Source of the DNA: an uncultured Oscillospiraceae bacterium
GTDB lineage: Bacteria; Bacillota; Clostridia; Acetivibrionales; DTU013
Direction: 5' to 3'
DNA: 64,000 nt
Assembly (NCBI GenBank): GCA_964512095.1
Contig: CAZEIH010000001.1
Location: 126,091-190,090, forward strand
Shown here: one piece after another, positions 1-64,000 of the stretch
Numbering within the stretch: the stretch's first letter is position 1
Layout of the letters: each line of letters begins with the position of its first letter
Notes under the pieces: model-generated
Seen by the model: the letters and a program-made list of their open reading frames with translations, nothing else
Database searches by the model: none
What the model was told of the DNA's origin: nothing
Made by a program: the position numbers and the translations under genes

Positions 1-3000
1 GTCAAAGGGATAAACAGGTAGGCTTATTCTTGCATATTTCCGGTTTCCATAAATCCGCTCCCAATCTACAGCTCCACCCTGCACATAAAGACTGCATAAT
101 TCTTTTCCAAGCCTGCTATTTGCACAATTGGAAGCTATAAACCTCTCGGTTATATCTGCAGTCTGTCTATTAATCTCTGCTCTCCTTTCCTCCAGCTCCA
201 TCACTTGTCCAATATCCTGCACCCTGGACTGCATATCTGTTTCGCCAAAGAAAACATCCTCCATATTTACTTTATTGAGATTAGCCATGTTTAAAGCACT
301 TATCTTTTTGCAAATATCCTTATAGCCATCGAATAGAATAGCAAGCCTTTTGACATGATGTCCTCTTCCTGTGTTAGCCGTAAAACAGATATTACCAAGC
401 ATATTACTGTCCATAACCTTACTGTTAAAAAACTCGTCATATTCGGACACCAGCTTTTCTAAGCTCTCAAGTTTTCCAGCTGATAATGTTAATATATAAG
501 GCATATCTGTCTTTATTTCAGAACTGTAGCTGTCGGGTGCATCCTCCAGAACAAAATGACAATTGGTTCCACCAATACCAAAGGAGCTTACTCCACAGCG
601 TATTGGTGTATTGCTTCCCTTTATACATTTTGATTTTGTGTTTACATAAAATGCTGTTTGAGTAAAGTCAATCTTATCATTAGGCTCGTTAAACTCAATA
701 GAAGGCGGAATTTCTTTATTTTTTAGTGATAAGACCGCCTTTATCAGTCCAATCAGACCAGCACTTTCATACAGATGACCAAAATTCGATTTGACAGAAC
801 CTATAGCACAAAACTGTTTTTTTGATGTAAATTTTGACATTGCTTCCTGAAGACCTTCAACCTCAATGACATCGCCGATTTTTGTTCCTGTTCCATGGGC
901 TTCTATCCATGACAGAGTTTCAGGATTAATTCCCGCATTTCTCCATGCCTTCAAAATAACCTCACTCTGATATCTTGCACTGGGTACAGTAATCCCAACT
1001 GATGCACCATCCTGGTTTACAGCGCTACCCTTTATCACTGCATATATATTGTCTCTATCTACCAGAGCCCGGTTCAAGGGCTTTATCATAACAGCTATAA
1101 CGCCCTCTCCAGTACCTGACCCGTCTGCGTATTTGTCAAAAGTTCTGGTCATATTATCCGATGATTCTATACCAATTTTGTAGTAATCTTTATCACAGGG
1201 AATATAATTGATTCTTGAACTACCCACTACAGCAGCATCACAGTCTCCGTTTTTAATTGCCTGGCAGGCCATATGCAAGGCTACAAGAGATGAAGAGCAC
1301 GCCGTATCTATAACCATACTAGGCCCTTTAACATCCAGAGTGTAGGAAACCCTGTTAGGGATAAGTGCAGAAATGTTTCCAATTGCACAAATGGGAAGTG
1401 ATTCCGGATCTGTATCATGAATCATTTCTTTATATTTATAAAATTCAGAATCGCTAATCTGTCCTACAAATACGCCAATATTTTCTCCCTTAAGCTTATC
1501 TCCGCCATATCCAGAGTCCTCTACTGCATGGATTACAGTTTCCAAAAACATTCTCTGGGCAGGATTCATAAGACCTGCTTCCCTGGGTGAAATCCTGAAG
1601 AAGGAGTAATCAAATTCATCAATGTTTTTCAGGTATGCTCCCTCATAAAACTTAAGGTTTGTATTTTTCTCATCTTTGAACTCCAGGTATCGTTCAATAT
1701 CAGCCTTTCTTGACATAGGAAACTCTGTAGCAAAGCAGATACCGTTGCGTATGCCCTCCCAGAATTCATCAAGCTCATCTACGATAGGCAATGCAGCATT
1801 AATACCAATAATTGCAATGTCCTCATGAGATAACTCTGAAGTATAGCCGCAGGCTGCCACTTCTTGAGACACATCAATATTTTCAGTGTTATTGCTTAAT
1901 CCTCTGATATACTCAGCCAATTTTCTGACTGTTGGATATGTAAACAAATCAGATATCTTTATTATTCCCGGGTAAATATCATCAAGCCTTGAGTGAACAT
2001 TGGTCAGTAATATGGAGTTGCCGCCAAACTCAATTAAATTGTCATCTAAGCCAATACTATCAGTTCCAATAACATTTCTGACTATATGTATTAGAGTTTC
2101 TTCAATCCTATCCTTTGGAATATCCTGATGACCAGCTGATTTAGCAATATCCTTTTCCAATACAGCTATATCATTTAGAACCTTTTCAAATTCATTATTC
2201 CCATAATTGTCAGCAAGCTTATATCTTTCTATTTTACCGCTGGTAGTCTTTGGGATCTTTTTCAAAGGAATTATACTGTCTATTTCCAATCCCATAATCA
2301 AACGAATATGTCTTTTTAGTTGTATAGCCAGAGGAACAAATGCATCCAATGACTTTTTAAAATATACAAAAAGAATGACTATATCTCTGGCCTTTTCAGT
2401 GCTATAGCAGCTACATGCAGCAGTTTCTCCAGGCTTGGTGCCCTCTACCGCTTCGGCCACTCTTTCAATATCATGTGCATAGTAATTCTGACCATGTACA
2501 AATATTACATCCTTTGCCCTGCCTGTGATAATTAGCCGTCCATCCCGGACAAATCCAAGATCTCCGGTATTCAACCAGCCCTCTGAAGATATAGTACCAG
2601 CGGTGGTATCAGTGTCATTATAATATCCCTTTGTAACATTAGTACCCTTGATCTGAACATATCCCACCATGTACTCTCCAAGGACATTATTATACTCATC
2701 ACATATCCGAATGTCACAAAAATCTATAGGGAATCCAAGGTCTACAAATGCCACTGATTGGTCATTCTTTGTATCTGAAACCCTTGCCCTGTCACCAACA
2801 CTTAATGATTTTCTGTCAATATTGACACTAACGAACTTCTCGTTAACAGGCGGGAAGGTAACTGCAAGACTGGCTTCGGCCAGTCCGTATACTGGAAATA
2901 TTACATTGCCTCTAAGCCCATACCTATCCATATAATTTAGAAACTTCTCACATACATCAGTCGAAATAGGCTCTGCTCCATTTAGGATTAGTCGAAGATT

Positions 3001-3879
3001 ACTTAAATCCCAGGTGTACTCATCCTTATTTTCTATCATTTTAATAAGGTACTGATATCCAAAATTAGGAGAAACGGTTATTGTTATTTTATGCTCGCTA
3101 GCCTTTTCCATCCATAGCCAAGGACGTCGAACAAACAAGCTTGTAGGCATGATGTAATGATTTATGGCAAATGACAGAGGTACAAGATGACATCCTATTA
3201 AACCCATATCATGAGTTAGAGGCATCCAGCTTAGCGCTACATCCTCATGTTTCAATTCAATGTTTTTCATAATAGAGAATATATTGGTGGTCAAATTGCT
3301 GTGAGTTAAAACCACACCCTTTGGTGAGCCTGTGGAGCCTGAGGAAAATTGAATAAATGCTATATCATCAGTACTGATTTTTGCTATCTGTCCCTTACTC
3401 TCAGAAGCTTCCAGCTCACTCAACATTATCACACCAGCTTTTATCTGTTGAAAACTACAGTTAATGTCGCAAATCACATCAAAGCTCTCAAGTGCATCTA
3501 ATACATCTGGTGTTGTAACCATGTGAGGATTATTCAGCTTATCCCATACCTTGTATAGTTTTAACTTATGTTCATTATTTTTTCCTACTGTAATTGGAAC
3601 AGGTATAATCCCTCCAAGAATACACGCCCAAAATAGAACAACAAAGGATTCTACATGATCAATCTGCAGAATCAATTCATCACCCCTGGCTACTCCTTTT
3701 GCCTGTAGACCATAAAGGACGCGTAATGCTTTTCTATACAAATCTTCATATGAAATAAAGTGCTCCTCATTCTCACCAAAAATAGAGGTTATACCTTTTC
3801 CCGGTACACCTCGAGCACTTTCAAGAGCCTCAATCAGAGTTGAAAATTTAACTATTTCTGATCCCGCCTTTATTAAAAT
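1..3879 (-). CDS. Hybrid polyketide synthase, N-terminal part: fatty-acyl-AMP-ligase-like adenylation domain, carrier protein, ketosynthase, short post-KS linker. The 3' end runs off the left edge of the window.
   Basis: Own translation of the minus strand; absent from the ORF track because there is no stop in the window. Adenylation motifs FIQFSSGSTGSPKGVVLTH, GWLNTGDLGF, IPKTTSGKIERY. Carrier motif LIEFGGNSILL (Ser codon at 2014-2016). KS motifs VIDTACSSSLVALHMA (Cys codon at 1297-1299), EAHGTGTKIGD, KSNFGHL, GGTNCHFVLED. Ends with ISLPVYPFD at the window edge. The start is ambiguous (ATT 3879 or CTG 3837). Confidence 0.85.
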   Translation of the reverse strand, partial: MLIKAGSEIVKFSTLIEALESARGVPGKGITSIFGENEEHFISYEDLYRKALRVLYGLQAKGVARGDELILQIDHVESFVVLFWACILGGIIPVPITVGKNNEHKLKLYKVWDKLNNPHMVTTPDVLDALESFDVICDINCSFQQIKAGVIMLSELEASESKGQIAKISTDDIAFIQFSSGSTGSPKGVVLTHSNLTTNIFSIMKNIELKHEDVALSWMPLTHDMGLIGCHLVPLSFAINHYIMPTSLFVRRPWLWMEKASEHKITITVSPNFGYQYLIKMIENKDEYTWDLSNLRLILNGAEPISTDVCEKFLNYMDRYGLRGNVIFPVYGLAEASLAVTFPPVNEKFVSVNIDRKSLSVGDRARVSDTKNDQSVAFVDLGFPIDFCDIRICDEYNNVLGEYMVGYVQIKGTNVTKGYYNDTDTTAGTISSEGWLNTGDLGFVRDGRLIITGRAKDVIFVHGQNYYAHDIERVAEAVEGTKPGETAACSCYSTEKARDIVILFVYFKKSLDAFVPLAIQLKRHIRLIMGLEIDSIIPLKKIPKTTSGKIERYKLADNYGNNEFEKVLNDIAVLEKDIAKSAGHQDIPKDRIEETLIHIVRNVIGTDSIGLDDNLIEFGGNSILLTNVHSRLDDIYPGIIKISDLFTYPTVRKLAEYIRGLSNNTENIDVSQEVAACGYTSELSHEDIAIIGINAALPIVDELDEFWEGIRNGICFATEFPMSRKADIERYLEFKDEKNTNLKFYEGAYLKNIDEFDYSFFRISPREAGLMNPAQRMFLETVIHAVEDSGYGGDKLKGENIGVFVGQISDSEFYKYKEMIHDTDPESLPICAIGNISALIPNRVSYTLDVKGPSMVIDTACSSSLVALHMACQAIKNGDCDAAVVGSSRINYIPCDKDYYKIGIESSDNMTRTFDKYADGSGTGEGVIAVMIKPLNRALVDRDNIYAVIKGSAVNQDGASVGITVPSARYQSEVILKAWRNAGINPETLSWIEAHGTGTKIGDVIEVEGLQEAMSKFTSKKQFCAIGSVKSNFGHLYESAGLIGLIKAVLSLKNKEIPPSIEFNEPNDKIDFTQTAFYVNTKSKCIKGSNTPIRCGVSSFGIGGTNCHFVLEDAPDSYSSEIKTDMPYILTLSAGKLESLEKLVSEYDEFFNSKVMDSNMLGNICFTANTGRGHHVKRLAILFDGYKDICKKISALNMANLNKVNMEDVFFGETDMQSRVQDIGQVMELEERRAEINRQTADITERFIASNCANSRLGKELCSLYVQGGAVDWERIYGNRKYARISLPVYPFD

Positions 3880-3884
3880 TTTTG

Positions 3885-4772
3885 TTATCCTTTGATACCG
3901 GAAAGCTGAAGTCCTTCCACTAGATAATTTTCACCATATAGAAATATCAAAAGCATTGGTATCATGTAAAGGGCTGAGGATGCAAATGCAATACCCAGCT
4001 CATTCTTATTTATTGAAGAAAGCATTATGGATAATGGATAATCCTTCAATTCCCTGAGAAAAACCAAAGGCTGCTCAACAATATTCCAATTATCAATAAA
4101 CAGCAAGATTACTAATGAAGCAATACCTGTTTTAGTCATAGGGAGAATAATACTGAAAAATATGTTTAAGTGACCTCCCCCATCTACCTTCACTGCTTCC
4201 GAGTACTCATCAGGGATGTACATCATGAACTGCCGCAATAAAAAAACTCCAAAGGTAGAGAAAACACCAGGTAATATTATTGATGATAAACGACCTATTA
4301 ATCCAAGCTTATCCGCTACGATATAGTTAGGCACAAGCGTCACCTGGAAGGGCATCAGCATGGTAACGATATAGATGAAAAACAACTGATCCCTAAATCT
4401 AAACTTGAATTTGGAAAATCCATATGCCGCCATTGATGCAATTAATAGCTGTCCTAAAATTATTGGAACCACTATTTTTACAGAATTCCAAAAATAAAAA
4501 AGATAATTATTGTTTTTTATCATAATGTCATAGTATTGCTCTATAACAACAATTTGAGGTATAAATTTAAATATACTGAAATCATCAGCCTTAATGTCGT
4601 CCCCCCCCATATATACATTGGAATTGACAGCTTTATAGGCATCAAATATCTCATCCTCCGACATAAAGGAATTAGTCATTGTAACTATTATTGGCAATAG
4701 AAAGGCCAGGGCAACGATACCTATAACAAATGTTAATGCTGCTTTTTTAACTTTTCGTTTTGCATTACGCAT
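3885..4772 (-). CDS. Carbohydrate-type ABC transporter permease (MalG-like, CUT1 family)
   Basis: 295-aa ORF with multiple TM segments and an EAA-loop-like motif SEAVKVDGGGHLNIFFSIILPM. Adjacent to a second permease and a binding protein. Confidence 0.8.
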   Translation of the reverse strand: MRNAKRKVKKAALTFVIGIVALAFLLPIIVTMTNSFMSEDEIFDAYKAVNSNVYMGGDDIKADDFSIFKFIPQIVVIEQYYDIMIKNNNYLFYFWNSVKIVVPIILGQLLIASMAAYGFSKFKFRFRDQLFFIYIVTMLMPFQVTLVPNYIVADKLGLIGRLSSIILPGVFSTFGVFLLRQFMMYIPDEYSEAVKVDGGGHLNIFFSIILPMTKTGIASLVILLFIDNWNIVEQPLVFLRELKDYPLSIMLSSINKNELGIAFASSALYMIPMLLIFLYGENYLVEGLQLSGIKG

Positions 4773-4807
4773 TTGTACTCCCCCCCTCTAATCTCAACCT
4801 ACATTTA

Positions 4808-5683
4808 CTATATTATTGCTTTGCTGATTTTTCTCTCAGCCCTAAACAGTACAAATACTAGTATATAAATAACAAATCCCATTACAAACGCCGCCGACGT
4901 CAGCTTTTGATAGTCTAAAGCCGCAAAGGTGTTATTCATATAATGCTGAAGCATATAGATACTATCATGGGGGTAATCCCCTGACGTTAGATATATCTCC
5001 CTGAAAACCTTGAATGAATTAATAATGGACATTATAAAAACAAAAAATGTCGTAGGTGTTAAATATACCAAAGTAATTTTTGTAAACTTTTTAAATGAAC
5101 TGGCACCGTCTATATCCGCGGATTCATAGTACTGCCTGGGGATATTCTGCAATCCGGCAAGAAAAAGGACTAGATTATACCCGATATTTTTCCACAAATA
5201 TATAACCAGAACAACTACAACAGACCATTTGGTATTCATCCAATCAACTGCTTCTACTTCGAAAGCCGATAGTATGCTATTTGCCATTCCCTTCTCATGA
5301 AATAATATCTGCCAAAACATAACGACCGATGCCACCGGAACAACCAATGGCGAAACTAAAACGGTTCTGAGTACATTCCGAAAATGAATATCCTTATTGA
5401 TTAGTAAAGCCAGCATCAGCGATATAAGCATAATAGAAGGTACACAGATGCCAGTGAAAAACAATGTGTTGGATGCCGCCTTTCTAAAGCTTTCGCTTTG
5501 AAACAATTGAATGTAGTTTGCCACGCCAACAAAGTTTCTTGAGAAGGCATTGTCAATAAATGAATAGTATATGCCTAAAATGTACGGGAGCAGATAGAAT
5601 ACTAGAAAACCCGCAACACTGGGACCTATAAATATAGCCAGCCAAATCCTATTCTGCCATTTTGAGCCAATGTTCAAAATCAC
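4808..5683 (-). CDS. Carbohydrate-type ABC transporter permease (MalF-like)
   Basis: 291-aa polytopic ORF. ESADIDGASSFKKFTKITLV is an EAA-like loop. Confidence 0.8.
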   Translation of the reverse strand: MILNIGSKWQNRIWLAIFIGPSVAGFLVFYLLPYILGIYYSFIDNAFSRNFVGVANYIQLFQSESFRKAASNTLFFTGICVPSIMLISLMLALLINKDIHFRNVLRTVLVSPLVVPVASVVMFWQILFHEKGMANSILSAFEVEAVDWMNTKWSVVVVLVIYLWKNIGYNLVLFLAGLQNIPRQYYESADIDGASSFKKFTKITLVYLTPTTFFVFIMSIINSFKVFREIYLTSGDYPHDSIYMLQHYMNNTFAALDYQKLTSAAFVMGFVIYILVFVLFRAERKISKAII

Positions 5684-5703
5684 TCATCCCTTCTGCTTTA
5701 TAC

Positions 5704-7080
5704 TTATTCATCAAGATATAATTGTACCTTCCTTTGAATATTCCTTGCGATATCCTCCGCATCTTTCTCACTAAATAAAAAGCTTTTTGAAAATAAAGGT
5801 CCAATTTCTTTTATAACAATAGACTCTATGCGCATGTCACTGTACTGGTACGTATTTATATTATTAATATAGTTATCAATGAAATTTAGTTCATCCTCTG
5901 TAAACCTGATAGCTATCCAGCCCGCCAACTCATCACGTACTCTCCAGTCAAGATTCAATGTTGACTCTTCCTGTCTCTCCATGGCTTCACGGTGTATTGG
6001 GAACCCGGAAGTACCGGCAAAATTCGCATATTTGAATTGAATATCTCTCGACAACAGAATCTTAACAAAATCCCATGCCAGCTCTTTATTTGGCGATGTG
6101 TTGATAATACCAAGCATCAGGTTTGAATCAAAGGAATACTCATCATTTTCTCCTAAGGCAGGAAGTCTAAAAAACACCCGATCACCGCCGCCCAGTGAAT
6201 ATTTGAAGCCTAGTAAAGCTCTATAGCCTTCAAGGGGTCCTCCACTAAATGCAACCTCCTGTGAGTTCTTGTATGGAATCTCCTGAAATAGCTTAATTTG
6301 CGTATGTGTGAGATTATCATCGGAAATACTTTTTAGTGATCTTAAAAGCTCAATAAATTCTGGAGTGTCAAAATATGCCTTCTTATTTTCATAATCAATA
6401 AAGTTCCCTGTATTTATGAAAAGCTTTGCAACACCATCCATGGGCATTTGGGGAAGAGCATACCTGTCCATTGTTCCATCACCATTCAGGTCTTTAGTTA
6501 CTTGTCTTGAAATATTAATAAAATCAGATGCCTTCCATGTATCATCATCTATTACAATACCCTCATCATCCAGGATTTCCTTGGAACCGATTACACCGGC
6601 TAATGAGAATTTGAAGGGTATTGCATACAAGGTTCCATTATATCTACCGGCTTCCACAACATTTGTAATCAGTGAGTCATAATCGAAGCTTTCATCTGAC
6701 TCTATCATTTCTCCTAAATCAGCAAAGATGCTTTTTCTATAGTATTTCATAGCAGGTAAGTATGTAATGGGGACTATGTCAGGACCCTTCCCTGCCATTA
6801 GCTCAGTGTTTATAACACTTACATATCTCTCGATATCATAACCCATTTTAGACATATCATTTATGTCCACTGTTGCATCAGGATGCATTTTTTCAAATAC
6901 CTTAACAGCATTATTTATTATACCTTCATCTGTTTTTGACAAATAAGCACAGGTGAAGGTAATCACATTTCTTCCTTGTTCGTCTACTCTTCTTGTGTTT
7001 AGTTCCCCCTCACCGCATGAAGTTAGTAATGTTACAAATACAAGTAATACACTAAAAATACACATTTTCTTATAAAGCAT
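5704..7080 (-). CDS. Extracellular solute-binding lipoprotein (family 1-like)
   Basis: 458 aa with a signal peptide and lipobox LLTSC. RBS GGAGGAGGGG upstream. Sits in an SBP-permease-permease arrangement. Confidence 0.75.
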   Translation of the reverse strand: MLYKKMCIFSVLLVFVTLLTSCGEGELNTRRVDEQGRNVITFTCAYLSKTDEGIINNAVKVFEKMHPDATVDINDMSKMGYDIERYVSVINTELMAGKGPDIVPITYLPAMKYYRKSIFADLGEMIESDESFDYDSLITNVVEAGRYNGTLYAIPFKFSLAGVIGSKEILDDEGIVIDDDTWKASDFINISRQVTKDLNGDGTMDRYALPQMPMDGVAKLFINTGNFIDYENKKAYFDTPEFIELLRSLKSISDDNLTHTQIKLFQEIPYKNSQEVAFSGGPLEGYRALLGFKYSLGGGDRVFFRLPALGENDEYSFDSNLMLGIINTSPNKELAWDFVKILLSRDIQFKYANFAGTSGFPIHREAMERQEESTLNLDWRVRDELAGWIAIRFTEDELNFIDNYINNINTYQYSDMRIESIVIKEIGPLFSKSFLFSEKDAEDIARNIQRKVQLYLDE

Positions 7081-8557
7081 GATACCCCTCCTCCACTAAC
7101 GCTGCTTTCTTTATTTGTGTCTTCAGAAGACGCTGACCTCTATAGGTCGGCGATGAATGAAGACGAATATATGTATAAACCACACTGGTAGATATATAGC
7201 CCCATATCACACAAATACTCTTAAGCTTTACTTGATATGGCAGTCCCATCATAGCTGACAAAAGAATTGCTAGAATTATTGATGCAACGAAAAAGCAACT
7301 ACTGAGGACAGCTACCCTGGTAACTTGTGTATTTCCCTGAAAGAATTGATAGATACCTATATGAAACCCAGGGATTCCAATAATGATAGCAAGAAAGAAG
7401 AGTACATTTGTTAGCTTTTCTGATATTTCGTACTCAAGCTGAGTATGACTCTTAAGAACATTCAGCTCCTGATTATACTCATATATTTTGCTATCTATTA
7501 AATCCTCATAATACTTAGTATCAATTAGATCATCATGTAAATACTCCTGTGGTATATACAAATCAAATCTCACAGCAAGAATGACCACCACTACTAGCAA
7601 AAGACCAACTAGAGTTTTTATTAATTGTATAGCCAACAGGCGCTTGTTTCCGGAAATGATATCGGATAAATAATTACTTGCTGTCATTGCTTTAATAGTC
7701 TTAAATGTGTTAACCAATGTTCTTTTTATATATGAAACTATGAGTAATACGGTTATAATCCCTATTATTAACAAAATAATCTCAGGCTTTTGCTTAAGCA
7801 TTGTCATATTCTTATTAAAATCAGATATAACATAATTTGGTGCCCATTTTCCTATTGAATAAAGTGCATCACTAACCATATTTTCATTTTCACCTACTAG
7901 AATTTCTGTATCAGTTTTTATAAAAATAGTATCAATCAGTATGCCTTTATCAATCTCCATTAATGTGTTAGCAGGAATGTATATGCTACTCAAGCCATCA
8001 CTTGAGAGCCTTTCAATGATATTCTCATTGCTTCGGTCATCAAGAATCTTGTACTTTTCATACACGCCTACCACTTCAAAGTCTTTGTCGTAAAGTTTAA
8101 CCTCCTGCCCCACAACGTCAGTGCTGTTAAATATCTCCAATGCCAAATTTGCATCTAAAACTACCACATATTTGAGCTCCTCTCCCTTATAGCTAAAGAG
8201 GCTTCCAGATACCATGTCAATATTAACAAAGTTCTTATAATAAGGATTTACACCATATACCTTTGTGTAATAATTTCGGTTGTCTTTTTCTATAGCTGCA
8301 TTAGTTAATGCATAATACCCGATTTCCTCTGTCTCAAGCTCTTCCTCAAGATTTTCTATGTCCCGGGACGAAAAGAGAAGGGCAGGCGTTTTATTTTTAG
8401 CTGTAACACTAGCTTTGCTCATCCCATTGAACCCATTCATATTTAGAATCGCATTGCTTATATTGATATTGATTAATATCGCAGCTACAAGGACGGCTAT
8501 CCCCAGGAATATGAGCAGTATCGGTAACTTTTTCATTCCAGGATTCCTCTCATTCAT
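7070..8557 (-). CDS. Membrane permease, MacB/FtsX-like (tentative)
   Basis: 495 aa: N-terminal TM, a large extracytoplasmic domain, then C-terminal TM bundles. Its start overlaps the HlyD-like gene by 4 nt. The last ~30 codons run through a 46-bp palindromic repeat. Confidence 0.5.
   Translation of the reverse strand: MNERNPGMKKLPILLIFLGIAVLVAAILININISNAILNMNGFNGMSKASVTAKNKTPALLFSSRDIENLEEELETEEIGYYALTNAAIEKDNRNYYTKVYGVNPYYKNFVNIDMVSGSLFSYKGEELKYVVVLDANLALEIFNSTDVVGQEVKLYDKDFEVVGVYEKYKILDDRSNENIIERLSSDGLSSIYIPANTLMEIDKGILIDTIFIKTDTEILVGENENMVSDALYSIGKWAPNYVISDFNKNMTMLKQKPEIILLIIGIITVLLIVSYIKRTLVNTFKTIKAMTASNYLSDIISGNKRLLAIQLIKTLVGLLLVVVVILAVRFDLYIPQEYLHDDLIDTKYYEDLIDSKIYEYNQELNVLKSHTQLEYEISEKLTNVLFFLAIIIGIPGFHIGIYQFFQGNTQVTRVAVLSSCFFVASIILAILLSAMMGLPYQVKLKSICVIWGYISTSVVYTYIRLHSSPTYRGQRLLKTQIKKAALVEEGYHAL
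7119..7164. repeat. 46-bp palindromic element, copy A (GTCTTCA...TGAAGAC outer stem, inner stem CGCTGACC/GGTCGGCG)
   Basis: 41 of 46 positions identical to 9942-9987 by manual alignment. Internal dyad symmetry. Confidence 0.7.
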
Positions 8558-9891
8558 TCTTCCATTTGATATTCTAATAATATACGTCCTTTATCTTTCA
8601 AGGGCTTATCCGTTTTTACTACTATCCGATCATCGGGAGTAATTCCTCCTTCAATGGCTGTTTGATTGTTGTCGGAATCCAGTATATTTACATCTAGAAT
8701 TTCTATATAATTTTCTTTTCCAAGGAATCCATTTCTCTCCATAACCACCCATACATAACCTTGCTCTTCATCAATACCAGGTATTACAGCTGAATTAGGT
8801 ACAAGATAGGTGTAATTCAATGTATCCCTTTCAATGTATATCTGACCCTTTTCCCCGCCACTGATTCTGTCTATCAGCATTTTCACATCTTCAGTATTAG
8901 CTTCAGCATTTTCATCAGTAATCTCTGCGACAATTTCCTTTTTGACACCTTTGAAATTTTTACTCTCTCCAACCCGAACGACCGTCCCAGTCAGTAGATC
9001 CGATCCAAGCGCAATAACCTTAACTGACACCTTATCATCGACTTGAACAAGATCTGCACTATCGATGTCAATGTCTGTAACGAATCTGAAAGAACTATCC
9101 TTGTGTGTAATCGTTAATAGCTTCGTTGTCTTACTGACCCAGTTACCATTGGAGGCATGTATATCCTTTACTACACCATCCACTGGTGAATATATCATGT
9201 AGGAATCATCATCTCCCATTTTCTCCTTATGTATTTTCATGTCCAGCTCAAACCTCTTAATGCTGGACAACTCTTTATTTCTTGATATCTCATACCCCTT
9301 ACTTTTAGTATCATATTCCTTTTTAGCAATCTCATAGCTCAATTCAACATTCTTGTAATTTTCCTGTGATTCTGCGCCAATCTCAAAGAGCTCCTTAACA
9401 GAATTCATTCTTCTTTCTGCCTGCTCATAATTTTTCAATGCAATATCTATCTCAGCCTGAAGACTTAATTGATTTACACCTGCATTATAATCATCCAACA
9501 TTTCCTTATATGCAAGCTCCATTTTCTCATATGTTAGCTCGTCAATTTTTTTCTGTCTTGTCGCCGTATCTCCGTCCACAGGTTCCACTATTGCCAGAAG
9601 ATCACCCTTTGAAACCATATCGCCATATTCTACTTTAATTTCTTTAACCTTGCAGCTTACATCAGAGTCCATATAAATATCAGTAAAGCTTACTGCCTCA
9701 ATATATCCGTCTCCAGTAATCTTTTTCATCAGAGATCCTTCTATCGGATTTTCAGCAGTGACTTTTGGCAACAGAAAGTTATTAATAGTATTAGAAAAAA
9801 ATGTAAGCAAAAAAATCGTTCCAAAAAAAATCAGTATTAGCCTACTAATGGTCTTTTTTTTCATATTATTCGCAACATCAACGTTTGCCAT
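8554..9891 (-). CDS. HlyD-family / efflux adaptor (membrane fusion) protein
   Basis: 445 aa: N-terminal TM, a lipoyl-like segment (VKEIKVEYGDMVSKGDLLAIVEP), a long coiled-coil-like region, and a C-terminal beta-rich domain. Confidence 0.7.
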   Translation of the reverse strand: MANVDVANNMKKKTISRLILIFFGTIFLLTFFSNTINNFLLPKVTAENPIEGSLMKKITGDGYIEAVSFTDIYMDSDVSCKVKEIKVEYGDMVSKGDLLAIVEPVDGDTATRQKKIDELTYEKMELAYKEMLDDYNAGVNQLSLQAEIDIALKNYEQAERRMNSVKELFEIGAESQENYKNVELSYEIAKKEYDTKSKGYEISRNKELSSIKRFELDMKIHKEKMGDDDSYMIYSPVDGVVKDIHASNGNWVSKTTKLLTITHKDSSFRFVTDIDIDSADLVQVDDKVSVKVIALGSDLLTGTVVRVGESKNFKGVKKEIVAEITDENAEANTEDVKMLIDRISGGEKGQIYIERDTLNYTYLVPNSAVIPGIDEEQGYVWVVMERNGFLGKENYIEILDVNILDSDNNQTAIEGGITPDDRIVVKTDKPLKDKGRILLEYQMEE

Positions 9892-9941
9892 ATTGCTATG
9901 ATCCCCCAGTCACACTAAACCTCGTATTGTGTTTTACCTAT

Positions 9942-9987
9942 GTCTTCAGAAGAGGCCAACCTCTTTAGGTCTGCGATGAATGAAGAC
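9942..9987. repeat. 46-bp palindromic element, copy B
   Basis: Intergenic. On the minus strand it starts 3 nt after the stop of the ABC-2 permease gene and ends 51 nt before the HlyD-like start. Confidence 0.7.
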
Positions 9988-9990
9988 GTA

Positions 9991-10779
9991 TTAATTAACT
10001 TCCTCCTCCTGACTCCCTGAGCGAAGCGAATTGACTTTAGAATAATATACTGCATTAAAAATCGCCGGCACAATAAAGGTCAGTAAAGATGACAATATAT
10101 ACGGTACATAATTCCGAATTCGAAAAAGCACAAATCTTGGATCCAAATCCAACTGCATCGACTGTATGATGTAGTATGGCACATTCCACGGTAGTATCCT
10201 CAAATAATCAGCCCCTGTAAGCTGGGGATTCATTATGTAAATCAGGACTGACAATGCAACAGGTAGCACATAGGTTCTACTGACAATACACACCATAACG
10301 CAGATTGGTACCACTGAAAAAAACAGTAGAATAACTGCTAAACAAACTTTAAAGTGATAATATATTAATTGCCAGTTCATCTTCCCCCCAATGACCAATA
10401 TGCCGAACAAAATAGTTAGAAAAAATACGGCAAGTACCATAATAGAAGTAATAATAAGAATCACAACATGCTTTGAAATCATGAACATTGGCCTTGCATA
10501 TGGATACATAAACTGATTCACGATTTCACTATTCTTATACTCCGTTACAAAAATCCAAATTGCTATGAAAATAATTGACATCATCAATATTCCATTTGAC
10601 ATTTCTAACTCAACAAAAGGAAGTAGATAATTCATATCAATTACATTACCGTAACTATTCCGAACACGAATCCAGTTTATAATGCCCAGCGTAACAGGAA
10701 CAACAATACCGACAGGGATCAGCAATAATATTTTTGTCCTCTTCAATTTCATGAATTCAGTAAAAATCAAGTTGTGCAA
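9991..10779 (-). CDS. ABC-2 type permease (lantibiotic-immunity-like)
   Basis: 262 aa with about 6 TM segments, directly downstream of the ABC NBD gene (2-nt gap). TTG start. Confidence 0.65.
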   Translation of the reverse strand: MHNLIFTEFMKLKRTKILLLIPVGIVVPVTLGIINWIRVRNSYGNVIDMNYLLPFVELEMSNGILMMSIIFIAIWIFVTEYKNSEIVNQFMYPYARPMFMISKHVVILIITSIMVLAVFFLTILFGILVIGGKMNWQLIYYHFKVCLAVILLFFSVVPICVMVCIVSRTYVLPVALSVLIYIMNPQLTGADYLRILPWNVPYYIIQSMQLDLDPRFVLFRIRNYVPYILSSLLTFIVPAIFNAVYYSKVNSLRSGSQEEEVN

Positions 10780-10781
10780 GA

Positions 10782-11705
10782 TTACCCTCCGGTCAAACTC
10801 AAAAAATGATCCTCCAGCGTATTTGTTTCAATCCTAATCTCTATTACACTAATACCCTCCTGCATAAGCGTACGGTTGATGTCAGCTGTGTTTTCATTGC
10901 TGTTATATATTTGGAATAGATTGTCTTGAACAATCCTGTAATCACGGATTCCCATTTTCTCTTCAAAAACAAGCGATGCCTTTCTGCTATCATTTACTCT
11001 AAGCTCAATATAATTTCTGTTTGCTTTACAAAAATCTAATGGATCAATTTCATCCACAAGACTCCCCTTATGTACTATCCCAATCCTGCTGGCAATTTGA
11101 TCTGCCTCGCTCAATATGTTTGTAGATAAAATCACTGTAACACGCTGATATAACGAGAGATCCAGTAATAACTTCCTAATATCACGAATCCCCGCCGGAT
11201 CCAGCCCACTTAAGGGATCCTCTAGAATCAGTAAATCCGGATTGTGTACCAAAGCTCTAGCCAAGGATATCTTTTGTTTAGTCGCAAACGATAGATTCTT
11301 AACAAGGTGGTGCTTGTATTCATATAAACCTAGACGTTTTAATGCCTGCTCCACATATGAGGAATCAGGAATACTCATCAATCGCCTATGGAGCTCCATA
11401 TTCTCAAAAACTGTCAGGTTGGGATATAAGCCGGGTTCTGTCAAGGTTGAGCCGACTCGCCGCAGATACCTGTATTCTGAGGTGTTCACCTCTCTTCCAA
11501 ACAATTCGATTGAGCCTGATGTAGGCCTTACTAGTCCGGTAAACATTCTAATAATTGTATTAACACCTGAATCGCTACGTCCCAGTAAAGTATATATCTC
11601 TCCTCTTTTAACGCTAATATTAATTTTATTAATACTATGGCAGTTCTTAAAATCCTTTGACAGATTGTATGCTTTTAGTACTTCCGAAATCATACCCTCC
11701 TTCAC
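10782..11705 (-). CDS. ABC transporter nucleotide-binding-domain protein with degenerate catalytic motifs
   Basis: 307 aa with overall NBD layout. Walker A is GRSDSGVNT (Lys absent), the signature is LSFAT, Walker B is LLILEDP, and the switch region is STN instead of SSH. Confidence 0.8.
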   Translation of the reverse strand: MKEGMISEVLKAYNLSKDFKNCHSINKINISVKRGEIYTLLGRSDSGVNTIIRMFTGLVRPTSGSIELFGREVNTSEYRYLRRVGSTLTEPGLYPNLTVFENMELHRRLMSIPDSSYVEQALKRLGLYEYKHHLVKNLSFATKQKISLARALVHNPDLLILEDPLSGLDPAGIRDIRKLLLDLSLYQRVTVILSTNILSEADQIASRIGIVHKGSLVDEIDPLDFCKANRNYIELRVNDSRKASLVFEEKMGIRDYRIVQDNLFQIYNSNENTADINRTLMQEGISVIEIRIETNTLEDHFLSLTGG

Positions 11706-11767
11706 ACTGCTATTCTATTATATAATGTCTTATCTTAAATAATCATGACTTAATTATTACAAAAGTC

Positions 11768-12682
11768 TTAAATTGATTTTTTTAGAAAGAAGCTAAGTGT
11801 TGTCTTTTCATTCGGTACAATACTAACACCGATTTCACCATTCATATTCTGCACTAACCTTTTTGCTATAGGCAGGCCAAGTCCGCTGCTTCCCTCACAA
11901 TGGTTTCGTGCAATATACAGTCTGGAAAATACGTCCTTTATTTCATCCTGACTGATTCCCTCTCCCTGATTCCATACATCTACCCACACCCTTTCTGGCT
12001 CCTCTCTCAAAGTGATGCCAAAGTAGCTCCCTGGTTTTCCATACCGCAATACATTAGATAGAAGGTTTTGAAGAATCCTATTGATACTGGTTTCATCTCC
12101 CCATACATACAAATCCTTTTCAGGAATATCGATTACAGCAGAAAGCTCTACTTTTATCAGATCCTGATACATAAAGCAGAGCATTTTTTTAACTAGTTCT
12201 GATAGATTCTGTTTTGTTAGTCTTACGTCAGTGTTGTCCGCTTCAAGCTTAGCGTACTCAAACATATCGTCTATGAATTTGTGTAGCCTTTCTCCCTTAC
12301 ACGCAACAATTTCTATATATCGATTTCTATCCCTCTCCACTAATGATGGCTTACTACTCAACTCATCAATATAGCCTAAAATAGATGTTAAAGGTGTTCT
12401 TATGTCATGGGACAAGTCTGAAATGAATTGTTTTGTCATAATTTCATTTCTTTTGATTTTCTCAACTATACCCTGATATTCTTGAATCAATGAGTTTATA
12501 CGTTGAGCTAGGGCACATATGGATTTTGAGTTATTGGAAACGTAGCATATTCTGCTTTTGTTTTCCAAAAGAATATCATCCAGAGTAACGGTGACCTCTC
12601 GCAGGCCTTTTATCAGTAGGTTAAGCTTTATGGACAATAACAAAACTGTAGTGCACAATAGCACAATAACAACATAAATCAT
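11768..12682 (-). CDS. Sensor histidine kinase (single N-terminal TM, HisKA + HATPase_c)
   Basis: H-box FISDLSHDIRTPLTSILGY. C-terminal ATPase motifs (NLLSNVLRYG, GSSGLGLPIAKRLV). Confidence 0.85.
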   Translation of the reverse strand: MIYVVIVLLCTTVLLLSIKLNLLIKGLREVTVTLDDILLENKSRICYVSNNSKSICALAQRINSLIQEYQGIVEKIKRNEIMTKQFISDLSHDIRTPLTSILGYIDELSSKPSLVERDRNRYIEIVACKGERLHKFIDDMFEYAKLEADNTDVRLTKQNLSELVKKMLCFMYQDLIKVELSAVIDIPEKDLYVWGDETSINRILQNLLSNVLRYGKPGSYFGITLREEPERVWVDVWNQGEGISQDEIKDVFSRLYIARNHCEGSSGLGLPIAKRLVQNMNGEIGVSIVPNEKTTLSFFLKKSI

Positions 12683-12745
12683 TGTTGGACCCTCACGAAG
12701 CTGATATTTGGTATCTTAAAAAGCATTTTCCTTCTGATGTCACAA

Positions 12746-13465
12746 TTAGGACCACAAAACAATTTCATCACAAAGCTCGTCCATGTCAATAATTTGAACA
12801 TCTTTACAAAACTCGCCACTTAATGAGCATGCTGCCACTTTATATTCCGAATCAATATGATACTGCCTAAAATAATAATGGCGTAGCAAATCCTCTGTAG
12901 CTAGACTAATAACCTGACTAGTATTATCTATAGAGATTGTAAAGGAATCCAACGGGATGGATAGCCCTCTGCCCACAGCTTTAACATAGCTCTCCTTCAA
13001 CGTCCACAAATCGTAGAAAAAAGCTTCTCTTTCATGTGTATCCTTTTGCATTATTGCCTCAGCCTCACGCTCTGAGAAAAAGCGATCTACTATACTGATA
13101 TCAATAGGCTTTATTTGTTCCACATCAATTCCCACCGGCAAATAGTCAATACCGCAGATCACCCATTTACCGGCATGCGAGATATTGTACTCAATTCCAT
13201 GATTACCTGTAAGAAATGGTTTGCCATATTCATTTTCACGAAACACCAGCTCCTGATTTTTGATTCTTAGCTTACTGCAAATCAAATATCTAGTTAGCAC
13301 ATCACCCATTAGGGTTCTTTGTGCATCCTCGTACTTGTAGAACCTTTGCACTCTCTGTCGTTTTTCCTCTGAAACGACTGATAGGAGCCGGATAAATATA
13401 TCATTTTCAAGTAAATGGTCCAAATTAATCCCATAAATTCTCAAACCCATATTTACTTCTTTCAT
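12746..13465 (-). CDS. Sfp-type 4'-phosphopantetheinyl transferase
   Basis: Motifs GKPFL, YNISHAGKWV, VGIDVEQI, WTLKESYVKAVG. The true start may be the internal MGLRIYG (13450). Confidence 0.85.
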   Translation of the reverse strand: MKEVNMGLRIYGINLDHLLENDIFIRLLSVVSEEKRQRVQRFYKYEDAQRTLMGDVLTRYLICSKLRIKNQELVFRENEYGKPFLTGNHGIEYNISHAGKWVICGIDYLPVGIDVEQIKPIDISIVDRFFSEREAEAIMQKDTHEREAFFYDLWTLKESYVKAVGRGLSIPLDSFTISIDNTSQVISLATEDLLRHYYFRQYHIDSEYKVAACSLSGEFCKDVQIIDMDELCDEIVLWS

Positions 13466-13672
13466 ATCCAGTTTTTAAGTAACATGTAATTTCGATGGGC
13501 ATAGCGTCGCCATTTAGCATATGTAGTAAGATAAGCTGTCAAGATTTATCATTGTGTTCCTCGCCTCTTGCCAACGTGTCCCACCATCGATTGGCCTTAA
13601 TCGAGTGCCTAATAAACAAAAACTTTGCTTAGTAACACTTGCTTACATTTGTATCAAAAATCGTCAAACAAT

Positions 13673-13701
13673 ATTTTACTTGAATATATCGGCTATGTCA
13701 A
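13673..13701 (-). promoter_or_regulatory. Sigma-A-type promoter: TTGACA, 17-nt spacer, TAAAAT
   Basis: Minus-strand TTGACA at 13701-13696 and TAAAAT at 13678-13673, with an exact 17-nt spacer. About 200 nt upstream of the PPTase start. Confidence 0.5.
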
Positions 13702-13859
13702 CAATTTTTTACATAACCTCCCACGAAGGGAGATTGTACTCGCCACTGAGTTTCATACCCGCTTCTATATCCACTGAATTTTCAGATTTTCTTTCCACCT
13801 GCATAAGGTTGTTGAGATCGTAGCTTTCTTCAGCATCGTCGTTCCTGTAAACGTTACCT

Positions 13860-15263
13860 CTATTGATTCTTTATAGATTTAATGACGCTATCTATGTCTC
13901 CATTACTATCCGATTTGCTAATTTCATGATCCAACTTACTATCATTTATAAATCTACCATCATCATTCTGGAGGTAAACCATTACAAACTTCAAAATGTC
14001 ACCTTTATAATCCTCAACCTCATAAATTATTATAACATCCTTCAACTTATCACTATTTACGTCCTCACATGCAATATCTGATAAATCAACACCGATAGGC
14101 ATATCCGGCAGAAATCTGTAAATTATGTCATCAGTATTGTCAGCCAGATATAATGCAATAAGCGGCTCACGAGAGCCACCAGATAACTTCAAAGGTATAA
14201 GTCTGATGTCTTCACGGGAACCCAGCTCTATACTAACAATATGTTGGTCGATAATAGTATTGTCTTGGCTATCCATATCCTCCAAATTAAATGGTCTGAA
14301 TAGATATATTCCTTCCTGCGGTTCAATATATTTCGATGTCTTTGTAAAATCGATATCTGCTTCGATCTCACCGTTTTCCATAAATATTAGTTTTATTGTC
14401 CCTTCATTACCAGTGCTGTCACTAAATTGACATTCAGCTATATTACCATTAACTTCTCCAGTTAGGTTTCTTATATCATAGCAGGAAGGTATAGCCAAAA
14501 CATTGGTACTTAACTGCCCGAACAATTCTGTACCTATAACCTTATTGATAGAGAAGGATACGATATTGTCATTGCTTTTTCCAATCCACGTTTTTCCAGT
14601 ATATCGTTCATAGTTAAAAACACTTTCTTGCACCGTGTCTTTGTTTTCAAGCACTTTCTCAAAATCCTTGATTAGCATTTTGTACTCAGCTCCATCTGTA
14701 TCGCTGAGTGTCTCTAAAACATTACTATATTTGCAAACTTTGCCGTCAATGACTATGTATTCTTCCTTGGTTTCCTTAATTATGTTATAGCCATCCTCAT
14801 AATATATCGGGTTGTCATATTGGATAACTGTTTCAATAAAGTATGTCATGAGTTCATCAATGTAGTAAATATTGTAACATTTTCTTCCCATTTCCCCATA
14901 AATATTCACTTCAATATACTTCAAACTGCCATTATCATAATAGCCCTCTATCGTCCCACCTTCAGCTGAAACAAAATAATCCCCTTGCTTTACAACATAA
15001 TTTCCTCTGTACTCATTAAAATCATGCATATAAGTTTGAATATCATGCTCAATGCTGTTAAAATCAGGCAACTCCGTATTCTCTTTATTGGGATATGGAT
15101 CTGAGTCATTATTGCTGACTGTGTTATCAATGTCTGCATTTTTATTTGCATTGTTGGCTGTGGTACCATCTGTGTCCACAATAAAATCAGGTCTAATGAT
15201 CCCGTAGGATGCAATAATTACAGAAAACACTAAAATTGATATAAATATAACGATTTTCTTCAT
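13860..15263 (-). CDS. Hypothetical membrane-anchored / secreted protein
   Basis: 467-aa ORF with an N-terminal hydrophobic anchor (IVIFISILVFSVIIASYGI). No recognisable domain. Confidence 0.55.
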   Translation of the reverse strand: MKKIVIFISILVFSVIIASYGIIRPDFIVDTDGTTANNANKNADIDNTVSNNDSDPYPNKENTELPDFNSIEHDIQTYMHDFNEYRGNYVVKQGDYFVSAEGGTIEGYYDNGSLKYIEVNIYGEMGRKCYNIYYIDELMTYFIETVIQYDNPIYYEDGYNIIKETKEEYIVIDGKVCKYSNVLETLSDTDGAEYKMLIKDFEKVLENKDTVQESVFNYERYTGKTWIGKSNDNIVSFSINKVIGTELFGQLSTNVLAIPSCYDIRNLTGEVNGNIAECQFSDSTGNEGTIKLIFMENGEIEADIDFTKTSKYIEPQEGIYLFRPFNLEDMDSQDNTIIDQHIVSIELGSREDIRLIPLKLSGGSREPLIALYLADNTDDIIYRFLPDMPIGVDLSDIACEDVNSDKLKDVIIIYEVEDYKGDILKFVMVYLQNDDGRFINDSKLDHEISKSDSNGDIDSVIKSIKNQ

Positions 15264-15660
15264 TATTGTACACTTCCAATCTTTTTATAAATCTCTTTTT
15301 CCCATTAATTTTTTAATGTTATTGGTCCACTCACTTGCTTTCCTGCAAAAGCACTAGGTATGGAGTCCCCTGGCCAAGATATTTCATATTTGGTAATGAT
15401 TAGAGCCGAATCGAAAGTAAGAGTCGCGCCTAAACTATCTTTTCAAACCTTGTATTAATTTGCATACCCGCCCTGTTAAGATTGTCTTCAGATACATAGA
15501 GCTTTATAGACTCAGCAACGCTTTAGACAATTGTTATTGGCTATCATAATAATACATAATCACGTATAAACTTTCAACCTTTTACTAGGAATGCCCTGGT
15601 TTACTAAAACAACTCGCCTCTTTTGGACTTTCACCACAGACTGATGGTATGCCCGACACA

Positions 15661-15695
15661 CCAAAAGCCGGAACAGCTCATTTTGCTGTTCCGGC
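15661..15695 (-). terminator. Rho-independent terminator downstream of the spoIIID 3' segment
   Basis: Stem GCCGGAACAGC / GCTGTTCCGGC (15667-15695), followed on the minus strand by TTTTGG. Confidence 0.65.
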
Positions 15696-15730
15696 TCATT
15701 ACCAGGGCTATATTGGTACAACATCTCCAT

Positions 15731-15886
15731 TTATACCGCTTTTGAGTTGCTCCCCTGATATTTTGCTTTTGTTGCTTCCCCTCCCCTGATATGCCTTTCT
15801 GCTTTGTTTTCCTCCAGAATGACCCTCACGTCTTCAGCAAGCTCAGGGCTCACCCTTAGCAATCGTTCCGTTACATCCTTGTGCAC
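15731..15886 (-). CDS. spoIIID: spoIIID 3' segment (C-terminal 49 codons plus stop) of a split gene
   Basis: Encodes VHKDVTERLLRVSPELAEDVRVILEENKAERHIRGGEATKAKYQGSNSKAV*, colinear with the C-terminal half of SpoIIID (KSTVHKD...RGG.GGE motif region). The upstream part of the 95-aa track ORF is element DNA. Confidence 0.85.
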   Translation of the reverse strand: MHKDVTERLLRVSPELAEDVRVILEENKAERHIRGGEATKAKYQGSNSKAV

Positions 15887-17489
15887 GGTTGTCAGTATCG
15901 GCGACGCTATTTTCAACAGGCGACATGAGGAATGTTCCCGACAAAAGAATAGGGAAGTTAAGGCCTTCCACGTCCTCGCTGATGTTGAAATAAACGTAGA
16001 TCTCATCCACAGACACAATTTTAATCTCTTTGATTATTTTCTTTAAGTCAGCATTCTCAATGCTTTCAGTAAAACTAAATTTATCAAAAATCTCAATAAA
16101 CTGCTTTAGACTCTCCCTGATCTGACGATTCAGTTCTCTGGTCTTGTCGGTGCTATCCAGCTTGAATGATAACCTTTCAATTTCGGCATTGATGGGAACC
16201 ATATCCTGCTTCGCTTCATCCATGGTAATAAGACCATTCACAGCCAATTCCTTTAGCCTGTCACGTTTGCTATGCAACTCACTTAGGTCTGCTTTCGCCT
16301 CATCAAGATCAATGCCATTGTTATCCCTGATATACTCCCTGATTAAACTATTGCACTTGCGCTCAACCTCATCAAAGAAAGATACTTTTCCCTCTACCAG
16401 ATAACTAAAAAGACTGTCCAATCCTTCTTTAAGCCAATCTTCATTTATTCTGGTGTATTCAGATTCGCAGCGGTTTTTGCCATAGGCACTTCTTTTAGAG
16501 CATGTCCACCAAACATACAACGGGCCATCTTTAGAGTGCCTTCTTTGATAACGCCTGTAAGAAAAACCGCATGAACCGCATTTAATTAAGTTGGAAAATA
16601 AATGCTTATTGCTCCTGCGTGAAAATATGTCTTGATAGAGTTCAGCGTTTTTCTTCGTCTGTTCCAGAGCCTTATAAAATTGCTCATCAGATATGATTCT
16701 AAACTCCGGTCTGTCCACCACATACCACTCTTCTTCCGGGTTTTCCTTGCGCTTGTTGGTAAATATATCTGTACTGCTCTCTTTGCCATTGATGACTTGG
16801 CCAATATATATTTCATTTCTCAAAATATTACCCACCGTGTTTTGCGACCAATTATAGTTGGGCTGTCCGTCTTTCAGTTTTTTGGTCTGCACTCGGTTCT
16901 CAAATAAATAGGAAGCGATTCTTGCCATGCCCCATTCTTCTTCCGTATATAAGTCGAAAATTTTCTTGACCCATTCGCTTTCTTCAGGGTTAGGCTCTAA
17001 ATTATATGCATCTATCCTATCATAGCCAAAGACGAAATTAGGCACACGGCCTTTTTCTTTGCCGAATTGCTTTCCAAACTTCACTTTTTCTGAGATGCGC
17101 TGGGATTCACTTTCAGCCAGCATAGCCATAAGATTTAAAGTGAAACCATCAATATCCTTGCCTTCGCCCATATTGACAAGATGCAGATTCACTCCATACA
17201 AGCTCAATTCTCTAGTAACGGTGATAAAATCAAGTGTGTTTCTAAAAAGCCTGCTGATATCTTTAACATAGAGCTTTTCAAATTCTCCACGCTTGGCGGC
17301 TTTTCTCAATCGCTGCAAATCTTTTCTGTTTTGCATCTTTGTAGCAGACTTGCCCTTATCACAATAAATCGCTACTAGTTCATCTCCCCTTTTGGGAATA
17401 TAGCTTTCAAAAAACTCACGCTGATTTTCCAGCGAGCTTTGTTGTTCTTCTTTATCTGTACTAACCCTAATATAAGCGACAGCCTTCAT
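15843..17489 (-). CDS. Large serine recombinase (rec1)
   Basis: 548 aa. N-terminal resolvase catalytic motif AVAYIRVSTDKEEQ, a recombinase domain, and a Cys-rich zinc-ribbon (CGSCGFSYRR...WWTCSKR...C). RBS GAGAGGTG. The ORF reads across attL into host DNA. Confidence 0.9.
   Translation of the reverse strand: MKAVAYIRVSTDKEEQQSSLENQREFFESYIPKRGDELVAIYCDKGKSATKMQNRKDLQRLRKAAKRGEFEKLYVKDISRLFRNTLDFITVTRELSLYGVNLHLVNMGEGKDIDGFTLNLMAMLAESESQRISEKVKFGKQFGKEKGRVPNFVFGYDRIDAYNLEPNPEESEWVKKIFDLYTEEEWGMARIASYLFENRVQTKKLKDGQPNYNWSQNTVGNILRNEIYIGQVINGKESSTDIFTNKRKENPEEEWYVVDRPEFRIISDEQFYKALEQTKKNAELYQDIFSRRSNKHLFSNLIKCGSCGFSYRRYQRRHSKDGPLYVWWTCSKRSAYGKNRCESEYTRINEDWLKEGLDSLFSYLVEGKVSFFDEVERKCNSLIREYIRDNNGIDLDEAKADLSELHSKRDRLKELAVNGLITMDEAKQDMVPINAEIERLSFKLDSTDKTRELNRQIRESLKQFIEIFDKFSFTESIENADLKKIIKEIKIVSVDEIYVYFNISEDVEGLNFPILLSGTFLMSPVENSVADTDNRAQGCNGTIAKGEP
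15880..15886. other. attL core: left copy of the 7-bp direct repeat TGTGCAC
   Basis: Identical heptamer at 38024-38030. It lies exactly at the point where SpoIIID-like coding breaks off. Confidence 0.75.
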
Positions 17490-17534
17490 ACGGATTCACC
17501 TCTCTGTCATATCTCCTATATATTTAATGGTTCT

Positions 17535-17563
17535 ATTATAACGAAATGAATTTTTTTGGTCAA
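17535..17563 (-). promoter_or_regulatory. Near-consensus sigma-A-type promoter for rec1: TTGACC, 17-nt spacer, TATAAT
   Basis: Minus-strand TTGACC at 17563-17558 and TATAAT at 17540-17535, with a 17-nt spacer. About 45 nt upstream of the rec1 ATG. Confidence 0.55.
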
Positions 17564-17564
17564 G

Positions 17565-17599
17565 AAATGAAAACAGGGCAGCTTATGCGCTGTCCTGTT
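17565..17599 (-). terminator. Hairpin plus T-rich tract between the small ORFs and the rec1 promoter
   Basis: Stem AACAGGACAGC / GCTGCCCTGTT (17572-17599), followed on the minus strand by TTTCATTTC. Confidence 0.5.
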
Positions 17600-17750
17600 C
17601 TGTGTATGTACTATCGGTTGAGTTAATGGATTTTATCGCCGCCGCTACGATGCTTTTGGCAACCCCTTGAGACAGTGCATCTAAAATATAACTTAGGATA
17701 GCGGGATCCAGGTTGCTTATTTCACTTTTTTTCTCTAACACCCCTTGCAC
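17583..17750 (-). CDS. Small ORF (55 aa, GTG start), candidate accessory or directionality factor
   Basis: VQGVLEKKSEISNLDPAILSYILDALSQGVAKSIVAAAIKSINSTDSTYTEQDSA. RBS GGGGGTGAG. A similar small ORF lies upstream of rec2. Below the ORF-track size cutoff. Confidence 0.4.
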   Translation of the reverse strand: MQGVLEKKSEISNLDPAILSYILDALSQGVAKSIVAAAIKSINSTDSTYTEQDSA

Positions 17751-17860
17751 TATCTCACCCCCTTTGACCCTGTCCTCTTGCTAATGTATATTGCGGCTTG
17801 GGTGGTTTTATTCCCCTTATTTGGGCGAGCTGTATCTTTGTAAATAAATGGATTTTCCAT
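17750..17860 (-). CDS. Small basic ORF (36 aa)
   Basis: MENPFIYKDTARPNKGNKTTQAAIYISKRTGSKGVR. Strong RBS GGGAGGAAAACT before the ATG. Its stop overlaps the next GTG start (TAGTG). Confidence 0.35.
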   Translation of the reverse strand: MENPFIYKDTARPNKGNKTTQAAIYISKRTGSKGVR

Positions 17861-18015
17861 AGTTTTCCTCCCTATTCGGTTATCTACTATGAAATATCCA
17901 CACGCTCTGTCGCTTAGATTCGGCTAAAACCACCCATGATTAGACCGCCATACATACACGATTAGATGGCTAAATGACGTTCTGCAACAATTCCTAGAAC
18001 ACCAACGACCAAATT

Positions 18016-18394
18016 TTATCCCCCGGCACAACACTTCACAGATAGCAGTTTCCCATTGGCCATCATAAACACTTCAGGATATTTGAACATTTCCAGATAC
18101 TTGCTGGCCAACTCATCTGTAAGACCTTTAAAAATTTTCGCTATCTGGCCTTGCCAAGCAGATAAAGAACGTGCCTGCTATGATTTCATATAAATCGCCC
18201 TTGTCATCGGCAAGTCTCCTGTTTAAGTCCAGCCCATTTATTTTTCCTTCCTCGTTACACACAATTGCTACATGGTCAGCAAAAGGATAGATCGCCTCAA
18301 TATAGCCACCTACAACCTTTTGCATGGCCTTAAGCCCCGAATCTATCTGCCTAATCTCTGCCACCTTGTTTGGCTCTACATAAACCACTTTCAC
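18016..18394 (-). pseudogene. DUF3846-like gene, frameshifted
   Basis: GTG start at 18394 with RBS AGGAGGGG. VKVVYVEPNKVAEIRQIDSGL...AGTFFICLARPDSENF stops at 18128. The expected C-terminus KGLTDELASKYLEMFKYPEVF... continues in the +1 frame to 18016. The shift lies in an A/T homopolymer run. Confidence 0.55.
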
Positions 18395-18618
18395 ATAACC
18401 CCTCCTATACCGACAGCTTACATATTTATCCACCAACTTTAGAACCCCTTGGGTCACTTTGGGTCAACATTGGCACCAAATCCATACCTAATCCTTAGAA
18501 CCACCCTAAACCCCTTTTAAAACCCCTTGGGTCAACCCTGGACACTACTCAAACCATACTTGCGACAACCGACAACCTCCATATTCGCAAAATACATTTT
18601 CCTCGGTTGCGATATGTA

Positions 18619-19194
18619 TCACATCTGATTTTTAAGAATCTCCAAGCAAAGCGGGTCTATGTCGCTTTCTTGGATTCTAGTAACTTTGAGCACCATCCGA
18701 TCAATCCCAGAATCAACAATGGAATAATAACTGCCGTTAAAACAGTACCCGGTGCCGTCAAAAATAATATGGGGGATATCCATACAGCTCAAAACCTCGG
18801 ATAAACTGTCACAATTATCCGTGATGGGGAAGAAGTCTCCAATGTCGTCAAATTCAAATTCCGGCTCTTTTTCCTTTGCTGGCTGATCGGAATCATCGTC
18901 ACCGCAGTATAATTCACCAATATGCTCGTCTGCATAGAGTTGATTATTCCGCTCACTTTTGATGAAACGGTTTACCATCTCTTCCATCTGGGATATTTGA
19001 TATGCTATATCGCTGGCCAGCTTTTGATCATCCAAGCTAAACCTTGTATAGTCAAACACATATCCTTTTCCTGTAATCTGATTTAATATTTTCGCACATA
19101 GAATTAAATCTCTGTTATAGTTCTTCATATGGCTATTAACCATATTTTTGATTGCTACTTCAATTGTTTTCTGCTTCTCGATCATGCAGCACAC
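18619..19194 (-). CDS. Hypothetical protein (acidic middle region)
   Basis: 191-aa ORF with no recognisable domain. Its start may be the internal MIEKQK. Confidence 0.45.
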   Translation of the reverse strand: MCCMIEKQKTIEVAIKNMVNSHMKNYNRDLILCAKILNQITGKGYVFDYTRFSLDDQKLASDIAYQISQMEEMVNRFIKSERNNQLYADEHIGELYCGDDDSDQPAKEKEPEFEFDDIGDFFPITDNCDSLSEVLSCMDIPHIIFDGTGYCFNGSYYSIVDSGIDRMVLKVTRIQESDIDPLCLEILKNQM

Positions 19195-19381
19195 CCGCCT
19201 CTCTTAATTCTTTAAGTTTTCTGCCCATGGCACATTGACTGAATCCCTGCATTCTGGCTAAATCCTTGACCTTGACTCCCTCGTTGCGAAGTTTAACCAG
19301 CTCATGATTAGTCAGTTTCTTCCTGCCTGGGTCTACACCGCCAACCAATTCAATTAGGATCCTGCAAATATGATTGGTCAT
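19160..19381 (-). CDS. Small helix-turn-helix protein (sigma-70 region-4-like)
   Basis: 73 aa. LTNHELVKLRNEGVKVKDLARMQGFSQCAMGRKLKEL resembles an HTH. Confidence 0.45.
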   Translation of the reverse strand: MTNHICRILIELVGGVDPGRKKLTNHELVKLRNEGVKVKDLARMQGFSQCAMGRKLKELREAGVLHDREAENN

Positions 19382-19497
19382 TTTTCACCGTTGATTTGAT
19401 GTCAGCGATGGGGAGTTTCTATTTTTGTTTCATGTACCAGAATTTCTGTACCTTCCTTCCTCGTTCTTGAAGTAAATTGAATTTTCCATGAACTGTA

Positions 19498-19526
19498 TTG
19501 ACATTTTTACTCTAACCAGTTAGACT
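19498..19526 (+). promoter_or_regulatory. Sigma-A-type promoter for the blaI/blaR1-like operon: TTGACA, 17-nt spacer, TAGACT
   Basis: TTGACA at 19498-19503 and TAGACT at 19521-19526. Directly followed by the repeated ACTCTAT half-sites, a possible operator. Confidence 0.45.
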
Positions 19527-19566
19527 CTATGTGTACTCTATTGCATTAGAGAAAGGAGCGGTTAAT

Positions 19567-19941
19567 ATGGAAACACCTAAAGTATTTGAGAGCGAATATC
19601 GCTTTTGTCTTATTCTGTGGGAGCACGAGCCTATTGGAAGCGGCGAGCTTGTAAAGCTGTGTAAAAAGCAGCTTGACTGGAAGCCAACCACCACATATAC
19701 GGTCATCAAACGCCTTTCCGAACGTGGTATTCTGAAAAACGAAAACTCAATCGTATCTTCGTTAATTTCAAAGGATGAAGTGCAGGCTGCCGAGATCGAT
19801 GAGCTTGTGGAAAAGAAATTTGAGGGTTCTCTACCGGCTTTTATCACTGCATTTACAAAGCACCAGCAAATTTCAGATAAGGAGATCGATGAAGTACAGA
19901 AAATGATTGACCGATATAGGAAGGGGAATCGCAATGGCTGA
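19567..19941 (+). CDS. BlaI/MecI/CopY-family transcriptional repressor
   Basis: Winged-helix N-terminus (LILWEHEPIGSGELVKL...TTTYTVIKRLSERGIL) and a C-terminal dimerisation helix. RBS AAAGGAG before the ATG at 19567. Its stop overlaps the next gene start (ATGGCTGA). Confidence 0.8.
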   Translation: METPKVFESEYRFCLILWEHEPIGSGELVKLCKKQLDWKPTTTYTVIKRLSERGILKNENSIVSSLISKDEVQAAEIDELVEKKFEGSLPAFITAFTKHQQISDKEIDEVQKMIDRYRKGNRNG

Positions 19942-21796
19942 TATATTCTTGAAATTTATCAACATGAGCATATCCGCAAGCTGGCTTGTGCTTGTTGTTG
20001 TCATTCTAAGATTATTACTAAAAAAGGCACCAAAATGGCTGAACCCTGTGCTATGGGGAATCGTCGGTCTCCGGCTCATTTTGCCCTTTTCCATTGAAAG
20101 CATCCTGAGCCTGATCCCCAGTGCTGAAACAATCAGCCCGGAAATTATTTACTCTCAGGAGCCAGCAATCCATAGTGGTATTCAGGCATTAAACAGCGTG
20201 GTCAATCCCATCATTATGGAATCTTTTACCTCTAATCCTACGGCCAGTATAGATCCATTGCAAATATGGATTCCAATAGCTGCTATTGTTTGGACTGTTG
20301 GTATCGCCGCCATACTTATCTACACGATTATCAGTTATCTGCATCTGAGCAGGCTGGTAAAGACTGCTGTGTTGCTCCGGGATAATATTTATCAGAGTGA
20401 AAATGTTGTATCACCCTTTGTACTCGGCATACTGCGCCCCCACATCTATCTACCATTTAATATGAACGAGAAAGATATAGCTCATGTGATTGCTCATGAA
20501 CAAACGCACATCAAGCGGCGCGATCACTGGATTAAGCCATTTGGCTTTTTAATGCTTGCTTTGTACTGGTTCAATCCTGTGTTGTGGGTGGCGTACATAC
20601 TTCTCTGTCGGGATATTGAGCTTGCCTGTGATGAGGGAGTGATTAAAGAATTGTGTGCAGATCAGCGAGCGGATTATTCGGATGCTCTACTTTCATGCAG
20701 TGCGCCACGACGTATGATTGATGCATGTCCGCTTGCTTTCGGAGAAATTGGTGTGAAAGAGAGGGTGAAAAACGTGCTGAATTATAAAAAGCCTGCGTTC
20801 TGGCTTATTATCGTTGCTGTTGTCATCTGCATCGTCGTAGCTGTGTGCTTTCTAACAAATCCAAAGAAGGCTCCGATCTCTTTAGGCACTATTCAGATAA
20901 CTTGGGCAAATGCATTGGATATGAGATCCAACGAGCCGACATCGTACAAATTGAATGGCGCAGAGCTTGGTGAACTAAAAGACCGTCTGCGGGATTTGGA
21001 GATTGGCAGAAAAAATAATGATTATGGCGGTTTTACGCCTGTGTATTCGCTGTCAATAAAAGCGCAAGGCATGGAGCAATTCATGATTGCAAGCTACAAC
21101 AGCGACGGCACTCATGTAGGTTTGAGGTATGAGGGTGAATATTACCGCATAGAAGATAACGATTTTTCAAGATACCTCAGCAACATTTGTGCTGGGGGCA
21201 ACAGAGCTGAAGCACTCGGTAATAAAATCAAGTTGTCTCTCGATGATGTAATTATGCTTTCTCAAAAAGGTGAAGATCTTTCGTGGGAAGATTTTGAACA
21301 ATTTTCTTATGTGGAAACCGGCTCTGGCCTCTATATCCATGTTTATGAAATCAATCCTTTGTTATCACTTTGGATAGGTGGAGGCAATCTCGACAATGAG
21401 CCAATGTATATCAGCCTTTGCATCAATACGGAGCCAGAGGATGCCATAGACATTCGAACAGAAGATTTAACCGCTTTTATCAGTAAGCATAGAGATGATC
21501 TACCGGAAGCATTTATCTCCCGTATATACAGATTCAACGATTCAGAGGACTTTATAAAAACCGCTGAGGTTGTTCTTAATAAAGATGAGACTTTTACCTT
21601 TAATTTTTCGCCTATCAGCAGTTATCTCGGACATGGTACTTATAAGATCGATGGTAATAGACTGACTTTGAATACAGATGATGGATATTATACCTATGTA
21701 TTTGACATGGTAGATGATACACTTGTTTTCGATGCCGATGCTTCCTCAGAACAGGTTTGGTTTTCTGGCATAACGGATGGTTCGGTGTTCAAGTAA
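19934..21796 (+). CDS. BlaR1/MecR1-like M56 metallopeptidase signal transducer with an unrecognised C-terminal sensor domain
   Basis: N-terminal TM helices, zinc motif HEQTHIKRRDH, then a further TM and about 300 aa extracellular region with no SxxK penicillin-binding motif seen. Confidence 0.75.
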   Translation: MADIFLKFINMSISASWLVLVVVILRLLLKKAPKWLNPVLWGIVGLRLILPFSIESILSLIPSAETISPEIIYSQEPAIHSGIQALNSVVNPIIMESFTSNPTASIDPLQIWIPIAAIVWTVGIAAILIYTIISYLHLSRLVKTAVLLRDNIYQSENVVSPFVLGILRPHIYLPFNMNEKDIAHVIAHEQTHIKRRDHWIKPFGFLMLALYWFNPVLWVAYILLCRDIELACDEGVIKELCADQRADYSDALLSCSAPRRMIDACPLAFGEIGVKERVKNVLNYKKPAFWLIIVAVVICIVVAVCFLTNPKKAPISLGTIQITWANALDMRSNEPTSYKLNGAELGELKDRLRDLEIGRKNNDYGGFTPVYSLSIKAQGMEQFMIASYNSDGTHVGLRYEGEYYRIEDNDFSRYLSNICAGGNRAEALGNKIKLSLDDVIMLSQKGEDLSWEDFEQFSYVETGSGLYIHVYEINPLLSLWIGGGNLDNEPMYISLCINTEPEDAIDIRTEDLTAFISKHRDDLPEAFISRIYRFNDSEDFIKTAEVVLNKDETFTFNFSPISSYLGHGTYKIDGNRLTLNTDDGYYTYVFDMVDDTLVFDADASSEQVWFSGITDGSVFK

Positions 21797-21825
21797 GATG
21801 TATAAACAAGCAGGTATTGATGAGG

Positions 21826-22160
21826 TTCGAAAAGTCGGAACATACCGGAAGGATCTCATCATACTAGACTTTCAAAGCCTCCATACACCTGTAATGGCTG
21901 TGAGGATAAAAGATCTTGCACGTTGGAAAAGAGGGTCTACTCTGCGGTTCATGCACAAAGAGAATACGAGGCAGTCCGTTCCGAGTCTCGTCAAGGGTTA
22001 CAGCTTACAGAGGAAGAGGCTTTGAGACTAGATTCACTTATTAGCCCTCTGCTAATGAAAGGCCAGTCACTCCACCATATATGTGCAAACCATGTAGATG
22101 AGATTATGCTCAATGAACGCTCTCTTTACAACTACGTGGATGATGGCATTTTTGCAGCAC
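21826..22160 (+). pseudogene. Transposase remnant (IS30-like family, uncertain), truncated at both ends
   Basis: Encodes ...LSKPPYTCNGCEDKRSCTLEKRVYSAVHAQREYEAVRSESRQGLQLTEEEALRLDSLISPLLMKGQSLHHICANHVDEIMLNERSLYNYVDDGIFAARD and then diverges. There is no start, no DDE domain and no terminal repeats. Confidence 0.5.
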
Positions 22161-22282
22161 GAGATACCATCTACAATACGGTTTCCTGTGGAATTTACTT
22201 TTGCAAACTGGAAGTTACCTTTTCAATTGACCCTTGCGCGACAACACTTTTTACAATACCTTATAATTTTGAATACTTTCGC

Positions 22283-23632
22283 CTAATATTTTGACCGTTC
22301 CAACGCCATCCCAATAATCTTATCCGCATGATCCGCCATAAACAACGGAATATTCAGCAGGTCATCATCCATGCGCAGGTTATTCAGTGAAAAGCGAACA
22401 CGCAGCTTTACCTTATCTTCAAATTTTTCCTTGTACTTTTTAAGGCTCCGGCTTTCCACATTGCTCTCGGATTTAACCTCTACCGGCAAAATGTCATTTT
22501 CTCTTTGGATAAGAAAATCAACCTCATACCTTGGGTTATCCATTGTCCAATAACGTGGCATAGCTTCAAACTGGTTTTGTAACGCTTGCAGGACATAATT
22601 CTCACTTAAAGCCCCTTTAAACTCTACAAACAGCCTATTACCTTCACCAAATGCCGAGGGAGCTAATAGAGATAATCTACGCAATAATCCTACATCGACC
22701 ATATATAGTTTAAATGCAGACAAATCGTCATAGGCGGAAATAGGCAGCCCCGGTGCGGTGCTGCGGTATATCTTATAAGTCAAGTTGGCATCACAAAGCC
22801 ATTGCAGAGCATCTTCGTATTCCCTCGCTCTGGCTCCTTCCTTGACAACCTTATAAATAAACTTTTTATTTTCCCTTGCCAGTTGTGAAGGGATTGATTT
22901 CCATATCATTGAGATTTTCGGAAAATCCTTAGGATCAGGGTGCTTGGCAAAATCTCTTTCGTATGCGCCTAAAATATTGGATAGCACCTGCTGCATCAGC
23001 TCCACATCTCGGTCTTGCACCCAAGAGCGAACAGACTCCGGCATACCGCCTGTTACAAAATACATTTTAAGCTTTTCGTATAATGGATTGAAAAACGCCT
23101 CGGGAATCGGCTCAATCCTGTCCACGCTTTTCATATAATCAGCAAAGTTACCGTCGCCATTGGCCATTAAAAACTCCGTAAATGTCATTGGCATAATTTC
23201 TAAAAAATCCACCTTGCCAACTGGAAAAGATGCTGGCTTAGACAATGCAATGCCCAAAAGTGATCCTGCGCAGGCTACATGGTAGTGAGGCGTGTTCTCG
23301 CAGAAATACTTCAGTGTGTTCAGTGCGTTAGGGCATTCCTGTATCTCATCAAAAACAATGAGCGTGTCCTCCGGATTGTCTTGTTTGATGACTTCTCCGC
23401 TGGCCATCATCAGATTTTGCAGAATACGCTCCACATCCTTGGTGCTTTCAAAAAACTGTTTATATTCTGGATGCTCGTCAAAGTTGAAATAGGCCATATT
23501 TTCATAATGGCGTTTTGCAAATTCCTTGAGTAGCCAAGTCTTGCCCACCTGACGCACCCCTTTTAAAATAAGGGGTTTTCTATATTTGGAGTTTTTCCAG
23601 TCCAGCAGTTTTTGCATAGCCAGTCTTTCCAT
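22283..23632 (-). CDS. AAA ATPase with DUF4143-type C-terminal domain (copy 1)
   Basis: Walker A GVRQVGKT and Walker B LIVFDEIQ. The likely start is MERLAMQK (23632) after RBS GGAGGTGG. About 25 substitutions versus copy 2, by eye. Confidence 0.8.
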   Translation of the reverse strand: MERLAMQKLLDWKNSKYRKPLILKGVRQVGKTWLLKEFAKRHYENMAYFNFDEHPEYKQFFESTKDVERILQNLMMASGEVIKQDNPEDTLIVFDEIQECPNALNTLKYFCENTPHYHVACAGSLLGIALSKPASFPVGKVDFLEIMPMTFTEFLMANGDGNFADYMKSVDRIEPIPEAFFNPLYEKLKMYFVTGGMPESVRSWVQDRDVELMQQVLSNILGAYERDFAKHPDPKDFPKISMIWKSIPSQLARENKKFIYKVVKEGARAREYEDALQWLCDANLTYKIYRSTAPGLPISAYDDLSAFKLYMVDVGLLRRLSLLAPSAFGEGNRLFVEFKGALSENYVLQALQNQFEAMPRYWTMDNPRYEVDFLIQRENDILPVEVKSESNVESRSLKKYKEKFEDKVKLRVRFSLNNLRMDDDLLNIPLFMADHADKIIGMALERSKY

Positions 23633-23929
23633 ACCGCCACCTCCAAGATAACACATTATTATACAACTTTTGCGTATGATAATCACATTTATATTGATAA
23701 GTATAGCTGAAATTCAAATTCTAGTCAAGAGTAATCACACTATTATATGAAATAGATAGATAAAAATCACATAATCGTGTAATTTTACTCTATAGTCTTT
23801 AACATAACAAAACCTGCCCCGATAAACAAGGCAGGTTTTGCTTACTTTCATGTATTCTTAATTTCAGCTTTTAAGCCGCATATTCAAACACCCAATGCAA
23901 CCGACACTGACTGTTACTACTGTTTGTAC
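22295..23929. repeat. Direct repeat copy 1 (right-end module of unit 1: ATPase gene, upstream region, hairpin, att arm)
   Basis: Collinear with 36353-38030. High nucleotide identity through the ATPase gene and lower identity in the upstream region. Similarity starts at CCG(T/C)TCCA...GCCATCCCAATAATC. Confidence 0.8.
23809..23839. terminator. Symmetric hairpin AAAACCTGCC-N11-GGCAGGTTTT (bidirectional terminator-like), copy 1
   Basis: Perfect 10-bp stem flanked by an A-run and a T-run. Lies 25 nt downstream of the rec2 stop. An identical hairpin is at 37900-37930. Confidence 0.6.
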
Positions 23930-25585
23930 CGTTGTTCCTATCGGTGTCGGTGTTTTCTTGCTTTTTAATGCTCTGCCTTTTATAGTGCGTCTGACTTCTG
24001 CATCGCAGTCGCTCTCTAGTATTATAGGAAAGAACAGGCCATTAATCTCGTCATCTACTTTAAAGTATACATGCAACTCGCTTGCACTTATGACTCTGAT
24101 TTCCTTAACCACACTCCTAAGACCATTATTTGTAAGACCATCTTTAAACGAAAAACTATCAAAGTTGCGAATAAAACCTTTAACATTTTCTTTGACTTTA
24201 CGTGTGAGTTCGGCGGTCACATCCTCTGCGTGAAGTATGGTTGATATACGCTTGATGTCAGCATCTAAGGCTGCCATATCCTTCTCGCCCTCATCCATAC
24301 CAATCATACCTTTTTTCACCATAGTTTTGACACGCTCACGCTGTGCTTGTAAGTCTTTCAGTTCTTTGTTCAACTCATTAAAATTCAGCCCTGTGGCGTT
24401 TTTGAGGTACTCTTTGATTACATCACTACACTTAGCCTCAATCAGCTTAAAAAAGGCTTCACGGTCTTGCACTAAACTGTCAAATAAAAGAGTTAAGCCT
24501 CTGAGAACATCTTCTTCTTCCACTCTTATATGCTCTGCTGTACACCTTGCACTACCATAAGCCTGTCGCTTACTGCACACCCACCAATAGTAGTACGGTC
24601 CCGTCTCACTATACTTACGCTGATAGCGTCTATACCCGCCACCACAGGAGGTACACTTTAATAGGTTTGAAAGGGTGTGGTCCTCACTACGGCGTGAAAT
24701 CTTTCGATGCCCGTGTTCATCAGATGGAAATTTCTCTGCGTTCTCTTCTATAATCCGTTGTGCTTTCTCAAATTGCTCATCAGATATGATACGAAAATCA
24801 GGTCTTTCTGTAACAAACCAATCTTCTGTATCCATCGTTACGCGTTCGCCCGTATAAATGGACTTTACATTCTCCTTGTTATTTATAATAAGCCCTGTAT
24901 ATAAGCGGTTTTTTAGTATACATGAAACAGTATGTTGAGTCCAGTTATAGTTGGGTTCACCGTTCTTTTTCTTTTTTGTTACTACTCGGTTCTTATATAA
25001 GAAGTCGGCTATACGGCTCATTCCCATATGCTCTACTGTATATAAATCAAATATCTTTTTGACCCAGTAGGCATCCTTATCTGGTTTTAAAGTATATTTA
25101 TCAACACGCTCATAGCCAAAAACGAAGTTAGGCACTATCCCTTTTTTCTTACTGATGTTTTTACCGAACTTGACACGCTCACTCATTTTTTCAGACTCGT
25201 TTTCTGCCAATAAAGCCATTATACTGAGTGATAAGGAATCCACATCTTTACCTTTCTCGCCCTGACCGGCTAAGTGTAGTTTAATCCCTAACCCGTCCAA
25301 CAACTCTCTCGTAAAGGTTATATAATCGAGTTGATTTCGGAATAACCTTGATATTTCCTTTGCGTAAATCTTTTGATAACACCCTTTTTTACCATCACTT
25401 ATTAACCTCTGTAATTCCCTTCTATTTTTGGACTTAGTTGCACTCATACCCTCATCGCAGTATATTTCAACTAACTCGTCACCCCGGTCTGCTATGTATT
25501 TCTCAAAGAACTCCCGCTGGTTCTTCAGCGACAGGGCTTGTTCTTCTTTATTTGTACTAACCCTTATATACGCAACAGCCCTCAT
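23864..25585 (-). CDS. Large serine recombinase (rec2)
   Basis: 573 aa. AVAYIRVSTNKEEQ catalytic motif and a zinc-ribbon (CTSCGGGYRR...WWVCSKR...C). Roughly half the residues are identical to rec1 by eye. The ORF spans the internal attP-like site. Confidence 0.9.
   Translation of the reverse strand: MRAVAYIRVSTNKEEQALSLKNQREFFEKYIADRGDELVEIYCDEGMSATKSKNRRELQRLISDGKKGCYQKIYAKEISRLFRNQLDYITFTRELLDGLGIKLHLAGQGEKGKDVDSLSLSIMALLAENESEKMSERVKFGKNISKKKGIVPNFVFGYERVDKYTLKPDKDAYWVKKIFDLYTVEHMGMSRIADFLYKNRVVTKKKKNGEPNYNWTQHTVSCILKNRLYTGLIINNKENVKSIYTGERVTMDTEDWFVTERPDFRIISDEQFEKAQRIIEENAEKFPSDEHGHRKISRRSEDHTLSNLLKCTSCGGGYRRYQRKYSETGPYYYWWVCSKRQAYGSARCTAEHIRVEEEDVLRGLTLLFDSLVQDREAFFKLIEAKCSDVIKEYLKNATGLNFNELNKELKDLQAQRERVKTMVKKGMIGMDEGEKDMAALDADIKRISTILHAEDVTAELTRKVKENVKGFIRNFDSFSFKDGLTNNGLRSVVKEIRVISASELHVYFKVDDEINGLFFPIILESDCDAEVRRTIKGRALKSKKTPTPIGTTVQTVVTVSVGCIGCLNMRLKS
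23899..23951. other. Internal attP-like dyad site at the unit 1 / unit 2 junction
   Basis: AACCGACACTGACTGTTACTACTGTTTGTACCGTTGTTCCTATCGGTGTCGGT, with outer inverted repeat ACCGACAC/GTGTCGGT. 38 of 53 positions match the attP reconstructed from the element-side arms of attR plus attL. Confidence 0.6.
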
Positions 25586-25687
25586 AACATCAATCCTCTC
25601 CGTTACATTTGCATAATTAAAAGCACCCGATAAAACCTCACAGAGAGAATTATTTCAGATGCCTCCTGCTTGTTACAATGCATAATA

Positions 25688-25807
25688 TCACGCTGTTTCT
25701 GAGATTTGTATTGCTTCGGCCGACTCAGCCACTATCTTTCGAGCGATATTTAGTGCAAGAGTCTCTGCTATCTTTTGTAGGATGTCATCGGGTAGTTTGA
25801 CCTCCAT
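25688..25807 (-). CDS. Small ORF (39 aa from the ATG), homologous to the small ORF upstream of rec1
   Basis: MEVKLPDDILQKIAETLALNIARKIVAESAEAIQISETA. The same frame stays open upstream (…KRISIRYNANGQGVKG) with no canonical start, and that stretch resembles the 36-aa ORF of unit 1. Confidence 0.35.
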   Translation of the reverse strand: MEVKLPDDILQKIAETLALNIARKIVAESAEAIQISETA

Positions 25808-26032
25808 ACCTTTGACTCCTTGTCCATTTGCGTTATACCTTATGCTTATTCTCTTTTTAGCTTGTTTATGTTTGTTAAATTGCTTTATAGTAACCGCAGT
25901 CCTTCTTGTCTTAATGACCTGTTTGTCATTGTGCCTAACCGGCTCTAAGCTCTTTATTTATGCATAAAAATGTTGGAGAGCTAAAATTTATCTCTTTAGC
26001 CACCCCAACATTAATTATAGAACCAATATATA

Positions 26033-27397
26033 TCAGAACTTATCGCCCAGCTTGTAATCGGCGATCAGCTCCAGACGGCTGCTGCGGCCGGTTTTCTTGA
26101 AGATGTTGCCGGCATGGAATTTTACCGTACTTTCTGTGATATACAGTGCGTTGGCAATCTCTGAATTGGACATGCCCTGTATAATAAAATTGAAAATGTC
26201 CTGTTCTCTAACCGATAGTCCAAAGTGGTTTACATACTCGGTCAGCCGCCGCTTTTCCGCCGCCTCCGGGCTTGTAATGGAAATGTACAGTTTCTGATAC
26301 AGCAGGAAGAAAAGTACGGTTACAAGCATGTAAACAACACTTGAAAGCACAATGAGGGGAATGCCTGTAAGTACGTCGGCGCATAACGTTCCGACTGCCT
26401 CTCCAAGACGTCCCACCAACAAACCGAACACAGCAAGAGCCGGCATACCCATCTTGTCGGAAATGTCTGAGAAAACCAGAATACGGTGCACCGACCAGAA
26501 ACCCAAGAACAGATAGGCCAGCATCCACATAGCTGTTTCTCCGGCAGAGTTACTGCCAAGTGCCAATGCCGCAAATGGAAAAGCAAGCGCTGCCAGACAA
26601 CAGATTGCTCCCCAACGTCGGTTTCTGTCGCTGACAACTCCGGCGATAATAAGACCAACGCCATAAAATGCGCGTGTGAACTCTATATAGACACTGCCCA
26701 TTGCTCCTTTGAGCGGGAAGGAGAAGCCGAGTGTGTTTTCCATCGATAACAGCAATAGCACAACTGCGGCTAGCCAAACAGTCTTTTTTTTAAAACCGGC
26801 ATGAAAATATCGGCTTTTTTCAGCCGCAGGAGGTGATGGAAGCCAACGCAGGAGTAATAATGACACAACTGCGAGCAACACTATGGCAAAGAAGCTATTG
26901 CTATGCCACAGGAAACGTTTACCCATCGGAAGAGAAATAAGCCATGTACAAATACTGCCAAAGGCGTATGCAGAGCCAAACACCAACCCTCGGCGCTGCT
27001 GCGGAATATCCGTGGAAAGCCTCGTCAGATAGCATCCTGACAAGATTCCGATTGATATGTTGAGCAATGCACCGGCAGCAATAATAACCGCTAAAGATGG
27101 TGAAAAAAATGACGCTGCTGTGCAGATTAATGCGATTATGGTAGTCAGGAGGGGGAATAACCGACCGCCGCCAAGAGAGGAGCGTTTTGCGAAAAGCAGT
27201 CCGGCCGCGCCGATGCCGGCAGCTTGGCAGACATAGTATGCCCCGCATACCAGCAGATTCACCGTTCCTCCATCCAGCATACTGAGCATCCGGTACGCTT
27301 GTGTAATATATGCCGTACCCGTCCAAAGAAAACCAAGACCGATAAGTGCAACAAAATACGGATACCTGCTTCTTATCTGGATACCATTTTTTATCAT
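26033..27397 (-). CDS. Polytopic membrane protein fused to a C-terminal LuxR-type HTH
   Basis: About 380 aa with 10 or more hydrophobic segments, then LSVREQDIFNFIIQGMSNSEIANALYITESTVKFHAGNIFKKTG. Lies in GC-richer DNA. Confidence 0.75.
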   Translation of the reverse strand: MIKNGIQIRSRYPYFVALIGLGFLWTGTAYITQAYRMLSMLDGGTVNLLVCGAYYVCQAAGIGAAGLLFAKRSSLGGGRLFPLLTTIIALICTAASFFSPSLAVIIAAGALLNISIGILSGCYLTRLSTDIPQQRRGLVFGSAYAFGSICTWLISLPMGKRFLWHSNSFFAIVLLAVVSLLLLRWLPSPPAAEKSRYFHAGFKKKTVWLAAVVLLLLSMENTLGFSFPLKGAMGSVYIEFTRAFYGVGLIIAGVVSDRNRRWGAICCLAALAFPFAALALGSNSAGETAMWMLAYLFLGFWSVHRILVFSDISDKMGMPALAVFGLLVGRLGEAVGTLCADVLTGIPLIVLSSVVYMLVTVLFFLLYQKLYISITSPEAAEKRRLTEYVNHFGLSVREQDIFNFIIQGMSNSEIANALYITESTVKFHAGNIFKKTGRSSRLELIADYKLGDKF

Positions 27398-27617
27398 ACT
27401 TTATCTCCTGTGATTAGGATTGCAAATACAAATATTAGTCCACATATATTGACATAATTATAGCATACGCCAGCAGTAAGTATAAAGAAAAAAGTCAAAA
27501 AAGAGAGAATAAAGTCCACCTATACTAAAACTATACCGCTCTTTTAGCCCGTCTGTACCCTATCTGGACTGTCCATGCAGAAAATTGACGTTTATGCTGA
27601 TATTGGAGGTGATCGAC

Positions 27618-27944
27618 ATGACATCACTGAGACGATGTTTTGCCTATGAGAAGAACATCGTTATAAATGCCCTGTACGATACCATCGAGGCATTGGGGCT
27701 ATCTCTTGACAGCTCAAACAGCATGCGTGGCACGTTGATAGTTTCCGACACGAACCATACCGGTAAAATGCGTATCGCACTCAGCTTTGACGCAGTTAGG
27801 AAGCAAACTCAGGTAGAGATCTATCCTGTGGACTCCGGAATAAACATTACTGAAGACTGGAGTACTGTTATTTTGGATGAACTCTCGGGAAGAATGGAGT
27901 ATTTGCACCAATTCGTTCGTGAAAGCAGCAACGGGTTATATTGA
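27618..27944 (+). CDS. Hypothetical small protein
   Basis: RBS GGAGGTG before the ATG at 27618. First gene of a co-oriented cluster divergent from the LuxR gene. Confidence 0.5.
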   Translation: MTSLRRCFAYEKNIVINALYDTIEALGLSLDSSNSMRGTLIVSDTNHTGKMRIALSFDAVRKQTQVEIYPVDSGINITEDWSTVILDELSGRMEYLHQFVRESSNGLY

Positions 27945-27977
27945 ACGAAGCACTAAGATATGAGAGGTGGAGTTTAA

Positions 27978-29474
27978 ATGAAAAAAGCACAACGTATTTT
28001 AGCAGCCATATGTATAGTCTTTATCACACTTACAGCATTAACGTTTAATGTCTACGGCGCAGAGCCTTCAATGACAAACTTTGATAAAGCGCAAAGCTAC
28101 AAGCCGGGGCAGTTTCCTGATATTACCGAAAATGAATGGTTCGGCTATAATAAGCAGCGTGTTGTTTGCAAGGCGTATGAATTGGGCCTGATGCAGGGAA
28201 AGGGCACCATGTTTGACCCAAATGCCGGAGTTACCTTAGCTGAAGCAGTTACAATGGCCGCAAGATTAAATAATATCTATAGCGGCGGCGATTGGGAGTT
28301 TCACCAGAGCTCCCCATGGTATTATACATATCTGGAATATTCCGTTTATAAGGAAATAGTCCAGGTTGACACTTTTGAAGATCTGACAAGACCAGCCACC
28401 AGAGCGGAAGTGGCTTACATATTTGCCCGTGCCCTTCCCGAAGGTGAATTTGCCGCTATTAATAAAATAGATGCCTTGCCTGATGTTAATTCCGGTACAC
28501 CTTACCAGAGCGAAATCTTTAGGCTCTACAAATCGGGTATTCTTACCGGTAACGATGCATATGGCACTTTTGGACCAAATGAGACGATTACCCGCGCACA
28601 GGCAGCAGCTATCATAACGAGGATAGCCCTTCCCTCGGAAAGAGTATCATTCACTCCAGCAAAAAAGGATGAACCGGCAGATAAAAAAGAAACAGTGAGC
28701 GAAGAACCCGCCAGTGTAATACCTGTCTGGAGTGAGGTCTATACTGAGGGCATGACCGTAAAAACAAAGGATGAATTAGCTGATCTGGTCGATGCTGCAT
28801 TCTATAACCTTGTTCCGAAATTCGAAATCTTGCTCGAAAATGCCGCATACGATGAATACTTTGACGACGTTGATTTTTCGGTGAGGCATTCGAATTTAGG
28901 CTACACTAGTTCGAATTATGATTATCAAACCAAAGTGTTTAGTCAAGAAATTAAGTATCTCCTGTTTCACCAAATGAAGGCTCTCATATTCAACCGGAAA
29001 GCTATTGAACTGTATGTAACAGAGGAAATGCGTGATTATGATACAAAAATGAATGCAATACTGGACAAAATAATTAAAACTGGCATGACTGAGAAAGAAA
29101 AGGTCAAGGCCGTTCACGACTATATGGTCGTTAACTACAGATATGACGAAAATTTTGAGGTAGGCTTATACGGCACTGATACCTATGCCTTTCACGGGCT
29201 TTTGAATTACGGGACCGGCGTCTGCCAAGCATATGCGGAATTGTTCTACCTTTTTATGAGCTATGTAGATATCGAATGTATCTTTGTGGGAGGCTGGGCG
29301 GACGGCGGAACCGGCGAGTATGGACTTCATGCATGGAATGTTGTCTATGCTGACGATGGCTACTATCATGTTGATGTGACCTTTGATGACACGCTGCCTG
29401 ACTCAGGCAGCAAAATCTCATATGATTATTTCCTGAAAACAGATGATGAAATGGCAATAGATCATGATTGGTGA
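27978..29474 (+). CDS. Secreted protein with SLH-like repeats and a C-terminal transglutaminase-like cysteine protease domain
   Basis: Signal peptide. SLH-like segments (…TRAEVAYIFARAL, ITRAQAAAIITRIA). Transglutaminase core GVCQAYAELF…GLHAWNVVY…HVDVTFDD. Confidence 0.7.
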   Translation: MKKAQRILAAICIVFITLTALTFNVYGAEPSMTNFDKAQSYKPGQFPDITENEWFGYNKQRVVCKAYELGLMQGKGTMFDPNAGVTLAEAVTMAARLNNIYSGGDWEFHQSSPWYYTYLEYSVYKEIVQVDTFEDLTRPATRAEVAYIFARALPEGEFAAINKIDALPDVNSGTPYQSEIFRLYKSGILTGNDAYGTFGPNETITRAQAAAIITRIALPSERVSFTPAKKDEPADKKETVSEEPASVIPVWSEVYTEGMTVKTKDELADLVDAAFYNLVPKFEILLENAAYDEYFDDVDFSVRHSNLGYTSSNYDYQTKVFSQEIKYLLFHQMKALIFNRKAIELYVTEEMRDYDTKMNAILDKIIKTGMTEKEKVKAVHDYMVVNYRYDENFEVGLYGTDTYAFHGLLNYGTGVCQAYAELFYLFMSYVDIECIFVGGWADGGTGEYGLHAWNVVYADDGYYHVDVTFDDTLPDSGSKISYDYFLKTDDEMAIDHDW

Positions 29475-29594
29475 TGCGAGATATCCGGCGCCCAAACGAT
29501 GGTGACCGAAGAATTGAATGGTGTGATAGATAAAGCTGTCACTCAGATTCCATTGATAGTGTTGTCAAGATATTGAAAGGGGTGGATGTAATAA

Positions 29595-31244
29595 ATGAGA
29601 AAAAGCAAATTGTGTATTTTTCTTCTATGCGCTATGATGCTTATGGCGCTGATGCCAACAGCAGCGTTGGCCACAGAACCTGCGCTAGCGGTGGACATTG
29701 TCACGGACGTTTCAACGGTTACAGAACTGAGGACAGCGCTGGAAAATAATGCGGGCGCTCATATCAGGCTGACAAAGAATATCACCTTCACCAAGGCAAA
29801 CGCAGCTGACAGGGATATCGGTGTTTATCTCGGCGAGGGCTGCTATACCATTGATTTGAACGGTTTTACGCTGAAATATCATTACATGACGGGCGGTGAG
29901 TTCACTGACCAAGGCTCGCCGCTGGCAAGCGGTAAGGCCAAGCTGCTCGTTATTAACGGCCCCGGTTCACTTATTGGAGGCAGCCATGGTTTTGAGCAAC
30001 TCGACCAGTTCGGCACTTTAATCGTCAATGGCGGCACGTTCAAGGGGGTCATGGGCTTCGGCATCCGCATGACCGGCGGCATTACTTATATGAACGGCGG
30101 GACTGTGACAGGTAATTTCGGTGGAATTGAACACGGGGACGGTATTGTCATAATGAACGGCGGAAACGTGAAAAGCGTGGTTCATAACCCTAGGGGCAGC
30201 ATAACGCCGAAAAAATACGGTTTGATCAAGGACGGCGTATTTACCGGCAACACTGTTCTTGAGGATATAATTCTGATTGTCCCCGATCTCACTATAAAAG
30301 CGGGATCGTCCATTAAGTTAATACGCGGCGGAGGGCTTGTCGTCAAGAACAGCTTAGTCAACAATGGCACGTTCACTTATGAATCGGGACTGAAATCCAT
30401 AGGTGGCAAGGCAGTGATAAGCAAGGATTTTCAGGTTACTATTGCACAGGATGTAACATTCAGCTCTCTAAAGATGCAGGAGCGTGCTCGGCTGATCATA
30501 GAAAACGGAGCGACTGTGGCCGTCAGCGACACTTTTGTCACGGAGCAGGACTGCTCTATCATAGCTAAAAACGGAACCCTCAGGCTTTTGGGCAGCATTG
30601 ACCATAGTGGATATGCCGAGGGCGTTCCTGAGCTTGAGGCGCTTCAGGACGGTAACGGCGGCGGAGGTCAAGGTCCAGGGCCGGAGCAGCGTGACTTCAT
30701 TGCTGAAACCGCTGCTGCCGAAAAGCTCAAGGCACTGGGGCTATTTCAAGGCGTTGGAACCAACCCGGACGGCAGTACAAACTTTGACCTCGCTCGAAAA
30801 CCCTCGCGAACAGAGGCGCTGGTCATGCTCATACGGCTGCTCGGCAAGGATAACGAGGTCATATCCGGAAGCTGGACTCATCCCTTCACCGATGTTCCGA
30901 AGTGGGCGGACAATTATGTTGGATATGCCTATGAAAACAAGCTCACAAACGGCATCTCCGCAACCGAGTTTGGTACAGGAACGGCCTCCTACAAGACATA
31001 TCTGACCTTCGTTTTGCGCGCGCTCGGCTACTCGGATAAGGGAGGTGTCGATTTCACATGGGACATGCCTGATGATCTGGCGCTTTCCATTGGTATCATG
31101 GCTGCGGGTATGCACCATGAAAATTTCCTCCGCGCCGACGTGGTGCTGGTTTCAGAAGCCGCATTGTCGGCAAGGCTCAAGGATGGCAGTGATTTGCTGC
31201 TTGATAAGCTGATTGAAGATGGAGCTGTCACACAGGTGCCATGA
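29595..31244 (+). CDS. Secreted repeat protein (NGG-type beta-helix-like repeats) with C-terminal SLH-like anchoring region
   Basis: Signal peptide. Repeats VNGGTFKG / MNGGTVTG / MNGGNVKS. A Gly-rich linker GNGGGGQGPGPE. C-terminal HPFTDVPKWADNYVGYAYENKL. Confidence 0.6.
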   Translation: MRKSKLCIFLLCAMMLMALMPTAALATEPALAVDIVTDVSTVTELRTALENNAGAHIRLTKNITFTKANAADRDIGVYLGEGCYTIDLNGFTLKYHYMTGGEFTDQGSPLASGKAKLLVINGPGSLIGGSHGFEQLDQFGTLIVNGGTFKGVMGFGIRMTGGITYMNGGTVTGNFGGIEHGDGIVIMNGGNVKSVVHNPRGSITPKKYGLIKDGVFTGNTVLEDIILIVPDLTIKAGSSIKLIRGGGLVVKNSLVNNGTFTYESGLKSIGGKAVISKDFQVTIAQDVTFSSLKMQERARLIIENGATVAVSDTFVTEQDCSIIAKNGTLRLLGSIDHSGYAEGVPELEALQDGNGGGGQGPGPEQRDFIAETAAAEKLKALGLFQGVGTNPDGSTNFDLARKPSRTEALVMLIRLLGKDNEVISGSWTHPFTDVPKWADNYVGYAYENKLTNGISATEFGTGTASYKTYLTFVLRALGYSDKGGVDFTWDMPDDLALSIGIMAAGMHHENFLRADVVLVSEAALSARLKDGSDLLLDKLIEDGAVTQVP

Positions 31245-31286
31245 ATAATAGTAGTGTCAATATATTGAAAGAGGAGTGAAGTTGAA

Positions 31287-34200
31287 ATGAAAAAAATGAA
31301 ATTGTTTGCATTTGTTATGTGCGTCGCGATGCTTGTGACGCTGATACCCACGGTAGCCTTGGCAGCAGATCCTCAAATAGTAGGGTATATCGATCACGAT
31401 ATTACGGTAGATACGACATGGCCTGTCGGAGAATACTATATCTGCAGGACAGAAGACAACAACGAACCAATAGTGGCAAGCGGTGTTACGTTGACAATCG
31501 AGAGCGGTTCAAAAGTATATTTTGGTTATCGCACTAATGTGCCAATACCAAGTACTGAAACGATTCCCTATTCATGTCTGACAGTAAACGGTACCCTGAA
31601 TGCAACCGGTGTAACATTTACTACCATTCCCGACGTCGGAGATCAGACCGATTGGCGGGATGCCGGATGGATGGGCATAGAGGCCAGGTCTGAAGACTCG
31701 TCAAATGCAGCAAGCCTTTCGTTTACCAATTGCATATTTGAATACTGCTGCGGCTCAGGAACTCTGTGCGGAGCAGATTCCAACGACGGTGGAGATAATC
31801 AAAGGGTTGATATAACTGTGTCGGGCTGTACGTTCGAAAACCCGATAAAAGAGGTAACAGATGGACTCTATGCGGCCATCCGTTATAACAACGGGTATCA
31901 TCTGGCCGGAACAGGAACACTTTCCGTCTCTGGCTCTAACTTTACAGACTATAGTCACGGTGTTCTGGTAGAGGGAAACTCCCGGGACGATATCGATGTA
32001 TCCGTCAACGGCTGCACGTTTACCGATATAGGCATAATGCCGGTGACAATTCACAGTGGTCGGTCAGCAAGCGTGACAAACTGCACATTCAACAATATAG
32101 AAAGTATACGGGACGGTGCAGCTCATATATTTACCGACTATGAAGCAAGTAATAAGGTTCAAACGGTTACGCTGACGGGCAATATCTTCAACGGGGCTCC
32201 CACAACGACCAAATACCCGGTCGTAGTTGGAGCCAATGTAAAAATTAACGAAAATGTAACTAGCGATACCAGCACATTCAGTGCAGATTATCCTGCGGTA
32301 TACCGGTATATAAGATTTTCAGGCGGTATCGGCAGCACCAGTACAACCAACCCCTCTGTTGAGCATGCGGTTTGGGGCTTTACGGGCATTCCGTACCTGA
32401 TGACTAACGGTGTGAAGGTCTCAGGAAATGGAACTAAAGACGATGGCATCCACAGCTCTCTTGAAATAAAACCCGGCGTTACTGTTAACTTTGCTGCAGG
32501 AGTAGGACTTACAATAGACGGAGCATTAACAGCTGAAGGTGAAAACGGTAACCCCATCACTTTCCAAAAACAACAAGGCGCGGATTGGTGCTTTGGACTT
32601 GAAGCCGACGGTGCTCTTGAGGGTCCTATCAGCTTAAAATACTGTAACGTTAATGACTTAAACAGCGGCATTAACGTTAAGGCACCAAGTACAGCTACGA
32701 CGCCTCCCACCATTGCGATTGAAAACTGTACAATTCAAAGCGTGAACCACCAAACTGCTTTAAAAGGCAAAAACATAACGGTCACAGACTCCGGCTTCAC
32801 AGGTCTTGGCGTTGATTTGGCCAACAGCCGTAATGTGACGATAACAGATTGTACAATCACCATGAACGCAGGAAGCTGGACCGAAAACGGCGTAAAAATA
32901 GAAAACTGTGATAACATTACGCTGCAGGGCTGCGATATTACATCAAATGGGGTACTGGGCGGAAATGGTGTTGACATTTACAATTCAAAATCTGTTTTAC
33001 TAAAAAACTGCCTCGTTACAGAGTTCCCCGAATATGGGGTCAGCCTTAATCGAAATCCTTATGAGACTATAGAAGAGGGTGCACCACTTATTGAGAACTG
33101 TACCGTAGTCTCTAACGGATACGCCGGTGCTATTTTCAGGTATTCCGGCAATGTCAATAATCCAGTTGAATACAGTTCTTTTATCAAGAATAGTATCATC
33201 ACTAATAACGGGGTCGCCTTACCAGAAGATGATCCAAAGCTGGATATAATCCGTTTAGCTGGCTATGCAGTTGCCATCCCTGAGGGTAGTATCTTGTATT
33301 CACTTATAGGTAACGATGACGCACCATTTGGCGTCTATTATTATTCTCACCCCTCATTATTGAATGCTGGATATCCAATGAGTATTTATCCGATCCCAAC
33401 GACTGCCTACTCAAACCGTGTTAGCGGTCCTGCAAACTTTACCGATGCAGAAAATAATGATTACCATTTAAAATCTGCAGAGGGCAGATGGGACGGAAAC
33501 GGGTGGGTCAATGACGACGTTACGAGCAATTGCATCAATGCAGGCGATCCGAACTCCTCATTTGCTAACGAGCCGGCTGACAACGGGGACCGAATCAATA
33601 TAGGCCGTTACGGCAACACGGCAGAAGCCTCAAAACTAGCCACCACCAATCCGTCCTATTTGCAGTACATTAATCTACCTGACGGAAAGGTTGGCCAATA
33701 TGATGCTTATACAATTACGCCGGAGAGTAGCTCCGTTTCACCTGTGGTTTCTGGCGAAAGCTACAGCTTTACCGTTACAGTAAACAGTTATCATTATAAG
33801 ACCGGTGGCTTTGCGGTTAAGGTCGATGGCGTAGAGCTGAGTTCGGTGGATAATATTTACACCATCGAGAATATCACAGAAGACAAAACAATAACCGTGG
33901 AGGGCATTGCGCTGATACAAGGTCCAACATTCCTCGCTCAGCCTCAAGACTTAACTGTTGCTCCGGGAGCACCGGCGTCCTTTAGTGTCGAAGTAGAAAC
34001 GGAGGGCTATGAGCCTACATATAAATGGAGAGTGAGCGAAGACGGCGGAGAAAACTGGGTGGACGCAGGAGATACTGACGCACAGCTTAATATTGCATCA
34101 ACCACTATCACGCAAAGCGGTTGGAAATACATCTGCTTTGTATACTATCCGTACGGGGGCAATTCTTATTCCGTTGCAAGCGAAGTGGCAACGCTTACAG

Positions 34201-35516
34201 TTGTAGATGATGAGACCCAGTACAGTATCGCTGTCAGCGTAAGCCCCGCAGCGGGCGGTGCGGTAAGCGGCGGAGGCAGCGTCAATGCGGGTGCATCCGT
34301 CACTGTTACAGCCACACCTAACGCAAGCTACAACTTTGTCAAATGGACGGAGAGCGGAGCGCAGGTCAGTACCAGTGCGAGCTATACATTCAATGTTACT
34401 GGGAACCGTACACTTGTCGCCGTTTTTGAGAGCGCAACACCACCACCGCCGCCGCCACCACCACCGCCATCCGATCCGCCTGTCACTAATCAACCAGTCA
34501 TTACTCCTCCAGTCAACGAGATTGGCAACGGCGAAAGCATCACAGCCTCAAACCTCGCGAGTCTTATCTCGGAAGGCAAGGATCTTATCGTGGAGGATGA
34601 TGATGGTGCAAAGCTGGTATTTAATGCTGAAGCCCTCAAAGGCATCAGCAGTCAGGCAATCGGTAGTGTCAAGGCTGAAATTTCAGACGTGTCGGATGAA
34701 TATCAGGAAACTTATCCCGACAAGCTGGTGTTCTCATTGACAGTAACTTCCGGTGACAAGGTCATCACCAATTTCGACGGTTCTGTCACAGTATCTCTGC
34801 CCTATGAGCTGAAAGAAGGCGAAGACCCTAAGAATGTCAAGGTCTGGCATCTCGCAGCGGACGGCTCTATGACAGAAATTCCCTGTACCTATAATCCCTC
34901 GACTAAAAAGGTAAGCTTTGTTGTCAGCCACTTCTCCTTGTATATGGTAGGTGTCGCTTCTACACATGTCAATCCTTTTACCGATGTGAATGAGAAGGAT
35001 TGGTTCTATAACGCGGTTAGTTTCGCCTACAAAAACGGTTTAATGACCGGCACAGGCGATACGACCTTCAGCCCGCAGGCCAACACCTCCCGGGGCATGA
35101 TAGTCACCATCCTCTGGCGGTTGGAAGGCGAACCGGATACGGCAAATCCCATTGCCTTCACAGACGTTGATGAGGGTAAATGGTATCACGATGCCGTGGC
35201 ATGGGCTTCGGAAAAAGGCATTGTTGACGGTTACTCTAAAGATAAATTCGGGCCAGAAGACAACACTACCCGTGAGCAGATGGCCAAGATACTTTGCTCA
35301 TATGCGGCTTACAAGAGCTACGATGTAAGCGCCCGCGGCGATCTATCAGTATTCACCGACAGTCCATCGAACTGGGCGTTGGAGTATATGCAGTGGGCAG
35401 TTGCCGAGGGTCTGTTTCAAGGCAAGGGCAATGCTATCCTTGACCCGCTGGGCAATACCAAACGCAGTGAGTGCGCAGCCATTTTACAGAGATTTATAGA
35501 AAAGTATAACCCATAA
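31287..35516 (+). CDS. Giant surface protein: parallel beta-helix repeats, Ig-like and Listeria-Bacteroides-type repeat, poly-Pro linker, three C-terminal SLH domains
   Basis: 1409 aa with a signal peptide. Repeated NCT/GC..T.NG right-handed beta-helix-like motifs. SVSPAAGGAVSGGGSVNAGASVTVTATPNASYNFVKWT repeat. A PPPPPPPPPSDPP linker. SLH motifs FTDVNEKDWFYNAV, FTDVDEGKWYHDAV, FTDSPSNWALEYM. Confidence 0.8.
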   Translation: MKKMKLFAFVMCVAMLVTLIPTVALAADPQIVGYIDHDITVDTTWPVGEYYICRTEDNNEPIVASGVTLTIESGSKVYFGYRTNVPIPSTETIPYSCLTVNGTLNATGVTFTTIPDVGDQTDWRDAGWMGIEARSEDSSNAASLSFTNCIFEYCCGSGTLCGADSNDGGDNQRVDITVSGCTFENPIKEVTDGLYAAIRYNNGYHLAGTGTLSVSGSNFTDYSHGVLVEGNSRDDIDVSVNGCTFTDIGIMPVTIHSGRSASVTNCTFNNIESIRDGAAHIFTDYEASNKVQTVTLTGNIFNGAPTTTKYPVVVGANVKINENVTSDTSTFSADYPAVYRYIRFSGGIGSTSTTNPSVEHAVWGFTGIPYLMTNGVKVSGNGTKDDGIHSSLEIKPGVTVNFAAGVGLTIDGALTAEGENGNPITFQKQQGADWCFGLEADGALEGPISLKYCNVNDLNSGINVKAPSTATTPPTIAIENCTIQSVNHQTALKGKNITVTDSGFTGLGVDLANSRNVTITDCTITMNAGSWTENGVKIENCDNITLQGCDITSNGVLGGNGVDIYNSKSVLLKNCLVTEFPEYGVSLNRNPYETIEEGAPLIENCTVVSNGYAGAIFRYSGNVNNPVEYSSFIKNSIITNNGVALPEDDPKLDIIRLAGYAVAIPEGSILYSLIGNDDAPFGVYYYSHPSLLNAGYPMSIYPIPTTAYSNRVSGPANFTDAENNDYHLKSAEGRWDGNGWVNDDVTSNCINAGDPNSSFANEPADNGDRINIGRYGNTAEASKLATTNPSYLQYINLPDGKVGQYDAYTITPESSSVSPVVSGESYSFTVTVNSYHYKTGGFAVKVDGVELSSVDNIYTIENITEDKTITVEGIALIQGPTFLAQPQDLTVAPGAPASFSVEVETEGYEPTYKWRVSEDGGENWVDAGDTDAQLNIASTTITQSGWKYICFVYYPYGGNSYSVASEVATLTVVDDETQYSIAVSVSPAAGGAVSGGGSVNAGASVTVTATPNASYNFVKWTESGAQVSTSASYTFNVTGNRTLVAVFESATPPPPPPPPPPSDPPVTNQPVITPPVNEIGNGESITASNLASLISEGKDLIVEDDDGAKLVFNAEALKGISSQAIGSVKAEISDVSDEYQETYPDKLVFSLTVTSGDKVITNFDGSVTVSLPYELKEGEDPKNVKVWHLAADGSMTEIPCTYNPSTKKVSFVVSHFSLYMVGVASTHVNPFTDVNEKDWFYNAVSFAYKNGLMTGTGDTTFSPQANTSRGMIVTILWRLEGEPDTANPIAFTDVDEGKWYHDAVAWASEKGIVDGYSKDKFGPEDNTTREQMAKILCSYAAYKSYDVSARGDLSVFTDSPSNWALEYMQWAVAEGLFQGKGNAILDPLGNTKRSECAAILQRFIEKYNP

Positions 35517-35589
35517 TACAACAAGGTTACATAATGTCACCGGACTTACAGGTGTCTGGTTTACTCTGAACACATATGATAACAAAAAA

Positions 35590-35628
35590 CAGCCCAAAAT
35601 CCATTACACTTGGATTTTAGGCTGTTTT
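35590..35628 (+). terminator. Rho-independent terminator after the surface-protein operon
   Basis: Stem CAGCCCAAAATCCA / TGGATTTTAGGCTG (one mismatch), followed by TTTT. Confidence 0.65.
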
Positions 35629-35688
35629 GAATTGTTTTGATAATAAACCATGGTATCAATTACTTTGTTCACTCTTTGATGTGATATA

Positions 35689-36116
35689 TTAAAACAGTGA
35701 TATTTGAGTTAGTTTAATGCTTTTTATTTTTCGGTCTGTTATCTTATCTGATGGTTCAATACCGTATTCGTCTAGGTCAACTTCTTCGGCACATGTTTTT
35801 AAAGTAATGGCATTGGCATGGGCAATTCCAGAAAATTCTCGTGCAATAATATTAATTTCATTTTGAGTATGCTGAACTACATTTTCAGCCTTCAGATTAT
35901 TTTTCACTTTATCATAAATGTCAACAAAGCTAAAAACACAGCTGCTCGTAAATCATTTGTAATTAGCTTTGCTCCAAGTGATTTAAACATTTCTGCCACA
36001 ACAACTGAACCTGAAAATAAATCAGCTACAGTAGATCCAGAAATATCCCCATATGTTTTACTAACTATATCTTTGATGAATTCAAGTGCTTTAACTTTAG
36101 AACCCAGATATCGCAT
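35689..36116 (-). pseudogene. DNA adenine methyltransferase remnant (N-terminal motif only, frame-disrupted)
   Basis: MRYLGSKVKALEFI...VADLFSGSVVVAEMFKSLGAKLITND matches the N-terminus and AdoMet motif of D12-class methylases. The frame then breaks at 35904-35907, and no DPPY-type motif was found. Confidence 0.5.
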
Positions 36117-36343
36117 TTATATGTTCCTTTATTCTTTACATTATTTTCAGTGACTTAGAGATACTATTTGGTTTGCAACAACTTCAGATTGCCCTGTTTA
36201 GAATCTCTATTCTCATTTCTTTCAGGTATCTTTTCCATGATGTCACCAAATTGTATCATAAATTATGGTGATATTGTTTGTTCTTTGCTTAGTTAAAAGA
36301 AGTCTGATAAGCAACAAAAGCTACCACCGCTAAGAAAAAACCG

Positions 36344-37690
36344 TCAACCCATCCGCTCCAGTGCCATCCCAATAATCTTATCAGCATAATCCGCCATAAA
36401 CATCGGAATATTCAGCAGGTCATCATCAAGGCGCAGGTTATTCAATGAAAACCTAACACGCAGCTTTACCTTGTCTTCATATTTCTCCTTGTACTTTTTA
36501 AGGCTACGGCTTTCCACATTGCTCTCGGATTTTACTTCCACTGGCAAAATATCGTTTTCTCGTTGAATCAGAAAGTCCACTTCATATCTTGGGTTTTCAA
36601 CAGTCCAATAGCGTGGCATGGCTTCAAACTGGTTTTGTAGTGCCTGCAGGACATAATTCTCACTTAACGCGCCTTTAAACTCCACAAACAGTCTGTTTCC
36701 CTCGCCAAAAGCCGAAGGAGCCAAGAGAGATAGTCGGCGCAACAATCCTACATCTGCCATATACAACTTGAATGCAGACAAATCATCGTATGCTGAAATA
36801 GGCAACCCCGGTGCGGTACTGCGGTATATCTTATAAGTCAAATTGGCATCGCACAGCCATTGCAGGGCATCTTCATATTCCCTTGCTCTGGCACCGTCTT
36901 TAACAACCTTATAGATAAATTTTTTATTTTCTCTTGCAAGCTGCGAAGGGATTGACTTCCAGATCATAGATATCTTTGGAAAGTCTTTAGGTTCAAGGTG
37001 TTTTGCAAAATCTTTTTCATATGCCCCTAGAATGTTGGACAGCACTTGTTGCATCAGCGCCACATCCCGGTCTTGCGCCCAGGAGCGAACAGACTCAGGC
37101 ATACCGCCTGTTACAAAATACATTTTTAGTTTTTCATAAAGGGGATTGAAAAAGGCCTCTGGGATAGGCTCAATACTATCCACGCTTTTCATATAATCAG
37201 CTAAGTTACCGTCACCATTAGCCATTAAAAATTCAGTAAAGGTCATTGGCATAATTTCTAAAAAATCTACTTTTCCAACTGGGAAGGACGCTGGCTTAGA
37301 CAATGTTATCCCCAATAACGATCCTGCACAGGCCACATGATAAATGGGCGTGTTCTCACAGAAATATTTCAATGTGTTCAATGCATTAGGGCATTCCTGT
37401 ATCTCGTCAAAAACAATGAGCGTTTTCTCTGGTCTGTCTCGTTTAATGATTTCACCACTGGCCATCATCAGATTTTGCAAAATGCGATTGACATCTTTGG
37501 TACTTTCAAAAAACTGCTTGTATTCAGGGTGCTCATCAAAGTTAAAATAAGCCATGTTTCCATAGTGGCGTTTTGCGAATTCCTTGAGAAGCCAAGTCTT
37601 GCCGACTTGACGTACCCCTTTTAAAATAAGGGGTTTTCTATATTTGGAGTTTTTCCAGTCCAGCAGTTTTTGCATAATCAGTCTTTCCAC
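36344..37690 (-). CDS. AAA ATPase with DUF4143-type C-terminal domain (copy 2)
   Basis: Near-identical paralog of 22283-23632. Likely GVG start VERLIMQK at 37690 after GGTGGTGG. Confidence 0.8.
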   Translation of the reverse strand: MERLIMQKLLDWKNSKYRKPLILKGVRQVGKTWLLKEFAKRHYGNMAYFNFDEHPEYKQFFESTKDVNRILQNLMMASGEIIKRDRPEKTLIVFDEIQECPNALNTLKYFCENTPIYHVACAGSLLGITLSKPASFPVGKVDFLEIMPMTFTEFLMANGDGNLADYMKSVDSIEPIPEAFFNPLYEKLKMYFVTGGMPESVRSWAQDRDVALMQQVLSNILGAYEKDFAKHLEPKDFPKISMIWKSIPSQLARENKKFIYKVVKDGARAREYEDALQWLCDANLTYKIYRSTAPGLPISAYDDLSAFKLYMADVGLLRRLSLLAPSAFGEGNRLFVEFKGALSENYVLQALQNQFEAMPRYWTVENPRYEVDFLIQRENDILPVEVKSESNVESRSLKKYKEKYEDKVKLRVRFSLNNLRLDDDLLNIPMFMADYADKIIGMALERMG

Positions 37691-37899
37691 ACTACCACCA
37701 CCAAAATAACACATTATTATACAAGTTTTGCGTATGATAATCACACTATATTGATATAGCATAGTCCAATTTCCAATATAAGTCAAGTCTAATCACGTTA
37801 TTATAAATAAATTGCTGCAAAAAATCACATTCTTATGTACTTCCTTGTCGATAGCCTACTCTGCATTATCGTATTTTAATCTACATCCTGCTGCAAAAC

Positions 37900-37930
37900 A
37901 AAACCTGCCCCGATAAACAAGGCAGGTTTT
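37900..37930. terminator. Symmetric hairpin AAAACCTGCC-N11-GGCAGGTTTT, copy 2
   Basis: Identical to 23809-23839. On the minus strand it lies about 60 nt downstream of the stop of the truncated spoIIID 5' fusion ORF. Confidence 0.6.
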
Positions 37931-38023
37931 CTTCGCTTTATGTTTCACTATTTTCCTTATGGTTTCAGCCCTTAAGCCACATATTCTATTATCCATTTAA
38001 ACCGACACCGATTGTGATAACTG

Positions 38024-38030
38024 TGTGCAC
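38024..38030. other. attR core: right copy of the 7-bp direct repeat TGTGCAC
   Basis: Identical to 15880-15886. It is the point where SpoIIID-like coding switches to the unrelated tail TVITIGVGLNG*. Confidence 0.75.
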
Positions 38031-38148
38031 CGTACTTTTACTAATACCAAATCTTTTAGCTGCTGCTCTTACTGTAGTCTTTTTATCAATAATGTAATTT
38101 GCAAGTTCTATTGCCCTCTCTTCAATATATCCCTTCAACTGTATATAC
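38025..38148 (-). CDS. spoIIID: spoIIID 5' segment (N-terminal 38 codons plus shared VH codons) of a split gene
   Basis: TTG start at 38148 with RBS AGAGGGGGT 8 nt upstream. Encodes KGYIEERAIELANYIIDKKTTVRAAAKRFGISKSTVH, colinear with the SpoIIID N-terminus and HTH. The track ORF 37989-38204 is this segment plus an element-encoded tail. Confidence 0.85.
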
Positions 38149-38505
38149 CCCCTCTTCAAGTCATACTGTGGAAAATGTGTAAAATTACTCGTATATGAAG
38201 GCATTGGGAGCCTCTTGTCTTTCAGAGCTCAATCCAGATAGTCTGAGCCGTTAATTAATACAATCGAAACAAAAGCAGCCTCATGGATATACATCAAGTA
38301 AGTTCGGTAATATATGTACTGCGGGCTGCTAAGTATGTTTCACGCCTACAGTATATATATGCCCTTTACTCCATCTATATGAATTTGTTAGTACAATACA
38401 GCAAAAAACAGAGATGGTACAACTTCGTAAAGTAACGCAGCTGTTCTCATCCCTGTTTGATATAGACCGTTCTTCATACTGGCCTGTTGCGTTGTATCGG
38501 AAATT

Positions 38506-39345
38506 TTATCCTTCAGGAAGATATCCGTTGGGTTCTTGATTTACATCGTCCTTAAGTACCTCAAAGTGTAGATGAGATTGCTCAGCAGACTCGTCCATTG
38601 CAGTATTGCCAATGCTTCCGATTATCTCACCCTGCTTCACCTTTTGATTTACAATGACTACATCATCTGCTGCCAGGTTCCTGTAGAGGGTTTTTAACCC
38701 GTTCTCGTGATCAATAACTATAGAAATTCCATAGAACTGATCATTTCTCACATCGCAAACCACACCGTCGGCAACTACTTTTACCGGAGTTCCCCTGTCA
38801 GCTGCAATATCAATGCCCTGATGAGCTCGCCATTCCTCAAGGGTTTTGGAATACACAAGCTTATCCATTGCATATTCCAGCGATATCTCGCCATCAACAG
38901 GCATTATAAAGCTTTGTTTTTTAGGCTTTTCAGGAGTGGTTTTCGCAGGTGCATCCTTATCCTTTGGCGCAGCCTCCTTGTCACCATCATCTGGATTCAC
39001 TTTATTGTCCTTGCTAACAGACGCTGGACTTCCAATATCTGAGTCCTCTTCAGGTGTTAAAGCTACAGGGTCTGTATTTAGCTTTTCCGACAACTTTTCA
39101 GCTGCATTCAGTGCCGCATCCTGTGCGTCAAGACCATCGATAGAACCATCAGAAAGATTTTTCGCTTCATAATCAGGGACCCTGGTAACAGCATTACGAG
39201 TAGTGACAAAAACATAGGTTCCAGCCACAACCGCTATACACAGCAACAGGACGATATAAAAGCCTCTCTTGTCTAAAAAATCCTTAAATTTCTTACCTTT
39301 TTCCTCTGGAAATGATTTCTTCATATTCACATGTTCCACCTCCAT
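38506..39345 (-). CDS. M23/LytM peptidase-domain membrane protein (SpoIIQ-like by position)
   Basis: N-terminal TM, a low-complexity linker, and LytM motifs HQGIDIAADRGTPV and HLHFEV. Located between spoIID and spoIIID as in other clostridia. The exact start is uncertain. Confidence 0.7.
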   Translation of the reverse strand: MEVEHVNMKKSFPEEKGKKFKDFLDKRGFYIVLLLCIAVVAGTYVFVTTRNAVTRVPDYEAKNLSDGSIDGLDAQDAALNAAEKLSEKLNTDPVALTPEEDSDIGSPASVSKDNKVNPDDGDKEAAPKDKDAPAKTTPEKPKKQSFIMPVDGEISLEYAMDKLVYSKTLEEWRAHQGIDIAADRGTPVKVVADGVVCDVRNDQFYGISIVIDHENGLKTLYRNLAADDVVIVNQKVKQGEIIGSIGNTAMDESAEQSHLHFEVLKDDVNQEPNGYLPEG

Positions 39346-39420
39346 ATATTATTGTTACCGCATATGGCAACTATATACATATGGAAGTAAAATTAGTTGT
39401 GGCAGGCGACATACAAACAA

Positions 39421-40431
39421 TTAGTCCGGTTTTATCATAGCTTCGTAGTCAGACATAGAAATGATGTCTACTCCTGTATAGTAATGCCGTAATATCTCCT
39501 TGTAGGTACCACCGGTCTTAGCAAGGCTGTTGGCCCCCCACTGGCTCATCCCCACACCATGGCCATGTCCGGTGGTTGTTATCCTCAGCAGGTCATCCTC
39601 AACAAATTCTATATTAAAGCAGGCTGACCTGAGACCCAGGATAGATCTAAATTCTGTGCCCTTAAGAATAACATTACCGATTTTCAATGTTTTTACCCTT
39701 CCGCCTGTAGTATAATCAACTATACCAATTTTATCCATTACATCTAGCTCCAAATCCGTATAAACCTTTGATAGCTTATCAATCAGTTCCTCCCCACTAA
39801 TTGAAATTGTAGCAGTATAGCCCCTTGAGGCTTCATCTCCACTGCTTTCAACACTTTTAAGATAGGGTACACTGGTACCAGCCCATACATCCTCTGCATT
39901 CTCTGTCCTTCCGGAGCTGCTTGCATGAAAAAGAGTGTTTGCTACCTTGCCTTGGTATACTACTATCATTCCCCTAGTTTCATCCACCGCTTTACTGATT
40001 TTACTCCAGTTTCTTGAGGCGAATAGCACATTCCATTTTTTCATCGCATCTTCCCTGCTAACCCATGCCTGACAATGGGTAGAGTCAGTGCATATTTCTA
40101 CGCCATCATGAACCCCCTGTTTGGATCTATACGTCTCAGACATACGTCCGTATGCAAAGGTCCTGGCCGCAACAGCCTGCGCCTTAAGTGCTTCTAAATC
40201 AAAATCAGCAGGCATTTCAGCTGCTACTACACATTTTATGTACTCCTCTAAATTGACCTTTTTACTTGCTTCAGTTATATGGTTATAAACTGTTATTTCA
40301 TAGTCCCTGGCCGGCTCCTTTATATCCTTTAGCTCTTGCACGGGATCGGGACCACAGCTTCTTACAATAATCATGGGAAGCAGAATAACGATAAGGATCA
40401 TTACCCCCGCATAGTAAATGAGCTTTTTCAT
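39421..40431 (-). CDS. spoIID: Stage II sporulation protein D (SpoIID/LytB-domain lytic transglycosylase)
   Basis: N-terminal TM. EALKAQAVAARTFA, NTLFHASSSGRTENAEDVW and GHGHGVGMSQWGAN motifs. Likely start MKKLIYY at 40431 after GGGGGG. Confidence 0.85.
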   Translation of the reverse strand: MKKLIYYAGVMILIVILLPMIIVRSCGPDPVQELKDIKEPARDYEITVYNHITEASKKVNLEEYIKCVVAAEMPADFDLEALKAQAVAARTFAYGRMSETYRSKQGVHDGVEICTDSTHCQAWVSREDAMKKWNVLFASRNWSKISKAVDETRGMIVVYQGKVANTLFHASSSGRTENAEDVWAGTSVPYLKSVESSGDEASRGYTATISISGEELIDKLSKVYTDLELDVMDKIGIVDYTTGGRVKTLKIGNVILKGTEFRSILGLRSACFNIEFVEDDLLRITTTGHGHGVGMSQWGANSLAKTGGTYKEILRHYYTGVDIISMSDYEAMIKPD

Positions 40432-40482
40432 CAGGACCCCCCCTATAGCCATAAACTGCTGTTTTGATAATATATATTCGCA

Positions 40483-40513
40483 TAAAAAAAAAGTATGCGA
40501 ATGCCCGCATACT
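40483..40513 (-). terminator. Rho-independent terminator after murA
   Basis: Stem AGTATGCG / CGCATACT followed by a 9-nt T run on the minus strand. Confidence 0.7.
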
Positions 40514-40556
40514 CTGTCCTATACTCTATCGAAGACGGCCTCTTTAGGTTGACTAC

Positions 40557-41819
40557 CTACTCTTCTCCTGACCTTGTGATAACCGCTCCAAGCTTCCTCA
40601 GCTTCTCGTCTATTTGTATATAACCTCTGTCTATGTGCTCGATATCCGATATTTCGGTTATCCCTTCGGCACAAAGCCCCGCAAGAATCAGAGCGGCTCC
40701 TGCCCTGAGGTCTGTAGCCTTCACCTTAGCCCCGGTTAGACCGGCACACCCTTCTATTATAGCACTTCGGCCCTCAACCTTTATATTTGCACCCATTCTT
40801 TTCAGCTCGCAAATATGCATGAAGCGGTTTTCAAATATGGTTTCTATAACCATACTGGTACCAGCCGCCATGCTGAGCAATGAAGTCATTTGCGACTGCA
40901 TATCCGTAGGGAATCCCGGATATGGATGGGTTTTTATATCAACAGCGTTAACCCTACTTCCTCTTACCCTTATGGAGGTAAGCTCCTCCGAAACCTCTAC
41001 CCCGGCTTCCCTAAGCTTTGCGGTGACAGGCTTCAGATGATCTGTAACAACATTTTCAACAACAACATCTCCCCCGGTAATAGCAGCTGCAACCATAAAA
41101 GTCCCTGCTTCTATTCTATCAGGTATGATTGTATGGCTGGCTGCTTTGAGATCGCTGACGCCATGAATCTTTATCGTATCTGTTCCAGCTCCCTTGATTT
41201 CAGCCCCCATAGATATCAGATATGTGGCCAGGTCCACTATTTCAGGCTCTATTGCTGCATTTTCTATGACAGTATATCCCTGAGCCAAGGTAGCAGCCAT
41301 CATTATATTTTCAGTTGCTCCCACACTGGGAAAATCCAAATACACCTTTCCTCCAGTAAGCCGGCCTTTCATTCTAGCTTCAATATAGCCATGTCCCTGT
41401 GTAATAGACGCCCCAAGGGCCGTAAACCCCTTCAGATGCAGATCTATGGGTCGAGAGCCTATAGCGCACCCTCCGGGCAGAGATATCCTCACATGCCCTG
41501 TCCTAGCTAGCAATGGGCCGGCAACCAAAAAAGAAGCCCGCATCTTATTAACCAGCTCATATGGTGCTGTTGTATTTGTCAGAGAACTACAACAAACCTC
41601 CAGCCTGCTCTGGTCATTAGACAGAGTAATGGAAGCACCCAGTGACTTTACAAGATCACACATTATTCTTACATCATTAAGATAGGGAATTTCATCAATG
41701 AGACTACTGCCATCGGCTAGCAATGCCGCCGCTATGATTGGAAGCACCGAATTCTTTGCTCCGCTGATACGAACATTGCCCTTAAGCGGCTTGGTATCCG
41801 AAATTATCAGTTTGGACAA
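40557..41819 (-). CDS. murA: UDP-N-acetylglucosamine 1-carboxyvinyltransferase
   Basis: 420 aa. SGAKNSVLPIIAAALLA, LPGGCAIGSRPIDLHLKG (catalytic Cys) and FPTDMQSQ motifs. Confidence 0.95.
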   Translation of the reverse strand: MSKLIISDTKPLKGNVRISGAKNSVLPIIAAALLADGSSLIDEIPYLNDVRIMCDLVKSLGASITLSNDQSRLEVCCSSLTNTTAPYELVNKMRASFLVAGPLLARTGHVRISLPGGCAIGSRPIDLHLKGFTALGASITQGHGYIEARMKGRLTGGKVYLDFPSVGATENIMMAATLAQGYTVIENAAIEPEIVDLATYLISMGAEIKGAGTDTIKIHGVSDLKAASHTIIPDRIEAGTFMVAAAITGGDVVVENVVTDHLKPVTAKLREAGVEVSEELTSIRVRGSRVNAVDIKTHPYPGFPTDMQSQMTSLLSMAAGTSMVIETIFENRFMHICELKRMGANIKVEGRSAIIEGCAGLTGAKVKATDLRAGAALILAGLCAEGITEISDIEHIDRGYIQIDEKLRKLGAVITRSGEE

Positions 41820-41866
41820 GTCATTCTCCCCTTTATCATCATTTGTATTTTTGTCAAACTACTCTG

Positions 41867-42622
41867 TCAGTACACTGTGGTTATGACCGGTGTTGCAAGC
41901 CATATGTAGGTTTTGCCTTCATATGAGTTATATCGGACTGCCATGTTCATATTAATGCTTTTTCCGTTCACATTCACAGTCTCGCTAATAGATGGCGAAA
42001 ACGCCGAAACACTAACAAGACCGTTATCATGAATTCCTTCAACCTTATTAGCACCAATGCTTTCAAAAGCTCTTATGTACAAATCCTCAATGGCATCCTC
42101 CTCCAATTTGCCAGCAATACTACCCGCCAAAGATATATTAGTCTTATAATCAATCCCTCGTTTATCCAAGCATGCTACTATAGCCGCTACATTCTTTTTA
42201 ACAGAAGGCTTGGTAGATGTATCAAAAAAGCTAATGACTACATTACTCTTATCCTTATCCTTTTTTGATCCTGATACTGAAAGCAATATGGTTTTATTTC
42301 CATCTATTATGTAATTAATCTCCACTCCCTGTGTATAGTCATTTTCGATGGTATTAAAAACCGGAACCTCTTTTGAATACACAGCTCCGATACCACGAAC
42401 AATTTCTTCAAGGAGGATGGATGCTGTACCCTCGTCCATAACCTTCCTTTCCGATACTCCTCGTACATATATCTCTGAACTGACAGCAGCTGCACCAGTT
42501 TCGTAAAATGCCTTATATATGGCATCAGCCCCAGAACTAAAATCATTCTCCTTCTGTATCATTATTGTTAAAACGGAAATAAATAAAGCAATAGCAAATA
42601 TAAGCAGACAAATTTTTTTCAT
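41867..42622 (-). CDS. Hypothetical secreted / membrane-anchored protein (same position as ywmB upstream of murA in Bacilli)
   Basis: 251 aa with an N-terminal hydrophobic anchor. The assignment rests on synteny only. Confidence 0.4.
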   Translation of the reverse strand: MKKICLLIFAIALFISVLTIMIQKENDFSSGADAIYKAFYETGAAAVSSEIYVRGVSERKVMDEGTASILLEEIVRGIGAVYSKEVPVFNTIENDYTQGVEINYIIDGNKTILLSVSGSKKDKDKSNVVISFFDTSTKPSVKKNVAAIVACLDKRGIDYKTNISLAGSIAGKLEEDAIEDLYIRAFESIGANKVEGIHDNGLVSVSAFSPSISETVNVNGKSINMNMAVRYNSYEGKTYIWLATPVITTVY

Positions 42623-42776
42623 GTTGAACCCCCTTTTTCTTCGGCAATTGGTTGTTTACCGTAACATGATTACATTACAGTCACAATAAAATTATTGCCT
42701 CATAAAAGTGAGCCTATACATGAAAAATTTCTATATCCTTCACCATTAATGGATGATAAGCATGTTTTTTGAAAAA

Positions 42777-45700
42777 TTAAAGCTCTCCCGCAAAACGCAG
42801 TACCTTTTCCAAAAGCACCATAGCCTCAGCCCGGGTAACAGTATCTCCGGGGCCCAGTATATCAGAAAATCTGCTGGTTATTATCCCGTTATCCTGCGCA
42901 TAGCGCAGCCTTGGAAGCAGTGACGCACTGGCCTGACCAATGTCCCTGTAAATAGACATATCAGCCGTGTCCGATGTGGCCTTCTGCCCAGTTTTTAACT
43001 CACACACCCTCATTGCCATAGAGATAAGCAATTCTCTTGAGCAATAGGAACCGGCTTTGTCTTTGTCCACGCCTTTTATTATACCTGCCTTTGCTGCTAA
43101 TGTCATATAGTCTGCTCCATAATCTTCGTCCATAACATCTAGCATAAATTTCACACCATCACCTATCGTAAGGTTCTTGGATGGCTCAAAGCTACTTCCC
43201 TTAACAGACTTGAGCTCATGAGTCGCTGCAACATTTCCTATGGACCTTGCAGCATAGCTCCTTGAAGTATCATCATAGAATTCATGCCCCTGGTCTACAG
43301 CCGCCATCCTTCCAGGGACGGGCATTTCAAAGGAAAGTAGCCCCTTCTTGATATCCGGATTAAAGCTACCGACTCCAATTGTTTTCTGCCAACTATCATC
43401 ACCATCAGGTAAATAGTATCCAAATGTAGTTCCTGGCTTATACCAGCTTGCTTGGCTGTAATCATATACAATCTTTAGTGGCTTTTGGAATTTTGCAATA
43501 CTAAAGGTCATCCCATCAAGTACGCTTACATCCACTTTTGAAACCGGCGTTTTAAAGGTCATATTACTGACATTGCCTTCAATAGTGCTTTGAGGAGTTA
43601 TCTCTATTACAAAATCGCCGCCATTGGTACCATGGACGTATGCTCCATTGGCGTTAGCTAAAGCACCGGGCCTTACTATGTAGGTATTTGAGCTAGTCCT
43701 TAGTATGAGGTTCTCTCCAAGCATACCCAGAGCCGTAAATACCTTCTGGGATATCCTGATTGAAATTATCTTTGTACCAGAAGGTTCCTTTTTCATATCT
43801 ATAGTATGGTCAAGGTTGTTATCAGTTTGAACATGTTGTATGAACCGGTCAGCATTGATCCCTGTTATTCTGATATTCCAGACTCCATTTATGGCTGCAT
43901 TGTCCTTAACTATATAATCCCCGGAGATAACACCGCCGGTATCTTCACTGGAATCATAATCATCGCTTGAGCGCAGTGTTCTTACAGTAACGCTTTGCGT
44001 TGGTGCCGAAAATAAATCCTTATCAGGGTCATATGCATATAGTCTAGCATAATATCTGAAATTGGACCTGAGATCTTCCACTGTAAACTCTGAAGCATTA
44101 CTTATTTCATGCCTTATACTATCTGAATAGCTTATATCCTCAGCAATTTCCAGTGTGTAATCCATTCCTTCCTGGGTGAGCCACTCATATGTGATGCTGT
44201 TTTTTGTAATGGCATTAGAGCCGCCCTTTACCCCAAATCCCAGAGGGGTGTCAGGAGGTATATCTTTTAATGTTCTCACTATATATGAGTCACTGAAATC
44301 AGAACGCCTTTTTTCACCTGATGCATTTGATGCTTCAGCCTGTATCCAGAAATAATAAACAGTATCCGGGCTCAGATTGTTAACCCTGTAATACGTAGCA
44401 AATTCAAGTTGATCTGGGGTTATTTCCAATCTGTTTGTACTTGCGTCCAAGCGATCAACGGTTCCGTATTCCAGGTAATATACATACTCACTTCTAAAGT
44501 CCCACCCCAAATCAATAAATGTATCCCCAGTATGGAAATAATTAAATACTGGGACAGTAGGCTTCTCAATTACTTCAGGTAATTCGGGTATTGTAGTGAT
44601 GATAATGGGATCCGAAGGTCCTGAAACCAGATTTACGCTACGCCTTGAGGCTCTTACCCATACAATATATGTTTTATTTGGCTCAAGATCAGTGAGAGTT
44701 ATGTCAATATTATGTCTGCGTTTGTCCTGTACGGCATCAACATCATTTATATCTTCTTCTGTATCGTTAGGAAGTGATGGAAAACCAATAATTTTGTTTG
44801 CCGGCAAATTCTCAAGATCATTGTAATCAATGTCCGGAGAATATTCCACACACCCCACATCAATGGTCACACCGCTGTCGTATTCAACCTTTCGGAATCT
44901 CAGCGGGTCAATTGTCTCTATGTCATTAGTCTGGTCATTATCATAATTCTTTTCCAGCTCTACTGCGTTGAAGGGAGGAAGCTCCAATGCTCCAGCAGCA
45001 TCTATTTCGCTGGTTGTTCTATAATACCAAGACCATCTTTCCCCATCTACAGGGCTCGAATCAGGTCTAGGCGTATTCGAATATTCCTCATACCATGCAT
45101 TTTGCACTGTAACTACTGCAGATGTATTTGTTATGCTATCCTTACCCTCTGAGTCCTTCTTGATTCTAAATGGCGGAGTACCTGGAACTAAGGGCTGATC
45201 AATGGGACCTGTTGTAGGCGTTATGATAACCTTCATCGCCGCATCAGACTCTAGTGTTATATGTTGAAGCTCACTTTCGATAAATTCCACATAATCCTTT
45301 TTTGCAACTATTTTAAAATAATAAGTGGAGTTTGGGATCAGATCCTTTACCTGGTACTTATAGCCAATCAGCTTTGTACCACTCATTACAAAGTTACTTT
45401 GATTCATTTTCACGGAGGCCGCTATCATTGTCCCTGATGGTGGGTCATCAATGAGATTTGGATCATTTATCAACCAAATGTCATACATCACATCTGTATC
45501 CACATCTCCATTGCCCTTTAAAGGTGTCCTCCACAGAATTACTGCACTATCAGCCTTCAATTCATCCTCATATGAAATGATGACCTCTCCAGCATTGCGA
45601 AAATCCGGGACAAGCTCAGGTACAGGCGGTATTGAAGGCACCTCAGATTCCTTTACATAAATTTTGGTGGACTGTATTCTTATTCCCGGATACACATCCT

Positions 45701-46790
45701 GTCCATTCTGTGTGATCATGGCTTTTATGACATAATACTTGTCTTCGTCGCCCGGCTGCAGTGTCAGAAAAAACGTGGTGTCATCTGTAGACGCCATATA
45801 CTCCTCAATACTGCTGCCGCTTCCGCTTCCCCTGTATATCTGGTAGGTTACCTTGATATTGCTTTCAGCTAATCCTGTGACAACAGGACTCCATTCCAAT
45901 CTCCAAATAGTACCCGCGTCAGTTACAGACATTTTTGTGGTTTTTGCCAGTATGTAGCTGCTTACCACTACCACCGGACTGCTTGATGATCTTTTAAGTT
46001 CACTTTCAGTAGTATCTGGTTCGATCCTAATATAATAAACTCTGCCTGGATCCCTTGCTGTATGTATATATTCAAGCTTCCCCGTTGCTTCATTAACAGT
46101 AACTGGCCCATTCTGGCTGATTTGCTCCTGCCCTATGTATATTGGAGGGCTATTTGCAAATGACTTGTTTTCAGAAATATAAAGCTTATAGTCCATCCTC
46201 TTTCCAGAATTCCACACGTCATCCCATTCAATTTTAATCTGATTGGGACCATATGAATACGCATTTATGGCAATATCCGTCATGAATTTAACAGTATTAG
46301 AGGAATTGGACTCACTACTGGTATATGTGACAGAATCAGCGGTATATGTATAGTAGGCCTTGGCATTAGCATAGTACACTGAGCCTGAGCTCAAATCCTT
46401 CAATCTAATCTCATTGTCAGTATCAGTACTGGCAGGAATATTTCCTTCCTTCAATACTGAAGGCCTGGCAGGCTTGTATGGCTTGTTGATTTCCTGCAAA
46501 TAGTAGTTCATATATATGCTGGACGAGGGAACACCTTCAGGCCGTTTGATGCTGTCGGTCTTTAGGTCAACGTAATACTTATCAAACTCATTGTAACCAA
46601 TACCGGGCTGTTCATTATGAACTTCATTATATATGGCCTCTACCCTTAATCTCTCAGGCGCAGGCTGTGGCTCAATGATTGCAGCTGCCAAAGGCAAGGT
46701 AACAAGATTTTGCACCAGCAAAAGTATCGCCAATATGGCAACCACCATTTTCACAGCCATTTTTTTAATTGTATTGTAGCCCTTTCGCAT
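42777..46790 (-). CDS. Giant surface protein with multiple fibronectin-type-III-like repeats and a C-terminal SLH-like anchoring region
   Basis: 1337 aa with a signal/anchor. Recurrent ~90-aa beta-rich repeats with W/Y..Y signatures (…YYFKIVAK, YIVWVRAS, YYFWIQAE, YYARLYAY). The C-terminus ends with TVTRAEAMVLLEKVL. Confidence 0.7.
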   Translation of the reverse strand: MRKGYNTIKKMAVKMVVAILAILLLVQNLVTLPLAAAIIEPQPAPERLRVEAIYNEVHNEQPGIGYNEFDKYYVDLKTDSIKRPEGVPSSSIYMNYYLQEINKPYKPARPSVLKEGNIPASTDTDNEIRLKDLSSGSVYYANAKAYYTYTADSVTYTSSESNSSNTVKFMTDIAINAYSYGPNQIKIEWDDVWNSGKRMDYKLYISENKSFANSPPIYIGQEQISQNGPVTVNEATGKLEYIHTARDPGRVYYIRIEPDTTESELKRSSSSPVVVVSSYILAKTTKMSVTDAGTIWRLEWSPVVTGLAESNIKVTYQIYRGSGSGSSIEEYMASTDDTTFFLTLQPGDEDKYYVIKAMITQNGQDVYPGIRIQSTKIYVKESEVPSIPPVPELVPDFRNAGEVIISYEDELKADSAVILWRTPLKGNGDVDTDVMYDIWLINDPNLIDDPPSGTMIAASVKMNQSNFVMSGTKLIGYKYQVKDLIPNSTYYFKIVAKKDYVEFIESELQHITLESDAAMKVIITPTTGPIDQPLVPGTPPFRIKKDSEGKDSITNTSAVVTVQNAWYEEYSNTPRPDSSPVDGERWSWYYRTTSEIDAAGALELPPFNAVELEKNYDNDQTNDIETIDPLRFRKVEYDSGVTIDVGCVEYSPDIDYNDLENLPANKIIGFPSLPNDTEEDINDVDAVQDKRRHNIDITLTDLEPNKTYIVWVRASRRSVNLVSGPSDPIIITTIPELPEVIEKPTVPVFNYFHTGDTFIDLGWDFRSEYVYYLEYGTVDRLDASTNRLEITPDQLEFATYYRVNNLSPDTVYYFWIQAEASNASGEKRRSDFSDSYIVRTLKDIPPDTPLGFGVKGGSNAITKNSITYEWLTQEGMDYTLEIAEDISYSDSIRHEISNASEFTVEDLRSNFRYYARLYAYDPDKDLFSAPTQSVTVRTLRSSDDYDSSEDTGGVISGDYIVKDNAAINGVWNIRITGINADRFIQHVQTDNNLDHTIDMKKEPSGTKIISIRISQKVFTALGMLGENLILRTSSNTYIVRPGALANANGAYVHGTNGGDFVIEITPQSTIEGNVSNMTFKTPVSKVDVSVLDGMTFSIAKFQKPLKIVYDYSQASWYKPGTTFGYYLPDGDDSWQKTIGVGSFNPDIKKGLLSFEMPVPGRMAAVDQGHEFYDDTSRSYAARSIGNVAATHELKSVKGSSFEPSKNLTIGDGVKFMLDVMDEDYGADYMTLAAKAGIIKGVDKDKAGSYCSRELLISMAMRVCELKTGQKATSDTADMSIYRDIGQASASLLPRLRYAQDNGIITSRFSDILGPGDTVTRAEAMVLLEKVLRFAGEL

Positions 46791-46826
46791 ATTTATATCC
46801 CTTTCCAGTCCACTGATTATGTATTT

Positions 46827-49800
46827 CTAGATATCTTCCGTTAGACGTAGCAGCCTGACAAACGCTTCTGCTAGCTCTGCTCTTGATACAGTCCCTCTAG
46901 GATTAAATTTGCCATTTCCATCAAGCCGCATAACATTAATGTCAACTACCATTATTACCGAGGCATAATATTCATCACTAATGTTGCTTTCATCCGATAT
47001 CACGACTCTTCCTGCTGGCTTGAGACTTGCCGCATCAATGCCCTTCTTGACACAAAAGAGTCTGCTTAGCACTGCTGCAGTCTGTTGCCTATCCGCATTC
47101 CTAACAAGAGAATTGGGAGGTATTATACCGTCAAGCTTTAGCCTTGTAAGCCTATTTCTAGCGTCAAGCCCTGTGTTTTCAGAAGATTTTCCTATAACCT
47201 TTTCATAAAGCAATATTACTTCAGTACAGGTTACCTTGTTGTTCGGCATAAAACTGGTTTGTACACCAGGAAATACATCCTCCAAATCATATTGCGATAC
47301 TAGGCTCATAATGCTGTTCTCAGCCCAGTGCCCTTTTACATCTCCCGTTGGGTTCTTAGGTGCAAGTATCACATAGCTGCCCGGTCCAATAACAGTGAAC
47401 CTGGCAAAGGACCCTGACTCAACTACACCTGATGTAATCTTTTGCCAGCTAGCTGAGCTGTCATACAGAACATAAGGCACTCTAACACCTTTAGCTGTAC
47501 CACTTACAGTAAGGTTAACCGCTAGAGGAGCATCAAAGGATGATACATCTCTAACTGCAAAGGTCAACCTGGACGACTTCAATGTGCTATCTACATAGGC
47601 AGAAAGCTCTTTCTCAATCATTTCCACAAGGTTCCGTGTATATTGGTCAATAAGCTCGGACGATCCGGTCCCTCCCCCAACATATGCGTTCTGAAGCATG
47701 CTGAGCATCTTACTGACCAACCCTGCATCCTCATCATACAGCTTCTCATAAAACATTCCAGCCATATCGCCGTAAGCCACCGAAAAGCCCTGGGCCTGTA
47801 CTTCCATTCTGTTCACTTCAGAAACGGGAATCTGATTTGAAGGAAGAGACGGATAGATATCGCCTCCACGTCCTAGGTTCAGTTTCACATAAATATCCTT
47901 AACCTCATTCCTCTCGTAAATATCTTTAGTTATTTCACTAAAGGATGAATCCAGGGTCCCTGGCCTCAATACCAGCTGTGTACCATTTGTCCTAATCGCC
48001 AAGCTCTTTTTCACTGATTTCATTGTATTAACTACGTTTAAAGGTATATATATCTCATCCCTACTTATATTGACTGAAAGGCTTGAGATATCAACCACAA
48101 ATGTATCACCTGAGGAATTCTTTAATGCATCCTCAACTCTGTCACCCTTTAGCAGTATGGTAGTGGTGCCTTTTCCCATGGCCACTTTCCAAAAATAACC
48201 TTTATCCAGATCCTTCATCCTGTCCAGGAAAACAGCCCTCTGCTGTTCCTCCCTATCCTTATTGTCATAGTCCTCTTGGTTAAATTCAGTTCTGAAGCTT
48301 ACCGGTCCAATATATTTAGAATATGATAAAAGATCTGTCTCCACAGGATCAACCTTTACAGCTCGAACCTTTATCAGATACCTAACATTTGAACGCAAGG
48401 GCTGCTTTATCACAACGCCACCAGGCAGGGCAACATTCATTGTCTTAATCCTAGCATAGTAATGTAGCTCATCAGTTTTAAGCGTTCTTGCTGCTTCGTC
48501 AGTATAATATGGCAGTATGGAGCCATTTTTATCAGCATAATGTTCCAGGTCACCAGTATTAAGTATCGTATATTCAGCAGAGCCCTCCTCCATAATGGCT
48601 ATCTCATATCGGGCATAATTGTCCAGAGGCTTGCCAATCCATTTTATCTCAAGCTGGTGAAAGCTATCCCTTGTCATTAGTCCAGCTTTTTCAAGCACTA
48701 CGGTATCATTACCCTTAGACACCTTAACATCGTAAGCGGTTCCAGACTTTAGTCCTGTTACCCTTCCATAATATGTTCTTCCGTCAGGATCCTTAATAAC
48801 ACTGGATTGGGCCCTTGTCATTAGCTTATATACAGCGTCAGATGAGGTCTTTATGTATATCCTGAAGTCATCTCCAGTCAAGCCAACAGTTTCATCATTC
48901 CACCAAAAGCCAAGCTCCGGAATCTGTATGACCTCTAATGATGAAGGGGGATCAATAAGGGCAGTAGTAACAGGAATCGAAACCCAAACACTTTCTGATG
49001 AAGGCTCCAGTAGATTTCTGTTATTATCCACTCTTATAGTCTTCAAGCTGAAATAGTACAGCTTGTTTGGAAACATTGCCCTATCCACAGTAAAGGTGCA
49101 CACTCCGTCAATATAGGTGAATCTTCCCTCATAAGAATTAGATTCATCGGCTGGATCAAGGTAAATAACCTTTCTGTCCGGAGCATCTGCTGCATGCCTT
49201 CCAAATTCCGCAAGTAGGCTAGTATACTCTGGGTCGTTTTCATATTCCGCCAGCTCGGCTGTTGGATTTACCTTACTTGTAGTCCTGATTAGCTGATATA
49301 GCACATCATCCTCCTGCCCAGGCCAGGTAAATGTTACACTACTTCCTGAAATCCGCCGGTTTCCGTTGCTATCAACTGCTATTGTAAAGTCTGTCGGCGC
49401 CAGAGGCTTTCTCTTACTATCATCAGGAGGAGTTATGACCAGCAGAACAGTCGTAACCGGAAGAATTGCCGTGTTCATTGATGTCTTCGTTTCAACCTGG
49501 TCCCCGTCAGACCTCCTACTCACAACCAGCCTGGTCCTTACAAGATAATAGTATGTAGTATTTGGCAGCAGTTCAGGACCGAAAACCGTACGGGGAGTTC
49601 TTGTTTCATCCTCCTGAAGAAGACCACAGCTGATAAGTCTATCAGTATTCTCCTGTGTAAACTGGCTTATCCTTGATATTACAGAAGTACTCTGCACATC
49701 ATCTGCTCCCGAAAAGCCAACATCCCCGTTTAAATCCTGTGTTGTACCAATGGGAATGAATTCAGTATTTGTCCTTGTATTCATGTAGATATCATAGTAG

Positions 49801-51884
49801 ATATCATATTTATACTCCAGTTCATTGTAATCGGTAGTGTAATTCTTCCAGTCCAGATTAGACACCTTGTCGAATCTTAGGCTAATATTATTACCCTCTC
49901 TGTTTCCGATAGTAAACTTTGAGTTTTCTTCAAGCTCAAAGCTCATGGGTAGCGGGACATCCAGCTCCACACCATTGAGAGTGGTAAAGCTGGTAATGAT
50001 GGATCTGTCAGACATTGCATCAGAGCCGGCAGCTCCCGCCTGTGATGCGCTATCTGCAATAGTCGTATACATTTGCATATAATATACGGTATTTGGAACA
50101 AGAAAACTCGGATATGTTTCATCACCGACAGCCCTGTCTATTGGGCCTGAGGATTCCGTGAACGTACTGTCATCTACATCGTCCCAGGTGAAAAGATCAA
50201 AAGCACTAATGGTGTATTCTAGCCTGTTTCCCACATCTGTTATATCCGGCGATATAGCACTTATATATTTGACCATTCGGTATTTGACATCATAGCCCTC
50301 GTCAGCACCCCACAGCTTACCATTTACATAGATTGGAGCCTTTGATGGTAACTCTGATTGATTGGTACTGATTAAAAAATGAAAATAGAGATCGTTCTTT
50401 ATGCTATCCCAATTACTAGGCTTCTCCCATGAAAGAGTAATATCTGACGACTTAACTGTAATATCCTCTGCTGAAGGGCTATTGACTGTACCAATATTAA
50501 GCTCTCTATTGATAACTGCAATGTTCATCGGCAGAGGAGGTCTGCTTGTATCAACAGTTAGAGTATAAGGCATTGCCAGTGACTCCAGCCTGTCTGTAGA
50601 ATTTTCAGACTTTACTACAATTTTATAATAGACTGTATTGTTTGGATTAATTCCAGATAAAACAGTAATGGCATAATCACCACTAAAATAGGAGTCATCC
50701 ATACTTTTCTTAACTTCCCAATCCCCATGCAACGAGGGATCGTCCGTGACCTGTACTTCATAATAAAGTCTGGGGAGATCCAGGCTACCCTGGTTTACCT
50801 TGTATATTTTTACATATATATTATTAGCACTATCCTTTGTCAGCTGAAATCGTATCGGAGTGTTTATATAGGATCTTTCACCTGAAAGCAGGCTACCGTT
50901 CTGATTTTCCGGGGAGCCTACGGTTACAACGGACACAAGTCCAATGTCATTATTGATATCCTTGTAAATAGGCTTAATGTTCATGTAGTAAACAGTACCA
51001 GGCAAAATTTCACTATCAGGCAAAATTTCGTCACTGGGGTCGTCTACCGGCATCTCAGAAGCAGTATCGGCCCTCCCCTCCAGTACAATACTTTGAAAGC
51101 CTTGAACATCGGGACCAGTCACAACCGCTCTTGGGTTCGTTGTGCCTGAAACATATGCTTCATATGTGCCGTCAGTATCCTGGTCGATGAGGATTGCAGC
51201 TTGGGAGGATCCTGAATTTAACAGGTTCATTCTACTTGAAATGTTGATTCTGAAATTCAAGGTGTTCAAATCCCGTGGATTGTCTATATATATATCATTT
51301 AGTGAGTTTTCCATGAAATCCTTAACGTCTGTAGCCGAGGCCTCCGCGAATACATCACCAAGAACAGGATCTGAGTAATAAGCCTTTGGTATCCTCCAAT
51401 TCAGCTTCAGCTTTGGTCGTGCACCTATTTCGCGGCCTCCGCCGGGAATATCGTAAAAAACCTGATCAGGTGTTGACGCAGTGAAAGTAATAGAGGTCAA
51501 GAAAAACAAAAGCCCTCTTCCTGTAGGCTCCCCTACTGGCTTGTTATCACTGTCTACTTCTCCATATAAAGTAACATTTATATCGTATATATAATCCGCC
51601 TTAAGGCCTTTGATAGGTGGAGAAACTGATTCACCCCTAACATATATTGCCTCAGCCCCTACAGCGTTATCAGCACCATCTGGCACATGGTATGTAATTA
51701 CTGCTAGCTGAGTGCCCGCAGGCTGATTCCATTTGACAATCAGCTCACCGTTTTGATAGCTAACCACCGATACAGTTACCGGCATCGCTGCCGCATATAT
51801 ATTTAGAGAAAGACCAGCAAACATGGTGCAAATAAATGCTATGGTAATGACCAAAGTAATATATTTCTTAGTTCGTATCATCAA
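46827..51884 (-). CDS. Giant surface protein with FN3-like repeats and C-terminal SLH domains
   Basis: 1685 aa with a signal peptide. Repeats ending …YYMNIKPI, YYKIVVKS, YYMQMYTT, YYYLVRTR, YYFSLKTI, YDVKVSKG, YLIKVRAV. SLH motifs GDVKGHWAENSIMSLV and TVSRAELAEAFVRLL. Confidence 0.75.
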   Translation of the reverse strand: MMIRTKKYITLVITIAFICTMFAGLSLNIYAAAMPVTVSVVSYQNGELIVKWNQPAGTQLAVITYHVPDGADNAVGAEAIYVRGESVSPPIKGLKADYIYDINVTLYGEVDSDNKPVGEPTGRGLLFFLTSITFTASTPDQVFYDIPGGGREIGARPKLKLNWRIPKAYYSDPVLGDVFAEASATDVKDFMENSLNDIYIDNPRDLNTLNFRINISSRMNLLNSGSSQAAILIDQDTDGTYEAYVSGTTNPRAVVTGPDVQGFQSIVLEGRADTASEMPVDDPSDEILPDSEILPGTVYYMNIKPIYKDINNDIGLVSVVTVGSPENQNGSLLSGERSYINTPIRFQLTKDSANNIYVKIYKVNQGSLDLPRLYYEVQVTDDPSLHGDWEVKKSMDDSYFSGDYAITVLSGINPNNTVYYKIVVKSENSTDRLESLAMPYTLTVDTSRPPLPMNIAVINRELNIGTVNSPSAEDITVKSSDITLSWEKPSNWDSIKNDLYFHFLISTNQSELPSKAPIYVNGKLWGADEGYDVKYRMVKYISAISPDITDVGNRLEYTISAFDLFTWDDVDDSTFTESSGPIDRAVGDETYPSFLVPNTVYYMQMYTTIADSASQAGAAGSDAMSDRSIITSFTTLNGVELDVPLPMSFELEENSKFTIGNREGNNISLRFDKVSNLDWKNYTTDYNELEYKYDIYYDIYMNTRTNTEFIPIGTTQDLNGDVGFSGADDVQSTSVISRISQFTQENTDRLISCGLLQEDETRTPRTVFGPELLPNTTYYYLVRTRLVVSRRSDGDQVETKTSMNTAILPVTTVLLVITPPDDSKRKPLAPTDFTIAVDSNGNRRISGSSVTFTWPGQEDDVLYQLIRTTSKVNPTAELAEYENDPEYTSLLAEFGRHAADAPDRKVIYLDPADESNSYEGRFTYIDGVCTFTVDRAMFPNKLYYFSLKTIRVDNNRNLLEPSSESVWVSIPVTTALIDPPSSLEVIQIPELGFWWNDETVGLTGDDFRIYIKTSSDAVYKLMTRAQSSVIKDPDGRTYYGRVTGLKSGTAYDVKVSKGNDTVVLEKAGLMTRDSFHQLEIKWIGKPLDNYARYEIAIMEEGSAEYTILNTGDLEHYADKNGSILPYYTDEAARTLKTDELHYYARIKTMNVALPGGVVIKQPLRSNVRYLIKVRAVKVDPVETDLLSYSKYIGPVSFRTEFNQEDYDNKDREEQQRAVFLDRMKDLDKGYFWKVAMGKGTTTILLKGDRVEDALKNSSGDTFVVDISSLSVNISRDEIYIPLNVVNTMKSVKKSLAIRTNGTQLVLRPGTLDSSFSEITKDIYERNEVKDIYVKLNLGRGGDIYPSLPSNQIPVSEVNRMEVQAQGFSVAYGDMAGMFYEKLYDEDAGLVSKMLSMLQNAYVGGGTGSSELIDQYTRNLVEMIEKELSAYVDSTLKSSRLTFAVRDVSSFDAPLAVNLTVSGTAKGVRVPYVLYDSSASWQKITSGVVESGSFARFTVIGPGSYVILAPKNPTGDVKGHWAENSIMSLVSQYDLEDVFPGVQTSFMPNNKVTCTEVILLYEKVIGKSSENTGLDARNRLTRLKLDGIIPPNSLVRNADRQQTAAVLSRLFCVKKGIDAASLKPAGRVVISDESNISDEYYASVIMVVDINVMRLDGNGKFNPRGTVSRAELAEAFVRLLRLTEDI

Positions 51885-52081
51885 TCTAGAACCCTCCGAT
51901 TATGAAAGCTAAATCCTCGCTATAACCATAATCCACTGAAAAACACTGTGGCTTAGCAGAGTTTAACGAGGTAGGAGATATCTATCACCTTGCTATATTT
52001 ATCGGCATCAAAGTAGCTTGAATTAATGCCTCCCAAAGATATAATCGGAGAAAACGGATAAATGTAATTGAACTGTAATGT

Positions 52082-52417
52082 TTACTTGCGCTTTGATGGT
52101 ATGTCCTTATAGTGTGCCTTGCTAACGAGTATCTGGTTTCTTCCATTTTTAAAAGACTTTCGCACATCATACCCACGCATGACAAGAGTATCATATATTT
52201 CATCAGTCTGATTATAGTAATTGTTCCCAATGTCTAACACAAGGGTTTCTCCAGGTCTAAGCTCATTTGAAATGTCATTTAAGGTTGTGTCAAACTGCAA
52301 GCTCTCGGCATTAATAACCTTGCTATCAAGCTCCTCATCATACATAGGCCTGTTCGCGCTTGTGTCAAATTCACTATTATCTCTATTACTTAAGCCCTTA
52401 CTCCTTGAATAATCCAT
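52082..52417 (-). CDS. Hypothetical small protein
   Basis: 111 aa. RBS GGGAGGA 8 nt before the ATG. Confidence 0.5.
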   Translation of the reverse strand: MDYSRSKGLSNRDNSEFDTSANRPMYDEELDSKVINAESLQFDTTLNDISNELRPGETLVLDIGNNYYNQTDEIYDTLVMRGYDVRKSFKNGRNQILVSKAHYKDIPSKRK

Positions 52418-52528
52418 ATGCTGTATCCTCCCGTATATGGTAGCAATATCTGAGCGTTCTCTATGTTTTGTTTGTATGATATAGTATTAGCATGAAACAT
52501 TATTTTTATCATTTACGGAGAAATCAGC

Positions 52529-53065
52529 ATGACAGAAAATAAAAATCTGGTTTTAATAGGAATGCCGGGGTCAGGCAAAAGCACTGTAGGTGTTTTGCTT
52601 GCAAAAGCGCTGAAAATGCCTTTTGTTGATACTGACTTACTGATACAGCGTCAAGAAAACAGTTACCTGCAGGAATTGATTGAATTAAACGGAATAGAAG
52701 ACTTTATAAAAACAGAAGAACGTATCGTATTGGGGCTTGATTTGGAAAACCACGTTATAGCTACCGGTGGGAGTGTGATCTACAGCCAGCCTGCCATAGA
52801 CCACCTCAAATCTGAAGGAGTGGTTTTTTTCCTTAATTCAAAAATGTATCAGCTTGAGCGCAGACTCAAAAATGCCCAGACTCGTGGTATAGCCATGCAA
52901 CCAGGCCAGTCTATAACAGATTTGTATGCGGAAAGAATGCCTCTATATAGAAAATATGCTGATATCGAAATAGACTGTTCAAAAAAGCATATTGAAACCA
53001 TAATTTTAGAAATAAAAGAAAAATATTTAAATCTATGTATAAAGAAATGCAAAAGAGGTCAATAA
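52529..53065 (+). CDS. aroK: Shikimate kinase
   Basis: 178 aa. Walker A LIGMPGSGKSTVG, then DTD and an ATGGS-type motif (ATGGSVIY). Confidence 0.85.
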   Translation: MTENKNLVLIGMPGSGKSTVGVLLAKALKMPFVDTDLLIQRQENSYLQELIELNGIEDFIKTEERIVLGLDLENHVIATGGSVIYSQPAIDHLKSEGVVFFLNSKMYQLERRLKNAQTRGIAMQPGQSITDLYAERMPLYRKYADIEIDCSKKHIETIILEIKEKYLNLCIKKCKRGQ

Positions 53066-53154
53066 TATAACTGACCTCACAAAATACATTTTGACCCCCT
53101 TTACATGGTTAGTCGCCAGACTAACCACTTTTTTTGCCCTTTTCCAGTTTATGC

Positions 53155-53676
53155 TTACCAGTTACCCGAATTAGCACTTCTATTTCGTCTTGAAACCAGT
53201 ATTAGTCCTCCAACAAGTAGTAGTACAGGTAAAAGAAGTCCTAAGTCAAATATACCCAAAATGAATCTAAATGCCATAACAATGAAGCAGGCTACAGCCA
53301 TACCACCAATTATTCCTATAGCTGTCATAAGCCCCCTTGGCTTTCCACTGTGCAGATAAAGCTGGAATAGTCCCACTGCTACACCCAAAAGGTAAATCGG
53401 CCATGTAATAGCAGCAAACCGCCAGTTTGTAGACACTTCAAAGAAAAAGAGTAGGCTATAGGTAGTCAGTATCCCTCCTGGTACAAGAAGTCCCGGAGCC
53501 TTCAAGCTAATATAGTAGGCAAGCTCAAAGCCCGCCCCCACTAGAAAAATGATAATTGGCCAAAAATCCCCTGAATCAAGTGACAATAAAGGCCTGTTAA
53601 ATAAAAAGCGAGCTGCTAGAAGCAAACCACCTGCTATTATAAGCAGTCCTCCCAGTGATGTATTATTCCTTCTCAT
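53155..53676 (-). CDS. Small polytopic membrane protein (LiaI/LiaF-like TM protein, tentative)
   Basis: 173 aa with about 5 TM segments. N-terminus SLGGLLIIAGGLLLAARF. Confidence 0.5.
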   Translation of the reverse strand: MRRNNTSLGGLLIIAGGLLLAARFLFNRPLLSLDSGDFWPIIIFLVGAGFELAYYISLKAPGLLVPGGILTTYSLLFFFEVSTNWRFAAITWPIYLLGVAVGLFQLYLHSGKPRGLMTAIGIIGGMAVACFIVMAFRFILGIFDLGLLLPVLLLVGGLILVSRRNRSANSGNW

Positions 53677-53870
53677 ATAATTACCTCCAATATGCCCGTA
53701 TTATTAATCCGACTATTCAAGCGATTAATAAAGGCAGATGACCAGTGACGTCACTAATTCTATTCATGCCTCCAGATACCTGATTAGTAGTGATTCTAAT
53801 TATTGATACTAAATACCGGGATATATGTCTGATATTTTGAGAGTAATAGATATCCTCAGAACACTCGTTT

Positions 53871-53946
53871 TGTGGAAATGTTTCTGTGGATAATGTTGAT
53901 AAGTCTGTGCATAACCTTGTTTTTTGGGACATACGGCTGTGGATAA
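53871..53946 (-). promoter_or_regulatory. Cluster of four co-oriented DnaA boxes
   Basis: Minus-strand TTATCCACA at 53893-53885 and 53946-53938 (both perfect), TTATGCACA at 53914-53906 (one mismatch), and ATTTCCACA at 53879-53871 (two mismatches). Confidence 0.6.
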
Positions 53947-53963
53947 CCCTCTATTTACCCATT

Positions 53964-56546
53964 TTAAATTATGTTTTGGATACCCTCTTCAGGAATCGGT
54001 CTTGAGCAGTAGTAGCCCTGGACCATATCGCAATTATGCATAGCTAGGTATTCGAACTGCTCCTTCTTTTCAACCCCTTCAGCTACCACAAGAAGATTTC
54101 TTTTGTGACCTATGTGGATTATAGATTCTATCAGGCTGTTATCATTTTCAGGGATATCATCGACAAAGCATTTGTCAATTTTTATTGTATTAATCGGTAA
54201 TTGCTTGAGATAGCTTAATGAAGAGAAGCCCTTCCCAAAATCATCTATTGAGAACCTAACTCCTATTGATTTAAGCTCGTGTAGCTTCCGTAGGTTAATA
54301 TCAACAGTCTCCACAAGCTTTGATTCTGTTATTTCCAATTCAAGTAAGGATGGCTCAAGCCCTGTACTTTTAATGATATCCTCTACCATATTGACAAAGT
54401 CGGTCTGCATTAGCTGTATAACTGATATGTTTACAGATATTCCAAACTTCTTGTTGTATCGATTGTTTAGATTTACCATAAACTCGCAAGCTGTTTTCAT
54501 TACCCACTTACCTATCTGCACTATCAATCCCGTCTCCTCAGCAACACTAATAAATCTAAGTGGTTGAATGAGGCCGCGTTCAGAATGCATCCATCTTAAT
54601 AATGCCTCAAAGCTAACGATTTTTCCTGTGGCGAGATCAACCTGGGGCTGGTAGTGAAGAACAAGCTCCTCATTTTCTATTGCACGCCTCAAACCATTCT
54701 CCATTTCTATCCTCTCAGCATACTCATCATTCATTTCCTTCCTGAACATGATATGCATATTTTTGCCCTCTTTCTTTGCATGGTACATAGCAACATCTGA
54801 ACTCTTCATCATATCCTCGATAGTAGAAGCATGGTCAGGATAAATACATATACCACAACTGGCCGAAACATGGAAGTGATTTCTCATGACATTGAAGGGC
54901 TCTTGGAATACACTCATAGCCTTTGTAACTTTATTGTCTAAATCCTCCATGGAATCTATTCGTCTAATAAACACAGCAAACTCATCACCTTCAAACCTGG
55001 CGACCATTTCATTGTCATTGAAAACTCCCTTTAGGCGCCGCCCTATCTCCACCAGTAGCATATCACCCATTGTATGACTAAAGAAGTCATTGATATACTT
55101 AAAGTTATCCAGATCAAGATACAGTAAAGCACATTTTTTAGCCTCCCCAATCCCAATGCCAGCAAGAACCTTACCCACCTCATTGAACAGCGCCGCCCTA
55201 TTTGGCAAGCTAGTCAGTTGATCCCTATATGCAAGCTGCCTAATGGTTTCTTCAGTAGCTGCCAGCTCATCGTACACAGCCGTCAGCTCATCGAAGCTGT
55301 CCTGAAGTATATTCTCCTGTGATACTCTTTTAGATATATCAATTCCCAGAATCTCAACAACTCCATCGTTATCCTTGTCCTCAATAGCATTACAGTAGAT
55401 ATGGATTACCTTACTATCTCCCCGACAAAGGGCAAGATCAAAGCTTATGTTGTCATTACGACCCTGTCCTTCAGCAAAGGCGCTTCGCAGTAGCTCAACG
55501 TCCTTTTCAGACAGCAATTCAAAAACGTTCTGAACCTTGGTGGCTCCGTATTTATCAAAGTAGACCAGGCTATCCTCTGCATTCCTGTTTGCAGTCAGTA
55601 TAGTCCCGTCTCTTTTAATTGTTAATGCAATTAGATTGGTAAAATCCGCAACTCTATAGGATTTCATCTGCTGCCTCAGCAAATCTTTTTCCAATCGTCT
55701 GGAACGGGACATGATAAAAGCAATAATGAATGACACAGCAGATATCACTATGAAAAGGATTGCAAAGACAATATTAAGCTTACTAAAAACAGCGCTTTTA
55801 GGCGCTGTCACTGCAATTGACCATGCTGTTCCATCAATAGGGCAAAAACCCATGTAGCGTTTCTCACCATTGTAATTATATTCACCAGTTCCGCTACCGC
55901 CTACAATCATAATTTTCTCAAGAGCTACAAGCTTCTCATTCTCAGGGTCGCTTAATGAGTTCATTATTTCATTCTCAATACCATATACTAGACGCCTGTT
56001 CTTATGTGCAACAATATTTCCCACATCATTAATAATGAATGAATATCCGCCATCACTAAGCTTTATTTTATCGGTAATAGTACTAAGTATATCAGCGTCG
56101 TATGTTGTATAAAGCACTCCTGATAATACTCCGTCATCATATATAGGAGCAGCAAAAACCAATACCATGGTCCCATCGGCACGGCTTTTAATCGGATCCG
56201 ATATGCTAGATTTTCCTTTTAGAGCATTTTGAAAGTACTCCCGATCTTTGACATTCAGCCTAAATCCATCGGTAGCAATAGAGTTTCCTTCTAAATCAGA
56301 TATACTTAACCTTTTATACCTGTCTAGGGGAAGCTGCTTTTCCAGCTCCTCTAGACGCTTTTCTATCGGAAGACTGGTATCACTGACTATACTGCTAGCA
56401 GCAACTGACCTTGTCTCCGACAAGCGTCCCTCTACATAGGTGCTTACAGTTGCTGCACCTTGATTAGCAAACCTTATAAGGGAGTTCTCCATATCATGTA
56501 TTAGTATCTTGGTAACGGCATAATAAAGCAGAATGCCAACAACCAA
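53964..56546 (-). CDS. Cache-TM-PAS-GGDEF-EAL signalling protein (c-di-GMP turnover)
   Basis: 860 aa from a TTG start. The GGDEF domain carries RFEGDEFAV. The EAL domain has FEALLRW, ELEITE and DDFGKGFSSL. The frame is open a further ~25 codons upstream with no canonical start, so the N-terminal TM may be incomplete. Confidence 0.8.
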   Translation of the reverse strand: MVVGILLYYAVTKILIHDMENSLIRFANQGAATVSTYVEGRLSETRSVAASSIVSDTSLPIEKRLEELEKQLPLDRYKRLSISDLEGNSIATDGFRLNVKDREYFQNALKGKSSISDPIKSRADGTMVLVFAAPIYDDGVLSGVLYTTYDADILSTITDKIKLSDGGYSFIINDVGNIVAHKNRRLVYGIENEIMNSLSDPENEKLVALEKIMIVGGSGTGEYNYNGEKRYMGFCPIDGTAWSIAVTAPKSAVFSKLNIVFAILFIVISAVSFIIAFIMSRSRRLEKDLLRQQMKSYRVADFTNLIALTIKRDGTILTANRNAEDSLVYFDKYGATKVQNVFELLSEKDVELLRSAFAEGQGRNDNISFDLALCRGDSKVIHIYCNAIEDKDNDGVVEILGIDISKRVSQENILQDSFDELTAVYDELAATEETIRQLAYRDQLTSLPNRAALFNEVGKVLAGIGIGEAKKCALLYLDLDNFKYINDFFSHTMGDMLLVEIGRRLKGVFNDNEMVARFEGDEFAVFIRRIDSMEDLDNKVTKAMSVFQEPFNVMRNHFHVSASCGICIYPDHASTIEDMMKSSDVAMYHAKKEGKNMHIMFRKEMNDEYAERIEMENGLRRAIENEELVLHYQPQVDLATGKIVSFEALLRWMHSERGLIQPLRFISVAEETGLIVQIGKWVMKTACEFMVNLNNRYNKKFGISVNISVIQLMQTDFVNMVEDIIKSTGLEPSLLELEITESKLVETVDINLRKLHELKSIGVRFSIDDFGKGFSSLSYLKQLPINTIKIDKCFVDDIPENDNSLIESIIHIGHKRNLLVVAEGVEKKEQFEYLAMHNCDMVQGYYCSRPIPEEGIQNII

Positions 56547-56750
56547 AGCAATCGCTGCAATCTGTAAGGTCTTATTAAGTACAAAATTTTTTTTAACCGC
56601 TTTCAGAAGATCACCCCAAAAAAACTAGCTGCATATATAAAATCGTTGTAACGACTAATTGAAATCTTACGAAGGAAGCAATCTATTCAGTAGTTATGAC
56701 TGAACAAATTGCTTCCATCATAAATTGAGATGTTTAATACTTAAGCTATC

Positions 56751-56990
56751 TCAGCTCTTAAGCTCCTTCATGCACACAGAGCAGATGTTCTTACCCTTGT
56801 AGTTAATTACGTCCTTGGCGTCACCACAGAATATGCAAGCTGGTTCATATTTCTTCAATATAATATTCGCTCCATCGATAAAAATCTCTAGTGCATCCTT
56901 TTCTGCTATGTCCAAAGTTCTTCTCAACTCAATTGGTAAAACAACTCTTCCTAGTTCATCAACTTTTCTTACTATACCGGTGGACTTCAT
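56751..56990 (-). CDS. AbrB/SpoVT-family transition-state regulator
   Basis: MKSTGIVRKVDELGRVVLPIELRRTLDI… is the classic AbrB N-terminal swapped-hairpin motif. RBS AAAGGGGGTG before the ATG at 56990. Confidence 0.85.
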   Translation of the reverse strand: MKSTGIVRKVDELGRVVLPIELRRTLDIAEKDALEIFIDGANIILKKYEPACIFCGDAKDVINYKGKNICSVCMKELKS

Positions 56991-57035
56991 ACATTCACCC
57001 CCTTTCAAGTTACAAATGTTGTTGCATTTAAGTAT

Positions 57036-57434
57036 CTATGTTTTAGATTTCCCATCATAAAGCACTTTTCTTATAACCTCCGGCAAATCTGTAATCCTAT
57101 CCTTAGACAGATAAGAATCACACCCCTTTTCGAAGGCTTCAGTCAGTTCATTTTGGTTCAAATCTTCAGAAACTATTACAAATGGGATATCGCTACATAT
57201 TCTATTTTTTATCTCCAGAGCATTTAAAGCATTGAATCCGGGCATCGCATTATCGCTAAGGATTATATCGTATTGCTCCTCCTTAAGCGCTTTCTGCAGT
57301 GCTGCTCCAGATGATACTATTTTACTATTCAATTTCAACCCGCTTCTCTTCAGTATCCTTACAGTTAAATCCGCAAAAAACGCTGAATCCTCCACAACGA
57401 TAACTGAAAGCATGGTACCATTGTCCATTCTCAT
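57036..57434 (-). CDS. Single-domain response regulator (CheY-like receiver)
   Basis: 132 aa. VIVVEDS…, acceptor region YDIILSDNAMPG and conserved K (VIVSED…). No output domain. Confidence 0.75.
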   Translation of the reverse strand: MRMDNGTMLSVIVVEDSAFFADLTVRILKRSGLKLNSKIVSSGAALQKALKEEQYDIILSDNAMPGFNALNALEIKNRICSDIPFVIVSEDLNQNELTEAFEKGCDSYLSKDRITDLPEVIRKVLYDGKSKT

Positions 57435-57568
57435 CCACCATTCTCAATATATAAGCTTGCTCAAAAAAAAATAAGGCGTCACATTTATCCTCTTATATGA
57501 TACCTTGTAAAAAAATATATATTAATGAATTATTTCTTGTGTTTACCCCGAATTTTGTCAGATTATGA

Positions 57569-58711
57569 CTAATCCGCTACCCTATTCCTATATTCACTTG
57601 GACTTAATCCCATATGCTTCTTAAATAATCTGCTGAAGTATTCCGTATCACGGTAGCCCAGCTGCAATGCTATCTCATAAGTCTTTAGTGAGCCTTGGAA
57701 TAGTAGGCGGGCAGCCCGTGCCATTTTTACCCTAGTGATATAGTCTATTAAAAGCTCACCCGTCCTCTGTCTGAACACTTCGCTGATATATTTACGATTC
57801 ATAAAAAGGGCCTTTGCAATTCCCCCAATTGAAACCTCATTATCTACGTTATCCAGAACAAAGTGGCATATCTTGTATTCTAGCTGACCTTCCGCATTGC
57901 CGTATTCAAGCTTGCCTATTTCATGTATCAATTCTCCAACAGCAGCACTGAAGCTTTCCAGTGCCAGTTGTATATCCTCCATTCCGATAAAGTCCAGGGT
58001 ACTATATTTGTTACAATCAACAAATCTGTGTAGCCAATCAAAATGCTCATTCAATTGTGATATCAACTCAGCCATTGATTTTTTCAAAGCTGCGCCAATC
58101 TTTATAGTATCGTTTTCAAAAAGTGCTGTAATAGAAATTCCAAGTCCGCTTGCGGCCACCGAAGCATCAGGTCGTTTCGCCATGATAGCATCTATTAAAA
58201 GCTCAAGCTCTGCAGATGGATATGCATCATCAATTTTCTCTTCTAGTCTTTCCTCCAGATTCTTAACCAGCTCATTCTCCTTGTCTTTCTTAATCAAAAA
58301 TTGCTCCACTCTGTTAAGCATATCAAACATTTTGTCGTATTCTGGCGGTTTTCCTAGATAATCAAAGGCTCCATGGAGGATTCCCTGCTTTGCAAACGAA
58401 AAATCCTCATAGTCACTTAGCAGTACTATACAGGGGCAAAGCTCACTCTCAGCAGCTTCCTTAAGTAACTCAATCCCATCAATTTTAGGCATTTTTATAT
58501 CAGTAATGAGTAGGTCAAAGTGCTCACGCTTAAGAAGATTTAATGCTTCATGACCATTTTGTGCTTCTGCTGCTATAGAAAAGCACGTCTCACCGTTCCA
58601 GAGATTAAGCCTTCTAACTTGTCTACGGCTTATTTCCATATCATCTACTAGTAATACTCTATACAAAGATCTCACCTCATTGTTCAATTTCCAATAGGGG
58701 CAGTCCCCCAT
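57569..58711 (-). CDS. Response regulator with AraC-type HTH output (YesN-like)
   Basis: Receiver domain (VLLVDDM…DLLITDIKMPKIDG) plus a C-terminal AraC HTH (…GYRDTEYFSRLFKKHMGLSPSEYR). Confidence 0.8.
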   Translation of the reverse strand: MGDCPYWKLNNEVRSLYRVLLVDDMEISRRQVRRLNLWNGETCFSIAAEAQNGHEALNLLKREHFDLLITDIKMPKIDGIELLKEAAESELCPCIVLLSDYEDFSFAKQGILHGAFDYLGKPPEYDKMFDMLNRVEQFLIKKDKENELVKNLEERLEEKIDDAYPSAELELLIDAIMAKRPDASVAASGLGISITALFENDTIKIGAALKKSMAELISQLNEHFDWLHRFVDCNKYSTLDFIGMEDIQLALESFSAAVGELIHEIGKLEYGNAEGQLEYKICHFVLDNVDNEVSIGGIAKALFMNRKYISEVFRQRTGELLIDYITRVKMARAARLLFQGSLKTYEIALQLGYRDTEYFSRLFKKHMGLSPSEYRNRVAD

Positions 58712-58789
58712 ACCCCCTCGCTACGGGCGAAATTTGGTTCACCTCTTGTCTAAAAATGCATTCTCATGGCGAGCCCTTATGTGGCGATA

Positions 58790-59944
58790 TTACTTTAATG
58801 CTTCGCTAACCTTCCCCAACCATTCGCTTATCTTTATTGTCTGCGGGCACTTGTCCTCACAGATTCTGCACTGTACACATTTGTCAGCATGTTCGGCAGA
58901 GTCAAAGAAATTGTTGTATGTTAACTTCGCTCCGGCAATATCTTCATGTATAGCACCATCGTTATATATGGAGAAGTTCCTTGGTATATTTACATTGTTC
59001 GGACAGGGCATACAATAGCTACAGCCTGTACAGGGTATTGCTGTCCTTTTATTATACCTTCTGCGAACCCGGTTTATTATATCAAGTTCTTTAGCGCTGA
59101 ATTTTCCAACTTCCGACCTATCAGCTGAGGCTATATTCTCCTTAACCTGTTCCATTGTACTCATACCACTAAGAACCACTGAGACTTCAGGCTGATTCCA
59201 AAGCCACTCAAGGCCCCAATCTGCCGGAGACCTTCCCGAGTCGCTTTCATCAAGTATTGCCTTAATATCCTTAGGTGGGTTAGCTAGCCTCCCCCCAAGC
59301 AAAGGCTCCATAATGACCACAGCAAGGCCTTTTGATGCAGCATATTTTAAGCCCACTGTCCCCGCCTGATTCTCAATATCCATATAATTGTACTGTATCT
59401 GACAAAAATCCCATTTGTCATAGCCATCAACTATTTCTTTAAATACATCTAAGCCATCATGGAAGGAAAACCCTATATATTTTATTTTACCGGCCCTTTT
59501 AGCAGCTTCTGCCCGCTGGAGAACATCATGCTTGAGAACGGTCTCTCTCCAATATTGTTTATTGAGTGAATGAAGCAGATAGAAATCCACATAATCTGTT
59601 TGCAGCTTAGCAAGCTGCTCATCTAACAGCCTATCGAAGTCCTCGGGCTTATTAATTAACCAGACCGGAGATTTAGTTGCCAGCCTTGTCTTGTCCCTAT
59701 AGCCATCCTTTAGGGCTTTTCCAGTAAGTATCTCACTATTACCTTCATGATATCCATATGCAGTATCAACATAATTAACGCCATTATCAATAGCGTACCT
59801 TATCATTTTTATAGCCTCAGCTTCATCAATATTGCTGTCTAGCCTATTACCAACACCCTGTATCACCTTAGTTGGCAACCTCATAGCTCCAAAGCCTAGA
59901 GCAGATAACCTGATATCTTGCTTTCCAAAATTTCTGTACTTCAT
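58790..59944 (-). CDS. Aldo/keto reductase with a C-terminal 4Fe-4S cluster-binding extension
   Basis: AKR motifs (LGFGAMRLP, VNYVDTAYGY, FYLLHSL) and Cys clusters CTGCSYCMPCP and CVQCRICEDKCP. Confidence 0.8.
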   Translation of the reverse strand: MKYRNFGKQDIRLSALGFGAMRLPTKVIQGVGNRLDSNIDEAEAIKMIRYAIDNGVNYVDTAYGYHEGNSEILTGKALKDGYRDKTRLATKSPVWLINKPEDFDRLLDEQLAKLQTDYVDFYLLHSLNKQYWRETVLKHDVLQRAEAAKRAGKIKYIGFSFHDGLDVFKEIVDGYDKWDFCQIQYNYMDIENQAGTVGLKYAASKGLAVVIMEPLLGGRLANPPKDIKAILDESDSGRSPADWGLEWLWNQPEVSVVLSGMSTMEQVKENIASADRSEVGKFSAKELDIINRVRRRYNKRTAIPCTGCSYCMPCPNNVNIPRNFSIYNDGAIHEDIAGAKLTYNNFFDSAEHADKCVQCRICEDKCPQTIKISEWLGKVSEALK

Positions 59945-60110
59945 ACTAGTGCCCCCTATATTTGTGACCTATTTACAAAATTATTTGTATATAGGTATTT
60001 TACTATCCTTATGCAAAGAAGTGCAACCCCTATTGGTTTAAATCATTGCTCCAGGGGGGTTATAAAAAAGGGTCTCAAAATAATTAGCCTTCTGAGTATG
60101 TTAGCAACTT

Positions 60111-60150
60111 ACAGAATAAGAGCCTATAAGCTTTTATTCTTATAGGCTCT
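60111..60150 (-). terminator. Hairpin downstream of tRNA-Arg
   Basis: 12-bp stem AGAGCCTATAAG / CTTATAGGCTCT (60119-60150) with a U-rich 3' side on the minus strand. Confidence 0.5.
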
Positions 60151-60162
60151 CATTCTGTGAGT

Positions 60163-60239
60163 TGGCGCGCCCAGCAGAGATCGAATCCACAACCTTCTGG
60201 TCCGTAGCCAGACGCTCTATCCAGTTGAGCTATGGGCGC
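60163..60239 (-). tRNA. tRNA-Arg (anticodon ACG), CCA encoded
   Basis: Minus-strand sequence GCGCCCATAGCTCAACTGGATAGAGCGTCTGGCTACGGACCAGAAGGTTGTGGATTCGATCTCTGCTGGGCGCGCCA. Acceptor stem GCGCCCA/TGGGCGC, anticodon loop CTACGGA, T-loop TTCGATC. Confidence 0.9.
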
Positions 60240-60360
60240 ACGTAACAACATATAGTTTTATGCACGGTTTAAGCAGTGCATATATTATGATAATACTTTC
60301 CCGCCAAAAAATCAACTGCAAATTGTTGTCTGCTTAATTGTTCTTATAGTACCCCCTGTG

Positions 60361-60369
60361 TGTTATAAT
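60361..60369 (+). promoter_or_regulatory. Extended -10 promoter element TGTTATAAT upstream of the DnaD-domain gene
   Basis: TGnTATAAT match about 75 nt upstream of the ATG at 60445. No clear -35. Confidence 0.4.
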
Positions 60370-60444
60370 AGATAAGGGAAAACCCCTGCTATGCATTATA
60401 CCGCGTAGATAACATAGATAGAGAAAGTAGTGAGGTTGTTAGTA

Positions 60445-61422
60445 ATGGTTTTTGATGCAAATTTATCCATGCTTTATTCAGATACACTTATACCTGACGT
60501 CTTTATTTCTGAATATATGCCGTCATTGGAAAGTGACTTTATCAAGGTATACTTGTTTTGCGTGTTTCTTGCTAAGCACAGTAAGAACCCAACCTCCGGC
60601 GATATTTCAAAGAAGCTGGAGCTTCCTTCCCCACGGGTAAAGGAGGCTTTTGTACGTCTTGAGGAGCTAGGTCTGATCACAAGAAGCGCAAATGAAAGAA
60701 CAATAAGCATTGTAGACCTTAAAGAACGGGAAATAAAGAAGGTCTACCGAGCTAAGATAACCTCCACTCCGGAAGAGGCCGATTTTAGCATGGAGCGAAG
60801 CAAGCAGCGCAGTCGCTTCATTTCCAGTATAAACAATGCATTTTTCCAGGGGGTTATGTCACCGTCCTGGTATACTGACATAGACTCTTGGTTTGACAAA
60901 TACAAATTTGAGGAAGACGTTATGTATGCCCTCTTTAAGCACTGTTATGATTACAAGGGCCTGTCCCGCCAGTACATTGCTAAGGTCGCTGACAGCTGGT
61001 ACAGCAAAAACATTCGTAATGGCTTTGATCTGGATAAGTACTCAATAGAGGCACAGAAGATGAAAGACATTCGCAGTATGATTATTAAGAAGCTTAGAAA
61101 GCAAGGATTACTTACGGTGTACGAGGAAGCCTATGTGGAGAAATGGGTGTGCGTATTTGGCTATGATTTTAAAATTATTGAAGAGGCCCTTAAGCGTACC
61201 ACCTCTGCTTTAAATCCTAGCTTTGAATACATCAATAAGATTCTGACCAATTGGCATGAAAAGGGCTATAAAACAACAGATGAAATCCTTACAGCAGAAG
61301 GAACAAGGAAGTCTTCAGATACTAGGTCTAAAACCCGGGGAAAGACCATACCCCAAAAAGGTAATTTCGAACAACGTCAATATGATGATGAGTATTTTGA
61401 TAAACTCTACAAGGATGTTTAG
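60445..61422 (+). CDS. DnaD-domain replication initiation / helicase-loading protein (DnaB/DnaD-like)
   Basis: N-terminal winged-helix-like region (IKVYLFCVFLAKH…ISKKLELPSPRVKEAFVRLEELGLI) and a C-terminal DnaD-like repeat (…WYSKNIRN…ILTNWHEKGYKT). Followed by a DnaI/DnaC-like gene. ATG at 60445 preferred over the track GTG at 60430. Confidence 0.7.
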   Translation: MVFDANLSMLYSDTLIPDVFISEYMPSLESDFIKVYLFCVFLAKHSKNPTSGDISKKLELPSPRVKEAFVRLEELGLITRSANERTISIVDLKEREIKKVYRAKITSTPEEADFSMERSKQRSRFISSINNAFFQGVMSPSWYTDIDSWFDKYKFEEDVMYALFKHCYDYKGLSRQYIAKVADSWYSKNIRNGFDLDKYSIEAQKMKDIRSMIIKKLRKQGLLTVYEEAYVEKWVCVFGYDFKIIEEALKRTTSALNPSFEYINKILTNWHEKGYKTTDEILTAEGTRKSSDTRSKTRGKTIPQKGNFEQRQYDDEYFDKLYKDV

Positions 61423-61485
61423 TGCACAATTATCATCAGTAACAAAGGGCAGATAATGATTTTCTGAAAGGATGAACAAAAAAGG

Positions 61486-62511
61486 ATGAGTCTTAATATA
61501 CACAAAGTCATTAGAGATGAATATGATAAAAGGCGCAAAAGGGCTCAAGAAGAGTTGGATGAAAGAAAATTGGCCCTTTATTATAGCATCCCCCGCCTTG
61601 AGGAAATAGAAAGAGAAATACAGGCATCAGGTATAAAATTCAACAAATCAATCCTTTTAGGAACAGTACCGTCTGACAGTGCGTCAGCTCAGCTCTACGA
61701 TACTATAGAAAATCTCAGTAAGGAAAGGTCTCAGCTCCTGTTATCCAATGGCTATGATGAAGCTTTCCTTAGTCCGGTCTATGAATGCAACAAATGCTCC
61801 GATACAGGTCTTGTTGATTCACAGGAGGGAGATGGTGATACACCTTGTATATGCTACCGCCAGATGCTTATAGACCATCTATATGATCAATCAAACCTAT
61901 GTATCACCGGCAATGAAGGTTTCTCATGCTTCAATACTGACTTTTACCCCGATATCATTAACGAGAAAAAGTATGGTATCAAAAAATCACCCAGGAGACA
62001 AATTACAGGAATACTGGAAAACTGCCGCCACTTTGCGGAAAATTTTAGCGACCCGGAGGTCAAAAACCTTCTTTTCTGCGGTCCTACCGGTGTCGGAAAG
62101 ACCTTCATGGCAAACTGCCTAGCCATAGAGCTTATGAAATCAGGGCGTACAGTGCTTTATCAAACAGCTCCTGCTTTGTTTAATGCCATATATGAATACA
62201 GGTATAATTCAAATAGTAATGAAGACTGTGACCCCACTTTATATAAAAGTATACTTGAAACCGAACTCCTGATAATAGATGATCTTGGAACAGAATCACC
62301 AACAGCAATGCGTTATGCTGAGCTACTGAACATCATTGATACCAGGATGTCCAATAATGTAAGAAGACCTTGTAAAACCATCATATCAACCAATATAGAC
62401 TTGAAAAATCTATTCGAGTACTATGACGAAAGAATCGTATCTAGAATAACAGGGGGTTTTGATATTTTCCGATTTGCGGGGGATGACATACGCATGTTAA
62501 AGGCCTGGTAG
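61486..62511 (+). CDS. dnaI: DnaI/DnaC-like helicase loader ATPase
   Basis: N-terminal Cys cluster (CNKCSDTGLV…CICY). Walker A FCGPTGVGKTFMANCLA. Walker B LLIIDDLGTE. Confidence 0.75.
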   Translation: MSLNIHKVIRDEYDKRRKRAQEELDERKLALYYSIPRLEEIEREIQASGIKFNKSILLGTVPSDSASAQLYDTIENLSKERSQLLLSNGYDEAFLSPVYECNKCSDTGLVDSQEGDGDTPCICYRQMLIDHLYDQSNLCITGNEGFSCFNTDFYPDIINEKKYGIKKSPRRQITGILENCRHFAENFSDPEVKNLLFCGPTGVGKTFMANCLAIELMKSGRTVLYQTAPALFNAIYEYRYNSNSNEDCDPTLYKSILETELLIIDDLGTESPTAMRYAELLNIIDTRMSNNVRRPCKTIISTNIDLKNLFEYYDERIVSRITGGFDIFRFAGDDIRMLKAW

Positions 62512-62524
62512 GAAATACACACAC

Positions 62525-63682
62525 TCACCCAACTGCTCCTATCATGATTCGGAATATATGAGTAAAACTATTTTCAATTCCTATAAAACCACACACCTGA
62601 GCATAAAACCACATTCCAATAACCAAAAATCCAGGAATCAGCCAAAGAAGCCCTTTTACACTGACAGCTGAAGTCCTTGGTGCCTTACCACCAGTTATGC
62701 TGGTTTGGCCAGTTACGATAGCTTGGCCCATTACGCTGGCTTGGCCGGCAATGTTGGTTTGGCCATTCCCGGCACCCGTCATCGGAGCTACTCCTACTAC
62801 CGGCTTTAGTGCCGTAGTCTTAGGATTCAGCTTTATCAGCGCATAAACTAGCAATACAAGCGCCATAGCAAAAAAGATAAACATGAACCCGTAGGTAACA
62901 ATGACTATTCGCAGCTGCTGAGGTGGAAAGGAAGAAAACATATCAAAAATGTCGCTGATATCGTTCCCTGTTTGTTGAACCAAGTCAGAGGATTTCTGAA
63001 AAATCTCCAGAAGCTTATTGGATACGTATCCCGCAGTAACTGCTATTGCGTTATTTGTAAAATGGGCAAACATACCGCAGAATAGCGAGTTGGTTTTATA
63101 TACGATAAACCCTATTATTACTCCTAGTACAAAGGTACCAAATATCCTTTGAATATCCAAATGCATAAGACTAAAAAGAAAAGCAGCCATAAATATGGAT
63201 TTTACCGGTCCTAAATCTTCAAAGCCCCTTTGAACAACACCCCGAAAAAGAAATTCCTCACAAATCCCTGCACTGCCTGCAATAACAAGTATGCTCAACA
63301 GGAGCCCAAGTACGTTATCGCCAACTGGCATCGCCTCTACAACTATTTTCCCAAATATCTTATCCACAATAAAAAGATTCAGTATATTAAATACGGCAGC
63401 CAAAGGGATAGCAAAAACAACAATCCAAAATGTTACGAAGAAATTCATAAATCTCGATTTATTTAACCTTAAAACTTCCTTCATCCTAACTCTTGAAAAT
63501 ATTAGGAATAATAAGGTCGGAAAGGATATTAATATAAACTCCGTAATAAGTATACCTGAATGGAACTCATTAGACTGAACTCTGTAGCCTAAAAGTACGA
63601 AAATTATAATGGTAATTGAAAACAGAATACTGGTTTGAGCTACACTGGGGTTTTTTGCGCTCTCTACTTTGAAATAATTCAA
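62525..63682 (-). CDS. CPBP-family intramembrane glutamic endopeptidase (CAAX protease-like)
   Basis: Motifs CEEFLFRGVVQ, FLFSLMHL and AHFTNNA. Polytopic, with a C-terminal G/Q/T-rich repeat region. Confidence 0.8.
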   Translation of the reverse strand: MNYFKVESAKNPSVAQTSILFSITIIIFVLLGYRVQSNEFHSGILITEFILISFPTLLFLIFSRVRMKEVLRLNKSRFMNFFVTFWIVVFAIPLAAVFNILNLFIVDKIFGKIVVEAMPVGDNVLGLLLSILVIAGSAGICEEFLFRGVVQRGFEDLGPVKSIFMAAFLFSLMHLDIQRIFGTFVLGVIIGFIVYKTNSLFCGMFAHFTNNAIAVTAGYVSNKLLEIFQKSSDLVQQTGNDISDIFDMFSSFPPQQLRIVIVTYGFMFIFFAMALVLLVYALIKLNPKTTALKPVVGVAPMTGAGNGQTNIAGQASVMGQAIVTGQTSITGGKAPRTSAVSVKGLLWLIPGFLVIGMWFYAQVCGFIGIENSFTHIFRIMIGAVG

Positions 63683-63808
63683 GGCTGCACCTCCAAAAAT
63701 AGGGGCTTCGCTTCTAAAAGCTAAACCCCTTACTGAGTCGTACTATAGATATTAACTCTTTATTCTGGAAAATGCAATTATTGTTATTATACTAAGTTAG
63801 GCCTGTGT

Positions 63809-64000
63809 CTACATGGTGAGTACTCCATTAGGCGTGTCAACTATCATCAATATATCTTCCTCTTCTCCTGTTTGAGCATTAATATATACTAAAAAATCCT
63901 TATCATTGAGCTTTCCCTTAAACTCATAACATAGCAACTCTTTCTTGTAGTTTGTCGGTATATAAGCCATGCCTGTGCTTACTACCTTCATTTTGCCATT
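63809..64000 (-). CDS. ypeB: C-terminal part of germination protein YpeB (PepSY domain); 5' end lies beyond the right edge
   Basis: The frame is open to the window edge. The C-terminus …FLVYINAQTGEEEDILMIVDTPNGVLTM* resembles YpeB ends. Confidence 0.5.
   Translation of the reverse strand, partial: NGKMKVVSTGMAYIPTNYKKELLCYEFKGKLNDKDFLVYINAQTGEEEDILMIVDTPNGVLTM

What the first reader, a model, noticed from the sequence alone, without database searches (positions are those of the whole stretch)
1..3879. FAAL-ACP-KS loading module without an integrated acyltransferase and without a canonical start codon
Seen in the sequence. The long minus-strand ORF, missed by the track, begins with a fatty-acyl-AMP-ligase-type adenylation domain. 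A carrier domain (GGNS) follows, then a complete KS (Cys-His-His residues present). Only about 190 residues separate the KS end (GGTNCHFVLED) from an LPxYPF-type motif (ISLPVYPFD). That is too short for a cis-AT domain. Between the upstream in-frame stop (TGA at 3933-3931) and the conserved N-terminus (KFSTLIEAL…) there is no ATG, GTG or TTG. The candidates are ATT at 3879, 8 nt after AAAGGA and 5 nt after the stop of the preceding permease gene, or CTG at 3837. Established knowledge: FAAL-ACP-KS starts are typical of lipopeptide/lipopolyketide pathways, and KS followed by a short linker without an AT is typical of trans-AT systems. Inference: this is the start of a lipidated polyketide or hybrid assembly line. 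Initiation may depend on translational coupling to the transporter gene.
Basis: partly seen in the sequence, partly recalled or inferred. Interest (0 to 1): 0.55.

Follow-up and report, generated by a model that had tools for sequence, protein, structure and literature searches.

The report
AT-less lipid-primed PKS gene, ATA start
This is the first 3.9 kb of the first gene of an uncharacterised trans-AT polyketide assembly line from an uncultured biogas-reactor Clostridia-type bacterium, ordinary in design except that its start codon has mutated from ATG to the weak codon ATA in every strain sampled.

Summary
The minus-strand frame 3933→1 encodes a fatty-acyl-AMP-ligase-type domain, a carrier domain, a Cys-His-His ketosynthase and a 186-residue linker ending in LPVYPF. 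It has no acyltransferase and runs off the window.

Conspecific contigs (99.7-100% identical) complete the picture:
- Gene 1 is FAAL-ACP-KS-KR-ACP.
- Gene 2 is KS-KR-ACP-KS-KR-ACP.
- Gene 3 is KS-KR-ACP-C.
- Four small tailoring genes follow, then a free-standing FabD-like acyltransferase 4.2 kb after the last PKS gene.

The trans-AT reading is therefore supported.

No ATG, GTG or TTG lies between the upstream stop and the conserved N-terminus.
- It aligns without gaps to the ATG of the four nearest relatives.
- It lies 3 codons before the conserved Phe, the commonest position among 58 homologues, all of which have a canonical start.
- It has the best Shine-Dalgarno match (AAAGGCGGGA, -8.0 kcal/mol).

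ATA is present in four further assemblies, three of them from strains distinct from the window's. This lineage also lost the roughly 140-180 nt spacer after the transporter gene. Translational coupling is plausible but untested.

Verdict: a new member of a known kind with a rare start codon. Interest is moderate to low.

The parts
1..3855 (-). 5' part (1285 codons) of PKS gene 1. The full gene in conspecific contigs is FAAL-ACP-KS-KR-ACP, about 1924 codons counted from ATA.
   Evidence: P0001/P0124 are 100% identical over the shared part. L088 is identical to the window over 7.1 kb.
3853..3855 (-). Proposed start codon ATA (near-cognate).
   Evidence: It aligns without gaps with the ATG of L002, L004, L005 and L006. 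It lies 3 codons before the conserved Phe, the commonest position among 58 homologues. It is conserved in L001, L088, L089/L091 and L090.
3862..3871 (-). Shine-Dalgarno-like AAAGGCGGGA. The GGCGG core at 3868-3864 lies 8 nt before ATA.
   Evidence: Duplex with the anti-SD is -8.0 kcal/mol with a 7-nt spacer, the best of all candidate starts. It is homologous to AAAGGGGAGA in L004.
3877..3879 (-). In frame, 5 nt after the permease stop, and a possible minor start.
   Evidence: Its SD (AAAGGA) gives -5.9 kcal/mol. It would add 8 residues that no homologue has.
3739..3741 (-). First canonical in-frame codon (TTG). Public gene callers use it as the start. It is probably not the real start.
   Evidence: It lies 38 codons after ATA and has no SD (-1.7 kcal/mol). 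Starting here would remove the invariant N-terminal positions L8, G22, I26, E32 and Y37. P0001 and P0122-P0125 all begin here.
2188..3852 (-). FAAL-type adenylation domain. It includes SSGSTG (3345-3328), WMPLTHDMG (3228-3202) and the FAAL-specific insertion (about 2847-2734).
1906..2097 (-). Carrier (ACP) domain. The GGNS motif with its Ser is at 2025-2014.
691..1824 (-). Condensing ketosynthase. The Cys motif is at 1308-1288, HGTGT at 897-883 and NFGH at 786-775.
4..684 (-). Post-KS linker (flanking subdomain) ending in LPVYPF (21-4). It contains no AT.
3885..9891 (-). Co-directional upstream genes kept in the same order in relatives: HlyD-like (8554-9891), MacB-like (7070-8557), solute-binding protein (5704-7080) and two permeases (4808-5683, 3885-4772). 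The last stop, TAA 3887-3885, is 29 nt before ATA.
   Evidence: The same order occurs in L002, L005 and L006.
9991..13465 (-). Probable cluster accessory genes: ABC-2 permease, ABC ATPase, orphan histidine kinase and Sfp-type phosphopantetheinyl transferase (12746-13465).
   Evidence: The same genes occur in L089.

Best explanation
**What it is.** Window 1-3855 (minus strand) is the 5' two-thirds of the first gene of a trans-AT PKS/NRPS hybrid cluster. The organism is an uncultured spore-forming, S-layer-bearing Bacillota bacterium of anaerobic digesters.

**How the module works.**
- The FAAL-type domain adenylates a fatty or other lipophilic carboxylic acid and loads it on the adjacent ACP.
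- The Cys-His-His KS takes it over and condenses it with a malonyl unit. That unit is placed on the module's second ACP by a free-standing acyltransferase, because the KS is followed only by a 186-residue linker.
- The KR, which lies off the window, gives a 3-hydroxyacyl chain.
- Three further AT-less KS-KR-ACP modules and a terminal condensation domain, also off the window, would give a polyhydroxy-acyl chain released onto an amine or alcohol.

**Translation.** It most likely starts at ATA 3855, a G-to-A change of the ancestral ATG that kept its Shine-Dalgarno site. This implies percent-level initiation. Ribosomes finishing the permease gene 29 nt upstream may add to it. In-frame ATT 3879 and ATA 3873 may be minor starts.

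**Shown.** The domain order, the absence of an AT, the discrete AT in the conspecific cluster, the homology of ATA to ATG, and its fixation in the sampled strains.

**Inferred.** The substrate, the product, actual use of ATA, coupling, and the expression level.
For: **Domains**
- Domain calls. The full-length 100%-identical protein P0001 is FAAL-ACP-KS-KR-ACP.
- FAAL-like structures top the PDB list and no amino-acid A domain appears.
- The FAAL-specific insertion aligns without gaps to FadD32. McyG has a 21-residue gap there, and non-FAAL ligases align only after it.

**No integrated AT**
- KS to LPxYPF is 186 aa, against 442-453 in AT-containing homologues.
- Solved trans-AT KS structures align over the whole 609 aa.

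**The rest of the cluster, from conspecific contigs at 99.7-99.9% identity**
- AT-less gene 2 and gene 3, with a terminal C domain.
- A downstream FabD-like AT with FPGQGSQ and GHSLG motifs.

**Start codon**
- No canonical codon from 3933 to 3741.
- ATA aligns with the ATG in a gap-free alignment with the four nearest relatives.
- 58 of 58 GTDB homologues have ATG, GTG or TTG, most often 3 codons before the conserved Phe.
- ATA 3855 has the best SD.
- ATA occurs in four further assemblies.
- The N-terminal 38 residues are 53% identical to P0002, against 62% overall.

**Literature**
- AUA initiates at 1-2% of AUG in E. coli (bioRxiv 10.1101/063800).
- In Listeria, also a Bacillota, ATG>ATA>ATT and ATA still gives protein (PMC13068326).
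Against: - There is no protein-level or ribosome-profiling evidence for any start.
- The sampled strains differ by only 0.1-0.3%. Fixation of ATA could therefore be recent and neutral or mildly deleterious rather than selected.
- In the window part of the gene, one strain pair shows 3 non-synonymous against 1 synonymous change. That is too few to show purifying selection.
- No curated NCBIfam FAAL model reaches its cut-off (best 373.8 bits against 600).
- The top structural match, McyG, loads phenylpropanoids (own knowledge), so the substrate need not be a fatty acid.
- The discrete AT sits next to a 3-hydroxyacyl-CoA dehydrogenase/ACP/acyl-CoA dehydrogenase cassette. It might serve an unusual extender unit rather than malonyl-CoA. 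Only its first 179 residues were seen.
Confidence: 0.72

Rival explanations
1. Same gene and pathway, but translation starts at ATT 3879. Ribosomes that terminate at the permease stop 5 nt upstream would re-initiate there. The protein would carry 8 extra N-terminal residues.
For: - ATT is in frame, with AAAGGA placed 7-8 nt upstream (-5.9 kcal/mol).
- It is the near-cognate codon closest to the stop.
- The spacer found in relatives has been deleted, which brings the two genes together.
Against: - No homologue has this extension.
- Its SD is weaker than that of ATA 3855.
- ATT was weaker than ATA in the Listeria reporter (PMC13068326).
- ATA, not ATT, is the codon homologous to the ancestral ATG.
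Confidence: 0.15
2. The ATG-to-ATA change is a start-loss mutation. Gene 1, and with it the assembly line, is effectively untranslated: a recently silenced cluster that has not yet accumulated further damage.
For: - The window species is the only one of more than 60 homologues without a canonical start.
- Near-cognate codons give only about 1-2% initiation (10.1101/063800).
- The few strain differences in gene 1 are mostly non-synonymous (3 to 1), whereas the permease shows 0 to 7.
Against: - About 5.7 kb of gene 1 and the 7.6 kb and 5.2 kb genes that follow are intact in the distinct strains sampled (L001 covers only part of gene 2), and this is an AT-rich genome.
- The SD is retained.
- The three non-synonymous changes cluster in the variable ACP-KS linker.
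- ATA still supports translation in a Bacillota species.
Confidence: 0.1
3. The gene starts at the internal TTG 3741, as every public gene call has it (1886 aa). The upstream 38 conserved codons would then be untranslated.
For: It is the first canonical start codon in frame. Gene callers in NCBI, ENA, JGI and Logan records all chose it.
Against: - It has no SD (-1.7 kcal/mol).
- It would delete N-terminal residues that are invariant in ten relatives and are part of the AMP-binding fold.
- The 38 upstream codons remain open and 53% identical to P0002.
Confidence: 0.03

Closest known systems
Iturin-family synthetase subunit A (MycA/ItuA/BmyA) of Bacillus, which works with the free-standing malonyl transacylase FenF/ItuD
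   Same: - It has the same N-terminal FAAL-ACP-KS tridomain without an integrated AT, served by a discrete acyltransferase.
- It is about 41-43% identical over the 1286 aa. Examples are P0016, which its source names 'iturin A synthetase A'; P0010; and loci L023 (B. siamensis) and L016.
- The linker after the KS is short (162 aa in P0010).
   Different: - In iturin-type proteins the KS is followed by an aminotransferase (PF00202) and NRPS modules, which give a beta-amino fatty acid.
- Here the KS is followed by KR-ACP and three more AT-less KS-KR-ACP modules.
- Iturin-type genes start with ATG.
Trans-AT PKS modules of Bacillota with solved KS-linker structures (Brevibacillus bimodule 7ZMA/7ZMC, bacillaene PksJ 4NA1, PksL 5ERF, 5ERB)
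   Same: KS plus flanking subdomain aligns over all 609 residues, ending at the same LPxYPF motif. The KS-KR-ACP module design and the discrete FabD-like AT are shared.
   Different: - Priming is by an integrated FAAL-ACP, not by the loading modules of those systems.
- The product is unknown.
- No DH, MT or beta-branching domains were seen in the three PKS genes.
FAAL-primed cis-AT PKSs (cyanobacterial olefin synthase; mycobacterial FadD32/Pks13; review PMC11837247)
   Same: A FAAL with the FAAL-specific insertion hands a fatty acyl chain to an adjacent ACP and KS.
   Different: Those modules contain their own AT. Here the AT is absent from the module.
Genes with near-cognate start codons (infC and pcnB AUU in E. 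coli; rsbW ATA variants in Listeria)
   Same: A near-cognate codon with a retained SD lowers translation initiation (10.1101/063800; PMC13068326).
   Different: No autoregulatory or adaptive role is shown here. The gene is a biosynthetic megasynthase, not a regulator or translation factor.

Membership tests
trans-AT polyketide synthase | KS-containing modules lack an integrated acyltransferase domain | tested here: met
   - No PF00698 hit in the window protein, in full-length P0001, or in genes 2 and 3.
- No GHSxG motif, and KS to LPxYPF is 186 aa against 442-453 in AT-containing homologues.
trans-AT polyketide synthase | Free-standing acyltransferase encoded with the cluster | tested here: met
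   - It is outside the window, in conspecific contigs L090 and L091 (99.8-99.9% identical to the window).
- An ORF called at 419 aa begins 4.2 kb after gene 3.
- It matches PF00698 at 2.8e-22 and NCBIfam fabD at 1e-49, and carries FPGQGSQ and GHSLG.
- Only its first 179 aa were seen, so its substrate specificity is unknown.
trans-AT polyketide synthase | KS followed by the AT-less flanking (linker) subdomain, as in solved trans-AT KS structures | tested here: met
   The sequence aligns over query residues 4-609, through LPxYPF, to 7ZMA, 7ZMC, 5ERB, 4NA1 and 5ERF. Alignments to cis-AT KS-AT structures stop at residues 430-510.
trans-AT polyketide synthase | The discrete AT acylates the module ACPs in trans | not testable with these tools
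   This needs a biochemical assay.
Fatty acyl-AMP ligase (FAAL) | Adenylate-forming fold closest to known FAALs, not to amino-acid A domains | tested here: met
   - PDB matches: McyG 1e-94, LpFAAL 3KXW 7e-71, EcFAAL 3PBK 3e-62, plus FadD32, FadD23 and FadD28. No NRPS amino-acid A domain among the matches listed at E<=1e-20.
- The best NCBIfam hits for this domain are FAAL models.
Fatty acyl-AMP ligase (FAAL) | FAAL-specific insertion in the N-terminal domain (review PMC11837247) | tested here: met
   The insertion lies within residues 337-374 (counted from ATA). That stretch aligns without gaps to FadD32. McyG has a 21-residue gap there. 4CL and luciferases align only after it.
Fatty acyl-AMP ligase (FAAL) | Score above the curated family threshold | tested here: not met
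   The best model, NF006624 'fatty acyl-AMP ligase', scores 373.8 bits against a cut-off of 600. No FAAL model reaches its cut-off. The domain is therefore filed as FAAL-type, not as a member of a named FAAL equivalog.
Fatty acyl-AMP ligase (FAAL) | Loads a fatty acid on holo-ACP and rejects CoA | not testable with these tools
   An ACP with GGNS follows directly. The substrate and CoA rejection need assays.
Condensing (elongating) ketosynthase | Cys-His-His catalytic triad | tested here: met
   DTACSSS, HGTGT and NFGH are all present and lie in invariant columns of alignment A2.
Iturin-type subunit A (MycA/ItuA) | Aminotransferase domain after the KS, followed by NRPS modules | tested here: not met
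   P0001 has KR-ACP after the KS and no PF00202 hit. It resembles the iturin loading module but is not a member of that family.
Gene with a near-cognate (non-ATG/GTG/TTG) start codon | No canonical codon between the upstream in-frame stop and the conserved N-terminus, and a near-cognate codon with an SD at the homologous position | tested here: met
Gene with a near-cognate (non-ATG/GTG/TTG) start codon | Protein N-terminus or initiating ribosomes mapped to that codon | not testable with these tools
   No proteomic or ribosome-profiling data are available for this organism.

The most novel reading that the evidence does not exclude
The ATG-to-ATA change and the loss of the roughly 140-180 nt spacer after the transporter genes together form a selected arrangement. 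Under it, the first megasynthase is made only at a low level, and mainly by ribosomes arriving from the upstream transporter gene. Output of the whole assembly line would then be tied to translation of its own transport system. This would be a translational throttle on a biosynthetic gene cluster, and a concrete reason why such a cluster looks 'silent'.
Probability: 0.12. Interest if true: 0.55.

Novelty: new member of a known kind. Interest (0 to 1): 0.35.

Why it matters
- **Annotation.** Every public gene call for this protein (NCBI, ENA, JGI, Logan) starts at an internal TTG. That removes 38 conserved residues of the adenylation domain, so domain and substrate predictors see a truncated enzyme.
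- **The cluster.** This is an uncharacterised FAAL-primed, all-KR trans-AT line from anaerobic-digester Bacillota. No relative above 47% identity was found among the species-representative genomes. The predicted product is a polyhydroxylated lipid.
- **Expression.** A near-cognate start on the first gene would limit expression. Anyone trying heterologous production should restore ATG.

Beyond that, the design is conventional.

Tried and rejected
**Searches that led nowhere**
- A search for the species in 185,579 representative genomes with the protein's own peptide words found nothing. With an alignment, the best hits were 45-50% identical, so the organism could not be named.
- The JGI metagenome scan gave one irrelevant hit.
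- I tried to walk down the cluster with a 770-aa fragment of gene 3. The exact protein was not returned.
- P0122 was not on record.
- Rfam found only one tRNA in the window and no leader or riboswitch near the gene.

**Ideas considered and rejected**
- Assembly or sequencing error at the start. Four other assemblies carry the identical sequence.
- A split or pseudogenised gene 1 in the JGI contig. The split is a 100-N scaffold gap.
- A permease-PKS fusion by frameshift. The 16-codon frame overlap is short, and no relative shows such a fusion.
- RNA structure masking the start. The z-score is 0.6.
- A conserved terminator in the relatives' spacer. Only L004 has one.
- An AT or further PKS genes elsewhere in the window. 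None was found.


Full report
**1. The observation**

The minus-strand frame that opens after TGA 3933-3931 stays open to base 1 and runs off the window.

Pfam finds the following domains, with residues counted from ATT 3879:
- AMP-binding, 34-420
- PP-binding, 595-658
- Both halves of a ketosynthase, 686-1063
- The KS C-terminal extension and CurL-like linker, 1066-1195
- No acyltransferase

The distance from GGTNCH to LPVYPF is 186 residues. AT-less orthologues P0002-P0008 show 184-186. Homologues that do contain an AT (P0053, P0058) show 442-453.

The in-frame codons from 3933 to 3741 contain no ATG, GTG or TTG.

**2. The whole gene and its cluster**

A protein search returned P0001, which is 100% identical and 1886 aa as called. 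With Pfam it reads FAAL-ACP-KS-linker-KR-ACP.

Contigs from other samples are 99.7-100% identical to the window:
- L088/L092 (SRR8925752), identical over 7.1 kb
- L001 (SRR29487303), 12 differences in 6,056 nt
- L089/L091 (ENA ERZ2847836)
- L090 (JGI 3300038805)

A further copy, P0122, comes from a biogas-reactor metagenome, LSQX01 (PMC5985405).

The cluster in these contigs reads as follows:
- Gene 2 is KS-KR-ACP-KS-KR-ACP.
- Gene 3 is KS-KR-ACP followed by a condensation domain.
- Then come a B12-binding radical SAM enzyme, a 3-hydroxyacyl-CoA dehydrogenase, a small ACP and an acyl-CoA dehydrogenase.
- 4.2 kb after gene 3 is a free-standing FabD-like acyltransferase (FPGQGSQ, GHSLG; NCBIfam fabD 1e-49).

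Upstream, inside the window and on the same strand, lie these genes:
- Two ABC permeases and a solute-binding protein
- MacB-like and HlyD-like proteins
- An ABC-2 exporter pair
- An orphan histidine kinase
- An Sfp-type phosphopantetheinyl transferase

The HlyD-MacB-SBP-permease-permease-PKS order is kept in relatives at 55-62% identity: L002, L005 and L006. L004 preserves the permease-to-PKS junction.

No AT or other PKS gene lies elsewhere in the window. The rest of the window encodes recombinases, S-layer proteins and SpoIID, as expected of a spore-forming Bacillota.

**3. Domain identity**

*The adenylation domain.*
- Its best solved relatives are McyG, 6ULW/6ULX, Legionella and E. coli FAALs, and FadD32, FadD23 and FadD28.
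- No amino-acid-activating A domain appears among the matches listed at E<=1e-20.
- The region around residues 337-374 (counted from ATA) aligns without gaps to FadD32.
- McyG has a 21-residue gap there. Coumarate ligases and luciferases align only after it.
- This is the FAAL-specific insertion that separates FAALs from acyl-CoA ligases (review PMC11837247).
- No NCBIfam FAAL model reaches its curated cut-off. I therefore call the domain FAAL-type and leave the substrate open.

*The KS and its linker.*
- They align over all 609 residues, ending at LPxYPF, with solved trans-AT KS structures: 7ZMA/7ZMC, 5ERB, PksJ and PksL.
- Alignments to cis-AT KS-AT structures stop earlier.

**4. The start codon**

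*Where relatives start.* The closest relatives begin M-x-x-F-(S/R)-T-L, one to three residues before KFSTL.

*Homology of ATA to ATG.* A gap-free DNA alignment of the start region puts the window's ATA 3855-3853 exactly under the ATG of L002, L004, L005 and L006. The purine-rich Shine-Dalgarno stretch is retained upstream.

*Comparison with other homologues.*
- Among 58 homologues from representative genomes whose N-terminus was matched, all have a canonical start: 48 ATG, 7 GTG and 3 TTG.
- The commonest position is 3 codons before the conserved Phe, which is where ATA 3855 lies.

*Pairing with the anti-Shine-Dalgarno sequence.*

| Candidate | Energy (kcal/mol) | Spacer |
|---|---|---|
| ATA 3855 | -8.0 | 7 nt |
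| ATT 3879 | -5.9 | 7 nt |
| CTG 3837 | -2.0 | 16 nt |
| TTG 3741 | -1.7 | 1 nt |

*Why TTG 3741 is unlikely.*
- All public gene callers use it.
- It would remove residues invariant in ten relatives.
- The 38 codons it would skip are 53% identical to P0002, against 62% for the whole protein.

*Conservation.* The ATA and its flanks are identical in L001, L088, L089/L091 and L090. It is therefore real and fixed in the sampled population.

*The spacer.* Relatives with the permease-PKS junction have 149-181 nt between the permease stop and the PKS start. The window has 29 nt. No stable RNA structure covers the site (z 0.6).

*What the literature says about such codons.*
- In E. coli, AUA, AUC, AUU and CUG initiate at 1-2% of AUG (bioRxiv 10.1101/063800).
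- In Listeria, a member of the same phylum, spontaneous ATG-to-ATA changes in rsbW lowered but did not abolish translation. The order was ATG>ATA>ATT (PMC13068326).

**5. Mechanism proposed**

*Shown:*
- A FAAL-ACP-KS-KR-ACP first module without an AT
- Three more AT-less KS-KR-ACP modules and a terminal C domain
- A discrete FabD-like AT
- A start codon mutated to ATA with its SD intact

*Inferred:*
- A lipophilic acid is loaded. It is extended four times with ketoreduction each time, giving a 3,5,7,9-tetrahydroxyacyl chain. The C domain releases it onto a nucleophile.
- Gene 1 is translated weakly from ATA. Initiation at the in-frame ATT 3879 and ATA 3873, and ribosomes terminating 29 nt upstream, may contribute.

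*Rivals:*
- ATT 3879 as the main start
- A recently silenced gene
- The annotated TTG

The strains are too similar (0.1-0.3% divergence) to measure selection. The window part of the PKS shows 3 non-synonymous and 1 synonymous differences, all three in the variable ACP-KS linker. The last permease shows 0 and 7.

**6. Comparison with known systems**

- The nearest characterised relatives are the FAAL-ACP-KS heads of iturin-family synthetases, at about 41-43% identity. P0016 is named 'iturin A synthetase A' by its source, and L023 is from Bacillus siamensis. They also lack an AT and, from my own knowledge, rely on a discrete malonyl transacylase.
- This protein fails the iturin membership test because a KR-ACP, not an aminotransferase, follows the KS.
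- It meets the tested criteria of a trans-AT PKS and of a FAAL-type loader.
- The closest orthologous clusters (55-62% identity) come only from metagenomes. The best match in species-representative genomes over the full-length query is 47%.

**7. Verdict**

This is a new member of a known kind: a FAAL-primed trans-AT PKS/NRPS hybrid. The one unusual point is a near-cognate ATA start fixed in the species, which has misled all public gene calls. Its functional meaning is untested. Interest is 0.35.

Noticed in passing
window 3885-9891 (-); also L002 3800-9829, L005 1377-7427, L006 1723-7747: An importer-type ABC set (SBP_bac_1 plus two BPD_transp_1 permeases, with no ATPase gene) and a MacB/HlyD pair sit directly upstream of this PKS family. 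The order is kept in relatives at only 55-62% identity. A solute-binding-protein system conserved with a PKS cluster is unexpected, and its role is unknown.
   Followed up: partly
L091 22917-27647 (conspecific contig, off the window): After gene 3 come a B12-binding radical SAM enzyme, then 3-hydroxyacyl-CoA dehydrogenase, ACP, acyl-CoA dehydrogenase and the AT. From my own knowledge, that four-gene set resembles the hydroxymalonyl- or methoxymalonyl-ACP extender-unit cassettes (zwittermicin zmaD-G, FkbI-K). The discrete AT may therefore not be a plain malonyl-CoA transacylase. No FkbH-like gene was seen in the stretch available.
   Followed up: partly
L091 17676-22883 (gene 3): The last PKS protein ends in a condensation domain (Pfam 1.6e-111) rather than a thioesterase. 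This suggests release by amide or ester formation, or hand-over to an NRPS encoded further on.
   Followed up: no
L005 432-956 and 7544-8272: The 55%-identity relative has a NusG paralogue at the head of the operon. This recalls LoaP-type antiterminators of Bacillus trans-AT clusters (own knowledge). It also has a type II thioesterase gene between the permease and the PKS. No ORF scanned in the window matched either family.
   Followed up: no
L004 1157-1185: A terminator-like hairpin with a T-tract lies in the 149-nt spacer between the permease and the PKS of one relative. L002 and L006 have none by the same scan. The window lineage has lost the spacer altogether.
   Followed up: partly
P0028 (residues about 590-900): A homologue carries a FabD-like AT domain (FPGQGSQ, GHSLG) fused between the FAAL and the KS, not in the usual position after the KS. 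This looks like a trans-AT captured into the loading protein.
   Followed up: no
L090 6774-6873: A 100-N scaffold gap, replacing 521 nt, splits gene 1 in the JGI record into a 717-aa product and a 1023-aa product (P0121). This is an annotation artefact, not a disrupted gene.
   Followed up: yes
window 13860-37786: The flank beyond the phosphopantetheinyl transferase is rich in mobile-element genes. It holds two large serine recombinases (15843-17489, 23864-25585), two AAA_14/DUF4143 ATPases (22283-23686, 36344-37786) and a DUF3846 gene. It also holds a 467-aa ORF with no Pfam match (13860-15263).
   Followed up: no
window 11768-12682 (-): A histidine kinase lies inside the cluster with no response regulator next to it. 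An AraC-type response regulator lies far away at 57569-58711.
   Followed up: no

Follow-up and report, generated by a model that had tools for sequence, protein, structure and literature searches.

ABC transporters are defined by the ATP-driven dimerization of their nucleotide-binding domains (NBDs). An NBD that is held under selection without a working site would test which ABC functions outlive ATP, be it assembly, permease coupling, or kinase signaling. A candidate for such a protein is encoded on the minus strand of the window, by which we mean the whole 64-kb stretch of DNA that was analyzed, and where the initial annotation had described an ABC nucleotide-binding protein with every catalytic motif degenerate. 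The question raised by this locus is whether that description holds and, if so, what role might have kept the gene in place.

Reading frame, fold, and ATP motifs

The mechanically called open reading frame (ORF) at 10782–11705 (minus strand) is real and encodes a full-length ABC nucleotide-binding domain protein, hereafter NBD*. Its likely start is the ATG at 11693, which gives a protein of 303 amino acids (10782–11693, minus strand), matches the gene calls in five public assemblies, and is preceded by a GGAGG ribosome-binding site 2 nt upstream (11696–11700, minus strand); the GTG at 11705, from which the mechanical ORF begins, lies upstream of this site. The protein comprises an ABC nucleotide-binding domain and a C-terminal regulatory-type domain, and it matches Pfam ABC_tran at 1e-24, while 260 NBD sequences in the PDB match it at E<1e-10. 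Among NCBIfam models, the best match is the lantibiotic-protection ABC ATPase TIGR03740, with a score of 176.7 bits that is far below the curated cutoff of 309.75. Both the NBD and the C-terminal domain were confidently modeled by AF2 (pLDDT 85.8), and the best Foldseek matches to this model were TM_1403 (4YER), NosF, and the units made of an NBD and a regulatory domain in ABCA proteins (ABCA4). The earlier description of a full-length ORF with its fold retained is thereby upheld.

The register of the ATP motifs was fixed by phmmer against the NBD1 and NBD2 of ABCA4, by a 22-sequence MAFFT alignment, and by BLASTP against a YcbN-type ATPase from Bacillus halotolerans (locus L178), the last of these being gapless over 299 residues at 34% identity. 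In none of the three alignments are canonical motifs found at an offset position; the canonical residues are simply absent, and every catalytic motif is degenerate, just as had been described by eye. Walker A (11556–11582, minus strand, as are all motifs here) reads GRSDSGVNT in place of the canonical GxNGAGKTT, with the lysine changed to valine and the 4th residue, Gly, to Asp. In the Q-loop region (11424–11453), Thr85 is found where the family of NBD* has a canonical Glu (E85T). The signature (11271–11294) is LSFAT (LSFATKQK) instead of LSGGQ, or of [FL]SLGM in this family, and the Walker B and catalytic segment (11214–11234) is LLILED (LLILEDP) instead of LLILDE. At the H-loop (11109–11129), STN (LSTNILS) replaces SSH (H192N). 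The D-loop LSGLDP (11196–11213) is retained, with SGLD intact and LDP invariant across the clade described below. Moreover, five sequences with more than 90% identity to NBD*, each from a separate assembly, carry identical motifs, and so this motif state is no sequencing artifact.

Taken at the level of sequence, NBD* is confirmed to be without the residues needed for ATP binding and hydrolysis. Because one chain carries all of the deviations, including the loss of the Walker A lysine, a homodimer of NBD* would have no functional site. No second NBD gene is found in the 64-kb window, and thus, as far as the window goes, the earlier reasoning that a single NBD gene leaves both sites of the dimer dead is upheld.

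A tiny clade with graded loss of the ATP site

NBD* belongs to a tiny degenerate clade of seven clusters (P0001–P0005, P0009, and P0025) among 5.8 billion proteins. At 50% identity, the clade collapses into a single cluster out of 1.84 billion representatives, and the next match scores about 280 bits, down sharply from 417. GTDB species genomes yielded no further clade members and only canonical relatives at ≤37% identity; likewise, a search of JGI metagenome contigs with generic patterns gave, among the matches listed, canonical relatives only (≤37% identity). All clade members lack both the Walker A lysine and the catalytic glutamate, the latter being replaced by aspartate. Outside the clade, the lysine is kept in 261/261 homolog clusters and the glutamate in 260/261, so that the combination of losses in NBD* is far from chance, and, among the 268 homolog clusters in all, the loss of the Walker A lysine is confined to the NBD* clade. 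One cluster, P0009 (235 amino acids), was considered as an N-terminally truncated NBD* and rejected: the short form is an artifact of start-codon calling, and the reading frame in L170 stays open, with its sequence conserved, through Walker A.

Within the clade, the loss is graded. A milder sub-branch (L002, L003, and L170) has GRNGAG.., LSSG., and ILDDP, with SSH still present, and a further-degraded sub-branch (the window, L004, L167, and L173) has GRSDSG.., LS[FP]A., ILEDP, and S[TS]N. Here, the LLILED reading of Walker B in the initial annotation is confirmed; because relatives carry ILDDP, the apparent D-E to E-D swap represents two successive substitutions.

The residues of the former ATP site thus differ by sub-branch (GRSDSG[VIT].. 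versus GRNGAG[TM]SI; LSFAT, LSPAT, or LSSGM; STN versus SSH), and Walker A position 44 varies as V/I/T/T/M within the clade. Such variation of motif residues points to a relaxed constraint that is limited to the ATP site, and not to a new conserved pocket. Were the pocket instead neofunctionalized, with the former ATP site binding some other ligand (a metabolite or polyketide) and NBD* acting as a cytoplasmic sensor, this might explain why some substitutions are fixed, or nearly so, throughout the clade (E159D in 7/7, R141K in 7/7, F36L in 5/5, and G143S in 6/7). However, with the residues that line the site differing between the sub-branches, we find such a pocket scarcely credible.

Operon, promoter, and PKS context

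The gene for NBD* is part of an operon with synteny in six diverged lineages, which runs from a response regulator (RR), where present, through a histidine kinase (HK), NBD*, an ABC-2 permease, an HlyD-like adaptor, a MacB_PCD membrane protein, and an SBP to two BPD permeases. In the window, all of the features described in this section are on the minus strand. The two neighbors named in the initial annotation, an ABC-2 permease and a histidine kinase, are both in place. The former (ABC2_membrane_4; 9991–10779; 262 amino acids, about 6 TM) begins 2 nt past the stop codon of NBD*, which is consistent with translational coupling. The latter (11768–12682; 304 amino acids, HisKA and HATPase_c) has no extracytoplasmic or sensor domain besides its single N-terminal TM helix (residues 2–20). 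While the H-box, N-box, and G2 box of the kinase are intact, its G1 box reads NQGEG, with Asp changed to Asn. We considered this G1 change (WNQGEG) as a second dead ATP site and dismissed it; Asn is also found in nine other kinases of the family, one of which (P0306) apparently shares a contig with a canonical NBD (P0010), and the residue is therefore not diagnostic.

Downstream of the permease, the HlyD/YknX-like membrane-fusion (adaptor) protein (8554–9891) is a conserved operon member and is followed by the MacB_PCD membrane protein (7070–8557), which has an N-terminal MacB periplasmic core domain and no detectable FtsX domain, and whose family occurs only in NBD*-type operons. For this protein, an AF2 model based on 8 sequences reached a pLDDT of 41.9 and was set aside. 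The SBP (5704–7080) and the two BPD_transp_1 permeases (4808–5683 and 3885–4772), together spanning 3885–7080, are also conserved, and no ATPase gene accompanies them. Similarly, the HlyD-like and MacB_PCD genes are always present in the operon without any ATPase gene. About 30 nt after the last permease gene begins a PKS megasynthase (fatty-acyl-AMP ligase-ACP-KS…), the 5' part of which occupies 1–3850. An orthologous PKS is found directly downstream in the window, L003, L170, and L176, sharing the FAAL-ACP-KS start with 59–77% identity over ~630 amino acids.

The upstream end of the operon is more variable. The order RR-HK-NBD-ABC2_membrane_4 permease is present in L004, L167, L170, and L173, and the window keeps only HK-NBD*-permease. 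An Sfp-type 4'-phosphopantetheinyl transferase (PPTase; 12746–13465) stands in the window at the place that the OmpR-type RR takes in other lineages. L001 likewise lacks the RR and has a PPTase at this position, and a gene for an OmpR-type RR was not found near the operon in either of the two, nor elsewhere in the 64-kb window. As a separate observation, L170 carries a NusG paralog upstream.

Between the kinase and NBD*, an alignment of the six lineages revealed a conserved putative activator-type promoter (11717–11772). The element of ~55 bp that is common to all six consists of TAAGAC-N5-TAAGA, then TTTAAGA, and then TATAAT, with synonymous sites being saturated between the lineages. In the window, direct repeats with the form TAAGAC-N5-TAATA (11755–11770) lie inside the element TTTAAGACTTTTGTAATA (11755–11772), a third repeat TTTAAGA(TAAGAC) follows at 11727–11739, and the -10 box TATAAT is at 11717–11722. 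This promoter has no good -35 box, which is why a scan for the sigma-70 consensus missed it. Direct repeats 11 bp apart before a -10 box are the typical look of an OmpR-type activator site. In the window, the first repeat overlaps the stop codon of the kinase, though the promoter sequence is preserved whether or not there is such an overlap. Moreover, the element occurs in one copy per locus (one in the window), always between HK and NBD*, and it is missing in L176, where the module is deleted. There is thus firm support for placing NBD* at the front of an operon that is probably under RR control and leads into the PKS cluster.

With this gene neighborhood in hand, we can weigh the suggestion of the initial annotation that NBD* is energized by a different NBD, in which case it would pair with a canonical NBD encoded elsewhere that powers the permease. 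In fact, heterodimeric ABC transporters often have a degenerate site (PMC7756269), and L167–L169 carry a canonical NBD and an ABC-2 permease as a pair at the operon end. However, these are the only lineages to do so, and the second NBD of L167 has its own permease; no canonical NBD flanks the operon in L002, L003, L170, L173, or L176, and the 64 kb of the window hold none. Furthermore, since the Walker A, Walker B, and H-loop changes are on the same chain as the signature change, both composite sites of any heterodimer with NBD* would be damaged. On these grounds, an energizing partner is very unlikely.

Selection on NBD* and its loss in some lineages

The ORF of NBD* is intact in at least six diverged lineages, including the window, between which dS is saturated. 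Where dS is unsaturated (0.6–1.1), the dN/dS of NBD* is 0.08–0.13 (Nei-Gojobori), with the same method giving 0.09 for the RR, 0.11–0.13 for the HK, 0.19–0.25 for the cognate permease, and 0.07–0.29 for the other operon genes; by this measure, the cognate ABC-2 permease evolves faster than NBD*. The amino-acid identity of NBD* between lineages (57–87%) is at or above that of most neighboring genes and below that of the two BPD permeases.

As a reference, we used 84 positions that hardly vary among 21 canonical sister proteins. The ATP motifs are kept in all 21 of these sisters and not in the clade, which has lost 13 of the 21 invariant positions in ATP motifs versus 10 of the 63 elsewhere (Fisher p=1e-4); in total, the NBD* of the window retains 60/84. 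Kept by the clade are the PGLYPNLT segment after the Q-loop, the LDP of the D-loop, and 12 of the 13 invariant positions in the C-terminal domain. Segments of the PGLYPNLT type after the Q-loop contact the permease in ABC transporters. These comparisons show that NBD* is not a pseudogene and that the gene is under strong purifying selection. The survey of orthologs, which had been suggested as a check, finds a whole clade without the Walker A lysine and catalytic glutamate at a dN/dS of 0.08–0.13. The intact ORFs, these ratios, and the concentration of losses in ATP-contacting positions thus agree with the earlier claim of a retained non-catalytic module as opposed to a random pseudogene.

There are nonetheless signs that the protein can be done without. 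Between the window and L001, the differences in NBD* comprise 7 nonsynonymous and 3 synonymous ones (dN/dS 0.66), and this ratio of 7:3 compares with 10:25 in other genes (p=0.03). We rejected a relaxation of constraint as read from the value of 0.66: 9 of the 10 differences fall in codons 232–266, for which reason this 35-codon cluster looks like a recombination tract. In L173–L175, a shared 1-nt deletion causes a frameshift at about codon 72 of NBD*, and both halves of the frameshifted gene have a dN/dS of 0.08–0.13 versus L167. In L176, a deletion has removed the RR, the HK, NBD*, and all but a 3' remnant of the permease, with everything from HlyD through PKS intact. Given one frameshifted lineage and one module deletion, the function of NBD* appears dispensable in some backgrounds. 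Moreover, since the RR-HK-NBD*-permease unit was lost as a block in L176, it can be separated from the other operon genes, and NBD* and its permease belong, in functional terms, with the two-component system and not with the downstream genes.

The same events could be read as slow decay, the module having lost its function on fusion upstream of the PKS operon and now eroding lineage by lineage. Such a relic would be in line with the loss of the RR in the window lineage, the frameshift in L173–L175, the deletion of the whole module in L176, and the nonsynonymous excess between the window and L001. We consider it improbable, however, with dN/dS at about 0.1 in all deeper comparisons (both halves of the frameshifted copy included), with intact ORFs across six lineages at saturated dS, and with the retention of most of the invariant positions. 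The promoter and ribosome-binding site are likewise conserved, and the bunching of the window/L001 differences is what recombination would give.

The manner of loss in L176 also bears on whether NBD* might be a structural subunit only, required by the ABC-2 permease to fold or assemble, with the permease doing a job that requires no ATP and has nothing to do with the kinase. This job could be the binding or sequestration of the polyketide (immunity), passive facilitation, or an assembly with the HlyD-like and MacB_PCD proteins. That the permease-coupling region and fold are conserved, that NBD* and permease appear translationally coupled, that the operon always has HlyD-like and MacB_PCD genes lacking an ATPase, and that it is associated with a PKS cluster can all be explained in this way. 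Yet in L176 the HlyD-MacB_PCD-SBP-permease-PKS portion persists without NBD* and its permease, which went together with the RR and HK, and the permease is evolving faster than the NBD* that would serve it. A structural role by itself is, in our estimation, unlikely.

A possible role as partner of the kinase

The reading that we tentatively prefer, and which may quite possibly be correct, is that the complex of NBD* and permease is a non-pumping sensor or scaffold for the adjacent kinase, i.e., an efflux/sensing module that was co-opted as a regulator. By this account, NBD* would descend from an ATPase that served a type V (ABC-2) exporter of the YcbNO/LanFEG-like kind. The ability to bind and hydrolyze ATP would have disappeared in the common ancestor of the small, Clostridia-like clade to which NBD* belongs, and selection since then would have kept NBD* as a non-enzymatic protein. 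The NBD*2-permease2 complex would no longer pump and may instead be a membrane-embedded partner, for ligand binding or scaffolding, of a kinase that has only a TM anchor and would itself be blind to outside signals. The kinase/RR pair would then drive the promoter ahead of NBD*, and hence the transport genes that follow and, probably, the PKS as well. Those contacts needed for sensing (the permease coupling region, the D-loop, and the C-terminal dimerizing domain) would have stayed constrained, and the ATP site would not.

Circumstantial support for a sensor or scaffold role comes from the one-TM kinase, the promoter with RR-type repeats before NBD*, and the block deletion in L176. Counting against it are the need for hydrolysis in the Bce analog, the window without an RR, the frameshift and deletion lineages, and the 7:3 changes between the window and L001. 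In a more specific form of this proposal, NBD2-permease2 without a functional ATP site would be a ligand receptor or allosteric partner of the sensor-less kinase and, by way of the conserved promoter ahead of its own gene, would switch on the transport operon together with the PKS cluster, which strikes us as conceivable, if doubtful. The link to the PKS suggests a route by which antibiotic-sensing modules get recruited to regulate natural-product biosynthesis.

Comparison with known systems

The closest canonical relatives of NBD* (L165 and L166) sit in plain RR-HK-NBD-ABC2_membrane_4 modules, and the parent family is the YcbLM-YcbNO-type module that consists of an OmpR-type RR, a one-TM kinase, an NBD, and an ABC-2 permease. 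We take the Bacillus halotolerans locus L178 to be ycbLMNO on the basis of its neighbors (garD, rtpA, and cwlJ-like genes) and the B. subtilis map. Shared with this locus is the gene order of an OmpR-type RR, a ~305-amino-acid kinase, a ~305-amino-acid NBD with a C-terminal regulatory domain, and an ABC2_membrane_4 permease; moreover, the kinases are homologous, with Bacillus kinases of 311 amino acids being among the kinase matches. In contrast, the YcbN-type protein keeps GPNGAGKTT, FSLGMKQR, LILDEP, and SSH, none of which is found in NBD*, and the window operon adds the HlyD-like, MacB_PCD, SBP, permease, and PKS genes and is without the RR. YcbN2O2 itself is listed among type V exporters without a known function (PMC11466899).

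A likeness to LanFEG and LanRK is seen in the TIGR03740 best match, the ABC-2 type permease, the two-component link, and the location in a natural-product cluster. Here, the differences are that NBD* scores below the curated cutoff of this model (176.7 vs 309.75), that a single permease gene takes the place of two, and that the cluster of the window is of the PKS and not the lantibiotic type, with no lanthipeptide genes seen in it. LanF proteins, moreover, are active ATPases.

In Bce-type systems (BceRS-BceAB), a sensor-less kinase relies on the adjacent ABC transporter to perceive its signal, and an RR-dependent promoter precedes the transporter genes (PMC9020739; PMC11466899). The likeness is one of concept, i.e., a kinase with no sensor domain beside a transporter and a promoter ahead of the transporter genes, although RR control is putative in our case. 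Because the permease here is of the 6-TM ABC-2 type (262 amino acids) and not of the FtsX/BceB type, with its 10 TM helices and large extracellular domain, the comparison with Bce made in the initial annotation can be kept as an analogy only. The kinase differs as well, having one TM helix and not two. Bce signaling needs ATP hydrolysis by the transporter, which would be beyond NBD*. The locus has a bearing on a question posed by Bce- and Lan-type systems, namely whether the kinase is activated by transport flux or by ligand-dependent conformations alone. Among the nearest in concept are the sensing-dedicated transporters BraDE and VraFG (PMC9020739), which are nevertheless active.

Heterodimeric ABC transporters such as TM287/288, TmrAB, CFTR, and ABCG5/G8 resemble NBD* in the loss of the catalytic glutamate (often to Asp), in the deviations of H-loop and signature, and in keeping a degenerate NBD in a structural or mechanical capacity (PMC7756269). 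In these, however, degeneration affects just one composite site, which usually still binds ATP, and its counterpart powers transport; the signature change is carried by a different chain from the Walker A, Walker B, and H-loop changes, in contrast to NBD*, where all are on one chain. The degenerate ABC cases that we found in the literature all keep one working site, and our search, whose incomplete coverage makes this a weak negative, found no description of a standalone NBD or ABC module that has lost both its ATP sites and works within a two-component setting or as a receptor.

Also close in concept are transporter homologs that have ceased to transport and are retained as receptors feeding signaling pathways, such as UhpC, the yeast Snf3/Rgt2, and Ssy1. 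These are homologs of secondary transporters, whereas NBD* is ABC-derived, and, if it were indeed part of a pseudo-enzymatic receptor, this would be the first ABC-derived receptor to signal by occupancy instead of ATP-driven flux.

Kinase and promoter of the module

At the position occupied in other lineages by the cognate OmpR-type response regulator (compare locus L004, 328-1056), the window lacks that regulator and contains instead, in the interval 12683-13465 (minus strand), a gene for an Sfp-type phosphopantetheinyl transferase, so that the adjacent histidine kinase (11768-12682, minus strand) is an orphan within the 64 kb. The G1 box of the kinase (residue 238) reads NQGEG in place of DxGxG. 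The same asparagine is found in 13 of 120 kinases of the family, some of them paired with canonical ABC partners, and NQGEG by itself is thus no sign of a dead kinase. Between this kinase gene and that of the degenerate nucleotide-binding domain (NBD) lies a direct-repeat promoter on the minus strand (11717-11772), with the arrangement TAAGAC-N5-TAAGA, TTTAAGA, and TATAAT, which is common to six lineages and conserved despite saturated synonymous sites. This promoter probably serves as the binding site for the OmpR-type regulator.

Variation of the degenerate NBD among lineages

In three assemblies from one project (L173, 1894-2804, along with L174 and L175), the ortholog of the degenerate NBD carries a frameshift at about codon 72, caused by the deletion of a single nucleotide, and both halves of the gene give a dN/dS of about 0.1 against locus L167. 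The gene could have been inactivated recently or be split in two, or the frameshift could be an assembly error common to all three. In the lineage of locus L176 (7433-8614), a deletion has removed the response regulator, the kinase, the degenerate NBD, and the greater part of the permease, leaving a 3' permease remnant (8431-8559), with the remaining operon and the polyketide synthase (PKS) intact. Moreover, when the degenerate NBD of the window is compared with its 98% identical copy in L001, nine of the ten differences (six nonsynonymous and three synonymous) fall in a 35-codon tract of the C-terminal domain (codons 232-266; window 10896-11000). Two haplotypes occur among the five near-identical sequences, a pattern that suggests recombination.

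Downstream genes and genomic surroundings

Further along the operon, a membrane protein with a MacB periplasmic core domain (7070-8557, minus strand) has no detectable FtsX domain and lacks an ATPase partner; its AF2 model is too poor for classifying the membrane part. Homologs form only 7 clusters among 5.8 billion proteins, each within this type of operon. A sugar-type importer (3885-7080, minus strand), comprising a binding protein and two permeases, is likewise devoid of an ATPase of its own and is a constant component of the operon. It lies directly upstream of a gene for a PKS megasynthase (1-3850, minus strand) with fatty-acyl-AMP ligase, ACP, KS and further domains. This PKS gene extends past the window start, and its orthologs come after the same operon in L003, L170, and L176.

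Upstream of the cluster, a mobile-element-like region (15843-25585 and 36344-37786) includes two large serine recombinases (15843-17489 and 23864-25585), a BlaR1-type M56 sensor (19907-21796) with a small ORF upstream, and two AAA_14/DUF4143 ATPases (22283-23686 and 36344-37786). Between 26000 and 36000, the G+C content is raised (0.45-0.50 versus about 0.38) and the GC skew reversed; this block encodes plus-strand surface proteins of the SLH-domain, beta-helix, and transglutaminase-like types, along with a membrane LuxR-type regulator.

A canonical NBD after the operon

In one lineage, the operon is followed by a canonical NBD (GPNGAGKTT, ILDEP, and SSH) with its own ABC-2 permease (L167, 19143-20072; L168, 14277-15958). 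By analogy with BraDE/VraDE, this pair could be an effector pump that partners the dead, sensor-like module.

Follow-up and report, generated by a model that had tools for sequence, protein, structure and literature searches.

Elements that interrupt sporulation genes are the closest described systems. The skin elements in sigK depend on SpoIVCA in B. subtilis and on CD1231 with the recombination directionality factor (RDF) CD1234 in C. difficile (PMC5025042), the SPbeta prophage in spsM depends on SprA and SprB (PMC4191935, PMC5499854), and the gin element in gerE of Bacillus cereus ATCC 10987 has the recombinase GirC together with GirX (PMC5595907). An element in spoIIID is already known in one case, a 64.7-kb skin-like element of Ruminiclostridium cellulolyticum H10 (Ccel_3110/Ccel_3179, recombinase Ccel_3111; Galperin et al. 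2022, bioRxiv 10.1101/2022.02.25.481979, Table S3). The idea that spoIIID is an unreported target therefore had to be given up. Galperin et al. (2022) listed the H10 case only and did not describe a family, att sites, a partner ORF or a distribution.

The insert analyzed here adds another case of this kind. The window, i.e. the whole stretch of 64 kb, belongs to a metagenome-derived contig from NCBI WGS LSQX01. Its spoIIID gene is interrupted after codon 38, and 22,144 bp separate two TGTGCAC cores; in the 64 kb, this heptamer, which the earlier note had recognized at both break points, occurs on the plus strand only at 15880 and 38024. Two related units of non-phage character, unit A (8.0 kb) and unit B (14.1 kb), make up the insert in tandem. 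The order within each unit is P' arm, terminator, DUF4143 ATPase, cargo, small ORF, large serine recombinase (LSR) and P arm. From right to left, the features are:

38506-42622, minus strand: host flank with M23 peptidase (SpoIIQ-like), SpoIID, MurA and SpoIIT/DUF1779; same order at the empty sites L081-L084
37989-38138, minus strand: spoIIID 5' fragment, TTG start, codons 1-38 at 38138-38025
38024-38030: attL core, GTGCACA on the minus strand, putative crossover CA at 38027-38026
37997-38023, minus strand: outer P' arm, CAGTTATCACAATCGGTGTCGGTTT; reverse-complemented P_B agrees with it at 20 of 27 positions, reverse-complemented P_A at 19 of 27
37885-37945, minus strand: terminator-like hairpin and U-run at the unit B end, about 90-150 nt inside the element (dG -25.6, z -4.94), downstream of the truncated spoIIID 5' ORF
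36344-37786, minus strand: DUF4143/AAA_14 ATPase, unit B
26033-36116: whole cargo of unit B, GC climbing to 45-52%
35689-36116, minus strand: DUF1848 and D12 methyltransferase remnants, unit B
31287-35516, plus strand: 1409-aa SLH beta-helix protein, unit B
29595-31244, plus strand: 549-aa protein, unit B
27978-29474, plus strand: SLH/transglutaminase protein, unit B
26033-27397, minus strand: membrane LuxR-type regulator, unit B
25688-25807, minus strand: conserved small ORF B of 39 aa, LPDDILQKIAETLALNIARKIVAES; belongs with ORF A in one family, also predicted by gene calling in L085
23864-25585, minus strand: LSR-B, 573 aa, 52% identical to LSR-A
23900-23951, minus strand: internal attP-like junction of unit B and unit A, ACCGACAC-N14-GTACAAA-N15-GTGTCGGT, CA at 23926-23925
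23795-23855, minus strand: terminator-like hairpin and U-run, unit A, just inside the P' end (dG -24.7, z -5.96)
22283-23686, minus strand: DUF4143/AAA_14 ATPase, unit A; identity with its unit B counterpart, 94%
18128-21796: whole cargo of unit A, five ORFs
19907-21796, plus strand: BlaR1/M56 sensor, unit A
19531-19941, plus strand: BlaI-type repressor, unit A
19160-19381, minus strand: HTH-like 73-aa ORF, unit A
18619-19194, minus strand: unknown 191-aa ORF, unit A
18128-18457, minus strand: DUF3846, unit A
17783-17813, minus strand: promoter-like motif of unit A, GAATAAA-N16-TATACATT, preceding small ORF A and LSR-A
17583-17750, minus strand: conserved small ORF A of 55 aa with the motif LDPAILxxILDALSxGVAKSIV; also predicted by gene calling in independent assemblies
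15843-17489, minus strand: LSR-A, 548 aa, with Resolvase, Recombinase and Zn ribbon domains
15887-15913, minus strand: P arm of unit A, ..AGCGTCGCCGATACTGACAACC, located within the part of LSR-A that encodes its C-terminus
15880-15886: attR core, GTGCACA on the minus strand, putative crossover CA at 15883-15882
15731-15886, minus strand: spoIIID 3' fragment, a V37/H38 duplicate and then K39 to the stop (VHKDVTERL...SNSKAV*)

The 5' fragment is preceded by the RBS GAGGGGG and encodes (M/L)KGYIEERAIELANYIIDKKTTVRAAAKRFGISKSTVH at 38138-38025, after which 11 codons, TVITIGVGLNG*, are read from the P' arm of the element up to the stop at 37989-37991. The TTG start and this tail had been recognized correctly in the earlier note, but the start had been placed at 38148, which is 10 nt off and lies on the RBS. 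The 3' fragment was labelled PF12116 by the gene caller on a contig of the same organism. When 15887-38030 (22,144 bp) were removed in silico, an in-frame ORF of 87 aa resulted. Its product matched the SpoIIID profile PF12116 (2.5e-40, positions 1-80 of 82) and passed the equivalog threshold of TIGR02844 (129 bits, cutoff 111.5 bits, positions 1-79 of 80). Residues 1-81 aligned with the B. subtilis SpoIIID structure 2L0K, and intact 87-aa SpoIIIDs were matched at 100% coverage and with up to 93% identity. These results bear out the earlier reading of a split spoIIID that is rejoined in frame. In an AlphaFold model of a 93%-identical homologue, the break after H38 falls within helix 34-48, the second helix of the HTH, as had been proposed; on this model, the interruption is such that neither half should be functional.

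Judged from the sequence, spoIIID is split without decay. A related metagenomic strain encodes an identical protein in an uninterrupted gene, the joined coding sequence agrees with this intact allele at 263 of 264 nt, and the attB of that strain equals the predicted join. A natural empty site, for which the earlier note had suggested a search, thus exists. Near-identity to an intact allele is also expected from a recent insertion, so the absence of decay in this strain is no proof of selection. It would fit a dead end, in which site-specific integration inactivated spoIIID very recently, developmental excision does not follow, and the carriers are asporogenous or are losing sporulation. Neighboring spoIID, spoIIQ-like and spoIIT, all of them sporulation genes, have remained intact, which argues against such a loss. 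The flank has the order SpoIIT-MurA-SpoIID-M23 peptidase, as claimed before, and a second spoIIID was not found within the 64-kb window.

The metagenomic origin of the contig, and the repeats common to both units, which can mislead assemblers, raise the question of a chimera that falsely links mobile DNA to two spoIIID halves. We regard such an artefact as highly improbable, because the junction of LSR-A with the spoIIID 3' fragment recurs in four independent assemblies (JGI, Logan, ENA), the internal junction is also present in a separate Logan contig, and a matching architecture exists in 29 other genomes, which include isolates. A chance split of spoIIID is ruled out, since the same break point recurs beside homologous recombinases in these 29 genomes.

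The arrangement of the att sites was as found for serine integrases, with imperfect inverted-repeat arms, a 2-bp crossover and an attP that is distinct from attB. The P and P' arms are inverted repeats at 19-20 of 27 positions, compared with only 6 of 27 for the B arms. The arms covary between two clades, with ACCGACAC/GTGTCGGT in one and CCGTTCC/GGAACGG in the other, and the pattern of the internal attP-like junction is expected 0 times by chance. CA is the sole core dinucleotide common to attL and attR in every locus and is, we infer, the crossover dinucleotide. In the window, it is the CA of the His38 codon of spoIIID at which the insert is located.

By their domain content, LSR-A and LSR-B are intact large serine recombinases. 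The resolvase catalytic domain PF00239 is covered from position 1 to 144 of 145 in LSR-A and from 1 to 143 in LSR-B, the YIRVST motif is invariant between the two, PF07508 and PF13408 are present in both, and the integrase family phrog_95 is matched at 3.7e-98. LSR-A abuts attR, and its ORF passes the crossover and ends within the spoIIID 3' fragment; likewise, the ORF of LSR-B crosses the internal junction and extends into unit A's P' arm. An LSR ORF that crosses the crossover point is a feature of the window insert, unlike skin. A prophage or defective prophage was rejected, because PHROGs and Pfam searches of the insert revealed no phage structural, packaging or lysis genes. The PHROGs matches were confined to the integrase, a DUF3846 family of unknown function and a marginal HTH DNA-binding protein (E 0.0015), and the Pfam content consists of BlaI/BlaR1, LuxR, SLH surface proteins and DUF4143 ATPases. 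SPbeta, in contrast, is a functional phage, and its target spsM is a late spore-surface gene, whereas spoIIID encodes a regulator. Composite SCCmec-type arrays (CcrA/B) resemble the insert in that related serine-recombinase elements lie in tandem at one site with an internal hybrid junction; SCCmec, however, inserts at the end of orfX, whereas the window insert destroys the coding sequence of its target. A CcrA/B identity of the recombinases was also rejected, because their NCBIfam similarity to CcrB and CcrA is weak and stays far under the threshold (CcrB match of 93 bits versus a cutoff of 900).

Among the 39 closest LSR relatives from species-representative genomes, 29 adjoin a spoIIID 3' fragment that is broken at V37/H38, and in 25 of these 29 loci the fragment is found between -43 and +149 nt relative to the LSR stop, an arrangement at the element edge like that of LSR-A. 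Across these loci, LSR identity falls from 91% to about 35%; the host groups are Oscillospiraceae, Lachnospiraceae, Acetivibrionales, Peptococcaceae and Carboxydocellales. The insert thus belongs to an LSR clade dedicated to the His38 codon of spoIIID, with the conserved sequence encoding the SpoIIID recognition helix as attB. The family of spoIIID-targeting elements appears to be undescribed so far. The skin-like reading of the earlier note is thus supported by intact LSRs at the expected end, by the attL and attR arms and by a spoIIID-dedicated clade, except that two tandem units are present and not one element.

The family also bears on the dead-end explanation. Both fragments are visible in nine loci with elements of 3.0-6.7 kb, and joining at CA yields an intact SpoIIID of 82-89 aa in all nine, across distant hosts. 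The 3' fragments are intact in 29 species; conservation extends to the recombinase, its partner ORF and the att arms; the mother-cell-type promoter motif is retained in the LSR-A subclade; and R. cellulolyticum H10, with its split spoIIID, is listed among the spore-formers (Galperin et al. 2022). Predicted attP junctions, and with them traces of excision, were not found in JGI metagenome contigs or IMG/VR, which favors a dead end. The same holds for several cultured carriers (Dysosmobacter, Acetanaerobacterium, Caproiciproducens), which are reportedly non-spore-forming. Taken together, a dead end seems unlikely.

Excision by LSRs requires a separate RDF. Both units of the window, and 26 of the 29 loci, have a member of a small-ORF family ahead of the LSR; this family has no Pfam or PHROG match. 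Its position and conservation make it a candidate RDF. The motif GAATAAA-N16-TATACATT of unit A is kept in 6 of 6 elements of the LSR-A subclade, while the surrounding spacers diverge. It resembles promoters of the mother-cell (sigmaE/K) type, for which the consensus is -35 ATA and -10 CATAnnnT (PMC3789822). A clean sigmaE-like motif was not found in unit B. Outside the LSR-A subclade, a strict promoter pattern, which was partly derived from the same sequences that it was scored on, matched 4 of 25 upstream regions, and most clade-2 loci have no recognizable sigmaE-like motif.

The latter result would suit a reversible switch outside of development, in which stochastic or stress-induced excision and reintegration in vegetative cells turn sporulation on and off at the population level via spoIIID. 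The comK/phage phi10403S pair of Listeria is the model for such switching, and LSR systems are reversible with an RDF. A single study with sibling samples (SRR8925743 versus SRR8925752) indeed yielded both empty and occupied alleles encoding the same SpoIIID protein. However, the flanks of the empty allele are only 85-93% identical, so that it represents another strain and not an excision product. In addition, the conserved promoter of the LSR-A subclade is of the predicted sigmaE/K type, and the experimentally studied interruptions of sporulation genes were all resolved in the mother cell (PMC5595907, PMC5025042). We therefore consider switching rather improbable.

The best explanation, to which we assign a probability of about 0.68, is excision of the composite in the mother cell, which rebuilds spoIIID. 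A precise deletion between short direct repeats restores the gene in silico, and a natural empty site has exactly the predicted attB. Excision itself, its mother-cell specificity, the small ORF as RDF and the joint exit of both units are the parts that we infer. In vegetative cells and in the forespore, spoIIID would remain interrupted and without function. Once a sigmaE-type promoter drives the small ORF and the recombinase in the mother cell, these two would recombine the outer sites with each other, attL at 38024-38030 and attR at 15880-15886. The entire composite would leave as a circle, and intact spoIIID would be restored under its own promoter. This exit would need one recombinase, or a mix of both, to pair the P arm of unit A with the P' arm of unit B. 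SPbeta likewise combines an LSR with a small RDF, and its sporulation-specific promoter times excision. Expression of spoIVCA in B. subtilis depends on SpoIIID. An element within spoIIID could not use that circuit and would have to fire from sigmaE alone or earlier.

Among the known systems, gin in gerE shares with the window insert its non-phage nature, more than one serine recombinase gene and a small accessory factor, and in both a very small mother-cell HTH factor is split at a short shared core (gerE 74 aa, spoIIID 87 aa). SpoIIID acts earlier than GerE, at the sigmaE stage; gin has three unrelated recombinase genes in one element, in contrast to two paralogues in two tandem units; and excision in the window is a prediction from sequence. 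Skin and spoIIID elements both vary widely in size (2.6-48 kb and 3-22 kb, respectively), have only the recombination module in common and, upon deletion, rejoin their gene in frame, but target gene and recombinase clade differ. The H10 element has the same target, a break at about the same place (5' ORF of 126 nt) and a serine recombinase at its edge. In H10, the recombinase adjoins the 5' fragment on the opposite strand, whereas in the window the 3' fragment is adjoined on the same strand.

At even odds, these elements form a large and so far undescribed LSR family ranging from minimal (3 kb) to composite (22 kb), for which the invariant codons of the SpoIIID recognition helix would be a universal attB in Clostridia, with sigmaE-controlled excision by the LSR and a new small directionality factor. 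If this is true, the tandem would recombine arms that are supplied by two different units, and the earliest transcription factor of the mother cell would be subject to a DNA-rearrangement checkpoint that precedes the classic cascade from SpoIIID via SpoIVCA to the sigK rearrangement.

The spoIIID gene on the minus strand is indeed split by an insertion, as the earlier note had claimed. A TTG codon at 38138, preceded by GAGGGGG, opens 38 SpoIIID codons, the last of which ends at 38025; the start had previously been placed at 38148, 10 nt off. The 5' frame then runs through 11 unrelated codons to a stop, and codons 15886-15731 encode VHKDVTERL... through to the natural stop. The heptamer TGTGCAC, reported at both break points, was found on the plus strand at only two places in the window, 15880 and 38024. 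In-silico removal of 15887-38030 (22,144 bp) yielded an 87-aa ORF that matched PF12116 (2.5e-40), passed the TIGR02844 equivalog cutoff (129 bits versus 111.5) and aligned over residues 1-81 with 2L0K, the solved structure of B. subtilis SpoIIID. Searches with this product bore out the claimed colinearity, as intact 87-aa SpoIIID proteins matched it at full coverage and up to 93% identity. In a structure model of the closest homologue, the break lies in helix 34-48, which is the second of the helix-turn-helix, as had been proposed, and the insertion destroys this DNA-binding motif. No second spoIIID was found within the 64-kb window. At 38305-38336 (minus strand), about 170 nt upstream of the start, ACATACT-N15-CATATATT resembles a sigmaE-type promoter, and the split gene thus seems to retain its own promoter.

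The upstream flank has the conserved order SpoIIT-MurA-SpoIID-M23 peptidase, in agreement with the earlier description. Just downstream of spoIIID, a 467-aa ORF without a Pfam family (13860-15263, minus strand) stands where mreB/mbl and flagellar rod genes are found in the relatives with empty sites (L081-L084); downstream synteny is therefore broken in the window organism. The host flank also contains two very large ORFs of 1337 and 1685 aa (42777-51884, minus strand). SLH, fn3 and purple acid phosphatase-like domains were recognised in the first, which is of a similar kind to the cargo of unit B of the insert.

The insert had been taken for a single element, but it consists of two tandem units, each with its own large serine recombinase (LSR). 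The features are as follows.

Features of the two units (P and P', element half-sites of the attachment site)
Unit A, adjoining the spoIIID 3' fragment: 8,043 bp; cargo of a BlaI/BlaR1-like pair, a DUF3846 protein and an HTH protein
15843-17489: LSR-A, 548 aa
17583-17750: small ORF of unit A
Unit B, adjoining the 5' fragment: 14,101 bp; cargo of a LuxR-type membrane regulator, three large surface proteins (two with SLH) and methyltransferase remnants
23864-25585: LSR-B, 573 aa
25688-25807: small ORF of unit B, 39 aa

Read in the direction of spoIIID, the order in a unit is P' arm, hairpin, DUF4143 ATPase, cargo, small ORF, LSR and P arm. The two recombinases are 52% identical, whereas the two DUF4143/AAA_14 ATPases are 94% identical to each other, and a 67-nt segment, present twice, folds into a strong hairpin with a U-run after it. 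The GC content is raised in unit B. Two short ORFs of this unit (35689-36116, minus strand) match only pieces of DUF1848 and a D12 adenine methyltransferase, and from their sequences they look like decayed cargo. A prophage was considered and rejected, because Pfam and PHROGs revealed no phage genes; apart from the integrase, the only PHROGs matches were to a family of unknown function and, marginally, to an HTH DNA-binding protein. Folding predicted strong terminator-like hairpins at the outer element end and around the internal junction, although a terminator scan had no match at either place. For sigma-70 promoters, a scan returned no site at the outer end (37780-38520); around the internal junction it gave three matches, which are unremarkable against a shuffle mean of 1.5. 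Such a hairpin inside the element would stop spoIIID transcripts.

A second element could have integrated next to one already present, or homologous recombination through the DUF4143 gene could have produced the tandem. Dyad symmetry was tried as a test of which unit owns the outer P' arm, but this arm matches the two P arms nearly equally (20/27 and 19/27) and thus offers no choice between the two routes. The tandem junction itself is reproducible in another assembly: a 2263-bp Logan contig (L085, SRR8925752) contains this junction together with an identical 573-aa LSR-B and the 39-aa small ORF.

Alignment of the three junctions revealed that the internal junction is similar on its left to the element side of the left junction and on its right to that of the right one. 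The internal junction is therefore an attP-like site, P(B)-core-P'(A). Its positions 23900-23951 match ACCGACAC-N14-RTNCANA-N15-GTGTCGGT exactly, with no match expected by chance. Paired as inverted repeats, element half-sites agree at 17-20 of 27 positions, with a weaker pairing of the P arm of unit A and the internal P' arm (14/27), whereas the two host half-sites agree at only 6/27. In addition, the arm pairs covary on both sides in two clades of elements (ACCGACAC...GTGTCGGT versus CCGTTCC...GGAACGG). A CA lies at the symmetry centre of all three cores, and because CA, within the His38 codon, is the only core dinucleotide always common to attL and attR across loci, we infer that it is the crossover. 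The integration is thus LSR-mediated and site-specific, at the CA of His38, and the recombination modules are intact.

The recombinase ORFs run across the crossover (15843-15886 for LSR-A), and the C-terminus of the enzyme is therefore not the same in the integrated as in the excised state. In clade 2, the TAA stop of the LSR is built from the spoIIID codons CAT-AAA (LSR stops of L011-L024). LSR-B of the window ends within the P' arm of unit A. Conservation extends about 45 nt past the expected P' half-site (GGTTGCATTGGGTGTTTGAATATGCGGC; window 23860-23925, and two related loci, L003 4581-4640 and L004 1429-1490), which is more than LSR half-sites usually span. The idea that this stretch encodes a conserved tail of the LSR in its circular form was dropped, since the reading frames of LSR-A and LSR-B at the core are not the same; the conservation is thus at the DNA level.

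As a rival explanation, an assembly artefact is very unlikely. The window DNA is part of the NCBI WGS LSQX01 from anaerobic digesters, and the integrated arrangement of this organism was found in four independent assemblies, with the internal junction in a further one. Samples in which the organism is present are SRR8925752, SRR3166067 and JGI 3300038805. Uninterrupted alleles, which the earlier note had expected in related genomes, were also found. The exact joined 87-aa protein is present in a public protein collection; its source is a 992-bp Logan contig (SRR8925743), the coding sequence of which is one synonymous base apart from the in-silico join, and the attB of which is identical to the predicted one. 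With 85-93% identity to the window, its flanks are too divergent for an excision product of the window strain; the contig instead represents a related strain that either never received the insertion or has lost it. In more distant relatives (SpoIIID 93% identical), spoIIID is unbroken and has the same SpoIIT-murA-spoIID-M23 surroundings, and the alignment of the window to uninterrupted relatives breaks exactly at the two cores.

One genome per species was scanned with an LSR-A/LSR-B alignment as the query, and 80 loci were kept. A spoIIID 3' fragment starting at the same V37/H38 position was present in 29 of the 39 closest loci (LSR identity 91% to about 35%) and in none of the 41 more distant ones. 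The fragment lies -43 to +149 nt from the LSR stop in 25 of the 29 and about 2 kb downstream in the other four. Five of the 29 species representatives are cultured isolates; cultured carriers are Dysosmobacter segnis BX15, Zhenhengia yiwuensis NSJ-12, Acetanaerobacterium elongatum CGMCC 1.5012, Caproiciproducens galactitolivorans BS-1 and Anaerocolumna aminovalerica DSM 1283. The hosts include Evtepia, Dysosmobacter, Herbinix, Anaerocolumna, Zhenhengia, Acetanaerobacterium and Caproiciproducens as well as Acetivibrionales, Carboxydocellales and Peptococcaceae. Nine loci contained both fragments within the fetched stretch, with elements of 3.0-6.7 kb. Rejoining at the CA restored an intact SpoIIID of 82-89 aa in all nine, a result that speaks against dead-end inactivation, an unlikely rival in which the element is never excised. 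A literature search on the sporulation phenotype of the carrier Anaerocolumna aminovalerica yielded nothing usable.

Apart from a recombinase and its small partner ORF, the minimal natural units of about 3 kb have a single cargo gene. This cargo is a flavin reductase-rubredoxin-like fusion in one of them (L003 4749-5459) and a 454-aa membrane permease-like protein in another (L028 216-1580; also in L031 and L034). Off-target or alternative-site insertion occurs as well: in L001 (JAEWSN010000052, 2850-3100), the LSR is 91% identical to LSR-A and the P arm is the same, but beyond the core ATACAGA lies GC-rich DNA that is not spoIIID. In an Anaerocolumna MAG (L039, JAQZAX010000108), an intact spoIIID-like gene (2278-2514), 58% identical to the joined product of the window, is located directly upstream of the split copy, and this host may have a spare spoIIID paralogue.

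A small ORF family just upstream of the LSR was found at 26 of the 29 loci and in both window units, and was also predicted by independent gene callers. Its motif is LDPAILxxILDALSxGVA(K/R)SIV in clade 1 and FHNPNxxEETAKYLxKxI in clade 2; neither window member matched Pfam or PHROGs. Position and conservation make it the best candidate for a directionality factor. Upstream of it, GAATAAA-N16-TATACATT is present in all six elements of the LSR-A subclade, while the spacer diverges. This arrangement is compatible with a mother-cell promoter type of C. difficile and B. subtilis (-35 ATA and -10 CATAnnnT, 16-18 nt apart; PMC3789822). A strict pattern, partly derived from the same sequences, was found in 10 of 31 upstream regions versus 3.3% of control windows. 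A clear match was absent for unit B and most clade-2 loci. Reversible switching unrelated to development is a further, unlikely rival explanation.

Under the proposed developmental excision, sigmaE would drive the small ORF and the LSR in the mother cell, and both proteins would recombine the outer attL with the outer attR. The 22-kb composite would leave as a circle with P(A)-core-P'(outer) (predicted ...GATACTGACAACCGTGCACACAGTTATCACAATCGG...), and spoIIID would be rebuilt with an attB of ...AGTAAAAGTACGGTGCACAAGGATGTAACGG... between the strain's own flanks. The forespore would retain the element and thereby pass it on. Circular junctions (the unit A P arm plus core plus CAGT, and a general clade-1 attP pattern) were not found in JGI metagenome contigs or IMG/VR; the general pattern does recover the window's own internal junction. 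The searches thus lend no support to excised circles, although such circles are seldom captured in assembled contigs. Terminal overlaps revealed no excised circular forms among short whole-contig LSR loci either.

Developmentally excised elements are established in sigK, spsM, gerE, spoVFB and spoVR (PMC5595907, PMC5025042, PMC4191935), and a large survey of integrative elements does not list spoIIID among the targets (PMC7192596). The earlier note had regarded spoIIID as an unusual target and had left open whether it had been reported. It is not unprecedented, as one sentence and Table S3 of Galperin et al. 2022 mention a 64.7-kb skin-like element that interrupts spoIIID of Ruminiclostridium cellulolyticum H10. 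The recombinase of that element, Ccel_3111, adjoins the 5' fragment on the opposite strand. Literature searches found no mention of a dedicated recombinase clade, the att architecture, the partner ORF, minimal 3-kb forms or the tandem. As a functional analogue, the gin element in gerE comes closest; it too is not a phage, and it has been moved into B. subtilis amyE. In summary, the interpretation as a skin-like intervening element is supported, with corrections regarding the number of units, the start codon and the novelty of the target.

Among the transcription factors dedicated to the mother-cell line, SpoIIID comes first, and in B. subtilis it switches on the skin recombinase. An element in spoIIID would therefore have to leave one step before any characterised intervening element, and the transition from sigmaE to SpoIIID would then depend on a DNA rearrangement. 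The family explains how spoIIID can seem missing or pseudogenised in genome-based sporulation predictions for gut and digester Clostridia. The units of about 3 kb offer a compact and experimentally tractable set of recombinase, att sites and candidate directionality factor, and the value of the family lies in its being widespread, compact and testable while acting at the top of the mother-cell cascade.
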